Source of the DNA: Pristiophorus japonicus | Taxonomy: Eukaryota | Assembly (NCBI RefSeq): GCF_044704955.1 | Contig: NC_091984.1 | Location: forward strand, 144,026,001-144,090,000 | Direction of reading: 5' to 3' | DNA length: 64,000 nucleotides | Shown: piece by piece, positions 1 to 64,000 of the stretch | Layout of the letters: each line of letters opens with the position of its first letter | How positions within the stretch are numbered: the first letter of the stretch is position 1 | Notes under the pieces: generated by a model | Databases searched by the model: none | Told to the model about the DNA's origin: nothing | What the model saw: the letters and a program-made list of their open reading frames with translations, nothing else | Made by a program: the position numbers and the translations under genes

Positions 1-2756
1 TGTTGGTGAGGACTGGGACGATTTCGTTGAGAGGCTCCAGCAGAGCTTTTTCATGAAGGTCTGGCTGAGAGATGCAGCGGCTGACAAGCGAAGGGCGCAT
101 CTACTGACCAGCTGTGGACCTTAGACGTACGCGCTGATGAAAGACTTGCTCGCACCCGAGAAGCCGGTGGACAAAACCTTTGAAGAGCTCAGCAAACTGA
201 TCGGTGAGCACCTCAAACCGGCGAGCAGTATACACCGACACCAATTCGATACACACTGACGTCGGGAAGGACAGAGCATACCGGACTTCGTTGCGGACCT
301 TCGGCGCTCGGCCAGCCACAGTAAGTTCACAGACGCCTGCAGTGGTGACATGTTAAGGGATTTCTTTATTGAGGGCATTGGTCAGGTCGGGATTTTCAGA
401 CAGCTAATTGAGACCAAGGACTTGACCTTGGAAGCGGTGGCGTTCATGGCTCAGACCTTCATGGCGGGGGAGGAGGAAACCAAGACAACTCTGCTTCCAA
501 TGAGGCAATGGATCAGGGAGTTAACATTGTAAACGCGACTCAGAATCCCGCAGGCAGGCAAGGGCAATTCAACACCACTCAGGCAGCAACAGACTCTAGA
601 GTGGGTCCTCAACAGAGAGAATGGCAGGTTGAATGGACATTTACGCCATCACGGTGGACAATGCATCACGAGATGGGGCCATTGACACCCACTAAAAGAG
701 TGCTCAAGAGTAAACAAAGAGACAATCAGAGAGGAATGCCTGGTAACAGCCCTTTTGTTCACAACAATCTCAGCTCATGCTGGAGGTGCGGGGGCAGACT
801 TGCTGCAAAAACCTGTAGGTTTCAACAATTTATCTGTAGAAATTGTAACTTCAGTGGACATTTAGCCAGAATATGCAGGAAGCCTGCAGCGAGGCTAATT
901 TACGAGGCAGATGAACCAGAAGAGGGGTCTGCAAGGCAGGTTGATGCTTGGGACAAAGCTCATATACCAAAACGCCACCCATAATGATGAAAGTCCTATT
1001 AAACAGCATCCCCGGTACACATGGAGCAGGACAGAGGGGCCAGCCAGCCACTTAGGAGTGTCCAACAATTCGAGAAGTTATGGCCACTCCGAGCTAGCAG
1101 ACCCAAACTAGAACGCATTGACACGCAATTACGGATGTACACCAAAGAGATCATCCCAGTGCGAGGCAGTGCAATGTTGCTGGTCACACATAATGGATCA
1201 GAGAACCAGCTGCCACTCTGGAAAATGGTCCCGTGCTATTGCGGAGGAGCTGGCTAGCCGAGATGAACTGGAAATGGGGGGATGTGCACACCATTTCATC
1301 CGTGGAGCGAAGTTCATGCTCACAGGTCTACAGAACTTTGAGTCATGATTTCAACCCGGTGTCGGGACTTTCAAGGGTACCAAAGTAGTGATACGCATTA
1401 CCCCAGACGCCAGACCAGTGCACCACAAAGCCAGAGCTGTGCCGGATGTGATGCGTTAGAAAATTGAGAGCGAGTTGTACAGGTTGCTAAGAGAGGGCAT
1501 AATTATGCCCGTTGAATTCAGTGACTGGGCAAGCCCCATCGTCCCTGTCCTAAAAAAGGATGGCTCGGTCAGGATCTGTGGTGACTATAAGGCCACTATC
1601 AAACGAGTGGTTCTACAAGACCAATACCCGCTTCCGAGAGCGGAGGAACTTTTTGCCATTCTGGCAGGCAGCAAGCTGTTCACCAAGTTGGACCTCACTT
1701 CAGCCTACATGACCTAGGAACTGGCCAAACAATCCAAGCTACTGACAACCATCACCACGCACAAGGGGCTGTTTGTCTACAATAGGTGTCCATTTGGCAT
1801 TCAATCAGCAGCCACTTTCTTTCAAAGGAACATGGAAAGCCTGCTCAAATCCATCCCTGGAACAATCGTATTTCATGACGACATCCTTATCACGAGTCGA
1901 GACACCGAGGAACACCTCCACAACCTGGAGGAGGTGCTACGCCGACTGGAAAGAGTAGGCCTGCGACTAAAGAAGTCCAAGTGTCTGTTTTTGGTCCCAG
2001 AGGTCGAGTTTTTGGGCAGGATAGTTGCTGCAGACTGGATCCGGCCTACCGAAACCAAAGCGGAGGCGATTCGTCGTGCGCCCAGGCCCGGCAACACATC
2101 GGAGTTGCGTGCACTTCTGGGACTCTTGAACTATTTCGGGAACTTACTGTCGAACTTCAGCACATTGTTGGAGCTGCTACACATACTCCTGTGTAAGGGT
2201 TGAGATTGGTTTTGGGGGTCTGTCAGGAACGGGCTTTCAATCGAGCGCGGAACCTGCTTTGTTCAAATAAGCTGTTGACCCTGTACAAACCCTGTAAGAA
2301 ATTGGTTTTGACATGTGATGCACCATCCTATGGGGTTGGGTGCGTGTTACAGCAGAATAATGATGAGGGCCAACTCCAAGTTGTGGCTTATGCCTCCAGG
2401 TCGCTCTCCCAAGCAGAACGGGGATATGGGATGGTTGAAAAGGAAGCACTCGCATGTGTCTACGGGGTGAAAAAGATGCACCAGTACCTTTTTGGCAGAA
2501 GGTTTGAGTTAGAAGCGGACCACAAGCCGTTAACATCCCTGTTGTCAGACAACAAAGCTGTCAATGCCAATGTGTCAGCTCGCATACAGCGGTGGGCTCT
2601 CACGCTGGCTCCGTATGACTACACCATACGGCACCGGCCAGACACCGAAAATTGCGCTGACGCGCTCTGCAGGCTTCCACTGGCCACTACAGAGGGGGCA
2701 GCGGAGCAAAGTGCTGAGATAGTCATGGCCATTGATGCCTTTGACAGCGCAGGCTC
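1..2756 (+). mobile_element. Degenerate Ty3/Gypsy LTR retrotransposon (gag-pro-RT-RNase H), truncated before integrase
   Basis: Gag-like LRDFFIEGIG and zinc-knuckle remnants CWRCGG and CRNCNFSGHLARIC. RT motifs WASPIVPVLKKDGSVRICGDYK, KLDLTSAY and FHDDILI. RNase H motifs LTCDAPSYGVGCVL, EKEALAC and DHKPL. Many stops and frameshifts. Confidence 0.92.
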
Positions 2757-3628
2757 GCTGTTCTTTAACAGTTCAGTCAAATGTTTGGGTAATGGTGGGA
2801 TATAGTATCCAACACGCGAGATGTATCCCTCGAGGTTCGTAACGTATCATTGACTGTAATATAGATATGTTTGTTGTCTGAGATAGGAATTATTCTTTCT
2901 TGTGCTAACTGTGCCTCTACCTGGGGTTTGAAACAAAAGGAAGAATCTGTCAGCATTTTAGGGAGAGGTTTTAATCTGCTTGCGATCAGTTCGGTCGCAT
3001 TTACTGCCTTTGGTCAAGGTCACACAGGAATCAAAACCCTGCGTCCAATTCATTCCTGACCCGAAATCCTTCATTGTCATTTAAAAACAATCCCCACACC
3101 TCCCCTGCACTTGTGGCTAGATCCAACCACACAGACATAAATCCCTTGTTCCGCCATCCACCACTTTTCCCAACACAATTTCACCCCTTCTCTTGTTCCT
3201 GTGCTCCACCTGTTTGAGTTATTACCCAGTTTCTCCCATTCTGTGGATGCATTAACTTTTCCCCTGCCTGTTTTCTGTAACCACCACCACCCTCCCATGG
3301 GGGCAATCCCTTTACATTCCAGACAAACTCGTCTCCCCTCTCTCACCCGTACATTCCTGGTCGTGATGTTTACGCTGGGGCAGGACACTGACACCTCCCC
3401 AAGTTTACCCTCGGTTTGTCTGGAGTACTTGGTCGAATTTGACCCTAACCACCCTGGCCAGCTCCCAGTGTGAGCAGAGGCGTTTGTGCCCTTGTTGCTC
3501 CGTATGGCTCCCCCTTGAGTTACAGTGGGGCCGGTTCCTCCCATACACCCGTGTGTAAGGAATGTCTCGGTGTCTCCCCGATCTCCCAATCCTTTAATAA
3601 TAATGGCCATCCACAGGCCTATCCACAA
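2757..3628 (-). pseudogene. env-like/accessory glycoprotein gene remnant of ERV-like element 1, with a putative Ig-fold domain
   Basis: ORF 3077-3628 has a hydrophobic N-terminus (WIGLWMAIIIKGLG), five N-X-S/T sequons and the pattern VRVREGRRVCLEC...WWWLQK...EQGIYVCVV. Frameshifted continuation to about 2757 (MNWTQGFDSC; AVNATEL...SSFCFKPQ...VNDTL) adds more sequons. It lies directly 3' of integrase behind a pyrimidine tract. Confidence 0.6.
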
Positions 3629-3853
3629 CGTCCACCTCCTCTCGTACCCTTGGCTCGATTCGCTCCAAGAAAGACAAAAATGAAAGAAATACCTTTGCTC
3701 TGTGGGGCCTCCCCCTCACAGATCCTCCTTCAGTTATTCACAGATGTACATAACTCCTTTTTACAATCACTGCTTCCCTCTCCTTTTATCCCGATGCTTG
3801 GGCTTACAGAGGCTCGGGGGTGGAGATGGAGGAGGTGTCCAGGGCACCCTAGG

Positions 3854-6800
3854 TCACAGTACCTGACCACTCCACCTTACTGCTCCGTCCCTTACTTCTC
3901 CATCCTCATCATCCCACAGTATTGGTGGGAGGCTTACACTGATCAAACTCATTATTGTTCCTGGGGCCTTCGCCCGCTTTTTACTTTTCTCTCCGGGGTT
4001 GTACAGCTTACACTGGTTTATATGGAACCATTTTATATGTTTTGGCAGCTGGATCGCGTACACCATAGGGCTTGCCTTGTCTACAATGCTATATGGTCCT
4101 TTGATCAATGGTTCAAATGCCCCTATTCTGGTATAATTCCTGACCATTACCTGATCCCCTACCCTCCATTCCTGTGTAACCCGGGGTTCCAGCAGCAGTT
4201 TATTCTGCTGGTGCTGCCTGCCCATATTGTGAGCTTCTTCCCAATGCAGCCCCTTCAGAGTACCATACAGATCTCTGACAAACCTGTCCCGTGTGATCTC
4301 TTTAACCTGCGTTTCAGTCAGGACTGGTGCTAGGATATGGGTCGGGGTCATCATTAGTCTCCCTGTCATCATGGCATGTGGGGAGTGTCCCGTACTCTGA
4401 GAGAGACTGGCTCAGTGGTTCATCAGTATTCGGGGTCGGGTCTCACCCCATTTCTTCGGGGTATCTCCTTTCTCCTTCCTAAGCCTCTCTTTTAAGGTCC
4501 GGTTTGTCCTCTACTGGATCTAACGATTGGGGATTATACGTCACATGCCATTTCCCCTGTATCCCTAACAGCTTTAGGGTGGCCTGCATTACTGCTCCGG
4601 TGAAATGACTCCCTTGATCTGATTCCACTATCAGGGGCAGTCCCCATTGAGAAAATACGTCTAGCACCAGAACCTTTGCTGTGACTATCGCGGTGGCCCC
4701 GACATGGAAAAGCTTCAACCCATTTTGTAAAGAGATGTATTAACACCAAGCAATATTTATTGCCTCTGCCTGAGGTGGGCAGTGGCCCAATCGAATCTAT
4801 CTGTATAGACTGCCATGGCCCCTCTACCCCCCTCGTGTGTCCCAACGGAGCCTTCCTCGGTGGGGGTCTGGATTGTTTGTGGCACATACCAGACAATTCT
4901 GGCAATAATCCCTGACATCACTTCTAAGCCCGGGCCACCATCCCATGGCTTCTACTTTATTCCACATTGTTTCTGGCCCTGGATGTCCAGCTCCTGGACC
5001 CACATGCACCAGCTGCAAGAATTCTTCCCTGCATTGCCCTGGCACGATCCAACTATCTTCCTTGAACAACATTCCTTGCTTTACTGCTCTGTCTGCAGCT
5101 CCCAAAGGTCCCGCTACAGACTTCCCATCTATCTTGTCCCTAATCGCTGCTCTAAGGTCAGCATCCCGTAGCTGAGCCTGTTTTAAATCAGGCGGCAATG
5201 GTACTTCTTTGGGCCCCTCTCTGCCTGTTACAGCCATGATCTGTCCACAGTGACATGGGTCCCAAGGTGTCCCTTCTCCTGCCCCTGTTTTAGCCAGTGT
5301 GTCTGCTTTCTCATTGCCTTCCCACTTGGGCTCTATCTTAGAGTGTGCTTTGACCTTTTGGATATAGTAACCCTTCTGGTCCGTACCCGTGACATCCAAA
5401 ATGACTTTTAACAATGGAACCATCACCAACCATTTTCCATCTGAGGACTTAAACCCTCGCCTCGCCAATATGGCTAAATACTCTGTACAGGAGTTAGAAA
5501 TGAACATGGAGTCTGAACATATCGTATAGGGAGTTGGGAATTCGTTCGGGTGTGTGACTACATACGCTACTGCTGCTAGCTCGGTCTGCTGCGTACTTAA
5601 AGTGTTGGGGATTTTATGGCTTTCTCTATCCCTGTCTCAGGATCGTAAGTCCCACAGCCTGTCTTTCTCTCTCTGTTTATGACTGAACTGGACTCATCTA
5701 CATAGACGTCCCTGCCTGCCGGGTGATCTCCTGCTCAGAATCCCACATCTACATCCCACACTCCTTCCACTGAACACACATGAGCTGCCCCCGGATAAAC
5801 CAGGCTCGGGGCGAGCTTTGGTTCTCCTGGCCTCTCGACCTTCAGGTCTAACTGAGTCAGCAACAATGTCCAGCGGGCAATCCTGTTACTGCTCACTGTC
5901 CCACCTTTCATTCTACCATCCAATAACATTTGTGTTGTGGTGTGACAGGTCAGTAAAGTTACTGTAGCTAACCCTGTGAGCGACCGAAAATGCTTCACTG
6001 CCCAACATATTACTAACAGATGTCGTTTGCAATTCGAAAAGCTCTTTTCTACTTCTTTAAGAACTCGGGAGACGTAGGCCACCGGTCTCAGCTTGCTGTG
6101 TCGCTCCTGGAGTAACACTGCACTCAAACTGTCCCCAGTCATTGCTACCTCCAGACTAAAGTCCTGGTCCCCATTAACTGCTCCCGATGCTGGTGCTGTC
6201 TGTAACACCTCTTTTAACCAAATGAAAGTTTCCTGACAACTCTCACTCCATTCCCACTCTACTCCTTTCCGAAGAAGCCTCAACAAAGGAGCTGCCATGG
6301 TTACATATCCCTTTATGAATTCCCTGCAGTAACCCGTTATTCCCAGGAAAGACCTTACTCCAGACACGTCCTTAGGAACAGGTAGTTCCTGGACTGACTT
6401 TCTCTTAGCTCGATCTATGGCCCTTTCTCCTGCCCCAATGGTCAAACCTAGAAACTGCACCTCCTCTTTGCCTATTTGAGCTTTCTGGAGATTTACTTTA
6501 AAACCTGCTTCTTTCAACAAATGCAGTAACTCACTCAATAATGGCCCGTGGTCCTCCGCACTTTCGGAGAATAACAACAGGTCGCCCACGTATTGGACCA
6601 ACCGATCTGGCTGACTAAAACCGTTTAATGCCTCGGTCATACTCTGGTGAAAGATCGAGGGACTGTTGTGAAACCCTTGTGGAAGACATGTCCACATATA
6701 CTGCTGACCTTTAAAGGTAAAGGTAGATTTATACTGGTCCTCCCGTCTCAGGGGAATGGACCAAAACCCGTTTGAAATGTCCAGCACGGTGAAAGTTGTT

Positions 6801-7660
6801 GTGGCCGCAGGGATACTCCCGATCAAATCCGCTACCACTGCTACCGTGGGCGCACAGGCTGGAATATTTTTATTCAGGATTCGGTCATCTACCGTGGCCC
6901 TCCATGAATTATCGGGCTTCTTTACTGGCCATAGGGGTGAGTTTACATGTGTGGCTATGGTCCTCAACACACCTTGATCCACCAGGGAATTTATAGCAGT
7001 TTCCAAATCCCTTTCTGCTTCCCGGAGAAAATTATACTGTTTCTGGGGTCGTGTCATCGAATCCCCATCTATCTTCACCTCTACCCTAGATGCTATCCTG
7101 CAATCGGGCTTGTGCATTGCAAACGCATCCATATTCTCCCGTACATACCCTTGATGCTGGGCCGGAATGTTATCGACTAATCGTTCTCAGTCATAACTCT
7201 CTTTCGGCTTCATCGTGCAGGTGCTGCCTTTGTCTGTACTGTCCCTGGGAATCACTACGATCTCTCCCATCTTATCTGCATCAACTGCCCCCCATAGACA
7301 ATTGTTTTCCATATCCACTGTGGTGTGGTGTGCCAACATGTAGTCGGCCCCGAGAACTCCCGAACCGGGCTGTTCCCACTTCATTAAAATGCCCTCCCAT
7401 TTCATTATGTTCGGCCCTAACTCTATGGTTAAGGGTTTCCACACTGCCCCAGCCTGCTCATTACCCGTAAAACCCACCAGTGTAAATGGTACTCCGCTCA
7501 ACCACGGGGAAGTGGTCGGATTCGGTGAGTGGACAACCGTGCTAGAGGCTTCTGTATCTACTGGATCCCTTCCCCTAACTGTTTCCACCTTCACATCCAC
7601 ACATGGCCTGCCCCACCCATCATATATGAGCAGACACAGGTATTCTGGCTGGGTGCACCG
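3854..7660 (-). pseudogene. pol: pro-pol of ERV-like element 1 (protease, RT, tether RNase H, RNase H, integrase), frameshifted
   Basis: ORF 7187-7600 (VDTEAS, mutated protease site). ORF 5735-7132 (RT plus tether). RNase H VYVDESS at about 5700 and KVKAHS...GNEKADTLAK. Integrase HVGPGAGHPG...[24 protein letters not shown] and FEPLIKGPY. Confidence 0.9.
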
Positions 7661-9261
7661 TCACAGTGGGGGTGCCGACACATTGGGTCCCTTTTCTCCC
7701 ACTGCTGCGTCCAGCTTTCCTCCACCCATGCCCATAACCTGCTGTAATGCGGCCACTAAAACCTGCACTGGGTCGTCGGCTACCTTCTTCTGGTCTTTTC
7801 CTGCCTCAGCACCTCGTACCCTGGCTTCCCTCCTTTAGAGAGCCTACAATCCTTGCTCCAGTGTCCCAACTTCCCACAGTTAAAACATTCACCTTTCGAT
7901 CGACCCGCATTACCTCCCTCTTGTCTCCATTCTTTCTATGGCCTAACCTCTCCTTTTACTTCGTGCACCTTCCCGTTTAGTTTCTCCTCCTCCCCTTGCC
8001 TAGACTTAAAGCGAGAGTTCATCTTCTCAGCACCCCTGCCTCTGTATTCTGGAGATGGTCTGGGTCAAACCATGCTTCAACCTTTGCTCTGAGCCATGGC
8101 AAACTGTTACCATTACGGTTCTCAGCCAATGGTTCCTGGGTTCCCCTATTAAATCTGCCCACACCAGATTTCCTCCAGCAGCCCTGAAATAAATCGCCCA
8201 CAGTCTGTCTGCAAACGTATCGGGTGATTCGTTTACTTGCTGCCTAGTCTGTTCTACCTGCCAGAACGGACTACCCTGACTGTACCCGAGCACTGCCATC
8301 ATTTCCTCCTTTAAGCCCTGTGGGGTTCCTGCACCTAACTTGGTGGCTGTCGACAAGCTCTGATAAAGCTTCCCCTCCAGCGAGAGCAGTGTTAGCTTCA
8401 CTTTCTCCTCCTCGCTGCAGTTATTGATACCCGCTATCTGCTCTATATTAGTAAAATGAACAGAGGCATCTCCTCCTTGCTTTAACTGTACTACACCCGT
8501 CAGCATCTCCTGCAGCTGAAGCGGTGTGTATGGGATCACTAGTCGCTCTGTAATGGTGCCGGACCACCATTTGGGGGGGTGGGCCGAATTTCTGCTGTCT
8601 CAAAGGACACATCGGTTTCAGGGGTCCCGGTGCCTCGGGAGCCGGCCGATGCTCGCTATACTCGGGCCCATCATCTGACTCTTTCCCCTCTGGATCCCAA
8701 TCTTCCTCGCCGGTTCCGGGTGCCCTGAGACAAACCATCCCTTTGGTCCCGTCTAACTCTGCCGTTAATTGGTGGATCTTTTCCTTACAAGGTCCGTGAT
8801 CTGCTCTCGCATAACCCTGTTTCTGAGCTACCTGATAGGCTATCGACTCTCCTGACCTGGTCCTCTGCCTCTTTGGCTCTTTCTAAATGCCTTTCACTTT
8901 GTTCAATGTGGGTCTGCTGCTGCTTTTTGCACTCGGTCACCTGGCATTGTAAATACTCAAAGTGATTCCGTGCCGTTTCTTCCTTCCTACTCTGGTCCTG
9001 CCTTTCCTTCTCCAAACTGCCTACCTCACCCTTTAACCCTTTATTCTCCTCCTCCAGCTTTCCTACCCTTTCTCTTAACAGTTGTGTCTGCTTCTGCAGG
9101 CACATGAGCCAAACCGCCTTCTCTTTTGACCCTTTGTGGTTACTACTGACTGTCCACTCTGCCGCTTTTTCTTGCGGATCCCCAGAATGCAGCATTTCCC
9201 GTGCCCATGGCTCTGAAATGTCCAATTTGTTGCCTATATATGCAGCTACCTTAGCCTCCAT
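7661..9261 (-). pseudogene. gag: gag of ERV-like element 1
   Basis: N-terminal coiled-coil ORF 8785-9261, proline-rich PMCPLRQQKFGPPP, capsid-like QQVNESPDTFADRL and zinc knuckle CFNCGKLGHWSKDC (about 7846-7887). Ends at TGA 7661-7663. Confidence 0.8.
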
Positions 9262-10099
9262 GGACTACCTACGACTGCTCTAGCCATGGGCTCTACCGCG
9301 TTTTGCTGCGGTGAGTCCATTTCCAGTGCCTCTGGCTGAGAAATTCTCCCTGACTACCTTGGTGTCCCCTGAGACCACCTCGCAGTGACCTGCGGTTCCT
9401 GTTACTCTGGCTTCTCTCTGTGGCTACCATAGTCGACCCGAGACTACTCCGGCCTGTCAGAGACTTTCTCTCCTGGTCCTCTAGTCGCCCTTGAGATCAC
9501 CCTTGGCCTCCCTGAGACTATCAGCGACTACTATTGACTTTTCTCTGTGACCACCCCAGTCAACCGAGATTACTCCAGACTATCCGAGACTGTTTCTCTC
9601 CTCAGGCTGCCCTGGCCGCCTGTGAGATTATCCCTGGCCTCCCTGAGACCCCTGTGCAGACTACCTGCGATTACTTCTCCCAGTGGCTGCCCTAGTCAGC
9701 CGGAGCTCTTCGGCTACCCTGGTCCCCCTTGAGATTCCCTTGGTCTCCCTGAGACCCCTTCGCAGACTACCTGCGGCTTTCTCGGTGGCTACTTTAGTCA
9801 ACCCGGGATTACTCCAGCCTAGCCAAGACTGTTCCTTCCTCTGCTGGCTGCCCTAGCTGCCCTTGAGAGTACAATGGTCTCCCTCAGACCACTGAGCAAC
9901 TACCTGAGACTTCTTTTCTCAGTGGCTACCCTAATCGACGGAGACGACTCAAGCCTATCAGACCCTGTTACTCTTCTGGTCACCCTAGCCGCCCTTGAGA
10001 AGATCCTTTTCGACTACCTTATCCGACCTTAGACATATCCAAGCCTCCCTCAGGGTTTTTGCCCTGGTATGTGTCCGTGATACTATTCCCAAAGCCGAG

Positions 10100-10117
10100 G
10101 TCCTGCCGCGGTCACCA
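10100..10117 (-). promoter_or_regulatory. Primer-binding site of ERV-like element 1 (tRNA-Ser-like)
   Basis: Minus strand TGGTGACCGCGGCAGGAC directly after the LTR end (...CCTACAGAAA). Matches the element 2 PBS at 17 of 18 positions. Confidence 0.8.
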
Positions 10118-10118
10118 A

Positions 10119-10782
10119 TTTCTGTAGGTAGTTTGTTTTTCACTCTACTCTGATTCTTAGACCTGGGAACTTGTAGTGGGAAAGGACAACACGTGGCACA
10201 ACATTTAGGCTTCACCCAGTGTCAGTTTTATTGTGCACAAAACCGTCAAAAACTATAGGACTAGACTTCTGAGAGAAATCGACTGAAACAATACAATTGC
10301 CCTTCCTGGCTGTAGCTATTGTAGGTTTGTGGTCATTGGTTCCGTGACCGGTTGGTTCTTCTTCTGGCCGTTCTCTGCAGTGCTGTTCCTTCTGTGTACG
10401 TTCCGTACAACATGTCTTTCCGTCCGTTTGTTTGTTTGTTCTTTCGACCTGTGTCCATCTGTACATGTGTCCTTCTACTTCTCCTGTGTGCTTCTTCTTC
10501 CGTCTGTTCCTGTCCTTCTTCCATCTCCTGCTGAGCTGCTTCTAGCTCACATATTTATATCCAGGTTATGACTGATCTCCCGCCACTGCGGTTTCTGATA
10601 AAGTGCATCAATACATTGTTTTGTGGTCCCCTTGGTTGATTGATTACAATAATGAACTCGTCTGTTTTCCCATTTGCACACTGAGTCTGCAAGGCTCAAG
10701 TTGATTTCTCATCTTAACACCTCATCCTAAAAAATGTGCAACTGTTGTGGTTCCTTTGTTGTCAGGTCCTTTTACATACCTG
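10119..10782 (-). repeat. 3' portion of the 5' LTR of ERV-like element 1
   Basis: Minus-strand TATA (GGATATAAAT, about 10554-10563) and AATAAA (about 10227-10232). Terminal CCTACAGA is shared with the element 2 LTR end. Probably continues beyond the Harbinger insertion (13676 to about 13830-13890). Confidence 0.65.
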
Positions 10783-13675
10783 GGGCTAGAACCTCCTCTT
10801 TTATTGCCTGTTTAATGCCCACTTAACACCCATTTTACCACTGAAATGACATATAATGCCCAGATATCACCCATTTTGGTACAAAATGGAAACTGACGGG
10901 CTTTTTTAGGAGACTTGTCGCCGAGCGTTACTTTCCCAATGGGCTTAACGCAGAGAATAAATATTATCGCCCACCTACTTTTTTGGGGCGGAATCAGCAG
11001 AATGGGCAAATTCAACGCCCATATTATCACCCAGCGTTACTTTCCTCATGGAATTAATGCCGAGATTCAACATTAACACCCGGCGACTATTTTTTGTCAT
11101 GAACAGCATATTTACCCAAAGTAACGGCCATGGAGATCATCCACCGTCAATTTCACCACCTCGTACACATATCGCCCACAATATCGCTCGCTCAAAAAAC
11201 CGCCCACAAAAAGTGGAACTAACCAGAACGAATCACAGCGTTATGGACGCCGTGATGTAGATCACATGTCGCGTCCTTTCACCTCGACAGAGTTCGGATG
11301 TACTCTGCAGGTCGTTGGAGTTGATGTGAACATCTCTGAAAACATCTTGACCACACTGTGACCGATTGGAATTGAAGAGGTGTGCTCGTCGGGACATTCT
11401 TTGCTTGTGTGCAATTGGTGACAGACAGAGAGCTACTGCAATGGGGCCTGTCCTTTCTCACCCTCTCTTGGTGACCAAATATATGCAGCAGACTCAACAT
11501 CGCTGAAGGAACGCTACATTGCATTATGTGCCCAATGTACGAAATAACGGACAGATGAGGAGGACCAGACGTTACACCCCCCGCAAGTACAAGGAGAAGC
11601 ATTCTTACCTCGACTTGCCTGACACCACCTGCCTTCGGAGACTGCGCTTCCACAAAGAGGTTATCACTGAGGTATGCCAGCTGATAAGGGCAGGCCTACA
11701 GCCTGGCAGCACCATCAGAACTGCACTGTCCGTCGAGGTCAAAGTCACCACGCCACTATCGTTCTATGCCTCGGGTTCTTTTCAGGCCACAGCTGATGAC
11801 ATTTGCAGACTTTCACAGCATGCCACACATTGCTGCATTAGACAGGTCACTGAAGCCCTGTACGCACACAGGAGGGACTTGATCAGCTTCCCTATGACCA
11901 GGGAGGCACAGAGTGAGAGGGTTCGAGGTTTCTCCAGAATTACAAACTTCCCCAAGATGCAGGGAGCGATAGACTGTACGCACATCGCGATGTGAGCAAC
12001 TTTTCAGGATGCTGAGGTTTTCAGGATTCCACAAGGGATTCCACTCCCAGAATGTCCAGCTGGATGTCGACCACCAGCAAATTATACTGGCAGTGAATGC
12101 TCAATTTCCGAGCAGCATCCATGATGCGCACATCCTGCGTGAGAGCACTGTATCTGACTTGTTTAACAATGAGACACAAGGTCAATGCTGGACGCTTGGG
12201 GACAAAGGATATGGCCATGCCACCTTGCTGATGTTCCCCCTGCGTGACACCCACACCGAGGCCGAGAGGTGCTACAATGAGAGCCACAGAGCAACTCGCA
12301 ATATCGTGGAGAAAACGTTGGATTGCTGAAGCAGCGCTTTAGATGCCTGGACCACTCATGAGGCGAGCTCCAATACCACCCTGAGCAGGTAGCTCAATTC
12401 GTGGTGATGTGCTCCATGCTACACAACTTGGCTATCAGGCGGGGACAAGAATTGCCTGATGAGCCTGACAGTCCATCTCACCAGAGAGAGGAAGAGGAGA
12501 ATGAGGAGGTGGACGCAGACATCGGGTCAGACAATCAGGCTGACGCTGAAGACATGCCCCGCCCTTCTGTAGACCGCATGAAAGGGCCCATGGTGGCATG
12601 ATAGCTGCAAGAGCCTTACGTCAGGAGCTCATCAATGATCGCTTTGCCTGAAAGAACGTTGGTGTTATTTCCACGGCTGACACACTGCTGGGTGTGCAGG
12701 TCATAAATCAATTGTGGGCATCACCTTGCTGACCATTAAAGTTTACTTTGCTTGAAGTTAAGTGTGATTATATCCTTTGATGTTAACGAATCACAGCTAT
12801 CTGAGCCAATGTGCTGCAAGGTTTTGTTAAATAAAAAACATTTAAACCGAACATTAGTCTGAAATCATCAGTAATTCTGTACAAACCAACCCTTCCCCTG
12901 AGCCACCCCGCTTCTCCTCCCCAACTCTACCCCTTCCCCTTCCCCTCCTGACTCCAAGCTGCCTGGCCACCGAGATTCTCAGGCAATGCTTCATTGGGAG
13001 GTGGGTGGTGACGGCCGAGGCACTGCTTGTCGGAAACGCGAGAGGACGGTCCCAAGGTGGGAACGTGCTTCGAGCCAGAAGCGAGATGTTGCTCCTGGCT
13101 CTCATGTGTGGTTGGCAATGGGGTTGCGTCACCTTGAGGTGCAGTGCGGCACTCCGGGACCACTGGGAGCCCTCTGCCACCAGTGTTCCTGGCTACCAGC
13201 TCCAGGGCCTCCTCCATCCCTTACATGTTATATGTTATTTGTGGGACAAAAACTCGATGCTAACTATGTTCTTGGTGCTTAGTGCGCTTTTTGCTGCTGG
13301 TGAATCTCCCTCGTGCCTCCCACAACAGCCAAACAAACACACACCACAGACACACATGCTTTCAGTGCCTCTGAGCTCCCTCTCTCTCCGTCTCCTCTTC
13401 TGCGTTTGTCATGGTGACCCTTGACCTCCAGAATCGCGGGAATGGACCATTGCCATGCTGTTGCTCAGGACGGCCAAACTTTATAGCAGAAGGTCAGAAA
13501 ATTTAACACTACCGCCCATTTGATATCGTTCGCGGTAACGCACATTTTCAAAGATATAATCGAAGTGTTTTGAGAATGGGCGAGAAGCCGACGATCTGAA
13601 AACCCTTTTTTACCGCCCACACTGGAAATCACGCCCATTTTTGGGTGCTAAGCTCAAAAGTGGAGGTTCTAGCCC
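10783..13675 (+). mobile_element. PIF/Harbinger DNA transposon with 20-bp TIRs
   Basis: Left TIR GGGCTAGAACCTCCTCTTTT; right end reverse-complements to GGGCTAGAACCTCCACTTTT (19/20). Flanks CTG/TTG form a near-perfect 3-bp TSD. Contains a transposase remnant. Confidence 0.9.
11519..12650 (+). pseudogene. Harbinger (HARBI1-like) DDE transposase, disrupted
   Basis: Motifs CLRRLRF, LSFYASGSFQ, QGAIDCTHI, KGFHSQNVQ, SSIHDAHIL, LGDKGYG, YNESHRATRNIVE and CSMLHNLAI. Stops and frameshifts present. Confidence 0.9.
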
Positions 13676-14825
13676 TTGGTGTCTCCAGTGAGCTTGTGTT
13701 CCCACCCTGGTCAATCAAGTTCAGGGCCTCACGTAACAACTCCATTCTTGTTATGCATGAAGTCAGTTTTGGTCCCTGACCACAGCATGTCCTTAATTGT
13801 CCAGCTTCATTCCAAAAGCTGGTATTAAGCAATTTTTAGTTCACGGTCTCCTTCTGTGCTTTTCTGAAGATTGGTAACCTTATACACAACACCGCCCTCT
13901 CCCACCCCCAAAACCACCCCTCTCCCAACCCAACACCGCCCCCAACTCCCAACCCCAACACAACCCCTCTCCACCCCACAACACCCACCTTAAACTGACA
14001 CACACAGCAGGCAGGACTTATATGGGCACACGACCCTCCGCGGGACACATCATCACTGAGGGCTCATATCCCCTGGCCTCACAATGGAAACCATGGCAAC
14101 ACAGAAGCCACAGGGGTGGACCAATCACAGCAAAGTGCTACAGACTGTGCATTTGTGCCTGAGAGAGTAACGAGGAGAGAGCTTCAATCTATTTAACCCT
14201 TCGATCCCTGGCTGCCGTCTGAAAACTACGCCCGAGTTGGCAGAGGCAGTGACTACATTATTCCCGCTGTTATTCTGCGCCCTGCTCATTCATCTCAACC
14301 CCTGTGTTAATGTTTCTCTGCTCAATGGTACTGCTCCCCACGGCAAATCCAACCAGTGAGATTTCTCAGCTGGGTGTGAAACATGGAGAAGCAGAGATGG
14401 GCATGGACTGTGTGGGGGCACTAAAGGACCCACTGGCTCCGACCAATAATAAAACAGTAGGTAAGGACACGGTGAAAAGGGGGGATGGGTCCAGATAATG
14501 GACCTGGGCAAGTCCGACAAGGAGGCTGTCCTGCCGGCCAGAGCGATGGTGAAATACGCTTGCCTCAGCCTGCCTGGCATTGTGGAAGGGGAGGCAGCTC
14601 CGATCCTTACCGTCCCAGACTGTCAGCCAATCACCGTGGCTTCCTCCTTCGGAGAGCTGTTCAAATCTCCACGGGTTTCACAGCTGCAGCTCACAGACAC
14701 GCTGGTGAGCAGATTGTTGGGGTGTTTGCTCTACACTTGTCCAGTTGCTGTGTGTCACGGGCATGGGCAACATTACAATTGGAGCCCATTACTGGTCTCA
14801 TAAAGTGACGGGCACATTGATTAGT

Positions 14826-15512
14826 CTGAGCTTTCGACCACACATCCGCAGCATAACTAAGACCATCTATTTCCATCTCCGTAACATCGCCCATCTCCAC
14901 CCCTGCCTCAGCTCATCCGCTGCTGAAACCTTTATCCATGCTTTGTTATCTCTAGACTCGACTATTCCAACGAACTCCTGGCTGGCCTCCTACATTCTAC
15001 CCTACGTAACCTAGAGGTGATCCTAAACTCGGCTGCCCGTGTCCTAACTCGCACCAAGTCCTGCTCACCCATCACCCCTTTGCTCACTGACCTACATTGG
15101 CTCCCGGTTAAGTAATGCTTTGATTTGAAATTTCACATCCTTATTTTCGAATCGCTCCATGGCCTTGTTCCTCCCTATCTCTCTAATCTCCTCCAGTCCA
15201 TAACGCCACTAGACATCCGCGTTCCTCTAATTCTGCCCTCCTGAGCATCCCTGATTATAATCACTCCACCATTGGTGGCTGAGCCTTCTGTTGTCGAGAC
15301 CCCCAAGCTCCTAAACTCCCTCCCTAAACCTCTCCGCCTCTCTACCTCTCTTTCCTCCTTCAAGATGCTCCTTAAACTCTATCTCTTTGACCAGTGCTAA
15401 TTTCTACTTATGTGGCCCGGTTTCAAATTTATATCGCATAATACTCCTGTGAAGTGCCTTGGGACGTTTCACTACGTTAAAGGCGCTATATAAATACAAG
15501 TTGCTGTTGTTG
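14826..15512 (+). mobile_element. L2-clade LINE 3' fragment
   Basis: TIYFHLRNIAHLHPCLSSSAAETFIHAL, SRLDYSN-like and HITPLLTDLHWLP-like segments; (TTG)n tail. Confidence 0.8.
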
Positions 15513-15843
15513 TGGGGGAACAAGGAGAACCAGAAGGAGGCGCTGTCGAGCCTCTCCAAGAACATAATCCAGTTGAGAGCAGACACCATCCAACTGTTTG
15601 TAGACAAAACCCACGCAAGGATTCAACGGCTCTGCGATGCCGTGTGATAAAGTGCGGGCTGAAGCGCTCAGTGTGCTGGGGAACTTGGCCATGGGGGGAA
15701 TCGGAGGGTCCAGGTGTTGCTGCACCTGGATGGAAACAGTGTTGAACAACAGGTCCTGTTGTTCAACACTGCGCTCGGTATTCCCACGTATTGGATCTGC
15801 TCAGTCTTCCTCAGTCACTGAGAATGATCCAGGGGAATCCAAC

Positions 15844-16262
15844 AGGAACATACCATTATTGTTGCCGGGGTGGGGAGAGAGGAGATGAATATACCATTAT
15901 TGTACCGGAGTGCGGGGGTGGAGAGGAGAGGGAGAGGTGAGGAACATACCAATATTGTCCCTGGGGGTGTGGGGGGAGGAACCTACCATTAGTGTCCCCG
16001 GCGGGGGAGAAGAGAGGGAGAGGTGAGGAAGATGCCATTATTGTCCCGCTGGGGAGAGCGAGAGGTGAGGAACATACCACTATTGTCCGGGGGGTGGGGG
16101 GGAGAGGAGAGGAACATGCCATTATTGTCCCCAGGGGTGGAGAGGAGAGGGTGAGGTGAGGAACATACCATTATTGTCCCCGGCAGGGGAGTTGGCGGGG
16201 GGTGGGGGGGTGCAGGGGCGAGGAGAGGGCGGCGTGAGGAACTTGCCATTATATTCCCCAGG
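15844..16262. repeat. Purine-rich satellite (GAGGAACATACCATTATTGTCCC plus G-rich spacer), left part
   Basis: The GAGGAACATACCATTATTGTCC core recurs every 45-60 bp. The same array resumes at 21318. Confidence 0.85.
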
Positions 16263-16270
16263 GGGGTAGA

Positions 16271-19200
16271 TGTGTGGAACGTCGGCGAGAGGCGACAGTC
16301 CGGGGTCAGCGCGAGGCCTATAAAGGCCGCGAGATCAGGAGTTGGGCAACGTCGGAGAGAGGTGACTGTCCGGGGTCAGCGAGAGGCCTATAAAGGCCGC
16401 GAGATCAGGAGTCGGGCAGCGTCGGAGAGAGGTGACAGTCCGGGGTCAGCGCGAGGCCTATAAAGGCCGCAAGATCAGGAGTTGGGCAACGTCGGAGAGA
16501 GGCGACAGTCCGGGGTCAGCGAGAGGCCTATAAGGCCACAAGATCAGGAGTTGGGCAGCGTCGGAGAGAGGTGACAGTCCGGGGTCAGCGAGAGGCCTAT
16601 AAAGGCCCGGCTTGTACAGCTACAGGGAGAAGGCAAAAAAGAAGTAGAAAGAAATAGAAAGGTGATGTCACAGCCAAGGGGGTAAGTGATTGGCTGGTGA
16701 TTGGTGAGTAGTTTTTCTTTTTTCTCTTCGATATCAGTGAGTAACTTTTAGCAGTGTTGTTGGCAATTTAAGTTCATCGAAGGGTTAAGTCATGGCAAGA
16801 GAGCTCGGACACATGTTATGCTCCTCCTGTACTATGTGGGAAATCAGGGACGCCTTCAGTGTCCCTGACGACTACGTGTGCGGGAAGTGTATCCGCCTCC
16901 AGCTCCTGACAGACCGCGCTGCGGAATTGGAGCTGAAGGTGGATTCACTCTGGAGCATCCACGATGCTGAGAATGACGTGAATAGCACGTTTAGTGAGTT
17001 AGTCTTACTGCAGGTAAAGGGTCCACAGCCAGATACAGAATGGAAGACCAACAGGAAGAGCAGTGCAAGGAAGGTAGTGCAGGGATATCCTGTGGTCATC
17101 CCCCTGCAAAACAGATACACCACTTTGAGTACTGTTGAGGGGGATGACTCATCAGGGGGGAACAGCAGCAGCCAAGTTCATGGCACCGTGGCTGGCTCTG
17201 CTGCACAGGAAATAGACTGGGAGAGCGATAATGATAGGGGATTCAATTGTAAGGAGAATAGATAGGCGTTTCTGCGACCGCAACCGAGACTCCAGGATGA
17301 TATGTTGCCTCCCTGGTGCAAGGGTCAAGGATGTCTCGGAGCGGGTGCAGGAAATTCTGAAAAGGGAGAGTGAACAGCCAGTTGTCGCAGTGCACATTGG
17401 TACCAAAGATATCAGTAAAAAACGGGATGAGGTCCTACGAGACGAATTTAAGAAGCTAGGAGCTAAATTAAAAAATAGGACCTCAAAAGTAGTAATCTCG
17501 GGATGCCTACCAGTGCTCGTGCTAGTCAGAGTAGGAATTGCAGGATAGCTCAGAAGAATACGTGGCTTGAGCAGTGGTGCAGCAGGGAGGGATTCAAATT
17601 CTTGGGGCATTGGAACCGGTTCTGGGGGAGGTGGGACCAGTACAAACCGGACGGTCTGCACCTAGGCAGGACTTGAACCAATGTCCGAGGAGGAGTGTTT
17701 GCTAGTTGGGGAGGAGTTAAACTAATATGGCAGGGGGATGGGAACCAATGCAGGGAGACAGAGGGAAACAAAATGGAGACAGAAGCAAAAGACAGAAAGG
17801 AGATGAGTAAAAGTGGAGGGCAGAGAAACCCAAGGCAAAAAACAAAAAGGGCCACTTTGCAGCAAAATTCTAAAGGGTCTAAGTGTGTTAAAAAGGCAAA
17901 CCTGAAGGCTCTGTGCCTCAATGCGAGGAGTATTCGGAATAAGGTGGATGAATTAACTGTGCAGATAGCAGTTAACGGATATGATGTGGTTGGCATCACA
18001 GAGACATGGCTCCAGGGTGACCAAGGCTGGGAACTCAACATCCAAGGGTAATCAACATTTCGGAACGATAGACAGAAAGGAAAAGCAGGCGGGGTGGCGT
18101 TGCTATTGAGGGAGTGCAGCGAAGGTTCACCAGACTGATTCCCGGGATGGCGGGACTGACCTATCAAGAAAGACTGGATCAACTGAGCTTGTATTCACTG
18201 GAGTTCAGAAGAATGAGAGGGGACCTCATAGAAACATATAAAATTCTGACGGGGTTAGACAGGTTAGATGCAGTAAGAATGTTCCCAATGTTGGGGAAGT
18301 CCAGAACCAGGGGTCACAGTCTAAGGATAAGGGGTAAGCCATTTAGGACCGAGATGCGGAGGAACTTCTTCACCCAGAGAGTGGTGAACCTGTGGAATTC
18401 TCTACCACAGAAAGTTGTTGAGGCCAATTCACTAAATATATTCAAAAAGGAGTTAGATGAGGTCCTTACTGCTAGGGGGATCAAGGGGTATGGCGAGAAA
18501 GCAGGAATGGGGTACTGAAGTTGAATGTTCAACCATGAACTCATTGAATGGCGGTGCAGGCTAGAAGGGCCGAATGGCCTACTCCTGCACCTATTTTCTA
18601 TGTTTCTATGTTTCTATGTAAAGAGGAAATTAATGCAATTGTAAGGAAAGACATTAGCTTGGATGATGTGGAATCGGTATGGGTGGAGCTACGGAACACC
18701 AAGGGGCAGAAAACGCTAATGGGAGTTGTGTACAGACCTCCAAACAGTAGTAGTGATGTTGGGGAGGGCATCAAACAGGAAATTAGGGGTGCATGCAATA
18801 AAGGTGCTGCAGTTATCATGGGTGACTTTAATATGCATATAGATTGGGCCAACCAAACTGGAAGCAATACGGTGGAGGAGGATTTCCTGGAGTGCATAAG
18901 GGATGGTTTTCTAGACCAATATGTTGAGGAACCAACTAGGAGGGTGGCCATCTTAGACTGGGTGTTGTGCAATGAGAGAGGATTAATTAGCAATCTCGTT
19001 GTGCGAGGCCCCTTGGGGAAGAGTGACCATAATATGGTGGAATTCTGCATTAGGATGGAGAATGAAACAGTTAATTCAGAGACCATGGACCAGGACTTAT
19101 AGAACGGTTACTTTGAAGGTATGAGGCATGAATTGGCTAGGATAGATTGGTGAATGATACTTAATGGGTTGACAGTGGAGGGGCAATGGCAGACATTTAG

Positions 19201-21317
19201 AGACCGCGTGGATGAACTACAACAATTGTACATCCCTGTCTGGCGTAAAAATAAAAAAGGGAAGGTGGCTCAACCGTGGCTATCAAGGGAAATTAGGGAT
19301 AGTATTAAAGCCAAGGAAGTGGCATACAAATTGGCCAGAAATAGCAGCGAACCCGGGGACTGGGAGAAATGTAGAACTCAGCAAAGGAGGACAAAGGTTT
19401 TGATTAGGGCAGGGAAAAGAGAGCACGAGAGGAAGCTTGCAGGGAACATTAAAATGGACTGCAAAAGCTTCTATACATATGTAAAGAGAAAAAGGTTAGT
19501 AAAGGCAAATGTAGGTCCCCTGCAGTCAGAATCAGGGGAAGTCATATCTGGGAACAAAGAAATGGCAGACCAATTGAACAAGTATTTTGGTTCGGTATTC
19601 ACTAGGAAGGACACAAACAATCTTCCGGATATAAAAGGGGTCAGCGGGTCGAGTAAGAAGGAGGAACTGAGGGAAATCCTTATTAGTCGGGAAATTGTGT
19701 TGGGGAAATTGATGGGATTGAAGGCCGATAAATCCCCAGGGCCTGATGGTCTGCATCCCAGAGTACTTAAGGAGATGGCCTTGGAAATAGTGGATGCATT
19801 GACAGTCATTTTCCAACATTCCATAGACTCTGGATCAGGTCCTATGGAGTGGAGGGTAGCCAATGTAACCCCACTTTTTAAAAAAGGAGGGAGAGAGAAA
19901 ACAGTGAATTATAGACCGGTCAGCCTGACATCGATAGTGGGTAAAATGATGGAATCAATTCTAAAGGATGTCATAGCAGCGCATTTGGAAAGAGGCGACA
20001 TGATAGGTCCAAGTCAGCATGGATTTGTGAAAGGGAAATCATGCTTGACAAATCTGGAATTTTTTGAGGATGTTTCCAGTAGAGTGGACAAGGGAGAACC
20101 AGTTGATGTGGTGTATTTGGACTTTCAGAAGGCTTTCGACAAGGTCCCACACAAGAGATTAGTGTGCAAAGTTAAAGCACATGGGATTGGGGGTAGTGTG
20201 CTGACGTGGATTGAGAACTGGTTGTCAGACAGGAAGCAAAGAGTAGGAGTAAATGGGTACTTTGCAGAATGGCAGGCAGTGACTAGTGGGGTACCGCAAG
20301 ATTTTGTGCTGGGGTCCCAGCTGTTTACATTGTACATTAATGATTTAGACGAGGGGATTAAATATAGTATCTCCAAATTTGCAGATGACACTAAGTTGGG
20401 TGGCAGTGTGATCTGCAAGGAGGATGCTATGAGGCTGCAGAGTGACTTGGATAGGTTAGGTGAGTGGGCAAATGCATGGTAGATGAAGTATAATGTGGAT
20501 AAATGTGGGGTTATCCACTTTGGTGGTAAAAACAGAGAGACAGACTATTATCTGAATGATGACAGATTAGGAAAAGGGGAGGTGCAACGAGACCTGGGTG
20601 TCATGGTACATCAGTCATTGAAGGTTGGCATGCAGGTACAGCAGGTGGTTAAGAAAGCAAATGGCATGTTGGCCTTCATAGTGAGGGGATTTGAGCACAG
20701 GGGCAGGGAGGTGTTACTACAGTTGTAAAGGGCCTTGGTGAGGCCACACCTGGAGTATTGTGTACAGTTTTGGTCTCCTAACTTGATGAAGGACGTTGTT
20801 GCTATTGAGGGAGTGCAGCGAAGGTTCACCAGACTGATTCCCGGGATGGCGGGACTGACATATCAAGAAAGACTGGATCAACTGGGCTTGTATTCGCTGG
20901 AGTTCAGAAGAATGAGAGGCGATCTCATGGAAATGTTCAAAATTCTGACGGGTTTAAACAGGTTAGATGCAGGAAGAATGTTCCCAATGTTGGGGAAGTC
21001 CAGAACCAGGGGTCACAGTCTAAGGATAAGTGGTAAGCCATTTAGGACCGAGATGAGGAGAAACTTCTTCACCCAGAGAGTGGTGAAACTGTGGAATTCT
21101 CTACCACAGAAAGTTGTTGAGGCCATTTCACTAAATATATTCAAAAAGGAGTTAGATATAGTCCTTACGACTAGGGGAATCAAGGGGTATGGTGAGAAAG
21201 CAGTAATGGGGTACTGAAGTTGCATGTTCAGCCATGAACTCATTGAATGGCGGTGCAGGCTCGAAGGGCCAAATGGCCTACTCCTGCACCTATTTTCTAT
21301 ATTTCTATGTTTCTATA
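16271..21317 (+). mobile_element. Near full-length CR1 LINE (tandem-repeat 5' UTR, ORF1 zinc-finger/SGNH esterase, ORF2 APE-RT), inactivated
   Basis: About five 70-bp 5' repeats. ORF1 CSSCTMWE...CGKC and GDSIVR...CLPGA. ORF2 LNARSI, MGDFN, YLDFQKAFDKVPH and FADDTK. 3' (TATGTTTC)n tail. Premature stops. Confidence 0.95.
18105..18618 (+). mobile_element. 5'-truncated CR1 3' end nested in the endonuclease region of the host CR1
   Basis: QRRFTRLIPG...GYGEKAGMGY plus 3' UTR and tail interrupt GGVALL|VKEEINAIVRK. Confidence 0.9.
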
Positions 21318-21842
21318 GCATTATTGTCCCTGGTGCAGGATGGGGGAGAGGTGAGGAACATAACATTATTGGTCCTGGGGTGTGGGGGGATGGGGGAGAG
21401 GAGGGGGCAAGGTGAGGAACATACCATTAATGTCCACAGGGGGAGAGAGGAGGGGGATAGGTGAGTAACATACCATTTATTTCACCGTGGGGGGTGAAGA
21501 AGAGGTGAGGAACATATCATTAATGTCCCCAGGGGAGGGGGTGGTACGGCATTGGGAGAGGGAGACCGACAGGGAGTAGTGTGGAACATACCATTATTGT
21601 CCCCAGCGGGGGAGAGGTAGAGAGAGAAGTGAGGAACATATCATTATTGTCCACAGAGGGGGAGAGGGGAGGAGAGGTGAGGAACATACCATTATTGTCC
21701 ACAGGGGGGGAGAGGAAGTGGAGAGGTGAGGAACATACCATTATTGTCCACAGGGGGGCAGAAGTCGAGAGAGAAGTGAGGAACATACCATTATTGTCCC
21801 CGGGGGGGAGGGGCGGGTCGAGGAGAGGGAGAGGTGAGGAAT
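21318..21842. repeat. Purine-rich satellite, right part
   Basis: Same GAGGAACATACCATTATTGTCC unit as 15844-16262. Confidence 0.85.
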
Positions 21843-22943
21843 GGTAGCACCAGCTTTCTGGCCATTTTTATGAGCAATACTTTAAATCCTTAAATGCAAA
21901 AGCCCAAGAAAGAACTGTCCTGTTTGGCGAGCTTGTGGGGGTGGCACTGAGGTGCATTCATATACAACCGGACATTTCACACTGACAGGCTGGGTGGCAG
22001 GGAACCCAGGCCCATTGATGTCATCACCATCTAAAGTGATTACTGGGAACAATATCCCGAGAGGTAACTCAGAGACACTGTGCCTTCGCATTATTAAAGC
22101 ACAGTCACCACTCAGTCCCAACCCAAACTGGTGCAAGGCAGGAAATGACCGGCCCATTGTCTTCCAGGAGATAAGCCGGTTAAGCAAGATCGGTTTGTGA
22201 TCGAAACCCATTACCTGCTAATGGGGGCCATCAACTCAGGAAACGACAGACATCCAGTAATCAGCACCCATTGTCTCTCCAGAGGCAAGGCCTGGGAGCG
22301 GGAAAACAAAATATCATTTTTCACAAAGATTTCAAAGGCTACGAGGCACTCCAGGCCACGGTGGGGGGCGTCCAGACAGATCACCGGAGTCAATCCATCG
22401 GTCAGTATTGGCGGGAGGAAAGGTGATGGGTTTTGGGGATATAAGGAGCCGCTTTGCAACGGTCTGAAGTTATCTTCATTCAATGAAACACCGCTAGATG
22501 CTGAACACTGCTCTTCAATCCTCACCAACTGACCTCGACTCAAACTGGAACTTGGATTCTGCATCGGTGGTACGGAACCAGGAGCGAGACGTTCAGAAAG
22601 AAGCTGCAAGCAAGACAACGGGCAATCCGTGTGAGCATATTGCCTGCACCTACACATCCGCAAGACCACTTAGCTGTGTGAGGGGGTGATTGTAAGTCCC
22701 AACCAAACCCAAGGGGTTTACTGCTGGGGGGTCCTGTGTTAGTTTATTTCACGGGAGGGTTCTTTTATTAATCCATGGTAACTTAGCACGGCAGGGCTTA
22801 TTGGACAAGCCAGGGTTGTACTGTTTTGCACTGTTTATGTGTGGTGTTGTTAATCTTATAAAACATAATACGGTTGAGCCCGAATAATCCCTATCATCCA
22901 GAACTTGCATTTTCGGTACGCCCGAGAAAAGCACCTACAGATA
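21843..22943 (+). repeat. 5' LTR of element 2
   Basis: Direct repeat of 28384-29483 except for a replaced central block. TATA-like GGGATATAAGG at about 22436. Confidence 0.9.
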
Positions 22944-22944
22944 T

Positions 22945-22962
22945 TGGCGACCGCGGCAGGAC
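22945..22962 (+). promoter_or_regulatory. Primer-binding site of element 2 (tRNA-Ser-like)
   Basis: TGGCGACCGCGGCAGGAC, 1 nt after the LTR. Resembles the complement of vertebrate tRNA-Ser 3' ends (TGGCG...GGCAGGA). Confidence 0.8.
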
Positions 22963-22998
22963 GATAAGTTTTGTGTCGGATCATAGGCAAGACCCGAA

Positions 22999-24620
22999 AT
23001 GGAGGATAGGATTTCCTCCGACGTGTTCAATAAGATTAACGTGTCTCAGCCATGGGTGCTGGCGATGCTGTGCTCTGAGAATCCCCAGGATAGGGATGCA
23101 GAGTGGACAGGTAGCAGGGATCACAGCAAATCAAAGGAAAAAGTGATTTGGCTCCTGTGTCTGCAGAAGCAAGTTCAACTGTTCAGGAAGCAGGTTGAAA
23201 AGCTCGGGAATGAGCTTAAAGGGTCTGAGGATAGGTCACACATGAGGGAGATAGTCGGGAGCAGAGTATTAGAGGAACTGCACGGGGAAAGGCAAAAAGA
23301 CGTGAGCAAGAGGAGACCTCCCGTAACATGGTGGAATACCCACAGTGTCAGGTTACAGAGGCCAAGGTAAATGAGCAGGCCCTACGGGAGGAGAATGTGA
23401 GGCTAATAGCGAAAGCTGGCAGCTTGGAGGGTCAGCTAAGGGATATAAAGATAGTTTATAAAGTAGCCAGGAGTAGAGGCTATGAGGAAACAGATCACGG
23501 ATCCTGTAAGGAAAGGATCCAAAAATTGAGCCAAGCCTTGTCTGGAGCCAGAGGTTTGGCCTGTTTAATGTCACCGGGGGAAACCGGGGTAGACTGGGAC
23601 AAGGAGGGTCAGGAGCCTGATGATAGGGCTCAGGATAGGGAAGTCCGACCGTTGCCGGAAGTACCACCGACACCAATGTGTCCTCTGCGGCAGCAGAAGT
23701 TTGGTCCACCCACACCAAACGGTGAGCAGGACCCACTGCAGAGCGATTACGTGGTCCCGATCACAACCCCTCAGCTGCAAGTCACGCTAGCAGGGACCCC
23801 TCAGTTCACTTTATGGAAGTAGAACAGGTAGGGGGGGGTCAACGGATGTAGTGAGGGCGAGATCAACAGGCTGATTCTGTCCTCCCTTGATTGGAGATTG
23901 TATCAGGGCTTATCCGCACCCACAAAGTGAGTAGAAGGCACCATAGAGGGGCTGAAAGACGAGACCCTGAGGGCCATGGGGCATACCCAGGGGAGCCTGT
24001 TCTTACAGGTAGAACGGTTGAGACAGCTGGCCGGCGAGGCACTAGATGCATTCGCGGACAGGTGATGGCCTGTGTACGTAAAGTCAACTGGAGGGACGCT
24101 CGACTGCACGCAGTTGATAGGGACCCCAGGAATCACTGGCTCAGGGTCCTTGTGGCCAACAGCTTGCCAAGAATCAGGGCCAGAGCAGCAGCGTAGTTTG
24201 ACCCCAAGAACCTCGCCAATATGGAGACAGGCATGCTCAGAAAGCTGAGTCCAGCCTTTAAGGCCGATTCCGGGAAAGAGGTCAAATCAAATGGAAGGAT
24301 CCACGAAATGAAAGCCAGTGAGGGTAATAGGAAGGAATGGCGACAGGAAGGGGTTAGTACCGACAAGTCCAGGACTTGTTTCGGGTGTGGGAAGCCGGGA
24401 CACTGGAGGCGAGGCTGCCCATTCCCAAAAGGGGAAGGGGGCCAGACCGAGGGGGTCCTCCAGTGCAAAAGCCGCGTGTTACAGAGGGGGAGGGGACGAC
24501 CGACGAGTCATTCGAGTTTCTGGTGGCTGCCCGACGGAAGGTTATGGGAAGAACAGAGACAAGTTAGATGCTGCTGTGAGCAGGGAAATGCCCATCACAC
24601 CCACATGCCCCCCACCCTGA
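22999..24620 (+). pseudogene. gag: gag of element 2
   Basis: MEDRISS...KEKVIWLLCLQKQ is homologous to element 1 gag. Contains PMCPLRQQKFGPP and CFGCGKPGHWRRGC. Frameshifted; ends at TGA 24618-24620. Confidence 0.85.
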
Positions 24621-27600
24621 CGAGAACCCGCCCAGCCTGAGTACCTGTGTCCACTCACGTACACTGAGTGGGGCAGTCTCTGGGTAAAGATGTGGATGGA
24701 GATGGAGCAGGGGAAATATTTGGTGAGCACCGGGGCTTCCAGCACGGTGGACCATTCAACAAACCCGACCAATTCACCCTGGTCTAGCAGGGTCCCATTC
24801 AGCCTCGTGGGGTTCATGGGGAATGAGCAGGCTGGGGCAATCTCAAAACCCCTGGCCACAGAACTAGGATCTCTCCATAGCACGTGGGAGTGTGTCCTGA
24901 TGCAATGGGAACCGTCCGGATCGGGAGTCCTTGGGGCTGACTTTATTTTGGCCCACCGAGTGATTGTGGTTTTAAGGAATCACTGCCTATGGGGGGCAGT
25001 GGGTTCAGATAAAGCCGGAGGTGACAGTGATCCCAAGAGATGGGGAAGGAAGGGGTAGTGTGGTAGTATGGAGCCCAAGGGGAATTACGGCCTAGAGCAG
25101 CTGGTCTGTAATACCCCGGCCAACTATCCGGCGAACGTGTGGGACAACCTCGCCTCGTTCACCACTCACCAACACGACTGTGGCAGGGTGACGGGGTAGA
25201 AGTCAGGGTACAAGGGGACCCCATGTCACGACCACAGAAACAGTACAGCTTCCCCAGAGAGGCAGAAGCCGACTTGGAGACGGCACTGGGATCCCTGGTG
25301 GAACAGGAGGTGTTGAGGCCGATAGCCAGCCAGGTAAACTCACCACTTTGGCCGGTTACGTAGCCCGACCAGTCGTGGAGAACCACCGTGGACTATTGGG
25401 TGCTCAATAAAAATATCCCAGCCTGCTCCCACAGTCGCGGCTGTTGCTGACCTCAGAGGGAGCATTCCAGCGGCCGCAACCACTGTCACAGTGCTGGATA
25501 TCTTCATTGGGTTCTGCTCCATTCTCCTTAAACGGGAAGACCTGTACAAGTTTACCTTTACATTTAAAGGGAAGCAGTACACCTGGACATGCCTTCCCCA
25601 GGGGTCCCACAACAGCCCCTCCATATTCCACCAGTGTATGGCAGATGCACTCAAAGGCTTCAGCCGACCCCAGCAGCTAATCCAGTATGTGGACGACTTG
25701 CTTTTGTTCTCCGTGGAGCGGGAGGAGCACAGGCCACTGCTGGATGAGCTGTTGAGGCTGTTGCGGGAGACAGGGTTTAAAGTGAACCCAAAGAAAGCCA
25801 GATCGGCCGGGAGGAAGTCAAATCCCTCGGGCTGACCGTAAGGGCTGGTGAGCGAGCGATCGATGAGGCAAAGAGGAAGGCAGTACAGGAGTTACCCGCC
25901 CCCAAGGATGTAACCGGGGTAAGATCCTTCCTGGGACTGACAGGGTAATGCCGGGACTTTATAGAGGGGTACGTCGCCACGGCAGCCCCTCTGCTTCGGC
26001 TCCTCCGCAAGGGAGTCGGGTGGGAGTGGGACCAGAACTGTCAGGAAACGTTCAGCCGCCTCAAGGAGAATTTACAGATGGCGCCCGCACTGGGAGCCAT
26101 TAACAGGATTGAGGAATTCTTTCTGGAGGTAGCAGCCAGCGGGGACAGCTTGAGCGCGGTGTTGCTCCAGGAGCGGAACGGCAAGCTCGACCCGTGGTCT
26201 ACTCCTCAAGGGTTCTCACTGAAGTAGAACAGGGATACTCTAACTGTGAGAGGCATCTCCTAGCCACGCACTGGGCCGTAAAGTGCTCCCAACTCTTTAC
26301 AGGATCATCCCTGATCGTTCTACTGACCCAACACACCCCCAGCCAGATGTTGTTAGACGGGAGGATAAAGGATAGGACAGTAAGCCGTGCCTGCATTGCC
26401 CGCTGGACTTTATTGCTCTCGCAGATGAATCTGAGAGTGCAGAGGTTGACCGAGCCAAAGCTGGCTGTGAATTTCATCTACCCAGGGACGGCCCATGCAT
26501 GTACTGTGGAAGAGGTGTGGGACGTAGATGTGGGATTCCGGGCCAGGATACACCCGACAGGCCGGGAGATCTACGTAGACGGGTCCAGTTCGGAGGTGAA
26601 TGGGAAGCGTCTCACTGGGTGTGGGATTTATGACCCCACAGCTAAGGTAGCGAGAGCCATTAAACTCCCCAGCACCCTGAGCGCTCAGCACGTCAAACTG
26701 TCGGCGGTGGAGTACGTGGTTATCCATCCCATCGAGTTCCCCACCCCCTATACCATCTGTTGGGATTCCATGTTCACCTGTAATTCGTGCAATGAGTACT
26801 TGGCCATCTGGGCCTGGCGCGACTTCAAGTCTGTAGACGGGAAGCTCCTAGCAACAGCACCGTTGCTAGGGGGAATGTTGGAGGTTACGGGCACCCGGGG
26901 AGATTACTACACACACAAGGTTAAAGCCCAATTCAAAGACAGAGCCCAAGGAGGAGGACAACCAAAGGGCAGACGAGCTGGCCAATCAGGGAGCCAGGGA
27001 AGGGGTATTCTGGGTTCCGTACAGAGCAGGTCCAGTAGCAGCAATCCGGGACAAGGGAGGCACACAGCGGGTAGCTTTGGCCCCGCACTTAAAGCAAGTC
27101 CAAGCACAGTATCCCATCCTTGTACAAAGGGGGAACGGCAAACCGGTAGAGGGTCCCAACAAGTATGGCTTAGTCCTGGTGGACGGATTCTCCCAGTGGG
27201 TGAAGGCCTTCCCATGCCGAGCAGCCACGGCACTAGCAACAGCAAGGATCCTGGTGAGGGAAGTGTTCTCCCGATGGGGACTGCCACAGGTCGTGGAGTC
27301 TGACCAAGGGAGCCATTTCACGGGTCAGGTGATGCAGGCCACCTTCAAACATCTGGGAATACAAGGGAAGTGGCATGTGGCTCACAACCCCCAATCATTG
27401 GGGATTGTGGAGCACATGGACCGGACACTGAAAGAAAGACTGAGGAAGGAGATAGTGCCGTTCCCAAAGAGATGGGACGAGGTCCTGCCATTGGCATTAA
27501 TGGGTGTCCGGGCCAGCCCCTCCAGAAGCACAGGGTACTCCCCACATGAGGTCATCACCGGGAGGGTTATGTGCACCCAACCCATGTGTTGGTGCCGGTC

Positions 27601-28138
27601 CTCACAGAAGCTCAGGTCAGGGAGGTAAACTGGGACAGGTTTGTCCAGAATCTGTTTGAGGTTTTAAAACAGATTCACTGGCAGGCAGCCAGTAACCTGG
27701 GGAACCAGCACCGGGAAACATCGGTTGCTGCTCGAGCCCCGGAGAAGCCACGAGTGGAAAGTGGGAGACCAGGTAATGTTCAGGAACTGTGCCCGAGTGG
27801 GGGCATTCGAGCCACTGTACATGGGGCCTTATAACATCGTAGATAAGGCCAGCTCCATGGTATATGCAGTCAGACTCCGGAAACGCACAAAATGCTGTCA
27901 CATCAACCAGTGTAAGTTGTTTAACCCCGAGGGGGGGAAGACAAAGGCAAAGAGAAACCAGGGCATGATAATGAGCCTGGTGGACACGGGTCTTCCTCCC
28001 GTGGTGTGGGACGATGATGATGACCCAGAGGGCGGGGCAGTAAGGAGAAACAGTCAGATACCACGGCATAGGGCGCCGTGGACGCCTCCTTACTCACGGG
28101 CCATGAGCCGCAAGAGGCCCCAACAGGAGAGATTTTAA
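24621..28138 (+). pseudogene. pol: pro-pol of element 2, disrupted; integrase HHCC domain deleted
   Basis: YLVSTGAS (mutated protease site), QYVDDLLL, tether RNase H YSNCERHLLA, RNase H IYVDGSS...WDSMF...HKVKA, integrase [10 protein letters not shown] and FEPLYMGPY. Confidence 0.9.
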
Positions 28139-28383
28139 CCGGGGGCACTCGATAACGCAGAACGAACGGTATATATATGTAAATAACGAAAGCCCGACCT
28201 GTGGAGGGAAAAAGCGCTCACTCACAGGTGGTGCTGTATCTTTTTGTCTTAATCAGGAAATCAGAAGAAACAGGAGCCCGGGTGTAATTGATCAGTAATG
28301 GACCCACAATGCACCTCCCGCAGCAGAAGACGACGGAATTCGAGATATTTCTGGTTTTGGTGACAAAATATCATCAGGGGGAT

Positions 28384-29483
28384 TGTAGCACCAGCTTTCT
28401 GGCCATTTCTATCAACAAAACTTTAAACCCTTAAATCCAAATCCCCAAGAAAGAACTGTCCTGTTTGGCGAGCTTGTGGGGATGGCACTGAGGTGCATTC
28501 ATATACAACCGGACATTTCACACTGACAGGCTGGGTGGCAGGGAACCCAGGCCCATTGATGTCATCACCATCTAAAGTGATTCCTGGGAACAATATCCCG
28601 AGAGGTAACTCAGAGACACTGTACCTTTGCATTGTTAAAGCACAGTCACCACTCAGTCCCAACCCAAACTGGTGCAGGACAGGAAATGGCCGGCCCATTG
28701 TCTTCCAGGAGATAAGCCGGTTAAGTAAGATCGGTTTGTGATCGAAACCCATTACCTGATAATGGGGGCCATCAACTCAGGAAACGACAGACATCCAGTA
28801 ATCAGCACCCATTGTCTCTCCAGACACAAGGCCTGGGAGCGGGAAAACAAAATATCATCTTTCACAAAGATTTCAAAGGCTATGAGGGGTGGGGAGATTG
28901 TCCAGACAGATTACCGGAGTCAATCCATCGGTCAGTATTGGCGGGAGGAAAGGTGATGGGTTTTGGGGATATAAGGAGCCACTTTGCAACAAGCTCCAGT
29001 TCAGGAGGAAGAAAGCTCCGGAAAAAGCCCAGGACAAAGCTCAGGAAAACCCAGGAAAAATCCCAGGAAAAAGCTCAGGAGCGAGACGTTCAGGAAGAAG
29101 CTGCAAGCAAGACAACGTGCAATCAGGGTGAGCATATTGCCTGCACCTACACATCCACAAGACCACTTAGCTGTGTGAGGGGGTGATTGTAAGTCCCAAC
29201 CAAACCCAAGGGGTTTAGTGCTGGGGGGGTCCTGTGTTAGTTTATTTCACGGGAGGGTTCATTTATTAAGCCGTGGTAACTTAGCATGGCAGGGCTAATT
29301 GGACAAGCCAGGGTTGTACTGTTTTGCACTGTTTATGAGTGGTGTTGTTAATCTTATTGAACACAAAACGGTTGAGCCCGAAAAATGTATGTCCGAGTCT
29401 GATCTGTCCATATAATCCCAATCGTCCAGAACTTGTAGTAGGAAGTGCGTTTTCGTTACGCCCGAGAAAACCACCGACAGACA
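28384..29483 (+). repeat. 3' LTR of element 2
   Basis: Starts TGTAGCACC after the PPT and ends CCGACAGACA. Confidence 0.9.
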
Positions 29484-30885
29484 CCTCCTCAGTACTGCCC
29501 CTCCAACAGTGCTGTGCTCCCTCAGTACTGCCCCTCCGACAGTGCGGCATTCCCTCAGTACTGTGCCTCTGACGGTGCTGCACTCCCTCAGTACTGCCCC
29601 TCCGACAGTGCGGCATTCCCTCAGTACTGTGCCTCTGACAGTGCTGCACTCCCTCAGTGCTGCCTCTTCACCAGTGCGGTACTCTCTCAGAACTGCCCCT
29701 CCAAAAGTGCAGTACTCCCTTACTACTATCCCTCCGACAATCCAGCACTCCCTCAGTACTGCCCCTCCGACAGTGCGGCACTCCCTCAGTACTGCCCCTC
29801 CGACAGTGCGGCACTCCCTCAGTACTGCCCTTCCAACAGTGCAGCACTCCCTCAGTACTGCCCCTCCGACAGTGCGGCATTCCCTCAGTACTGTGCCTCT
29901 GACGGTGCTGCACTCCCTCAGTACTGCCCCTCCGACAGTGCGGCATTCCCTCAGTACTGTGTCTCTGACAGTGCTGCACTCCCTCAGTGCTGCCTCTTCA
30001 CCAGTGCGGTACTCTCTCAGAACTGCCCCTCCAAAAGTGCAGTACTCCCTTACTACTATCCCTCCGACAATCCAGCACTCCCTCAGTACTGCCCCTCCGA
30101 CAGTGCGGCACTCCCTCAGTACTGCCCCTCCGACAGTGCGGCACTCCCTCAGTACTGCCCTTCCAACAGTGCAGCACTCCCTCAGTACTGCCCCTCCGAC
30201 AGTGCGGCATTCCCTCAGTACTGTGCCTCTGACGGTGCTGCACTCCCTCAGTACTGCCCCTCCGACAGTGCGGCATTCCCTCAGTACTGTGCCTCTGACA
30301 GTGCTGCACTCCCTCAGTGCTGCCTCTTCGCCAGTGCGGTACTCTCTCAGAACTGCCCCTCCAAAAGTGCAGTACTCCCTTACTACTATCCCTCCGACAG
30401 TGCAGCACTCGCTCAGTCCTGCCCCTCCAACAGTGCAGCACTCCCTCAATACTGCCCCTCCGCCACTGCGGTACTGTCTCAGCACTGCCCTTTGATCAGT
30501 GCAGCTATCCCATAGTATTACCCCTCCGACAGTGCAGCACTCGCTCAGTACTGCCCCTCCGACAGTGCAGCGCTCCCTCAGTACTGCCCTCCGGCAGTGC
30601 AGCACTCGCTCAGTACTGCCATTCCGACAGTGCAGCAGTTACTCACAACTGCCCCTCCAACAGTGCGGCACTCCATCAATACTGCCCCTCTGGCAGTGCA
30701 GCACTCCCTCAGTACTACCCCTCTGACAGTGCAGCACTCCCTCAGTACTGCCCATCTGACAGTACGACACTCCCTCAGTACTGCCCCTCTGACAGTGTGG
30801 TACTCCCTCAGTACTGCCCCTCTGACAGTGCAGCACTCCCTCAGTACTGCCCCTCTGACAGTGCAGCACTCCTTCAGGACTGCAC
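29484..30885. repeat. 33-bp satellite with a 330-bp (10-mer) higher-order repeat
   Basis: Unit CTCCCTCAGTACTGCCCCTCCGACAGTGCGGCA. The same variant pattern recurs at 29657, 29987 and 30317. Confidence 0.95.
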
Positions 30886-32313
30886 AGCAGTGTATGTCTT
30901 TATTTTACACTCAGGCCCCTGGAGTAGGGCTTGAACCCACGATACAACATTGCATCACTGGATGCCGCACAGTCTGAGCTGTGAGTCATATCCCGACCTC
31001 AGTTGGAACAGCTAACTCAGAACAAACAACAGCAACTTTTATACAGCACCTTTAACACAGTAAAACTTCCCGAGCGCTTCACAGGAGCGTTATAGAATAA
31101 AGATTGACAGCGAGCCACGTAGGGAGACATTGAAAATTGCAGCTCAGTCAAATTGTGAGGGAAATTGGCAGTGCTGCCTTCATAACAAAAGGGGGCGATG
31201 TTGGTTCTGAAAAGACCAAATTTTTGGACAATTTCTGTGTAACTCAATTGATTGGTTTGTAAAACCCGTTTGTTCCAAACCTCCAGTCAGGTTTGCAGAA
31301 TCATTTCCAGTTCCCCACGTGTCATTTGATGGTGGATCTCAGCGTGTATCTCCTCGTCCGCTCGTGAGGCGGTGTCTCAGACCGATTGGCAGGTCAGCAG
31401 CCACTCCGCACTGCAGCGAGCATCGGCAGGTCATTCCACTGTGGAAGGCCTCACCGCAGAGCTCGGTGCACAGGGTATATCCACACAGAGACGCTCAGCC
31501 GCCAGGTACAGCAGCAACAACCTGCATTGCTACAGCAACTGGAACATTAGAACAACATCCCGAGGCAGCTGACAGAGGCATAATCTGGTCAAAGTGGTGC
31601 TGAGCCAAAGGGGGAGAGGCTGGGAGGGGGATCAAAACCCTCAGTCACAGATTGGGTTTGAAGGGAGGTCTTAAAAGAGGAGAGGGGTGGAGTGGCAGAG
31701 AGGTTTAGGGAGCAGGGAGTTAGGGCCCAGGCAGCTGAAGGCATGGCCCCCAATGGAGGGGGAAGGGAAGGGGGGAATGGATAAGAAGCCTGAGACAGAT
31801 ACAGCGGCCCCTGAACACAACAACAACTTGCATTTATATAGCGAGTGTTGTGACAATGACAGACAGTGAGAATATAACCCAGATAATGTAACACAGTATT
31901 TGCAGCACTTGACACTGTGGGGAAAGCTTGCAATTTTAAATCCATGAGGTGTATATAAGCGAGAGCAGGACCTGTTTGTGGCCGGTGCGGAGATCACCAC
32001 TTACAGAAGGTAGTTACTGCAGGGAATTCAGGGCCACAGTGACCTCCTGGACTAGTTTCCATCGCCCGGGGGGAGAGCGGGGGCAGTCGGAGAGGAGTTT
32101 CCCAGATTTATTTCCCCCAATGGGTTTTTTACCTGGTTTTTCGCCTCTCCCAGGAGATCAGGTAGTTTTGGGTGGGGTGGAGAGTCTATACTGTGATACA
32201 CAAGGTATCACAATTGTGTGGGACGGGCTGGATGGACCACAGGGTCTTTACCTGTCCGTCACTGTCCGTGGGTTTGGGTTTCAAAAATTTAGAGCTGAAT
32301 TGGAAAGAAAGAC

Positions 32314-33928
32314 TTGCATTTGTATAGCGCCTTTCACCACCTCAGGACGTCCGAAAGCGCTTTACAGCCAATGAAGTACTTTTGAAGTGTGGCGACTGCA
32401 GTAATGGAGGAGACACGACAGACAATTTGTGCACAGCAAGCTCCCACATGTGTATGAACAGATAATGGGCCCAAATTGCATATCGCCCCGGTTGGGGCAG
32501 TAACTTTTCCCATGCCCAAATTGCGCCCCGGAATCGAAATTGGGGTCACGGCCCCTGACAGGTAGTGAAGCGCTGAACTTCCCCTGGGGTTAGGCTCGGA
32601 GCGGGCGAGTGTCAGGCTGCATCATCGCGGCAGCGACCCTGTCACATCAGCACAGAAAGGCCCGACCGGTCAGTCGGCAAAAACAAATGGCGAGGCACGG
32701 CGGCGCATACCTCCCGGCAAGTTTCACCCCGCGAGTGAAGTGCGGCCTGGTTCGTGACCCACAGGCCTGGCGCAGACACGGCTCACGGGGAGCGGACTCA
32801 GCTCACGGGGAGCGGACACAGCTCACGGGGCACGGACTCGGCTCACGGGGAGCGGACACGGCTCACGGGGAGTGGACAAGGCTCACGGGGAGCGGACACA
32901 TTCACGGGCGTGGATACGGGGAGCGGACACGGCTCATGGGGAGTGGACAAGGCTCACGGGGAACGGACACAGCTCACGGGGAACGGACACAGCTCACGGG
33001 GAGCGGACACAGCTCACGGGGAGTGGACCCGGCTCACGGGAAGCGGACACGTTCACGGGCGTGGATACGGGGAGCGGGTAGCGGACACGGCTCACGGGCG
33101 CAGACACAGCTCACGGGGAGCGGACACTGCTCACGGGGCGTGGACACGGCTCACGGGGCAGAGACTCGGCTCACGGGGAGCGGACACGGCTCACGGGGCA
33201 CGGACTCGGCTCACGGGGAGTGGACACGGCTCACGGGGCATGGACTCGGCTCACGGGGAGCGGACACGGCTCACAGGGAACGGACATGGCTCAGGGGGAA
33301 CGGACACGGCTCACGGGGAACGGACATGGCTCAGGGGGAACGGACATAGCTCAGGGGGAACGGACACTGCTCACGGGGAACGGACACTGCTCACGGGGAA
33401 CGGACACAGCTCACGGGGAACGGACACAGCTCACGGGGAACGGACACGGCTCAGGGGGAACGGACTCGGCCCATGGGGAGCGGACGCGGCTCACGGGCGC
33501 AGCCACGGCTCAGTGGGCGCTATCCATTTCACCCCCTGCACCACCCCACTTCCCGGGGAAGACAATGTCACACCCCGTCAGCGCCCCCCGGAGGCACTAA
33601 ATGCAGACACACAGAGGGGAAATTTCGTAAACCAATCTGTTTTTGTGATGTTGATTGAGGGATAAATATTGGCCAGGACACCGGGGAGAACTCCCCTGCT
33701 CTTCTTCAAAATAGTGGCATGGGATCATTAACACCCACCTGAGAGAGCAGACAGGGTCTCGGTTTAATCTCTCGCCTGAAAGACGGCCCCTCCGACAGTA
33801 CGGCACTCCCTCAGTACTGCACCGGAACTGTCAGTCTCAATTTTGGAGCTTAGTCTCTGGAGTGGAACTTAAACCCACAACCTTCCGACTACAGAGGCAA
33901 GTGTGGTGCCCATTGAGTCACAGCTGAC
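32314..33928 (-). mobile_element. tRNA-derived SINE split by a 1.17-kb insertion (32467-33633)
   Basis: The 3' part (32314-32466) and the 5' part (33634-33928, B-box-like head) together match the intact copy at 42523-42941. Confidence 0.75.
32777..33510. repeat. 20-bp GC-rich tandem repeat (GCTCACGGGGAGCGGACACG)n
   Basis: Direct periodicity; produces spurious repetitive ORFs in all three plus frames. Confidence 0.95.
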
Positions 33929-34059
33929 TGGTCCATCCACAGAGTTCGCCCTCAGTGGGGTGAACAAATCCAGAAATTATGGTCTGAATGATGTAGGCTA
34001 GGCCGTTACTTGCTTTTCTATAGTTTTAAGTTTATTTCTGCTAAGTTAGTTCTTTGACT

Positions 34060-36510
34060 ATTAAATAGAGGCATAGCAGGGCAGTTCTGTCCCGTGCAGT
34101 GCACATCCTGTGCCATGTGGGAAGTCCTGGACGCTTCTCGTGGCCTGGACGACTACATGTGCAGGAAGTGTCAGAGACTGAGCTGGAGTCACTGCGGTGC
34201 ATCCGCGAGGCTGAGAACTTCGTGGATAGCACGTTTCTAGAGGTGGCCACCCTGCAGCTTAAGAGTGTGCAGGCAGAGAGGGAATGGGTGACCACCAGAC
34301 AGAAGAGGAGGTCCAGGCAGGTAGTGCAGGAGTCCCCTGAGTCCAACTCGCTCTCCAACCAGTATTCTGTTCTGAGTACTGGTGGGGGCGATGGTGCCTC
34401 TAGGAAGTGCAGCCAGAGCCAAGTCCACAGCACCACGGGTGGCTCAGCTGCACAGGGGGGAGGAAGAAGAGTGGAAGAGCAATAGTGGTAGGGGATTCGA
34501 TAGTTAGGGGAACAGACAGGCATTTCTGCGGCCGCAGACGTGACTCCAGGATGGTATGTTGCCTGCCTGGTGCCAAAGTCAAGGATGGCACTGATTGGCT
34601 GCAGTACATTCTGAGGGGGGAGGGTGAACAGCCAGAGGTTGTGGTCCATATCGGTACCAATGACATAGGTAGAAAGAGGGATGAGGTCCTACAGGCAGAG
34701 TTTAGGGAGCAAGGAGAGAGAATAAAAAGCAAGACCTCAAAGGTAGTAATCTCCGGATTACTCCTGGTGCCATGTGCTAGTGAGTACAGAAATAGGAGGA
34801 TAGAGCAGATGAATGCGTGGCTGGAGAGATGGTGCAGGAGGGAGGGCTTTAGTTTCCTGAGGCATTGGGACTGTTTCTATGGGAGGTGGGATATGTACAA
34901 ACTGGACGGGTTGCATCTCAACAGAGCTGGAATCAATATTCTTGCGGGGATGTTTGCTTGTGCTGTTTAGGAGGGTTTAAACTAGCTTGGCAGGGGGATG
35001 GGAACTGGAGAATAGATTCAGTGGGGAGAGAAGCAAAGCTGGAATTGGAAAGCAGAAAAGGAGAAATTGAATTTGGAAGAAAGAGGAAAGAAACCTAGAA
35101 AATAGACAACAAGGCAGTTTGGCAGTGCTCAATGGTATATACTTCAAGCAAGGAGTATAGGGAATAAGGCAGATGAGCTGAGAGCACAGATAGACACTTG
35201 GGAGTACGATATTATAGCTATTACTGAGACATGGCTGAAAGAAGGGCAGGTATGCCAACTCAACATTCCTGGTTACAGCCTTTCCTGATGGGATAGAGAG
35301 GGGGATAAAAAAGGAGGAGTTCGCAGTTGTGAAACAATTGAAAGAAACAATTACAGCTGTGAGGAGGGATGATATGTCGGAAGGATCATCAAATGAGGCC
35401 ATATAGGTCGAATTGAAGAACGAAAAAGGGGTAATCACACTGCTGGGAGTGTACTATAGACCCCCAAACAGTCAGAGGGAGAGAGAAGAGCAAATATGTA
35501 GGCACGTTTCTGACAAGTGCAAAAGCTATAGGGCAGTTATAGTAGGGGATTTCAACTACCCTGATATTAACTGGGATAAAATTAGTGTGGAAGATATAGA
35601 AGGTGCGGGATTCCTAAAATGCATTCAGGAGAATTTTTTTAGCCAGTGTGTAACGAGCCCAACAAGGGAGGGGACGGTTCTTGACTTGGTTTTGGGGAAT
35701 GAGGAGGGGCAGGTGGAAGGGGTATCAGTGGGGGAGAGCATTTTGGTGCCAGTGATCATAATTCAGTTAGATTTAGGATAGTTATGGAAAAGGACAAAGA
35801 TAGACCAGGAATAAAAGTTATCAACTGGGGAAAAGCCAATTTAGCTGAGCTGAGATGAGATTTGGCCAAAGTGGACTGGAAACGGCTACTTGAAGGTAAA
35901 TCAGTGTCAGAGCAGTGGGAGGCATTCAAGGAGGAAATCCTGTGGTTTCAGAGTAAGTCTGTTCCCTTAAAGAAAAAGGGTGGGACTAACAAATCTAGAG
36001 GCCCCTGGATGTCAAGGGAAATACAGTGGAGAATAAAGTAAAAAATGGAGGCTTATGGCAGATACCGAGGGCTCAATACTGCAGGAACTTTAGAGGAGTA
36101 TAGAAAGTGCAGGGGTGCAATGGCTGATGGGTGTTTTTGTGACTGGAAGGCTGTTTCCAGTGGGGTTCCGCAGGGCTCAATGCTGGGTCCCTTGCTTTTT
36201 GTGTATATATCAATGATTTAGACTTAAATGTCGGGGTATGATGTAGAAGTTTGCAGATGATAGTAAAATCGGCTGAGTGGCTGATAATGAAGAAGAAAGC
36301 TGCAGACTGCAGGAAGATATCAATGAAATGGTCAGGTGGGCAGAACAGTGGCAAATGGAATTTAATCCGGAGAAGTGTGAGGTCATGCATTTGGGGAGGT
36401 CAAACAAGGCAAGGGAATACATATTAAATGGGAGGACACTGAGAGGTGTAGAGGAACAAAAGGACCTTGGTATGCATGTCCACAGATCCCTGAAGGTAGC
36501 AGGCCAGGTA
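34060..36510 (+). mobile_element. CR1 LINE of a second subfamily, with ORF1 and an internally deleted ORF2
   Basis: ORF1 GDSIVRG...CLPGAKV; endonuclease YYRPPN and GDFN. Jumps at about 36120 into the RT region (FADD-like, WQMEFN). Confidence 0.85.
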
Positions 36511-36949
36511 GATGGGTTTTAACGACAATCCGCCAGTTTCATGGTCACCATTACTGACACTAGCTTTTTATTCCAGATTTATTTAATTAACTGAATTTAA
36601 ATTTCCCAGCTGCCATGGTGGGATTTGAATTCGTGTCTTGGTCATTAGTCCAGGCCATAGTAGTCCATAGCTCTTTCAAAGAGCCAGCACAGGTTTGATG
36701 GGCCGAATGGCTTCCCTCTATGCTGTGAGATGCTGTGATTAAGGAGCGGGGCTCCAACTAGCGTAGGCAATGTGGGTTGAAGGGTTGAAAGCAGGGGTTT
36801 GGGTGGAGCCCATAGAGATGTACCACAAGGGGGCGCTACATCATCGATTGATCCAATTATTGGTAGCGGGGAAACCGGGGATGGAAATAGTTTCAATAAA
36901 ATGTATGCTGTGACTTTTAAAGTGGTCAACACCACCAGCACGATCATAG

Positions 36950-37730
36950 AATCACAGAAAATTACAGCACGGAAGGAGGCCTTTCAGCACATCGTGTCCG
37001 CGCCGGCCAACAAAGATCTATCCAGCCTTATCCCACTTTCCAGCTCTGGGTCCGTAGCCCTGTGAGTTACGGCACTTTAAGGGCACATCCACGTATTTTT
37101 AAATGTGGTGAGGGTTTCTGCCTCTACCACCCTTTCAGGCAGTGAGTTCCAGACCCCCACCACCCTCTGGGTGAAGAATTGTTTCCTCATCTCCCCTCTA
37201 AACCTTCCACCAATTACTTTAAATCTATGCCCCCTGGTTGTTGACTCCTCTGCTAAGGGAAATGGGTCCATTCTATCTACTCTATCTCGGCCCCTCATCA
37301 TTTTATACACCTCAATAAGGTCTCGCCTCAGCCTCCTTTGCTCCAAGGAAAACACACCCAACAAATCCAATCTTTCCTCATAGCTAAAATTCTCCAGTCC
37401 TGGCAACATCCTCGTGAATCTCTTCTGTACCCTCTCTCGTGTAATCACATCTTTCCGGTAATGTGGTGACCAGAACTGCACGCAGTACTCTAGCTGTGGC
37501 CTAATTAGAGTTTTATACAGTTCAAGCATAACCTCCCTGCTCTTGTATTCTGTGCCTCGACTAATAAAGTCAAGTATTCTGAGTGCCTTTTTAACCATCT
37601 TATCGACCTGGCCTGCTACCTTCAGGGATCTGTGGACATGCACTCCAAGGTCCCTCCATTCCTCCACCCCTCTCAGTACCCTCCCATTTATTGTATATTC
37701 CCTTGCCTTGTTGCCCCTTCTCAAATGCAT
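36950..37730 (-). mobile_element. CR1 3' fragment
   Basis: RDLGVHVH...LEYCVQFWSP...FFTQRVV on the minus strand. Confidence 0.85.
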
Positions 37731-38404
37731 TAGAACATGGCTGCAGTTAGAGCAGCCTTTCCACCCGCTGACAGCACTCACTGAGTCTGACTCATGGCAT
37801 CGATCAGCTGGACATTGATCTGGAAACACCAGCCCCCTGGTGAGGGAATCAAGGCTCTGATGTGACTGATAAAAGTCAAGATGAGGTTGTGGAGGTACAC
37901 AGCTGCTGCTGTATACAATGAACAGGAGGAGGCTATTCAGCCCCTCGAGCCTGTTCCCCCATTCAATCAGATCATGGCTCATCTGTATCTGAACTCCATC
38001 CACCCGCCTTGGTTCCACAAGTTCCAAGGCCTATACTCTCTAGAGTTTAGAAGAATAAGAGATGATCCCATTGAAACATACCCAATTCTGACAGGGTAGA
38101 TGCAGGGAGGATGTTTCCTCTGGCTGGGAAGTCTAGAACCAGGGCTCACATTCTCAGAATAAGGGGTCGGCCATTTAGGACTGAGATGAGGAGAAACCTC
38201 TTCATTCAGAGGGTGGTGAATCTCTGGAATTCTCCACCCCAGAGGGCTGTGGAGGCTCAGTCCTTGAGTATATTCAAGACAGAGATCGATAGATTTTTGA
38301 ATATTAAGGGAATCAAGGGATTTGGGGGCAGTGCAGGAAAGTAGGTGAAGGTGGGGGGCGCGGTGTGGCAGGACAAGAGGCCTATTCCTGGGGGGGAGTG
38401 GTTA

Positions 38405-38868
38405 ATTCGCACCAAGTCCCGCTCACCCATCACCCCCGCTGACCTACATTGGCTTCCGGTTAAGCAGTGCCTCGATTTTTAAATTCCCATCCTTGTTTTC
38501 AAATCCCTTCATGGCCTCGCCCCTCCCTATCTCTGTGATCTCCTCCAGCCCCACAACCCCCCGAGATGTCTGTGCTCCTCCAGTTCTGCCCTCCTGAGCA
38601 TCCATGATTATAATCGCTCAACCATTGGTGGCCGTGCCTTCTGTTGCCGAGACCCCAAGCTCTGGAACTCCCTCCCTAAATCTCTCCGCCTCTCTACCCA
38701 TCTTTCCTCCTTCAAGACGCTCCTTAAAACCTACCTCTTTGGTCACCTACACTAATTTTTTCTTATGTGACTTGGTGTCAAAGTTTGTATCTCATAATAC
38801 TCCTGGGAAGTGCCTTGGGACGTTTCACTACGTTAAAGGCACTATATAAATATAAGTTGTTGTTGTTG
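38405..38868 (+). mobile_element. L2 LINE 3' fragment
   Basis: Homologous to 15050-15510; (TTG)n tail. Confidence 0.75.
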
Positions 38869-38935
38869 AATTGAGGCAAAATCTGGTATTCTGGATGTCG
38901 CCGCTCCTTTTCACGCCCTCTCCAAAGCACGCACA

Positions 38936-40300
38936 GCAAATGTAACGCCCCTATTTAAAAAAGGAGGCAGACAGAAAGCAGGAAACTATAGACCAGTTAG
39001 TCTAACATCTGTCGTTGGGAAAATGCTGGAGTCCATTATTAAGGAAGCAGTAGCAGGACATTTGGAAAAGCATTGTTCAATCAAGCAGAGTCAGCACGGT
39101 TTTATGAAAGGGAAATCATGTTTGACAAATTTTCTGGAATTCTTTGAGGATGTAACGAGCAGGGTGGATAAAGTGGAACCAGTGGATGTGGTGTATTTGG
39201 ATTTCCAGAAGGCATTCGATAAGGTGCCACATAAAAGGCACAAGATAAAAGTTCACGGGGTTGGGGGTAATATATTAGCATTTATCGAGGATTGGTTAAC
39301 TAACAGAAAACAGGGAGTCAGAATAAATGGGTCATTTTCCCGTTGCCAAACGGTAACTTGTGGGGTGCCACGGGGATCAGTGCTGGGGCCTCAATTATTT
39401 ACAATCTCCATTAATGACTAAGGGACCGAGTGTAAAGTAACCAAGTTTGCTGGGAGGACAGACGCACCAACATTAGTGTCCTCGACCAGACCAACATCCC
39501 CAGTATTGAAGCACTGACCACATTGATCAGCTTTGCTAGGCAGGCCACATTGTCCACATGCCAGACATGAGACTCCCAAAGCAAGCGCTCTCCTCGGAAC
39601 TCCTTCACAGCAAACAAGCCAAAGATGGGCAGAGGAATATTACGAGGACACCCTCAAGGTCTCCCTGATAAAGTTCAACATCCCTACTGACACCTGGGAG
39701 TCCCTGGCCAAAGACCTCCCTAAGTGGAGGAAGTGTATCCTGGAGGGCGCTGAGCACTTCGAGTCTCATCGCCGAGAGCATGCAGAACCCAAGCACAGGC
39801 AATGGAAGGAACGCGCGGCAAACCTGTCCCACCCTCCCTTCACCTCAACAACTATATGTCCCACCTGTGGCAGGGACTGTTCAGCCACCTAACGACTCAT
39901 TCTACGAGTAGAGGCAAGTCTTGCTCGATTACGAGGGACTGCCTATGATGATGGGTGGGAAAGCAAATTGTGAGGACACAAAAAATCTGCAAAGGGATAT
40001 AGACAGGCTAAATGAGTGGGTAAAATGTTGGAAGATGGAGTATAATGTGGGAAAATGTGATGTAATTCACTTTGGCAGGAAAGCAATTTATTTTTTAATT
40101 GGAGAAAAATTGCAAACTGTTGCAGTGCAGAGGGACCTGAGGGTCCTGGTGCATGAAACACAAAAAGTTAGTATGCGGTACAACAAGTGATCAGGAAAGC
40201 AAATGGAATATTGGCCGTTATTGTAAGGGGCGGGGCGGGGGGGGGGGGGGGGAGTATAAAAGTAGGGAAGTCCTGCTACAACTGTACAGGGTATTGGTGA
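38936..40300 (+). mobile_element. CR1 RT fragment containing a nested RTE-clade LINE 3' fragment (about 39452-39952)
   Basis: QHGFMKGKSCLTN, YLDFQKAFDKVPH and KFA, then RTE sequence (NIPSIEAL, DTLKVSL...IPTDTWESLA) with a (GAT)n tail, then CR1 resumes. Confidence 0.8.
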
Positions 40301-41209
40301 GACCCCCCTGAGAACCCCCACACCCGATCGCCCAGGTTCCCCCCTTCCCACAAGGTCAGCCCCCGATCACTCCCCTGGTCTACCCTCCACCCCCCCCGCC
40401 CCCCAACCCTCCTCCCCCCAGCCCCCTAACGACCCCCGACTCCCCCAGGAGCTGGAGCATCTCCTCAGGCCAACATAACAGTGCTGGGTAGCAGTCACTA
40501 ACACACAGACACACACCTACAGACAGTGCCAGGTCACACACACACACACACACACACACCTACAGTCAGTGCTGGGTAACAGTCACACACACACACTTAC
40601 ACACCTATAGACGGTGCTGGGGAACAGTCACACACACAACACACACACACCTACAGACGGTGCTGGGGAACAGTCACACACACACACACACCTACAGGTG
40701 GTGCTGGGTAAGCCACACTAACATTCAGGGGCATGTACACAGTGATACACTGACTGCTCCTCTCCCTAAGCTGAGGCCTCACTCGGTACAGTTTTGTGCT
40801 GCTGCCACGAGCCACACGTTAAGGAGAGAGAATGCAACGTTGTGACTGTGGCCTTCTGCCCCCAGATTGCCCCCAGCAGTCAGCACAGAGTGATCCCACC
40901 ATCGGGGGCTGCCCCAACACCCCTAGTGTGCAGAGTGAGAGCCAATGCTAAAACTGGGAGGGTTGAACACCAGCAGCTTTTAGTGCCTCTGTGTTTAATC
41001 TTGTGCACTCCAGGGGTTCGAGGTCAAATTGATCCTTTCAAAATGATTGAAAAATTGGCTTTGAATCAAATCTCCTGCTGACTTGCCATTGATTGACAGC
41101 ACACCCAGCCAATCAGGAAAGACACTTACTGAAATGCAGCCAATCCAGCTGAGGGGGAGGTGGGACATTTCCAAAGCACTCGCCAGACACAGACTGAATA
41201 TTCTTCACG

Positions 41210-41310
41210 TTTATTGCCTTTTACAGATTCACATTTACAGAAACAAGACTTGAATAAACAGCCCAGCGAGAGCGAGCTGGAGACATTCACAGGGAGAATG
41301 CAGCTTTATT
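41210..41310 (-). terminator. Candidate poly(A) signals of the Ig light-chain transcript
   Basis: Two minus-strand AATAAA hexamers (TTTATT at 41305-41310 and 41210-41215), 630-730 bp downstream of the C stop codon. Confidence 0.55.
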
Positions 41311-41505
41311 AAAACAATTGTGGGGATTTTCTCCACACCGAGAGAATCCTGTCCCTTTAAACGGGGACAAAACCTTGAATTGTAACAGCAGGGTGAGCAG
41401 GGAGAGGGTCTGCTTACTGAAGCGTCACTTCGCAGTTTAACATTAGTTTTACTCTGCTGACAGTCTTCAGCATCTTCGAGAGGTTTTACTTGGCAGCACG
41501 AGTCA

Positions 41506-41783
41506 ACACTGTCCCATCAAACACTTCCAGGGCAGGTACAGCACGGGTTATAAACAGAGTAAAGCTCCCTCCACACTGTCCCATCAAACCCTCCCAGGGC
41601 AGGTACAGCACGGCTTAGATACAGAGTAAAGCTCCCTCTACACTGTCCCATCAAACACTCCCAGGGCAGGTACAGCACGGGTTAGATACAGAGTAAAGCT
41701 CCCTCGACACTGTCCCATCAAACCCTCCCAGGGCAGGTACAGCACGGGTTATAAACAGAGTAAAACTCCCTCAACACTGCCCC
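41506..41783. repeat. 67-bp tandem repeat (about 4.1 copies) in the putative Ig L 3' UTR
   Basis: ACACTGTCCCATCAAAC... units start at 41506, 41573, 41640, 41707 and 41774. Confidence 0.9.
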
Positions 41784-41940
41784 AATAACGTGCCTTACCC
41801 TCTGACCCTCAGATGCTTTCCCTGACCCAGTCCCGAGAAGGAAGAGAGTAGAAATGCAGTGCTGACAATGACCTTTGTCCTCCCGGCTCACCCCCTGTTC
41901 TATTTAAAGTTGCGTCTCCCCGCGGACTGTCCCTGACACA

Positions 41941-42269
41941 CTACGCACATTCTGCTCTCCTGATGCCCTTGCTGAGGGGAGAGGAGAGACTCTCGTGGGT
42001 GAGGCTGCAGGAGAAGCTGGCGTTGGACTCCCAGTCGGAGCCAGAGAGGGTCAGCAGGCTGCTGACACTGTAGGTGTTGTCCGAAGCTCGCAGGTAGTCG
42101 CTGGTCTGGACCCCGGCCGAAATGGTCGACCCGTCCTTCTTCCACTCCACCTCCACCGCATCGGGGTAGAAGTGATCGGCGAGGCACACCAGGGTGGCAG
42201 TGCCCTTAGTCGTGACCTCCTCCGTGGAGGGGGGCAGTAGGGTCAGCGTGGGTGGTGTCTTCCCTCGGC
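41941..42269 (-). CDS. IGKC: Immunoglobulin light-chain constant exon, kappa-type (shark type III/NS4-like)
   Basis: Acceptor CTCCCTTTCAG|GC, phase 1. Encodes (S)RGKTPPTLTLLPPSTEEVTTKGTATLVCLADHFYPDAVEVEWKKDG...DNTYSVSSLLTLSGSDWESNASFSCSLTHESLSSPLSKGIRRAECA*, a C1-set domain with the penultimate interchain Cys. Confidence 0.97.
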
Positions 42270-42522
42270 CTGAAAGGGAGGAGAAAGATGCTTAATAGGT
42301 GTATATTAGTCTGTGTGTATGTGTGTGTGTGTGTGTCACTGTGACTGTTTCCGTGTGGGGATAATTCACAACTGAAAACGGAGAGCTGGGTTAATGAACT
42401 CCTGGCTGGTGATTAACCATTCGAGGCGAGCATCACTAATTCTTAATCTTCTTTGCCTCACTTGATAAGTTTAATCTAAATATAAATGCGTTTGATCTTA
42501 AAGTGATTTAAAAAAGTATTTC

Positions 42523-42941
42523 ATTTATATAGCGCCTTTCAAAACCACCAGACATCTCAAAGTGCTTTACAGCCAATGAAGTATAGTCACTGTTGTAATG
42601 TGGGAAACACAGCAGCCAATCTGCACACAGCAAGCTCCCACAAACAGTGATGTGATAACGACCTGATAATCTGTTCTTCTGTCATGTTGGTTGAGGGGTA
42701 AATATTGACCAGGACACCAGGGAGAACTCTGCTGCTCTTCTTCGAAATAGTGTCCTGAGAGGGCAGACGGGGCCTCAGTTTAATGTCTCATCTGAAAGAC
42801 AGCACCTCCAACAGTGCAGCACTCCCTCAGCACTGCACTGGAGTGTCAGCGTAGATTCTTGTGCTCAAGTCCCTGGAGTGGGACTTGAACTCACAACCTT
42901 CTGACTCAGAGGCGAGAGTGCAACGCACTGAGCCACAGCTG
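42523..42941 (-). mobile_element. Intact tRNA-derived SINE (Deu-domain/SacSINE-like)
   Basis: Minus-strand head with a B-box-like AGTTCAAGTCCC. Body shared with copies at 32314/33634, 49630-49830 and 56975-57140. Confidence 0.75.
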
Positions 42942-45280
42942 ATACTCAAAATCATATTGGATTGTTGTATAAACATCTGCAGTGCAGGGTTGGCACCCAT
43001 TCAGCACTGAAATGGTTAACAGTAAGAGTCGGTAAAGATTGAGTGTCCCGTTAAGACGTTGTTCACTGGCAGGAAGCTCGAACTGTAGATGGGTGGATAC
43101 AGGGGAAATAGGCTCAGCAGTGAGAAAGCTCAGATCACACACAGATCGGGAGAACTTTATCCGGGAACATTGCGGCACACTTGTATAAAAACACTGCAGT
43201 AAGGCTTCATGTTGGGGGTCGGTATAGAAGCTTCTAGATTGCATTTAAAAGCTTGCTGCCCAGCACCGCGGTGAGGCCCAGGGTGAGGATACAATTAGCC
43301 TCAGTTTACCGGGGTCAGGCAGGGTCACTGCTCCCAATGATCCTGTGACCTCCTGGAAGGTCAGAGTGCGCGGACAATGAGCGAGGGTCAGGATCAGGGT
43401 CCACCCACTTCAATGAAAGAAAGCCTTGAATTTATATAGCGCCTTTCACAGCCTCAGGACGTCCCAAGGTGCTTTACAACCAATTGCACACAGGCAGATT
43501 TACGAGGATGTTGCCTGGACTGGAAAATGTTAGCAATTAGGAAAGATTGGATCTGCTGTAGTGTTTTCCGTGGAACAGAGGAGGCTGGGGGAGACCTTAT
43601 TGAGGTGTATAAAATTATGAGGAGCCAATATAGAGTGGATAGGAAGGCTCTATTTCCCTTAGCAGACTGGTGAACAACCATGGCATAGATTTAAAGTAAT
43701 TGGTGGAATGTTTATGTGGGTATTTGAGGGGAAATGTCTTCACCCAGAGGATGGTGGGGGTCTGGAACTCACTGCCTGAAAGGGTGGTAGAGGCAGAAAC
43801 CCTCACCACATTTAAGAATTACTTGGATGTACACTTGAAGTGCCGTAACCTATAGGGCTCAGTCTCTGGGCTCACACTGGGACAGTGAGCCCACTTGGGG
43901 AGGGGAGCTGTGACCCAGCCAGAGGTAGTGCCTTCAGGAGTGAGATGGGGAACAGATGACGAGCAGCCTGTGGTGTAGAGGGGAGACATTTCATCGGCCG
44001 AGGGCAGGTGCTGAGCCTGTTTACCTGTAAGAATGTGGTAAGTGGATGGGGAAAGTGGGCCGGGCACTGAGGTAACGTCCTGTGTTGCTGGTCGAATTGG
44101 TCATTTTAAACATGGCATCTTCCCATTCTCCCTGCCACATGTCTCCGTGGTTGGTTTTACAGAACCTTACAGTCCCCCGTTAAAACACTCTGTCTCAGGA
44201 TGTTTTCAAAATGTGAAGCAAAACCTTTTCCCTCTCACAGAGCCAATCTTCCCCAAATCTTACCTAAACCCATGATAAAACATTAAAATACACCAATGGT
44301 ATTCATACATTTGGAATCAATACAATACTGAAAATGTAAAAAGGTTTCTCAACCAATACCCTTCACCAAATTCATTATAGTATATATGTAAGGTTCTGCA
44401 AAACCAACCATGGAGACATGTGGCAGGGAGAATGGGAAGATGCCATGTTTAAAAAGATGCCATGTTTAAAATGACCAACTGCAGCCAACAGCCTGTAAAC
44501 CGCGGAGGATGATGGGACTCTGGCCACCCTGTACAGTACCAGACAGTGTTGCATGGGCACGGAACCGGACGGGGGATGAGCCAGCTACGGTGGGGGGAGA
44601 GGAGTGTACATTTGGTTCTTCCAGGAAAATGGATACAAGGCAACTTTATATTTTGAAAGGACATTTCTCCAGCTTTTTGTGTAAAAACCTCACAGAAGAG
44701 GCAACATGTCCAGGCAAAACCTCCCCAGTAATACACAAGGCAACAGAATGGGTATCAGTTGAATAATTAAACAAAGGCCCACAGGTCTGATGCAATCATT
44801 TTGGCCAGCTCAGACAGAGTGGCACATCTGTCGAGGTAGTTAACAATCATCTTCATTCACCCCATCAGTGAGCGACAGGATACAGGAGGTGTGGCTAATC
44901 TCCCATTCCAGACAGATCGATACACATCGAACTTCCATTCACACCCCATTTTATTCAAGGAAGACCCAAGACAATGGCATACAGTTTTGGCGCGAACATG
45001 AACAGACTATAAGAAAATCTGCAAAAACACACAAGGGTTGTTGGAGGTTTGGGTTGGAGGTTGAAGGTGTTGGATGTTGGGGGTTGGAGGTTGGAGGTTT
45101 TGGAGGTTGGGGGTTGGAGGTTGGAGGTTGGAGTCAGCTTTTGCATTGAGTTGTAGAGTTGAGTTAAGAAGGTGGGAGTCAGTTTTTGTTGTGGATGAGT
45201 TGAGTTAAAGGGGAGTTGAGTCAGCTCTTCACAGAGTCCTCGCTCTGGGGAAAGTGTGCTTAACTCCAACAGCTTTTTGC

Positions 45281-47822
45281 TTGGGAGGGCATCAAACAGG
45301 AAATTAGGGGTGCATGCAATAAAGGTGCAGCAGTTATCATGGGTGACTTTAATATGCACATAGATTGGGCTAAACAAACTGGAAGCAATACGGTGGAGGA
45401 GGATTTCCTGGAGTGCATAAGGGATGGTTTTCTAGACCAATATGTTAAGGAACCAACTAGGGGGGAGGCCATCTTAGACTGGGTGTTGTGCAATGAGAGA
45501 GGATTAATTAGCAATCTCGTTGTGCGAGGCCCCTTGGGGAAGAGTGACCATAATATGGTGGAATTCTACATTAGGATAGAGAAAGAAACAGTTAATTCAG
45601 AGACCATGGTCCAGAACTTAAAGAAGGGTAACTTTGAAGGTATGAGGCATGAATTGGCTAGGATAGATTGGCGAATGATACTTAATGGGTTGACAGTGGA
45701 TGGGCAATGGCAGACATTTAGAGACTGCATGGATGAACTACAGCAATTATACATCCCTGTCTGGTGTAAAAATAAAAAAGGGAAGGTGGCTCAAGGGAAA
45801 TCAAGGATAGTATTAAAGCCAAAGAAGAGGAATACAAATTGGCCAGAAATAGCAGCGAACCTAGGGACTGGGAGAAATTTAGAACTCAGCAGAGGAGGAC
45901 ATAGGGTTTGATTAGGGCAGGGAAAATGGAGTACGAGAGGAAGCTTGCAGGGAACATTAAGACGGATTGCAAAAGCTTCTATTGATATGTAAAGAGAAAA
46001 AGGTTAGTCAAGACAAACGTAAGTTCCCTGCAGTCAGAATCAGGGGACGTCATAATGGGGAACAAAGAAATGGCAGACAAATTGAACAAGTATTTTGGTT
46101 CGTTAATCACTAAGGCGGACACAAACAACCTTCCGGATATAAAAGGGGTCAGAGGGTCTAGTAAGAAGGAGGAACTGAGGGAAATCCTTATTAGTCGGGA
46201 AATTGTGTTGGGGAAATTGATGGGATTTGAAAGCCGATAAATCACCAGGGCCTATTGGTCTGCATCCCAGGGTACTTAAGGAGGTGGCCTTGGAAATAGC
46301 GGATGCATTGACAGTCATTTTCCAACATTCCATAGAGTCTGGATCAGTTCCTATGGAGTGGAGGGTAGCCAATGCAACCCCACTTTTTAAAAAAGAAGGG
46401 AAAGAGAAAACAGGGAATTATAGATCGGTCAGCCTGGTATCGGTAGTGGGTAAAATGATGGAATCAATTCTTAAGGATGTCATAGCAGCGCATTTAGAAA
46501 GAGGTGACATGATAGGTCCAAGTCAGCATGGATTTGTGAAAGGGAAATCATGCTTGACAAAACTTCTGGAATTTTTTTGAGGATGTTTCCAGTAGAGTGG
46601 ACAAGGAAGAACCAGTTGATGTGGTGTATTTGGACTTTCAGAAGGCTTTCGACAAGGTCCCACACAAGAGATTAATGTGCAAAGTTAAAGCACATGGGAT
46701 TGGGGGTAGTGTGCTGACGTGGATTGAGAACGGGTTGTCAGACAAGAAGCAAAGAGTAGGATTAAATGGGTACTTTTCAGAATGGCAGGCAGTGACTAGT
46801 GGGGTACCACAAGGTTCTGTGCTGGGGCCCCAGCTGGTTACATTGTACATTAATGATTTATACGAGGGGATTAAATGTAGTATCTCCAAATTTGCGGATG
46901 ACACTAAGTTGGGTGGCAGTGTGAGCTGCGAGGAGGATGCTATGAGGCTGCAGAGTGACTTGGATAGGTTTGGTGAATGGGCAAATGCATGGCAGATGAA
47001 GTATAATGTGGATAAATGTGAGGTTATCCACTTTGGTGGTAAAAACAGAGAGACAGACTATTATCTGAATGGTGACAGATTAGGAAAAGGGGAGGTGCAA
47101 CGAGACCTGGGTGTCATGGTATGTCAGTCATTGAAGGTTGGCATGCAGGTACAGCAGGCGGTTAAGAAAGCAAATGGCATGTTGGCCTTCATAGAGAGGG
47201 AATTTGAGTACAGGGGCAGGGAGGTGTACTACAGTTGTGCAGGGCCTCTGTGAGGCCACACCTGGAGTATTGTGTACAGTTTTGGTCTCCTGACCTGAGG
47301 AAGGACATTGTTGCTATTGAGGGAGTGCAGCGAAGGTTCACCAGACTGATTCCCGGGATGGCGGGACTGACATTTCAAGAAAAACTGGATCAACTGGGCT
47401 TGTATTCACTGGAGTTCAGAAGAATGAGAGGGAATCTCATTGACACGTTTAAAATACTGACGGGTTTAGACAGGTTAGATGCAGGAAGAATGTTCCCAAT
47501 GTTGGGGAAGTCCAGAACCAGGGGTCACAGTCTAAGGATAAGGGGTAAGCCATTTAGGACCGAGATGAGGAGAAACTTCTTCACCCAGAGCGTGGTGAAG
47601 CTGTGGAATTCTCTACCACAGAAAGTTGTTGAGGCCAATTCACTAAATATATTCAAAAAGGAGTTAGATGTAGTCCTTACTACTAGGCGAATCAAGGGGT
47701 ATGGCGAGAAAGCAGGAATGGGGTACTGAAGTTGCATGTTCAGCCATGAACTCATTGAGTGGCGGTGCAGGCTCGAAGGACCGAATGGCCTACTCCTGCA
47801 TCTATTTTCTATGTTTCTATGA
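45281..47822 (+). mobile_element. 5'-truncated CR1 (same subfamily as 16271 and 58529) in the J-C intron, antisense to the Ig gene
   Basis: ORF2 from MGDFN to GYGEKAGMGY with frameshifts; TATGTTTC tail. Confidence 0.95.
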
Positions 47823-48015
47823 GCCAACCGAGAGGCAACCGACGCAACATCGAGGAGTAAAACCGAACCGACCAACAACGTAAAACCCACCCCAGAGGGA
47901 CCCCGACCTGAAATAATTGCCCCCAGAACCCCGGAGTTGATAGGATTGTGAGTGTAGCCCAAACCCCCTCACAGACACAATTTAGGACAGGAATTGGTAA
48001 GAAGGTAAAAAAGGA

Positions 48016-49333
48016 TGCAGCATTGATTCATGAAGGGGAAATCATGTTTGACTAACTTACTGGAATTCTTTGAGGATATAACGAGCATGGTGGATAGAGG
48101 TGTACCGATGGATGTGGTGTATTTAGATTTCCAAAAGGCATTCGATAAGGTGCTACACAAAAGGTTACTGCAGAAGATAAAGGTACGCGGAGTCAGTGGA
48201 AATGTATTGGCATGGATAGAGAATTGGCTGGCTAACAGAAAGCAGAGAGTCGGGATAAATGGGTCCTTTTCCGGTTGGAAATCAGTGATTAGTGGTGTGC
48301 CACAGGGATCAGTGCTGGGACCATAATTGTTTACAATATACATAGATGACCTGGAAGAGGGGACAGAGTGTAGTGCAACAAAATTTTCAGATGACACTAA
48401 GATTAGTGGGAAAGCGGGTTGTGTAGAGGACTCAGAGAAGCTGCAAGGAGATTTGGATAGGTTAAGCGAATGGGCTAAGGTTTGGCAGATGGAATACAAT
48501 GTCAGAAAGTGTGAGGTCATCCACCTTGGGGAAAAAACAGTAAAAGGGAATATTATTTGAATGGGGAGAAATTACAACATGCTGCGGTGCAGAGGGACCT
48601 GGGGGTCCTTGTGCATGAAACTCTTTTAGTTCCAAAAGGTTAGTTTGCAGGTGCAGCAGGTAATCAGGAAGGCGAATGGAATGTTGGCCTTCATTGCGAG
48701 AGGGATGGAGTACAAAAGCAGGGAGGTCTTGCTGCAACTGTATAAGGTATTGGTAAGGCTGCACCTGGAGTACTGCGTGCAGTTTTGGTCACCTTACTTG
48801 AGGAAGGATATACTAGCTTTGGAAGGGGTACAGAGACGATTCACTAGGCTGATTCCAGAAATGAGGGGGTTACCTTATGATGATAGATTGAGTAGACTGG
48901 GTCTTTACTCGTTGGAGTTCAGAAGGATGAGGGGGGCTCTTACAGAAACATTTAAAATCATGAAAGGGATAGACAAGATCGAGGCAGAGAGGTTGTTTCC
49001 ATTGGTAGGGGAGACTAGAACTAGGGGGCACAGCCACAAAATACGGAGGAGCCAATTTAAAACCGAGTTGAGAAAGAATTTCTTCTCCCAGAGGGTTGTG
49101 AATCTGTGGAATTCTCTGCCCAAGGAAGCAGTTGAGGTTAGCTCATTGAATGTTTTCAAGTCAAAGATAGATAGATTTTTAACCAATAAGGGAATTAAGG
49201 GTTACGGGGAGAGGGCGGGTAAGTGGAGCTGAGTCCACGACCAGATCAGCCATGATCTTATTGAATGGCGGGGCAGGCTCGAGGGGCTAGATGGCCTACT
49301 CATGTTCCTAATTCTTATGTTCTTATGTTCTTA
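48016..49333 (+). mobile_element. 5'-truncated CR1 in the J-C intron
   Basis: KGKSCLTNLLEFF, FSDDTK and LEYCVQFWSP; (TTCTTATG)n tail. Confidence 0.92.
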
Positions 49334-50356
49334 AGGGTGGAAGTGGGAGGTGGGTTTGTGTGTGGGTGGAATGTTTCAACCTCTTATCTTCCCCTTCCCT
49401 GTTGCGAGAATTTTTCGTGTTGTTGAGTGAGATTGTGCCATTACTGCTATTTACGACCTCTTCCTATGCCCTCTATCTTTGTGTTTACTATTGTAAATAA
49501 ACAACATTAGCCATTTTGTACTCTTAGCCACTGTGTCTGGTGCCTCATTACTCACCCATCCTCATAAATCGCACATACAGAACCTCAGGGGAGTGGGGAT
49601 TCGAACCCACACCCCAAGCTCCCTTTACACCTGCATTTATATAGCGCCTTTGACACCTGAGGATGTCCCAAAGTGCTTCACAGCCAATGAAGTACATTTT
49701 TGAAGTGCAGTCACTGTTGTAATGTGGGAAACACGGCAACCAATTTGTGCACAGCAAGCTCCCACAAACAGCAATGTGGTAATTGAGATTTTTAAGTGAT
49801 GTAGGTCGAGGGATAAATATCGGCCTGAACTCGGGCCACAGAAACAGCAACTGAGAGTCTCCCCACAACCCTGGAGCACTGCAGCTGCCGGATTGCGAGC
49901 CCTGCTGCCCCTGTTTGTGATCAGAAGTTGGACAGGAGGTGAGCGGGGGCTGGACAGATCAGAGTTGGAGCTGGGGGAGGCGGGACCTCGGGAGTGTCAG
50001 TGTGCTGAGGCTGAGCTCAGTTATATCAGAGACTGTGACAGGAGCACAGACTGCCCCCAGCGAGCTCACTCACTCACACACACACTCTGCCCGTGTCTCA
50101 CACACCGTGTCTGTCACACTGAGACAAGCAGGAGGCTCGGGACCGATTTCCGGGGATGGTGCAGGGATGGGACCGCAGTGTGCCAACGTCCAGATCTCCT
50201 CCACATGGTGGGTAACAGTTCGTTACTTATACTTTGCTGGGTGAAGGGGGAGTGTGGGTAAAGGAATGCAGCCGGGCTCCCTGTCATACACAGCACTCTT
50301 CAATTAACCCTTTCATTCACCGCAGCTCCCCACCATATTATATAACCCATACACAG

Positions 50357-50770
50357 GCACAGGAGAGGGTGCAGAGAAGGTTTACAAGGATGGGACCAGA
50401 AATGCGAGGGTGTACATATCAGGAAAGGATGAACAGGCTGGGGCTCTTTTCTCTTGAGGCTGAGGGGGTGACCTGATAGAGGTCTTTAACATTAGGAAAG
50501 GTTTTGATAGAGTGGATACAGAGAGAGTGTTTCCACTTGTGGGGAAGAGCAGAACTAGAGGCCATCAATATAAGATAGTCAGCAAGAAATCCAATCGGGA
50601 ATTCAGGAGAAAATTCTTTACCCAGCAAGTGGTGAGAATGTGGAACTGGCTACCACTGGGAGTGATTGAAGTGAATAGTATCGATGTATTTAAGGGGAGG
50701 CTAGACAGGGATATGAGGGAGAAGGGAATAGAGGGTTATGCTGATAGATTTAGATGAGGAAAGACGGGAG
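50357..50770 (+). mobile_element. CR1 3' fragment close to the J splice donor
   Basis: ERVQRRFTRM...FFTQQVVRMWNWLP. Confidence 0.8.
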
Positions 50771-50878
50771 GATCGAGTGTAATCATACGTAAACTAACAC
50801 CTTCGCATATTCAGCATTTATGTCTTAAAAAGATTCAGTATTTAAAGTGTTAATAACGGAGGATTGGGGTTTACTTAC

Positions 50879-50913
50879 TCAGTCTGAGCTTGGTTCCTTT
50901 ACCGAACGTGAGC
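50879..50913 (-). CDS. IGKJ: Ig light-chain J segment (LTFGKGTKLRL)
   Basis: FGXG motif. Donor A|GTAAGT (phase 1) matches the C exon, creating an AGC (Ser) codon. Confidence 0.96.
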
Positions 50914-50952
50914 CACAGTGACAGCTTCCAGTGCAGTGGCTGTACAATATCC
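50914..50952 (+). promoter_or_regulatory. J recombination signal sequence, 23-bp spacer
   Basis: CACAGTG (50914-50920), 23 nt, then ACAATATCC (50944-50952; two mismatches to ACAAAAACC). Confidence 0.93.
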
Positions 50953-51231
50953 TCCGTCCCTGGCTCACTCAGTCTCTCTCCCCCTCTCTCTGTCTGTGTG
51001 TGTGTCTGTGTCTTTCTCAGCGTCTCACTCTCCCTTATTTTTTCTCTCTCTTTCTCACTCTCTCTCTCACACATTCTGTTTCTCTCTGACTACCTCTCAC
51101 TCTTTCCCCCTCTCCCACTCCCCCTTCACCTCCCTCCCTCACTCACTTCTCCTCCATCTCCCTCACTCCATCCCTCACTCACTCACTCTCTCTCTTTCCC
51201 TGTCCCTCACTCTCTCCCTCCCTCTCTCTCT

Positions 51232-51930
51232 ATGTCTGAGTTGCCTGTGGCAGTGCCCGGGAGAGTTGGGGATCCGACGTGTTTGGGACAAATCTCCCAG
51301 CTGCCCTTCCCGCCCCATCAGATGGTAACCCTGGGGCCACGGAATTGCTGGAGAATGAAAGTCCCTGTCACACAGGGCTCACCTCTTTGTGCCCCTCGAA
51401 CAACGGGCTCCGTCTACAAGTGAGATGTTTGTGTTGCTGACACAGGCCTTCCTCGGGGATAATTATAAAATAACGAGTTTTAGGGGTTTTAGAAACCTGT
51501 TTCCTCAGTCCGTGAATCGTGTGTACGTGGAGTGTGAGAGGATGCAGCCCCTCTTCCACTATTTGAAGGGACTGCTCCTCGATTTCTGGCTCCACTTCAG
51601 TCCCACATTCCTGGGCCTGGCCACCCGGTGCAGGGAGAGTGGGCAGGTCGGAGGGCCTTCCCGTGGGCCTGCTCCTGGGCCTGGTCACCCAGTGCGGGGG
51701 GAATGGGCAGGTCGGGGGGCCTCCCCGTGGGCCTGCTCCTGGGTCTGACCAAGGTGGCCATGCACAGGTCCTAGTTGGATGGGGCCCATGGGGTGGCTGC
51801 ACTGCCTGCCTGTCTCCCTTCGGGAGCTTTGACCGTACCCCGGTGACCCTGGGGATGGAGCTCAAGGTAGGCCTGAGACCTTCTGCGATGGGTGGGCACC
51901 ACAGGGCCTGGAGTGTCGAGTGGGCAGGGA
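51232..51930 (+). mobile_element. Degenerate Tx1/L1-like LINE ORF2 C-terminal fragment in the V-J interval
   Basis: SVNRVYVECERMQPLFHYLKGLLLDFWLHFSPT and LPVGLLLGL resemble the C-terminus of Tx1-type ORF2. Confidence 0.55.
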
Positions 51931-52228
51931 AAGAGCACGACCATTTCACTTGTTCACTTTCCTTTCATGTTTATACTTTGGGTTTTATAAGTTGTGGCCC
52001 TCTCAATAGTGGGAGGTTTGTGAGATTATTTGGATTGAGGACACAGGGACCACCCAGTGTCTCCGTGCTGTCTGAATGTACAGAGTAGGGCTGTGAGATT
52101 GTCAGTGATGAAGACACAGCTCCAACTCCTCTCTGACCCACTCCATCCTTTCCCAATTCACTGCAGCTTCCAGCTGAATATTCCTGCCGTCACTCCCATC
52201 GAGCTGTGTGTCAGTCATGTGTAAAACC

Positions 52229-52372
52229 GTACAGGAGGTGGGGCTGTGTGTCCATTATTATATATTATATATAACTGTGGGGTGAGTCAGTACAGGAGGT
52301 GGGGCTGTGTGTCCATTATTATATATTATATATAACTGTGGGGTGAGTCAGTACAGGAGGTGGGGCTGTGTA
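52229..52372. repeat. 61-bp tandem duplication (about 2.3 copies) next to the V-RSS nonamer
   Basis: GTACAGGAGGTGGGGCTGTG... units start at 52229, 52290 and 52351. Confidence 0.9.
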
Positions 52373-52378
52373 TATTGA

Positions 52379-52406
52379 GGTTTTTGTACAGCTGTGTATC
52401 ACAGTG
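52379..52406 (-). promoter_or_regulatory. V recombination signal sequence, 12-bp spacer
   Basis: Minus strand CACTGTG, ATACACAGCTGT (12 nt), ACAAAAACC. A 12-RSS on V with a 23-RSS on J is the kappa configuration. Confidence 0.95.
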
Positions 52407-52705
52407 TAGAGGGTAGCTGTTATGTTGCTGACAGTAATAGTCTGCGACATCCTCGCTCTGCACGTTGCTGATGCTCAGGGTGAACATGTTGGACTTGTAA
52501 CTGCCGGTGAAGCGATCGGAGGTTCCAGTGAAACGAGATGTTGCCGAATAGATCAGCAGAGTGGGTTTCTGCCCGGCTTTCTGCTGGTACCAAGCAACAT
52601 AATTGCTAACGGATGCACTGGCGGTACAGGTGATGGTTGCAGTCTGTCCCTCACTCACTGACAGCACCGGGGGAGACTGGGTCATGATGATGTCCCCACT
52701 GATAC
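52407..52705 (-). CDS. IGKV: Ig kappa-type light-chain V exon
   Basis: Acceptor TTTCCCCCTCAG|GT. Encodes (G)[99 protein letters not shown] with no stops. Confidence 0.97.
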
Positions 52706-52892
52706 CTGAGGGGGAAATGGGGAAAGAAAGTGAAGTAAGCACTGTCACAGAAAGACGCTGTAAAATGAGAGATTGCTCGAGACACTGAGCTCTCCTCTCG
52801 TGTCAGCATTTGCCCTTCAATCACTGGTCAGTAGAGTTGGACAGAAATCGACAGCAGGGAGATATTAAACATGGAAGGAGAGAGATTGGTAC

Positions 52893-52941
52893 CTGCGATG
52901 CAGAATGCCAGAGGCCAGATCAGCTGGATGGGTGAAATCAT
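52893..52941 (-). CDS. IGKV: Ig light-chain leader exon (MISPIQLIWPLAFCIA-G)
   Basis: ATG at 52941; 49-nt hydrophobic exon; donor G|GTACCA (phase 1); 187-bp intron to the V exon. Confidence 0.92.
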
Positions 52942-53000
52942 GATGTCTGCTCCTGTCCCTGTGCCTGCTTACTGATAAACTGCCCTTCACTGGGCCCTGC

Positions 53001-53080
53001 TTTATAAACCTGCAGCCTGTGAGAGTCTCACTGCCCATCCCTCAGTATGTAAATGTCTTCACCCAGAGAAAGCCACGTCA
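53001..53080 (-). promoter_or_regulatory. Ig V promoter: TATA box, variant octamer and CRE-like site
   Basis: TTTATAAA at 53001-53008. ATTTACAT at 53054-53047 (one mismatch to ATTTGCAT). TGACGTGG at 53080-53073. Confidence 0.7.
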
Positions 53081-53899
53081 GCACATTTCACTTCCTCTTC
53101 TTCTCTCCCTCCCTCTTCACCTCCCTCTCCCTTCCTCTCTCTCTCCATCCCTCCCTCTCGCTCTCCATCCCTCCCTCTCTCTCTCCATCCCTCCCTCTTT
53201 CTCCCTCTCCCCCACAGACTCCCAGCTGCAGCACACTGAAATGCAGAGTAAACCTCCCTGTGCCCTACCCCACCAATGGATGTTAACCCTTGACCCCAGA
53301 GCATGCCTTCTCCTGGAGTAAGGCCCCATTCCCCACAGTGGCCATCCCTTGGCCTCTCTCAGTACACTGGCTGTTTATTGCCCAATTAAGGGGCGTTCTG
53401 TGCTGTGGGCCTATTCTCAGTGAGAACCGGTTTGGACAGAAAGTTAATTTCATGAAGGCCCAGCAGAGAGAGGACATCCTCACCCCATCAGTGTGAGCTG
53501 GAGCGACAGGACAGGGTCTGAGCCACTGCCCCATCCTGTCCGCTCAGAACATCTTCGAATCCCTTCCCCTCTCCTTCCCCTTCCATGGCCCCGCTCCAGG
53601 TCAGGTGTTTTTACTGGGATCAGGTCCGACGATCCCACATTTACAACAGGAAGGGTTCGCACTCCACGTCGACCATGGACTCCATGTCCCACTGGTCCTC
53701 CAATAGGGCTCAGGAAACATGGCTCCTTCCTATTGGTCCCCCAACAGGGACCAGGAAACATGGATCCTTCCTATTGGTCCTCCAATAGGGAATAGGAAAG
53801 ATGGCTCCTTTCTATTAGACATCCAATAGGGCACAGGAAACATGGCTCCTTCCTATTGGATATATACTTGAAAAGGAACAATTTGCTGGGTTATGGGGG

Positions 53900-55530
53900 C
53901 GAGGAACTTAACACAATCACAATCACTAAGGAGGTGGTACTCAGTAAGATAATGGAACTAAAGGCGAATAAATCCCCTGGATCTGATGGCTTGCATCCCA
54001 GGGTCTTATGAGAACACGCGGCAGTCTCAGTGGATGCATTGGTTGTAATTTACCAAAATTCCCTGTATTCTTGGGAGGTCCCAGCAGATTGTAAAACTGC
54101 AAATGTAACGCCCCTATTTACAAAAGGAGGCAGACAAAAAGCAGGAATCGATAGACCAATTAACCTAACATCTGTGGTTGGGAAAATGTCGGAGTCCATT
54201 ATTAAAGAAGCAGTAGCAGGACATTTGGATAAGCATAATTCAGTCAGGCAGAGTAAGCATGGAATTATGAAGGGGAAGTCATGTTTGATAAATTTGCAGA
54301 ATTCTTTAAGGATGCAATGAGCAGGGTGGATAAAGGGGAACCAGTGGATGTGGTGTATTTGGACCTCCAGAAGGCATTTGACAAAATGCCACGTAAGAGG
54401 TTACTGCACAAGATAAAAATTCACAGGGTTGGGGGTAATATGTTAGCAAGGATAGACGATTGGCTAACTAGCAGAAAACAGAGAGTCTGCAAAAATGGTT
54501 CATTTTCGGGTTGGGAATCAGTAACTAGTGGGGTGCCGCAGGGATCAGTGCGGGGACCCCAACTATTTACAATATATATTAACGACTTGGATGATGGAAC
54601 CGAATATAATGTAGCCACGTTTTCTGACGATACAAAGATGTGAGGAAAAGCAATATGTGAGGAGGACACAAAAAACCTGCAAAAGGACGTAGGCAGGCTA
54701 AGTGAGTGGGCAAAAATTTAGCCGATGGTGTATAATGTTGGAAAGTGTGAGATCATGCACTTTGGCAGAAAAAAACAATCAAAGAGCAAGTTATTATTTA
54801 AATGGAGAAAGATTGCAAAGTGCTGTGGTGCAGCGGGTACTTGTGCATGAAACACAAAATGTTAGTATGCAGATACAGTAAGTGATCAGGAAGGCCAATG
54901 GAATATTGGCCTTTATTGCAAAGGGGACGGAGTATAAAAGCAGGGAAGTCTTGCTACAGCTATACAGGGTATTGGTGTGGACACACTAATTTTGGATTCC
55001 ATATTTAAGAAAGGATATACTTGCTTTGGAGGCAGGTCAGAGAAGGTTCATTAGGTTGATTCAGGAGATGAGGCGGTTGATTTATGAGGAAAGCTTGAGT
55101 AGGTTGTGCATCTGCTCATTCGAATTCGGAAGAATGAGAGGTGATCTTATTGAAACGTATCAGATTTTGAGGGGGCTTGACAAAGTGGATGCAGAGAGGA
55201 TGTTTCCACTGAGGGGTAGAATTGAACTAGAGGGCACAGTCTTAGAATAAGTGGCCTCCCATTTAAAACAGATGATGAGGAATTTCTTCTCTCTGAGGGT
55301 TGTAAATCTGTGGAATTGGCTGCCTCAGAGATCTGTGGAAGCTGGGTCGTTGAATAAATTTAAGACAGAGATAGACAGTTTCTTAACCGACATGGGAATA
55401 AGGGGTTAAGGGGAGCGGGGAGGGATGTGGAGCTGAATCCATGATCGTATCGGCCATGATCGTATTAAATAGCGGAGCAGGCTCGAGGGGCCATGTGGCC
55501 TACTCCTGCTCCTATTTCTTATGTTCTTTA
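53900..55530 (+). mobile_element. Degenerate CR1 ORF2 fragment upstream of the V promoter
   Basis: [16 protein letters not shown] and FSDDTK motifs; CR1 3' UTR and tail. Confidence 0.88.
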
Positions 55531-55855
55531 ACTGGTGAGGAATGGGACTAATTGGGTAATTCTTTGAAAGAGCCGGCAAAGGCACGATGGGCCGAATGGC
55601 CTCCTTCTGTGCTTAAGATTCTAGGCTGTGAGCGCGGTTCACAGTTTTCTCCCGTGTCATTAACAAACGTACAGCTGTGACAACCTCCCTCTTTCACTTC
55701 CTCTGTGGGTGAAGTTTCATTCTTCCGATCTGACAGTCTCTTCAGTTATTTTTTGCACGGGGGATTTCTGCTGTGGTCTGAGTCTCTAATAATAACCGTC
55801 CAATCAGGCAGAATAACAGCAGCTCGGACCGGCCCTGACAGCGGATCCAGGCTCA

Positions 55856-56850
55856 GTGCTGACCCTGCAACATCCTCCTCACCAACATCTGGGGACTTGT
55901 GCCAAAAGTGGGAGAGCTGCCCCACAGACTAGTCAAGCACCAGCCTGACATAGCCCTACTCACAGAATCAGACCTTTCAGCCAATGTCCCAGACTCCTCC
56001 ATCACCCAAGGTGGCAGCTCAGTGGTATACAGTCGGGAGGGAGTGGCCCTGGGAATCCTCAACATTGACTCCGGACCCCATGAAGTCTCATGGCATCAGG
56101 TCAAACACGGGCAATGAAATCTCCTGCTGATTACCACCTCCCGCCCTCCCTCAGCTGATGAATCAGTACTCCTCCATGTTGAACACCACTTGGAAGAAAC
56201 ACTGAGAGTAGCAAGGGCACAGAATGTACTCTGGGTGGGGGACTTCACTGTCCATCACCAAGAGTGTCTCGGTAGCACCACTACTGACTGAGCTGGCCGA
56301 GAGGGGCGATGCTGACATTGCAATCCCAGGTACCGGAGGACTGGAGGACTGCAAACATGGTACCTTTGTTTAAAAATGGAGCAAGGGATAGATCGAGTCA
56401 CTACAGGTCAGTCAGCCTAACCTCGGGGGCGGGATTGGAGGAATCTTCATTTAACAAGACACGGATTAATCAAGGACAGTCAGCATGGATTTGTTCAGGG
56501 AAGGTCGTGTCTGAATAACTTGATTGAATTTTTTGTGGAGAGTCGATGAGAGCAGTGCGTATGATGCAGTGTATATAGATTTTAAAAAGGCTTTTGAGAA
56601 GGTCCCACATGGCAGACTGGTCACAAAAGTAATAGCCCATGGGATCCAGGTCAAAGTGACAAGTTGGATTCAAAATTGGTTCAGAGGCAGTTAGCAAAGG
56701 GTAATGGTTGATGGGTGTATTTCTTACTGGAAGCCTGTATCCAGTGTGGTTCCGCAGGGCTCAGTACTGGGTCCCTTGCTTTTTATTAAATGGCGGAGCA
56801 GGCTCGAGGGGCCAAATGACCTACTCCTGCTCCTATTTCTTATGTTCTTA
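55856..56850 (+). mobile_element. Mosaic of old LINE fragments (APE endonuclease piece plus CR1 RT and 3' pieces)
   Basis: SNIWGLVPKVGEL...HQPDIALLTES; YIDFKKAFEKVPH; CR1 3' UTR. Confidence 0.65.
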
Positions 56851-57269
56851 TAATAAATGCCGGCCTTGCCTGCAACGCCCACATTCCATGAATTAATAAA
56901 AATCCCATGGGCTGACAGTTCAGGAGAATAGGACACACTTTCCTCTTTCACCCTCAACCATCATCCCTGAAACAGATTATCAGCTCATTATCACATTGCT
57001 GTTTGTGGGAGCTTGCAGTGCACAAATGGGTTGCCACGTTTCCTACATTACAACAGTGACTACACTTCAAAAAGTACTTCATTGGCTGTAAAGTGCTTTG
57101 TCATCCTGAGGATGTGAAAGGCGCTATATAAATGCAAGTCTGTCTCTTTCTTTCTTTCACCCAACCGTAATTTCCAAGGTCAAGGGGGAGCGAGCTGAAC
57201 TCTCCCTGGTTTTATTTTTCTTCAAAATATCAAATAACTGGAATGATAAAAGGTCTTTTACCCAGTAGC

Positions 57270-58527
57270 TCATTTAATCCCCTCCCACACACCATGTACA
57301 CCCCACCCTATGATGGACTCTACCACCCATTTAATCCCCTCCCACACACCATGTACACCCCACCCTATCATGGATTCTACCACCCATTTAATCCCCTCCC
57401 ATACACCATGTACACCCCACCCTATCATGGACTCTACCACCCATTTAATCTCCTCCCACACACACCATGTACTCCCCACCCTATCATGGACCCTACCACC
57501 CATTTAATCCCCTCCCACACACCATGTACTCCCCACCCTATCATGGAGCCTACCACCCATTTAATCCCCTCCCACACACCATGTACTCCCCACCCTATCA
57601 TGGACCCTACCACCCATTTAATCTCCTCCCACACACACCATGTACTCCCCACCCTATCATGGACCCTACCACCCATTTAATCTCCTCCCACACATATATG
57701 TACACTCTCTCTCTTCTTAGGCAGACCCTCGGAGTTGAGGATGACTTGCTTTCACACTAACATGAGTTCTCAGGTGTTCGGCACCTTCCCGAATGTCTCC
57801 TCCACTTTGAGCAGTCTTGGGCCAGGGATTCCCAGGTGTCGGAGGGGATGTTGCACTTTTTCAAGGAGGCTTTGAGGGTTTCCTTGAAACATTTCCTCTG
57901 CCCACTTGGGGCTCGCTTGCCGTGTTGGAGCTCTGAGTACAGCGCTTGTTTTAGGAGTCTCATATCGGGCATGCGGACAATGTGGCCCACCCAACGGTGA
58001 TCGATTGTGGTCAATGCTTCGATGCTGGGGATGTTTGCCTGAGTGAGAACACTGACGTTGGTGCACCTATATTGCCAATGGATTTGCAGGATTTTGTGGA
58101 GACAGCATTGGTGGTACTTCTGCAGCGCTTTGAGATGTCTGCTGTATATAGTCCACATCTCTGAGCCATATATAAGGGCAGGTATGACTACTGCTCTGTA
58201 GGCCATGAGCTTGGTGCCCGGTTTGAGCTCCTGGTCTTCAAACACTCTCTTCCTCAGGCGATCAAAGACTGCACTGGCACACTGAAGACGATGTTGGACT
58301 TCGACTTTGATGTCTGCCCTTGTTGCCAGTAGATTCGCTAGGTATGGAATATGGTCCACTTTGTCCAAGGCCTTGTCGTGGATTTTAATAATCGAGGGAC
58401 AGTGCAGTGTGGCGGGGGCAGGTTGGTTGAGAAGCTTTGTCTATCATGGGATCTACCACCCATTTAATCCCCTTCCACACACCATGTACACTCCACCCTA
58501 TCATGGAATGTACCACCCATTTAATCA
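57270..58527. repeat. 57-bp satellite interrupted by an RTE fragment and by a full-length CR1
   Basis: CATTTAATCCCCTCCCACACACCATGTAC... units at 57270-57700 and 58440-58527, with a trace resuming at about 63198. Confidence 0.88.
57714..58420 (-). mobile_element. RTE-clade LINE 3' fragment
   Basis: KPGTKLMAYRAVVIPALIYGSEMW...RWVGHIVRMPD...LYSEL. Confidence 0.85.
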
Positions 58528-58528
58528 T

Positions 58529-61500
58529 CAGCAGCAGTCGGGAGCAGCGTCGGAGGTGCGTGGAGAGGCCTATAAAAGGCACAGCAGGGAGTCCGGGGCC
58601 CAGCCTCGGGAGCAGTGTCGAGGAGGTCCATTGGTGAGGCCTATAAAAGGCAGAGCAGGGAGTCCGGGGCCCAGCCTCGGGAGCAGCGTCGAGGAGGTCC
58701 ATTAGTGAGGCCTATAAAAGGCACAGCAGGGAGTCCGGGGCCCAGCCTCGGGAGCAGTGTCGAGGAGGTCCGTTGGTGAGGCCTATAAAAGGCACAGCAG
58801 GGAGTCCGGGGCCCAGCGTCGGGAGCAGTGTCGAGGAGGTCCGTTGGTGAGGCCTATAAAAGGCACAGCAGGGAGTCTGGGGCCCAGCCTCGGGAGCAGT
58901 GTCGAGGAGGTCCGTTGGTGAGGCCTATAAAAGGCACAGCAGGGAGTCCGGGGCCCAGCCTCGGGAGCAGTGTCGAGGAGGTCCGTTGGTGAGGCCTATA
59001 AAAGGCACAGCAGGGAGTCTGGGGCCCAGCCTCGGGAGCAGTGTCGAGGAGGTCCGTTGGTGAGGCAAAAAAGAAGTAGAAAGAAACAGAAGGGTGACGT
59101 CACAGCCAAGGGGGTAAGTGATTGGCTGGTGATTGGCGAGTACTTTTTATTTTTTCTCTTCTATAACAGTGAGTAACTTTAGCATTGTTGTTGCCTATCT
59201 CAGGGTTAAGTCATGGCAGGACAGTTCGGTCACGTGTTATGCTCCTCCTGTACCATGTGGGAACTCAGGGACGACTCCAGTGTCCCTGACGACTACATGT
59301 GCGGGAAGTGTATCCGCCTCCAGCTCCTGACGGACCGCGTTGCGGAGTTGGAGCAGAGGGTGGATTCACTCTGGAGCATCCACGATGCTGAGAATGACGT
59401 GAGTAGCACATGTAGCGAGTTGGTTGTACCGCAGGTAAAGGGTCCACAGCCAGCTTGGGAATGGAAGACCAGCAGGAAGAGCAGAGCAAGGAAGGTAGTG
59501 CAGGGGTCTCCTGTGGTCATCCCCCTGCAAAACAGATACACTGCTTTGAGTACTGTTGAGGGGGATGACTCATCAGGGGAGGGCAGCAGCAGCCAAGTTC
59601 ATGGCACCGTGGCTGGCTCTGTTGCACAGGAGGGCAGGAAAAAGAGTGGGAGAGCGATAGTGATAGGGGATTCAATTGTCAGGGGAATAGATAGGTGTTT
59701 CTGCGGCTGCAACCAAGACTCCAGGATGGTACGTTGCCTCCCTGGTGCAAGGGTCAAGGATGTCTCGGAGCGGGTGCAGGACATTTTAAAAAGGGAGGAA
59801 GAACAGCCAGTTGTCGTGGTGCACATTGGTACCAACGACATCGGTAAAAAAAATGGATTAGGACCTACGAAACGAATTTAAGGAGCTACGAGCTAAATTA
59901 AAAAGTAGGACCTCAAAAGTAGTAATCTTGGGATTGCTACCAGTGCCACGTGCTAGTCAGAGTAGGAATCGCAGGATAGCGCAGATGAATACGTGGCTTG
60001 AGCAGTGGTGCAGCAGGGAGGGATTCAAATTCCTGGGGCATTGGAACCGGTTCTGGGGCAGGTGGGACCAGTACAAACCGGACGGTCTGCATCTGGGCAG
60101 GACCGGAACCAATGTCCTAGGGGGAGTGTTTGCTCGTGCTGTTGGGAAGGAGTTAAACTAATGTAGCAGGGGGATGGGAACCAATGCAGGGATACAGAGG
60201 GAAACAAAAAGGAGACAAAAGCAAAAGACAGAAAGGAGATGAGGAAAATTGGAGGGCAGAGAAACTCAAGGCAAAGAACAAAAAGGGTCACTGTACAGCA
60301 AAATTCTAAAAGGACAAAGGGTGTTAAAAAAACAAGCCTGAAGGATTTGTGTCTTAATGCAAGGAGTATCCATAATAAGGTGGATGAATTAACTGTGCAA
60401 ATAGATGTTAACAAATATGATGTGATTGGGATTACAGTGACGTGGCTCCAGGATGATCAGGGCTGGGAACTCAACATCCAGGGGTATTCAACATTCAGGA
60501 AGGATAGAATAAAAAGAAAAGGAGGTGGGGTAGCATTGCTGGTTAAAGAGGAAATTAATGCAATCGTTAGGAAGGACATTAGCTTGGATGATGTGGAATC
60601 TATATGGGTAGAGCTGCAGAACACCAAAGGGCAAAAAACGTTAGTGGGAGTTGTGTACAGACCTCCAAACAGTATAGTGATGTTGGGGAGGGCATCAAAC
60701 AGGAAATTAGAGGTGCATGCAATAAAGGTGCAGCAGTTATAATGGGTGACTTTAATATGCACAGAGATTGGGCGAACCAAACTGGAAGCAATACGGTGGA
60801 GGAGGATTTCCTGACGTGCATAAGGGATGGTTTTCGAGACCAATATGTCAAGGAACCAACGAGGGGGGAGGCCATCTTAGACTGGGTGTTGTGTAATGAG
60901 AGAGGAATAATTAGCAATCTCGTTGTGCGAGGCCCCTTGGGGAAGAGTGACCATAATATGGTGGAATTCTGCATTAGGATGGAGAATGAAACAGTTAATT
61001 CAGAGACCATGGTCCAGAACTTAAAGAAGGGTAACTTTGAAGGTATGAGGCGTGATTAGGCCAGGATAGATTGGCGAATGATACTTAAGGGGTTGACTGT
61101 GGATGGGCAATGGCAGACATTTAGAGACCGCATTGATGAACTACAACAATTGTACATTCCTGTCTGGCGTAAAAATAAAAAAGGGAAGGTGGCTCAATCG
61201 TGGCTATCAAGGGAAATCAGGGATAATATTAAAGCCAAGGAAGTGGCATACAAATTGGCCAGAAATAGCAGTGAACCCGGGGACTGGGAGAAATTTAGAA
61301 CTCAGCAGAGGAGGACAAAGGGTTTGATTAGGGCAGGGAAAATGGAGTACGAGAAGAAGCTTGCAGGGAACATTAAGACGGATTGCAAAAGTTTTTATAG
61401 ATATGTAAAGAGAAAAAGGTTAGTAAAGACAAACGTAGGTCACCTGCAGTCAGAATCAGGGGAAGTCATAACGGGGAACAAAGAAATGGCGGACCAATTG

Positions 61501-63197
61501 AACAAGTACTTTGGTTCACTATTCACTAAGGAGGATACAAACAACCTTCCGGATATAAAAGGGGTCAGAGGGTCTAGTAAGGAGGAGGAACTGAGGGAAA
61601 TCCTTATTAGGCGGCAAATTGTGTTGGGGAAATTGATGGGATTGAAGGCCGATAAATTCCCAGGACCTGATGGACTACATCCCAGAGTACTTAAGGAGGT
61701 GGCCTTGGAAATAGCGGATGCATTGACAGTCATGTTCCAACATTCCATTGACTCTGGATCAGTTCCTATCGAGTGGAGGGTAGCCAATGTAACCCCACTT
61801 TTTAAAAAAGGAGGGAGAGAGAAAACAGGGAATTATAGACCGGTCAGCCTGATATCGGTAGTGGGTAAAATGATGGAATCAATTCTTAAGGATGTCATAG
61901 CAGTGCATTTGGAAAGAGGTGACGTGATAGGTCCAAGTCAGCATGGATTTGTGAAAGGGAAATCATGCTTGACAAATCTTCTGGAATTTTTTGAGGATGT
62001 TTCCAGTAGAGTGGACAAGGGAGAACCAGTTGATGTGGTGTATTTGGACTTTCAGAAGGCTTTCGACAAGGTCCCACACAAGAGATTAATGTGCAAAGTT
62101 AAAGCACATGGGATTGGGGGTAGTGTGCTGGCATGGATTGAGAACTGATTGTCAGACAGGAAGCAAAGAATAGGTGTAAGTGTGTACTTTTCACAATGGC
62201 AGGCAGTGACTAGTGGGGTACCGCAAGGTTCTGTGCTGGGGCCCCAGCTGTTTACACTGTACATTAATGATTTAGACCAGGGGATTAAATGTAGTATCTC
62301 CAAATTTGCAGATGACACTAAGTTGGGTGGCAGTGTGAGCTGCGAGGAGGATGCTGTGAGGCTGCAGAGCGAGTTGGATAGGTTAGGTGAGTGGGCAAAT
62401 GCATGGCAGATGAAGTATAATGTGGATAAATGTGAGGTTATCCACTTTGGTGGGAAAAACAGAGAGACAGACTATTATCTGAATGGTGACAGATTAGGAA
62501 AAGGGGAGGTGCAACGAGACCTGGGTGTCATGGTACATCAGTCATTGAAGGTTGGCATGCAGGTACAGCAGGCGGTTAAGAAAGCAAATTACATGTTGGC
62601 CTTCATAGCGAGGGGATTTGAGTACAGGGGCAGGGAGTATTGTGTACAGTTTTGGTCTCCTAACCTGAGGAAGGACATTCTTGCTATTGAGGGAGTGCAG
62701 CGATGGTTCACCAGACTGATTCCCGGGATGGCGGGACTGACCTATCAAGAAAGACTGTATCAACCGGGCTTGTATTCACTGGAGTTCAGAAGAATGAGAG
62801 GGGACCTCATAGAAACGTTTAAAATTCTGATGGGTTTAGACAGGTTAGATGCAGGAAGAATGTTCCCAATGTTGGGGAAGTCCAGAACCAGGGGTCACAG
62901 TCTAAGGATAAGGGATAAGCCATTTAGGACCGAGATGAGGAGAAACTTCTTCACCCAGAGAGTGGTGAACCTGTGGAATTCTCTACCTCAGAAAGTTGTT
63001 GAGGCCAATTCACTAAATATATTCAAAAAGAAGTTTAATGAAGTCCTTACTACTAGGGGGATCACGGGGTATGGCGACAAAGCAGGAATGGGGTACTGAA
63101 GTTACATGTTCAGCCATGAACACATTGAATGGCGGTGCAGGCTTGAAGGGCCGAATGGCCTACTCCTGCACTTATTGTCTATGTTTTCTATGTTTTC
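58529..63197 (+). mobile_element. Near full-length CR1 LINE, inactivated
   Basis: Seven 71-bp 5' repeats; ORF1 59213-60161 (frameshifted); ORF2 about 60300-63099 with stops; tail. Confidence 0.95.
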
Positions 63198-63559
63198 TAA
63201 TCCCCTTCCCACACACGGTGCAGAATCTCTATGATCACGGACTCTATGGGGGATAAATTCGATCGGCCCTGCAAACATGCGCGAGGATCACGATGCGGGA
63301 TTAACCCACGCCCATAGCTCCCGATGCAGGCAGCAGGCCAAATTTGTGCTGCCTGCTAACCAACATGATTTTTGCGCGCACCCAGCACTAACTGTGCTGT
63401 TGAGTGGCTACAGGCCTCAGCGGCCGGGGCCCAAGGTTGTGTGAGGCTGGCACCAGTTAAAGCTGGCCTGCACCTCTTAATGGACAAGTAAAATGTGTCT
63501 GGAGCAGGTGCTGGAAGTGGCTGTGGACGACATTCTGACCTGGACCAAGACGTACTGAT

Positions 63560-63770
63560 GACACAACAGGGGAGAGAGCCGGCTCCAAGATCCTCCAGCG
63601 CTGCACTGAAGGCCTTGGGGGAGGAGGTGCAGAGGGGGAGAGATGTTCTCTACCCACACGGGGCGAGGAGGCTCCACCAGACAAACGTTTCGAAGGCAGT
63701 GAGACCAGGACCCGAGGACTGGGATGTAGTGCCGCCAAATGTTCAATGACCTCACGAGAGTGGTCAAGGT
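63560..63770 (+). pseudogene. Myb/SANT-like DNA-binding remnant, probably the second gene of a Harbinger element
   Basis: REPAPRSSSAALKALGEEVQRGRDVLYP and FNDLTRVVK followed by a GT donor resemble Harbinger-associated Myb/SANT-like proteins. Confidence 0.5.
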
Positions 63771-64000
63771 CGGTGAATTCATCTTCAAATGCCGTGTCCC
63801 ACCAACTGCTCCACTAGTCTCACACATTGCTCAATGTACCACACCCCCATCACCCACTACCAACAATCTCTAGCAATCAGGACTCATACACAAGGACAGA
63901 AGGTATAGGAGCAGGAGTGGGCCATACGGCCCCTCGAGCTGGTCCACCATTCAATAAGATCATGGTGGATTTGATCTTGGCCTCAATTCCACTTCGCCGC

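Follow-up and report, generated by a model that had tools for sequence, protein, structure and literature searches.

The open reading frame on the minus strand at 3077-3715 of the window, a stretch of 64,000 nucleotides from the genome of Pristiophorus japonicus, is, as judged from the frames of related copies, the 5′ part of a retroviral env gene, encoding the N-terminal third of Env, and no accessory gene. We think it likely that this env belongs to a dead endogenous retrovirus (ERV), likely a member of the snakehead retrovirus (SnRV) clade, and that its Env combines a likely immunoglobulin (Ig) domain with a predicted F-like fusion protein; receptor binding would probably be the task of the Ig domain. 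The customary division of retroviral envelopes is into a gamma and a beta type. Envs with an Ig head and Envs of the F-like type are each already known, the latter from the lokiretroviruses (PMC7947760). An SnRV-clade Env that unites the two would constitute an added layout, bearing on how frequently retroviruses have acquired env genes, and its Ig head is a definite candidate for the domain by which a fish retrovirus attaches to the cell. A literature search, which stopped short of subscription papers, bioRxiv supplements, nine of the 23 lokiretrovirus Envs and Hart et al. (1996), turned up no F-like or SnRV-type Env described as bearing an Ig domain.

Table 1. Features of the provirus and of its flanking element in the window.
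Feature	Position	Strand	Evidence
5′ LTR	10123..10783	-	blastn: recurs downstream of env in independent copies, over its full length in L032 and L039
Primer-binding site, pairing with the 3′ end of host tRNA-Arg(TCG)	10100..10117	-	tRNA matches in the genome
gag, broken into several frames, its N-terminal part coiled-coil and the following part capsid-like	8027..9264	-	ORF list; coiled-coil Pfam matches
Protease remnant	7187..7660	-	Position and likeness to the sister-family protease
Reverse transcriptase and tether (degenerate RNase H)	5735..7186	-	RVT_1 E 1e-30, RT_RNaseH_2 E 1e-19
Second RNase H and integrase, several frames	3854..5636	-	RNase_H, Integrase_H2C2, rve and SH3/IN C-terminal matches
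Pyrimidine tract, likely acceptor site for env splicing, with damage in this copy	3669..3690	-	AG after the tract in other copies
Signal-peptide-like hydrophobic stretch, no ATG ahead of it in the window copy	3584..3634	-	Kyte-Doolittle peak, residues 28-44
Glycosylated N-terminal arm, conserved WPGWLGSN motif	3383..3583	-	Alignment A1; pLDDT under 50
Ig-like Env domain with six conserved cysteines	3080..3382	-	Motifs, profiles, model, conservation
Premature stop, then out-of-frame env continuation	2943..3079	-	blastn to other copies reaches 2943
Late env ectodomain piece	2753..2952	-	blastn, tblastn
Ty3/Gypsy-type element, unrelated, abutting the cut env end, outside the provirus	1..2752	+	RVT_1 and RT_RNaseH matches

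The anatomy of the provirus is given in Table 1. The complement of the primer-binding site together with the T-loop has 945 matches in the genome as against 0 for the reversed control, and ARAGORN, run with introns at three tRNA loci, called Arg(TCG) in two and SeC in the third. The gag of the sister family carries a zinc knuckle and its protease matches gag-asp_proteas (E 1.8e-4); the protease remnant of the window copy has no Pfam match, and the catalytic motif of its reverse transcriptase (RT) is damaged, reading YVGD. The pyrimidine tract is likely the env splice acceptor, being followed directly by an AG in 18 of the 20 independent copies covering this position; this AG is absent from the window copy. 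Env of the sister family aligns by tblastn over 3634-2960, and an internal deletion of about 1.15 kb has removed the furin site and the fusion peptide. The gene is then cut at 2753 by the Gypsy-type element, and neither a transmembrane segment (TM) nor a 3′ LTR follows its last piece.

The first-pass annotation had placed a glycoprotein ORF immediately 3′ of integrase and behind a pyrimidine tract, and both elements of this description stand: the stop-to-stop frame of 212 codons opens 139 nt past the end of the integrase frame (3854), with the tract where it had been described, and the five N-glycosylation sequons attributed to the ORF were all counted. The signal-peptide-like start fared less well, since the hydrophobic stretch exists but position 3628 is TTG rather than ATG and the sole nearby ATG (3610) sits within the stretch itself; most independent copies have a methionine just upstream of it. 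The parent retrovirus is very abundant in the host genome of 5.9 Gb, in which the window ORF gave 8,571 first-look candidates, 150 of them scored; among named sequences, those nearest to the env come from skate and sharks. A family A copy (L021) has no stop from the Ig-like region through the furin site into the heptad region, and family B (for example L041), about 45-50% identical, is open over the same span. Among 12 loci of the young sister family C, picked for long open frames, eight have one frame running from the Ig motif through the furin site to the TM, and five have a signal peptide. In a skate protein (P0002) the Ig-like head is likewise joined to the body in a natural open Env frame. 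The full ORF, which the first-pass annotation had proposed to rebuild from other copies, runs in the sister copies as a single frame behind integrase, from the signal peptide over the furin site and the fusion peptide to the heptads, the Cys-rich region and the TM; the window copy is truncated. Because independent copies read on into the fusion protein, the stop at 3077 counts as damage to the window copy, and because they continue through the furin site to the TM, the window ORF reads as the front of Env. One further family C copy (L074:2062-6666) has lost an internal segment, so that its pol now runs in frame into the Ig head and the remaining env.

Pairwise counts on natural copies give a net dN/dS between families of 0.13-0.16 for the Ig core and 0.10-0.13 for the F part where dS is measurable (against family A dS is saturated, with dN at 0.44-0.50); the dN/dS comparison that had been suggested therefore returns a value of about 0.15 for the Ig core, indicating purifying selection. 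The window copy itself is dead and drifting neutrally: across 21 near-identical loci of the light-chain region, the window included, there are 10 synonymous, 37 missense and 4 nonsense changes, a pN/pS of 1.2. Purifying selection between families together with neutral drift here indicates that the domain mattered to the virus and that the present copy is dead. At least 20 repeats of the defective provirus, 97-100% identical in nucleotide sequence, are spread among the light-chain V clusters on C8 (143.4-148.8 Mb), C1231, C53 and C113 of this genome, and they therefore mark recent segmental duplications of the light-chain locus.

The hallmarks of an Ig V/I-set domain are present in the head, namely a B-strand cysteine, a C-strand tryptophan and an F-strand GxYxC motif, and the canonical cysteines (3316 and 3133) are spaced by the 61 residues previously stated, within the usual range of about 55-75. 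The two extra cysteines already recognized (3325 and 3175) are both conserved and lie on the modelled B and E strands, where a second disulfide is plausible; a further conserved pair (3382 and 3109) had been overlooked, and the six conserved cysteines suggest three disulfides. All six, like the W/GxY motif, persist in 22-25 of 24-25 copies of family A and in nearly all of families B and C, which bears out the conservation of the Cys/Trp/GxY residues in other copies. The Pfam profile Ig_3 matches the window ORF with E 0.075 and family C with E 0.0014, at 14-19.6 bits against a curated cut-off of 30; it was found at E<=1 in 18 of 31 aligned relatives (best E 3.9e-4), more than expected by chance, although none of the 31 reaches the cut-off. 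Residues 83-212 were modelled with nine strands, and the Foldseek neighbours of this model are mostly Ig domains (antibody V, neuroplastin, basigin; best E 1.8e-3), but its pLDDT is 52 (43-62 over the Ig-like domain in the long model), and the Z scores of 7.0-7.2 to obscurin and titin I-set domains in VIA are tied with those of sandwiches outside the Ig superfamily (IgSF), such as a phage baseplate protein and chagasin. The top VIA matches have Z 7.0-7.5 and rmsd 2.7-3.4 over 81-99 residues, Z under 8 being common. Profile matches to the PDB include DIP-eta (E 0.008) and CD22 (E 0.04) as well as TCR V-alpha and CRTAM, and in the alignments to these proteins VxLxC, the C-strand tryptophan and GxYxC fall in register. 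A distant shark relative, P0015, is automatically named 'Ig-like domain-containing', with an Atlas score of 0.92 to V-set clusters. Taken together, the head is very probably an Ig-superfamily domain.

The origin of this domain is less clear. No cellular donor was found at E<=0.001 among 1.84 billion representatives, the PDB matches are scattered over TCR, CRTAM, CD22 and DIP with no single donor by sequence, and a word-index search for the Ig region in longer proteins gave no matches, a result of little weight. Of the earlier proposal of an Env surface subunit with a captured Ig domain, the first part is supported by the frame shared elsewhere with the furin site, fusion peptide and TM, by the modelled sandwich with its mostly Ig neighbours and by purifying selection, while capture is left unproven as no host donor was found. 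A light-chain V gene segment lies in the same window (52407-52691, minus strand); its frame is open and a heptamer-spacer-nonamer signal comes after it. The ORF had been described as unlike this neighbouring gene and it is, the likeness being confined to a 32-residue patch at 28%, on which ground an origin from the gene was rejected.

The downstream body of Env is predicted from modelling to be a class I fusion protein resembling the F proteins of paramyxo- and pneumoviruses. When the modelled natural ectodomain of family C was compared by Foldseek, the best match was RSV F (E 8e-12), followed by PIV3 F (5e-11), and NDV and henipavirus F also matched; 237 matches had E<=0.001. The model has a mean pLDDT of 51, reaching 70-88 across much of the body, and the rmsd of the F matches is high (13-35) because the domain arrangement is poorly modelled. 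The predicted body fold is held in common with F, as are the furin site followed by a hydrophobic peptide and the heptads, whereas identity is 10-14%, Pfam PF00523 does not match the Env body and F has no Ig head. Gamma-type Envs are marked by CXXC in SU and by an immunosuppressive domain and CX6CC in TM; neither TLV_coat nor a related Pfam profile matches families A-C, in which the Env body matches F instead. The Env predictions of walleye epsilonretroviruses in BFVD (Q9WHI8, E 4.5e-11, and A4GTG3, E 1.3e-7) match the F-like model, and a fish filovirus glycoprotein in the same collection does likewise.

The F-like Env had made a lokiretrovirus the first guess for the parent element; this was set aside in favour of SnRV on the basis of RT rows from a supplement and of L086, the one viral record (10,688 nt) retrieved with the RT motif of the window, which matches SnRV in RT and in length as printed in the accessible portions of PMC7947760 and PMC12193657. 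A lokiretrovirus RT motif found no matching record in the viral collection. The window element resembles SnRV in its RT motifs, its RT core (44% identity to L086), its gag-stop-pol layout and its dual RNase H. In a 24-row RT tree, which includes neither a lokiretrovirus nor an epsilon reference, the window families group with amphibian and coelacanth ERVs and L086 (support 80/78), and RT core blocks compared by eye are identical at 18/24, 16/20 and 7/8 positions to SnRV as against 13/24, 10/20 and 5/8 to Loki-Bsp. Since L086 shares both dual RNase H and an F-like Env, these two characters do not separate the lokiretroviruses from SnRV. The element is thus likely to belong to the SnRV clade rather than to the lokiretroviruses; the tRNA-Arg(TCG) tail tested has no match at the SnRV primer-binding site.

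The Env of SnRV (L086) likewise has a body of the F-like type and, more weakly, an Ig-like motif at its N-terminus. Env profile A2 picks it out with E 1e-4 among 36 frames, and its F part scores 15.8 bits, a value reached by 0 of 207 scored shuffles (shuffle maximum 2.9), in support of homology between the two Envs. The Ig motif is weak, at 5.2 bits with 1 of 424 shuffles as high (perlecan Ig E 0.05, V-set E 0.08), and the head profile of the close group does not score the SnRV head above shuffles (23/394). The SnRV protein also differs in size, at about 1,130 aa compared with about 775 aa for the shark Env; roughly 400 additional residues separate its head from its F body, and its tail is long. 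SnRV-like ERVs have been reported from elephant shark and coelacanth, and the available parts of those reports make no mention of an Ig domain or of F likeness in SnRV Env (PMC12193657, PMC4422223, PMC4977317). For the lokiretroviruses, the accessible text describes an Env that has in common with the shark protein a signal peptide, an RxKR site, a fusion peptide, a coiled coil and a TM (PMC7947760), as well as likeness to paramyxo/pneumovirus F, a GP..G..L start of the F2-like strand and dual RNase H (PMC7947760, PMC9040795). They differ from the shark element in their RT motifs. Of their 23 listed Envs, 14 were compared and none of these has an Ig head at the N-terminus, 13 passing straight from signal peptide to F2-like strand while one is truncated (PMC7947760); no lokiretrovirus was found in the six chondrichthyan genomes screened (PMC7947760, PMC9040795). 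Canonical and lokiretrovirus Envs have been stated to share no detectable similarity (PMC9040795, in the part available), a claim that an F-like Env in the SnRV clade, if true, would qualify.

In the scheme that we favour, Env would be translated from a spliced env mRNA and cleaved by furin at the RxRR site. The Ig head, kept attached to the surface subunit by the F2-like strand, would bind a cell-surface protein, and the body would carry out F-type membrane fusion. Paramyxo- and pneumovirus F proteins rely on a separate attachment protein, which the head, by binding the cell itself, would replace. A receptor-binding role is suggested by the position of the head, by the precedent of gamma-type Ig receptor-binding domains (RBDs) and by the apparent exchange of heads. 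Ig-like RBD-C domains are described for MLV, FeLV and EnvP(b)1 and a SIRP-derived RBD for Env-Dbi (Hotzel, bioRxiv 2024.03.17.585361, in the portion available, as for the following comparisons). In these Envs the Ig-type domain is likewise N-terminal on the surface subunit, heads have been swapped between lineages, and Env-Dbi combines the canonical B-F disulfide with an extra one, as is predicted for the shark head; however, their fusion machinery is gamma-type rather than F-like, and Env-Dbi aligns clearly to SIRP whereas the shark head has no traceable host donor. Judging from the sequences, the head looks exchangeable among related F bodies, for other Ig-like heads or for a Cys-rich head. 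In the tree of the F part, the sister group of families A-C (P0009, P0011 and P0016) carries a Cys-rich head without the Ig motif; the F-like body is shared and the head is different, which suggests head exchange. With one to six rows per group, hhalign gave no meaningful alignment of the Ig-like heads of distant groups with one another or with the head described here (probability about 1%, tiny alignments).

A receptor-binding head is not the only role that such a domain could play. With Env and its Ig-like fold as proposed, the domain could instead be a glycosylated shield, a folding aid or an immune decoy, the F-like body binding the cell. The headless state of the lokiretrovirus Envs compared would fit this, as would the predicted extra disulfides, the sequons and the fact that constraint on the domain matches that on the F part, no rapidly evolving binding surface being apparent over the domain as a whole; we nevertheless hold it to be rather unlikely, given that the membrane-distal N-terminal position and the apparent head exchange fit the receptor-binding domains of gamma-type Envs. 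Less probable again is a generic viral beta-sandwich that resembles the Ig superfamily without descending from it. Every sequence match is sub-threshold, no donor emerged from the representatives searched and folds from outside the superfamily tie at the top of VIA, all of which this would explain, but it accounts poorly for motifs that fall in register with TCR V-alpha, CRTAM, CD22 and DIP and whose residues are retained almost throughout families A to C.

The first-pass annotation had also allowed for a separate immunomodulatory accessory protein, and the corresponding alternative, a stand-alone secreted immunomodulator of 183-212 aa, accessory or kept by the host within the light-chain locus, would find some encouragement in the at least 20 near-identical copies among light-chain V clusters and in a stop common to 19 of the 20 near-identical copies that span the site. 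The variants among these duplicates are neutral, the splice acceptor and the start codon are damaged and independent copies read on into Env, so that we regard it as very improbable. The short ORF stands as a separate unit because the window copy is broken, and with near-identical duplicates drifting neutrally we rejected the idea that the window encodes a short protein of accessory or co-opted function.

Beyond the favoured reading of an Ig head on an F-like Env, we put forward more tentatively, as a possibility that we do not consider probable, that the whole SnRV clade, its infectious virus included, possesses a hitherto unrecognized kind of Env, a fusogen of the F-like type shared with the lokiretroviruses and topped by exchangeable host-derived Ig heads, and that sharks may have domesticated Ig-F genes. 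If true, this would place an F-like Env inside the canonical retroviruses, contrary to the published view, and three shark proteins (P0015, P0044 and P0065), along with L061, may represent a new syncytin-like type. The three proteins, with one record each from Chiloscyllium punctatum, Scyliorhinus torazame and Heterodontus francisci, are full-length Ig-F Envs of 739-754 aa that are 85-88% identical, and their relatives in the Pristiophorus japonicus genome are decayed; they are candidates for a domesticated env. A candidate co-opted env is also found at L061:1462-3819 (minus strand, on C18), where an uninterrupted frame of 786 codons with its own Ig-like motif lies behind an integrase remnant, its nearest relatives (60-81% identity) being broken or partial. 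A screen of shark genomes for syncytin-like genes required an immunosuppressive domain and a CX6-7C motif (bioRxiv 2026.05.06.723177) and would therefore miss conserved env genes of the F type. Frog Envs (P0019, P0026 and P0030-P0043), from records of Pelodytes and Mantella (16 clustered records), have an F-like body, with an N-terminal Ig-like motif discernible by eye only.

Elsewhere in the window, a second related decayed provirus on the plus strand (22987-28138) retains gag and pol, with no detectable env, and long tandem repeats at 29295-30977 and 32594-33665, with units of 33 nt and about 30 nt, which give repetitive ORFs on both strands, are likely satellite DNA.

Follow-up and report, generated by a model that had tools for sequence, protein, structure and literature searches.

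Two dead proviral copies in Pristiophorus japonicus from a retrovirus family with a Retroviridae-side reverse transcriptase and, in related copies, an envelope predicted to be F-type

The window considered here, a stretch of 64,000 nucleotides from Pristiophorus japonicus, contains two LTR elements, A and B, and an ordinary Ty3/Gypsy element, and is surrounded by a many-copy cluster of immunoglobulin (Ig) light-chain V segments. The features, with positions in the window, are as follows.

412..2758, plus strand: ordinary Ty3/Gypsy element, fused within its pol to the env remnant of element A
~2759-10776, minus strand: element A, whole
2759..3715, minus strand: element A env remnant, by tblastn-type match to related-copy Env; Ig-like N-terminal part
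3854..7660, minus strand: pol of element A, coding for protease, RT, tether, RNase H and an integrase that has a GPY tail at 4102
7763..9264, minus strand: gag of element A, with frameshifts, comprising a coiled-coil N-part, a capsid region and a single CCHC knuckle (7887)
10100..10117, minus strand: element A PBS, tRNA-Arg(TCG), one mismatch, from sequence
10123..10776, minus strand: element A candidate 5' LTR with TGTA...TACA ends, upstream end uncertain, from sequence
~21843-29479, plus strand: element B, whole
21843..22939, plus strand: element B 5' LTR, about 1.1 kb
22945..22962, plus strand: element B PBS, tRNA-Arg(TCG), exact
22996..24630, plus strand: gag of element B, with frameshifts and a single CCHC knuckle (24377)
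24633..28138, plus strand: element B pol, frameshifted, GPY tail at 27821
28376-28383, plus strand: element B polypurine tract
28384-29479, plus strand: element B 3' LTR

In both elements the Pfam matches run in the order RVT_1, tether (RT_RNaseH/RT_RNaseH_2), second RNase H (RNase_H PF00075) and integrase, lying at 5735-7183, 4827-5636, 4537-4917 and 3857-4411 in A and at 25338-25832, 26113-27300, 26870-27625 and 27668-28135 in B, which bears out a preliminary description of this locus as two LTR elements with a tether plus a second RNase H. The tether had been called degenerate, and the first catalytic Asp is indeed missing from A and B, whereas the Gypsy neighbour, with Pfam RVT_1 and an intact-type RT_RNaseH, keeps it. 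The single CCHC knuckle and GPY tail ascribed to each element were likewise found, and the PBSs, described as nearly the same, differ at 1 of 18 bases (10117-10100 in A, 22945-22962 in B); the complementary 3' end is present in host tRNA-Arg(TCG) genes, in support of both assignments. The motifs quoted for the pair proved to be a composite: only A has the exact forms of LDISNGFWSIPL, LPQGFHNSP, KVKAH and GN.KAD.LAK, and only B those of YVDD and YVDGSS. The outer limits had been set at 2757 and 29483; A-derived sequence stops at 2759, and the 3' LTR of B most likely stops at 29479.

Element A is a dead proviral copy. Its candidate 5' LTR matches, at ~70%, the corresponding region of a related copy as well as the 3' LTR retained by A's paralogues. 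Its gag was delineated by tblastn to related-copy Gag, a motif scan and Pfam coiled-coil matches, and its pol, in which stops and frameshifts break up the reading frame and catalytic motifs are altered, by Pfam, the ORF list, a tblastn map and a motif scan. The env remnant consists of an N-terminal part with an Ig-like domain (about 3080-3445; Ig-like by Atlas features at 0.94, with weak fold matches) and, beyond a large internal deletion in which the cleavage site was lost together with the fusion core, a short C-terminal stretch followed by the break into the Gypsy element; these parts are 44% (residues 26-249) and 45% (residues 639-681) identical to related-copy Env. The Gypsy junction is not the same in A's paralogues, in which the sequence carries on through the transmembrane region to the 3' LTR. 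Element B is also a dead proviral copy. Its 5' LTR is 93-94% identical to 28384-29479 in two blocks, and the zinc-binding region of its integrase is deleted near 27150; its pol is not followed by an env, no match to related-copy Env occurs in B, and a target site duplication (TSD) was looked for and not found. A 104-aa frame in its LTR (21886-22197), without Pfam or Atlas match, was not counted as a gene.

Paralogous stretches of this region are 96-99.8% identical across 9.9 kb, flanks included, and the same 5 Mb or unplaced contigs hold all 40 of the 40 scored B-LTR matches and 68 of the 69 V-segment matches. Judged from these sequence matches, the near-identical neighbours of A and B are products of duplication of the host Ig light-chain cluster, not new insertions. 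In a young sister subfamily the paired LTRs are 99.4-99.8% identical (5/5); the related copies carry env, have gag and pol in one frame separated by a single stop and show, in four of five, a 4-base TSD.

RT trees rooted or drawn with Gypsy sequences, in which lokiretroviruses were represented by three loci only and neither Odin nor CmiERV had a row, show lokiretroviruses to split first and A and B to lie with SnRV, foamy and gamma viruses, the support for this Retroviridae-side position being 100/95 (73 rows), 100/99 (36 rows) and 100/99 (27 rows). Within Retroviridae, A and B fall outside the gamma/epsilon, delta and foamy clades. A clade of A and B with lokiretroviruses was rejected in two of three tests (RT plus tether, p-AU 0.0009; RT under a mixture model, p-AU 0.003), and was not rejected in one RT-only test of 36 rows (p 0.067). 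For a clade with SnRV the p-AU was 0.45 (36-row RT) and 0.17 (RT plus tether), values that speak neither for nor against it; for one with foamy viruses, which the tree did not recover, it was 0.26, and the base of Retroviridae is an open fork in these trees. Identity to the RT of A is 48-52% in named Pols of frog and coelacanth, 41% in SnRV, its best-scoring named exogenous virus, and 34% in lokiretroviruses; by hand count over the first 138 RT columns of a printed supplement, 76 match CmiERV lineage I, 65 SnRV and 48 Loki-Lch. Both elements read LPQG, as do SnRV, foamy and gamma viruses. Furthermore, an RT query from a related copy was 80% identical to A and 75-83% to the three pieces of B vs 26% to the Gypsy neighbour, and because of these identities the earlier claim that the RT is more similar to retroviruses than to that neighbour can be upheld. 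The RT of A found no related loci among the viral contigs. By its sequence, the RT of A and B belongs on the Retroviridae side and not with lokiretroviruses, most likely in the basal SnRV-related grade known as the SnRV-like clade or clade Huo (available portions of Xu et al. 2018, PMC6001957; Naville and Volff 2016, PMC4977317).

Since A has lost the fusion core by deletion and B has none, the envelope fold rests on the related copies; the Env of one of them has an RQKR site and one C-terminal hydrophobic span. Foldseek matched its model (pLDDT 65) to the F proteins of RSV, hPIV3 and NDV with E down to 1.7e-11, and VIA matched it to F at Z 11.3 (rmsd 21.3, 332 aligned) and to foamy Env at Z 8.5-8.6, unrelated rows reaching at most 5.3; Atlas agrees with an F-type fold. 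In profile comparisons this Env matched loki Env (prob 97) and SnRV Env (prob 88). None of the 30 Env alignment members passes Pfam Fusion_gly, Pfam gave no TLV_coat match in related-copy Env, and a PDB sequence search returned no real match. The Env core is predicted to have a paramyxo/pneumovirus F fold, this Env is homologous to the loki and SnRV Envs, and the early guess of an F-like env is, on the strength of this model and the loki profile match, probably right. It is likely, if weakly supported, that an Ig-like domain forms the N-terminal head: its model is of low quality, with a pLDDT of 52, a best Foldseek E of 0.02 and a VIA Z of 6.0, and the Pfam Ig matches fall under the curated cut-off. 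Pfam gave no Ig match in SnRV Env. A low-depth alignment of the head with the local light-chain V segment detected no similarity (prob 0.1), so local capture of the Ig head is not supported. Foamy Env and paramyxo/pneumovirus F have been grouped as 'class Ib' fusogens (Fernandez et al. 2024, PMC11468914, in the part available); they resemble the present family in the predicted core fold, whereas foamy Env has its RBD between the subunits and the head here is N-terminal and Ig-like. The literature searched, mostly open-access papers without Repbase or bioRxiv supplements, describes no Ig-headed or F-type Env for shark or SnRV-like ERVs, and a prior description is possible.

Downstream of RT the affinities differ. 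The RNase H tree places A and B on a side with lokiretroviruses and foamy viruses (97/95), with SnRV across that branch; the integrase tree groups them with lokiretroviruses at 91/94 (not starred; CGIN1 absent from the tree), a clade with SnRV is rejected (p-AU 0.001), and integrase identity is 44% to loki vs 37% to SnRV. Since clade Huo is defined on RT, the integrase conflict lowers the likeness to SnRV and not membership of the grade. The preliminary label of a deep-branching, dual-RNase-H, non-Gypsy lineage holds in the RT trees and Pfam results, while its 'loki-like or unclassified' fails for RT (trees, LPQG) and stands for RNase H, integrase and the predicted Env fold. This switch of affinity along the genome would suit a recombinant in which an SnRV-related RT and Gag were joined to a loki-like RNase H, integrase and Env half, and env swaps are common in fish ERVs (bioRxiv 2021.11.23.469661, in the part available). 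We regard such an origin as improbable. Across the basal grade the same loki-like integrase occurs in Pols of frog and coelacanth and in several unnamed ones (a 12-row group), and the SnRV Env is homologous too, so that shared ancestral modules need fewer events than recombination.

Less probable still is the reading that A and B form a genuine lokiretroviral lineage whose RT has diverged, which would be the first such lineage in cartilaginous fish. As far as RT is concerned this is already largely refuted by sequence: lokiretroviral RTs read PFG(Y/L) in 24 of 24 of the published alignment, in the part of Wang and Han (2021, PMC7947760) available, and the loki clade is rejected in the two tests given above. 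The integrase identity, the integrase and RNase H trees, an Env profile that scores higher against loki than against SnRV, and a tether well conserved as in lokiretroviruses all speak for it. The published screen covered sharks, with lokiretroviruses in 0 of 6 chondrichthyan genomes (same paper and portion). The loki motif had no match in viral contigs, and its exact form had 0 matches in the shark's own genome, a search of the exact pattern only and no proof of absence. Lokiretroviruses resemble the present family in tether plus RNase H, a similar integrase, an F-related Env and an RNase H group that also includes foamy viruses, and differ in RT clade and signature; an smc gene is optional in lokiretroviruses. 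The Gag of A and B has a coiled-coil N-part and a CCHC knuckle; a scan of a partial loki Gag frame turned up no such knuckle. That A and B are an ordinary Ty3/Gypsy retrotransposon with an independently gained second RNase H is scarcely credible and is refuted by the RT trees, in which the Gypsy rows form their own clade at 100/99-100 with A and B outside (the check by RT and RNase H trees proposed earlier, run without Odin rows), and related copies carry env, even if the tether still scores as RT_RNaseH, a Gypsy-type family, and the integrase group adjoins Gypsy integrases; Metaviridae themselves have an RT in Gypsy clades and one catalytic RNase H.

Among named systems, CmiERV lineage I of the elephant shark, a chimaera, clusters with SnRV, and the RT clade of A and B is already reported in cartilaginous fish under that name (Han 2015, PMC4422223, in the portion available). 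It resembles A and B in its cartilaginous host, RT motifs and about 55% RT identity (hand count, 138 columns) and, by eye, in tether plus RNase H, coiled-coil Gag, one CCHC and a GPF integrase tail (GPY in A and B). It differs in a PBS other than Arg(TCG) and a gamma-type Env with ISD and CX6CC (by eye), where related-copy Env is predicted F-type; the Env and PBS argue that it is not the same family. At SnRV locus L051 a single stop separates in-frame gag and pol, Gag is coiled-coil with one CCHC, and the PBS is one that we take to be Arg-type. SnRV is like the A/B family in this PBS type, the gag-stop-pol layout, the one CCHC and a homologous Env, and unlike it in the rejected integrase clade and its RNase H across the 97/95 branch. 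Foamy virus Gag is not known to carry a CCHC knuckle, unlike the Gags of A and B with one each. ERV4 (Chong et al. 2014, PMC4299795) has no Gag zinc finger, no GPY/F and a 5-base TSD, in contrast to the CCHC, GPY and mostly 4-base TSD here. Odin retrotransposons, with an RT sister to lokiretroviruses and cnidarian hosts, have no env, unlike the related copies. The closest database relatives are, for Pol, unnamed or 'NYNRIN-like' proteins of frogs and coelacanth (P0002, P0003, P0005, P0006), P0002 having an Ig-like stretch at its end after integrase, and, for Env-like proteins, those of sharks, a skate and frogs (P0138, P0147, P0149, P0157, P0183). These relatives are annotated automatically only, not as a retrovirus family, and the NYNRIN paper (PMC9447858), in its available portion, mentions neither lokiretroviruses nor sharks.

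We consider it quite probable, then, that A and B are dead copies of one ERV family with a Retroviridae-side RT, most likely of clade Huo, whose related copies encode a predicted F-type Env, likely with an Ig head. In the parent virus, reverse transcription would have been primed by tRNA-Arg(TCG), whose binding site is present, and Gag-Pol may have been made by readthrough of the single gag/pol stop, a layout found in related copies and SnRV. The motifs suggest that the second RNase H would have degraded the RNA, the first serving as tether, and integration would have produced the 4-base target duplication seen in four of five related copies. Entry may have proceeded through a furin-cleaved class Ib fusogen, given the cleavage site and predicted fold, with the N-terminal Ig-like domain perhaps binding receptor by analogy with the IgV-like RBD of gamma-type Envs.

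In the portions available, Wang and Han (2021, PMC7947760; 2022) left open whether an F-like Env is ancestral or was gained by lokiretroviruses alone, as they saw no similarity between loki and canonical Envs. The mix found here is unusual, in that a canonical-side RT travels with a loki-grouping RNase H and integrase and with an Env predicted to be F-type and homologous to those of loki and SnRV, while a close RT relative, CmiERV-I, carries a gamma-type Env; with both in hand, the question of Env ancestry becomes testable. A tentative and rather doubtful extension is that the family represents a living fossil of the earliest canonical retroviruses, that F-type (class Ib) Env is ancestral to all retroviruses, and that the young subfamily reflects recent, perhaps ongoing, spread in elasmobranchs. 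The family would then belong to a grade just above lokiretroviruses that retained loki-type RNase H, integrase and F-type Env, the last being common to lokiretroviruses, this family, SnRV, foamy and probably epsilon viruses; gamma-type Env would be a later replacement, as in CmiERV-I, the Ig-like head a captured host domain serving as receptor-binding module, and the elasmobranch spread one that Env-motif screens miss. Env screens have required a Pfam/CDD TM motif (PMC10435555), and our results suggest that such screens can miss a large, young shark family, one that bears on the origin of retroviral envelopes.

The window carries two related LTR elements, which are laid out as follows:

Element A, minus strand: begins with a candidate 5' LTR (about 10776-10123), continues with PBS, gag and pol, and ends in an env remnant at 2759, as read from the sequence
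Element B, plus strand: LTRs of about 1.1 kb at 21843-22939 and 28384-29479, from LTR alignment, with the element between them

The internal DNA of A and B is 65-67% identical and their RT cores share about 71% protein identity. Pfam searches of both identified an RT, a match to the Gypsy-type RNase H family (the tether, or degenerate first RNase H), a second RNase H and an integrase; the first catalytic Asp, present in the Gypsy neighbour, is missing from both tethers. A motif scan located a single CCHC knuckle and a GPY tail in each. The motifs quoted in the preliminary description form a composite of A and B in which each is exact in only one element. The PBS is complementary to host tRNA-Arg(TCG), a pattern matching 6 genomic places; ARAGORN, applied to 5 fetched PBS-match loci, called Arg(TCG) in 2/5 and in 3/5 a tRNA without assigned identity at the matching site. 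In 4/4 gag-pol junctions (A, 7663-7658; B, about 24619-24624; and L034 and L036, two younger relatives) the stop is a TGA and the next codon starts with C, a context known from alphavirus readthrough sites; the SnRV (snakehead retrovirus) stop is TAG. The leader of A (9408-10000, minus strand) is long and made of degenerate repeats, with units of about 120 and 240 bases.

For placement of the RT, reference sequences were retrieved by motif, and comprised SnRV (L051, taken as such by its RT in a published alignment), three lokiretrovirus (loki) loci (L052-L054, whose RTs match published teleost loki by eye) and 36 exogenous retroviruses, subsets of which were used in the trees. Against named 'NYNRIN-like' Pols of frogs and coelacanth the A RT shows 48-52% identity; the figure is 41% for SnRV, 34% for loki and 30-37% for foamy and gamma viruses. 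The signature LPQG occurs in A and B, and PFG(Y/L) in 24/24 loki RTs (Dataset S3). Four trees separate loki and Gypsy from A, B, SnRV, foamy and gamma viruses (100/95 or 100/99). A clade of A/B with loki was rejected for RT plus tether (p 0.0009) and for RT under a mixture model (p 0.003), but not for RT under LG+G4 (p 0.067); the RT-plus-tether tree has the family adjoining loki with weak support (83/88). Among the canonical groups, the tests neither rejected nor singled out a clade with SnRV (p 0.45 and 0.17) or with foamy viruses (p 0.26). By hand count against the printed sequence, the A RT matches CmiERV lineage I (CmiERV-I), an elephant shark ERV, in 76/138 columns (SnRV, 65; Loki-Lch, 48). 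CmiERV-I is reported to cluster with SnRV (Han 2015, PMC4422223), and the SnRV-related group is named clade Huo and recorded across all major vertebrate lineages (Xu et al. 2018, PMC6001957); Wang and Han (PMC7947760) report loki in 0/6 chondrichthyan genomes. At the RT level A and B are not the loki-like or otherwise unclassified clade proposed at the outset, but most likely basal SnRV-related ERVs, a kind already known from cartilaginous fish.

The affinities of the integrase and RNase H disagree with those of the RT. An integrase from a related copy shares 44% identity with loki and 37% with SnRV; its tree joins it to loki and to basal Pols of fish and amphibians (91/94), and a clade with SnRV is rejected (p 0.001). 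The RNase H tree unites the family with loki, foamy viruses and the frog/coelacanth Pols (97/95), apart from SnRV and gamma viruses. Because both domains are short and the branches long, these placements are moderately strong leads.

In related copies, pol is followed by a frame of some 800 codons, and the env remnant of A is 44-45% identical to it. This Env combines an RQKR site with long helices, a beta region rich in cysteine and a single C-terminal hydrophobic span; 44 relatives were found, and 8/10 of those looked up are named, from sharks, a skate and frogs. In fold searches, a model of the core (residues 265-746; pLDDT 65, pTM 0.47) matched the F (fusion) proteins of RSV, parainfluenza, Newcastle disease virus and henipavirus and, in BFVD, arthropod Mononegavirales and baculovirus F. 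In a wide structure search, Z was 8.5-11.3 for eleven chains of F or foamy Env and at most 5.3 for unrelated chains; the large rmsd of these matches reflects the long helices of a monomeric model. Profile comparison gave prob 97 over 260 columns against loki Env and prob 88 over 285 columns against SnRV Env. The BFVD matches also included Env of walleye epidermal hyperplasia virus 1 (E 2.4e-7) and walleye dermal sarcoma virus (E 1.1e-4), a hint that epsilonretrovirus Env is F-type too. CmiERV-I, unlike the A/B family, has an Env that reads by eye as gamma-type, in agreement with Chen et al. (bioRxiv 2021.11.23.469661), who report SnRV-related Pols paired with gamma-type Envs.

The N-terminal domain of Env, kept in A, looks Ig-like. 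It has a Cys-Trp-G.Y.C pattern, matches Pfam Ig_3 in relatives (E 0.002) and scores 0.94 in Atlas, with 10/10 matches in the Ig clan; the head model is weak, and its best fold matches are Ig domains. As gamma-type Env has an IgV-like receptor-binding domain (Hotzel 2024) and F cores can take in IgV-like modules (Fernandez 2024, PMC11468914), a receptor-binding role would be the likeliest reading of this head.

The family has been recently active, and the window copies are its older relics. The young copies belong to this group:

Young sister subfamily, loci L031-L037, L043 and L101-L110 of the same genome: RT identity to A of 79-80%

Stop-free frames of 1420-1423 aa hold 21/148 scored RT matches. 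Among five stop-free copies checked, LTR pairs are 99.4-99.8% identical in 5/5 and a 4-base TSD is present in 4/5; class III ERVs are described with 5-base TSDs (PMC4299795).

Both A and B are dead. A carries in-frame stops, frameshifts and changed catalytic motifs; its env has lost the cleavage site and the fusion core and ends at a junction with a Gypsy element's pol. B has frameshifts, is missing the integrase zinc-binding region and is without env. The B LTR pair diverges by K2P 0.073 overall and by 0.045 and 0.057 in the two blocks that align well. With the rates of Han 2015 (PMC4422223) the age is about 11 My (2.2e-9) or 110 My (2.2e-10), a rough figure given gene conversion in a duplicated region. 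The surroundings of these copies include the following:

52380-52700, minus strand: Ig light-chain V segment, open, then a recombination-signal-like stretch
11507-12329, plus strand: remnant of a Harbinger-type DDE transposase (DDE_Tnp_4, E 7e-17)
16789-21217, 45264-47821 and 59210-63195, plus strand: young CR1-like LINE copies, about 94% mutually identical
29388-30900 and 32688-33600: tandem arrays with units of 33 and 20 bases

Open frames in the tandem arrays are artefacts of the repeat. The V segment has 69 genome matches, 68/69 of them in the same 5.5 Mb of the window's own contig (C8) or on unplaced contigs, and the window sits within a large Ig light-chain V cluster. Nearby, 4/10 stretches fetched match the window at 96-99.8% identity across 9.9 kb that takes in the flanks. 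Among the best candidates scored, 21/148 RT matches (at 92-100% identity), 40/40 B junction matches and 40/40 B-LTR matches fall either within C8:143-149 Mb or on unplaced contigs. These nearby stretches and clustered matches argue that A and B multiplied with the Ig light-chain cluster. In three paralogues of A (L094-L096), env runs on to a transmembrane region and 3' LTR, directly followed by a B fragment (integrase end and LTR); the window copy, unlike these, is fused to the inside of the Gypsy pol.

We found no description in the literature searched of an F-type, Ig-headed Env for the SnRV-related clade, though preprint supplements or Repbase may hold one. What is new in the A/B family is its combination of modules, and this combination is relevant to how retroviral Env arose.
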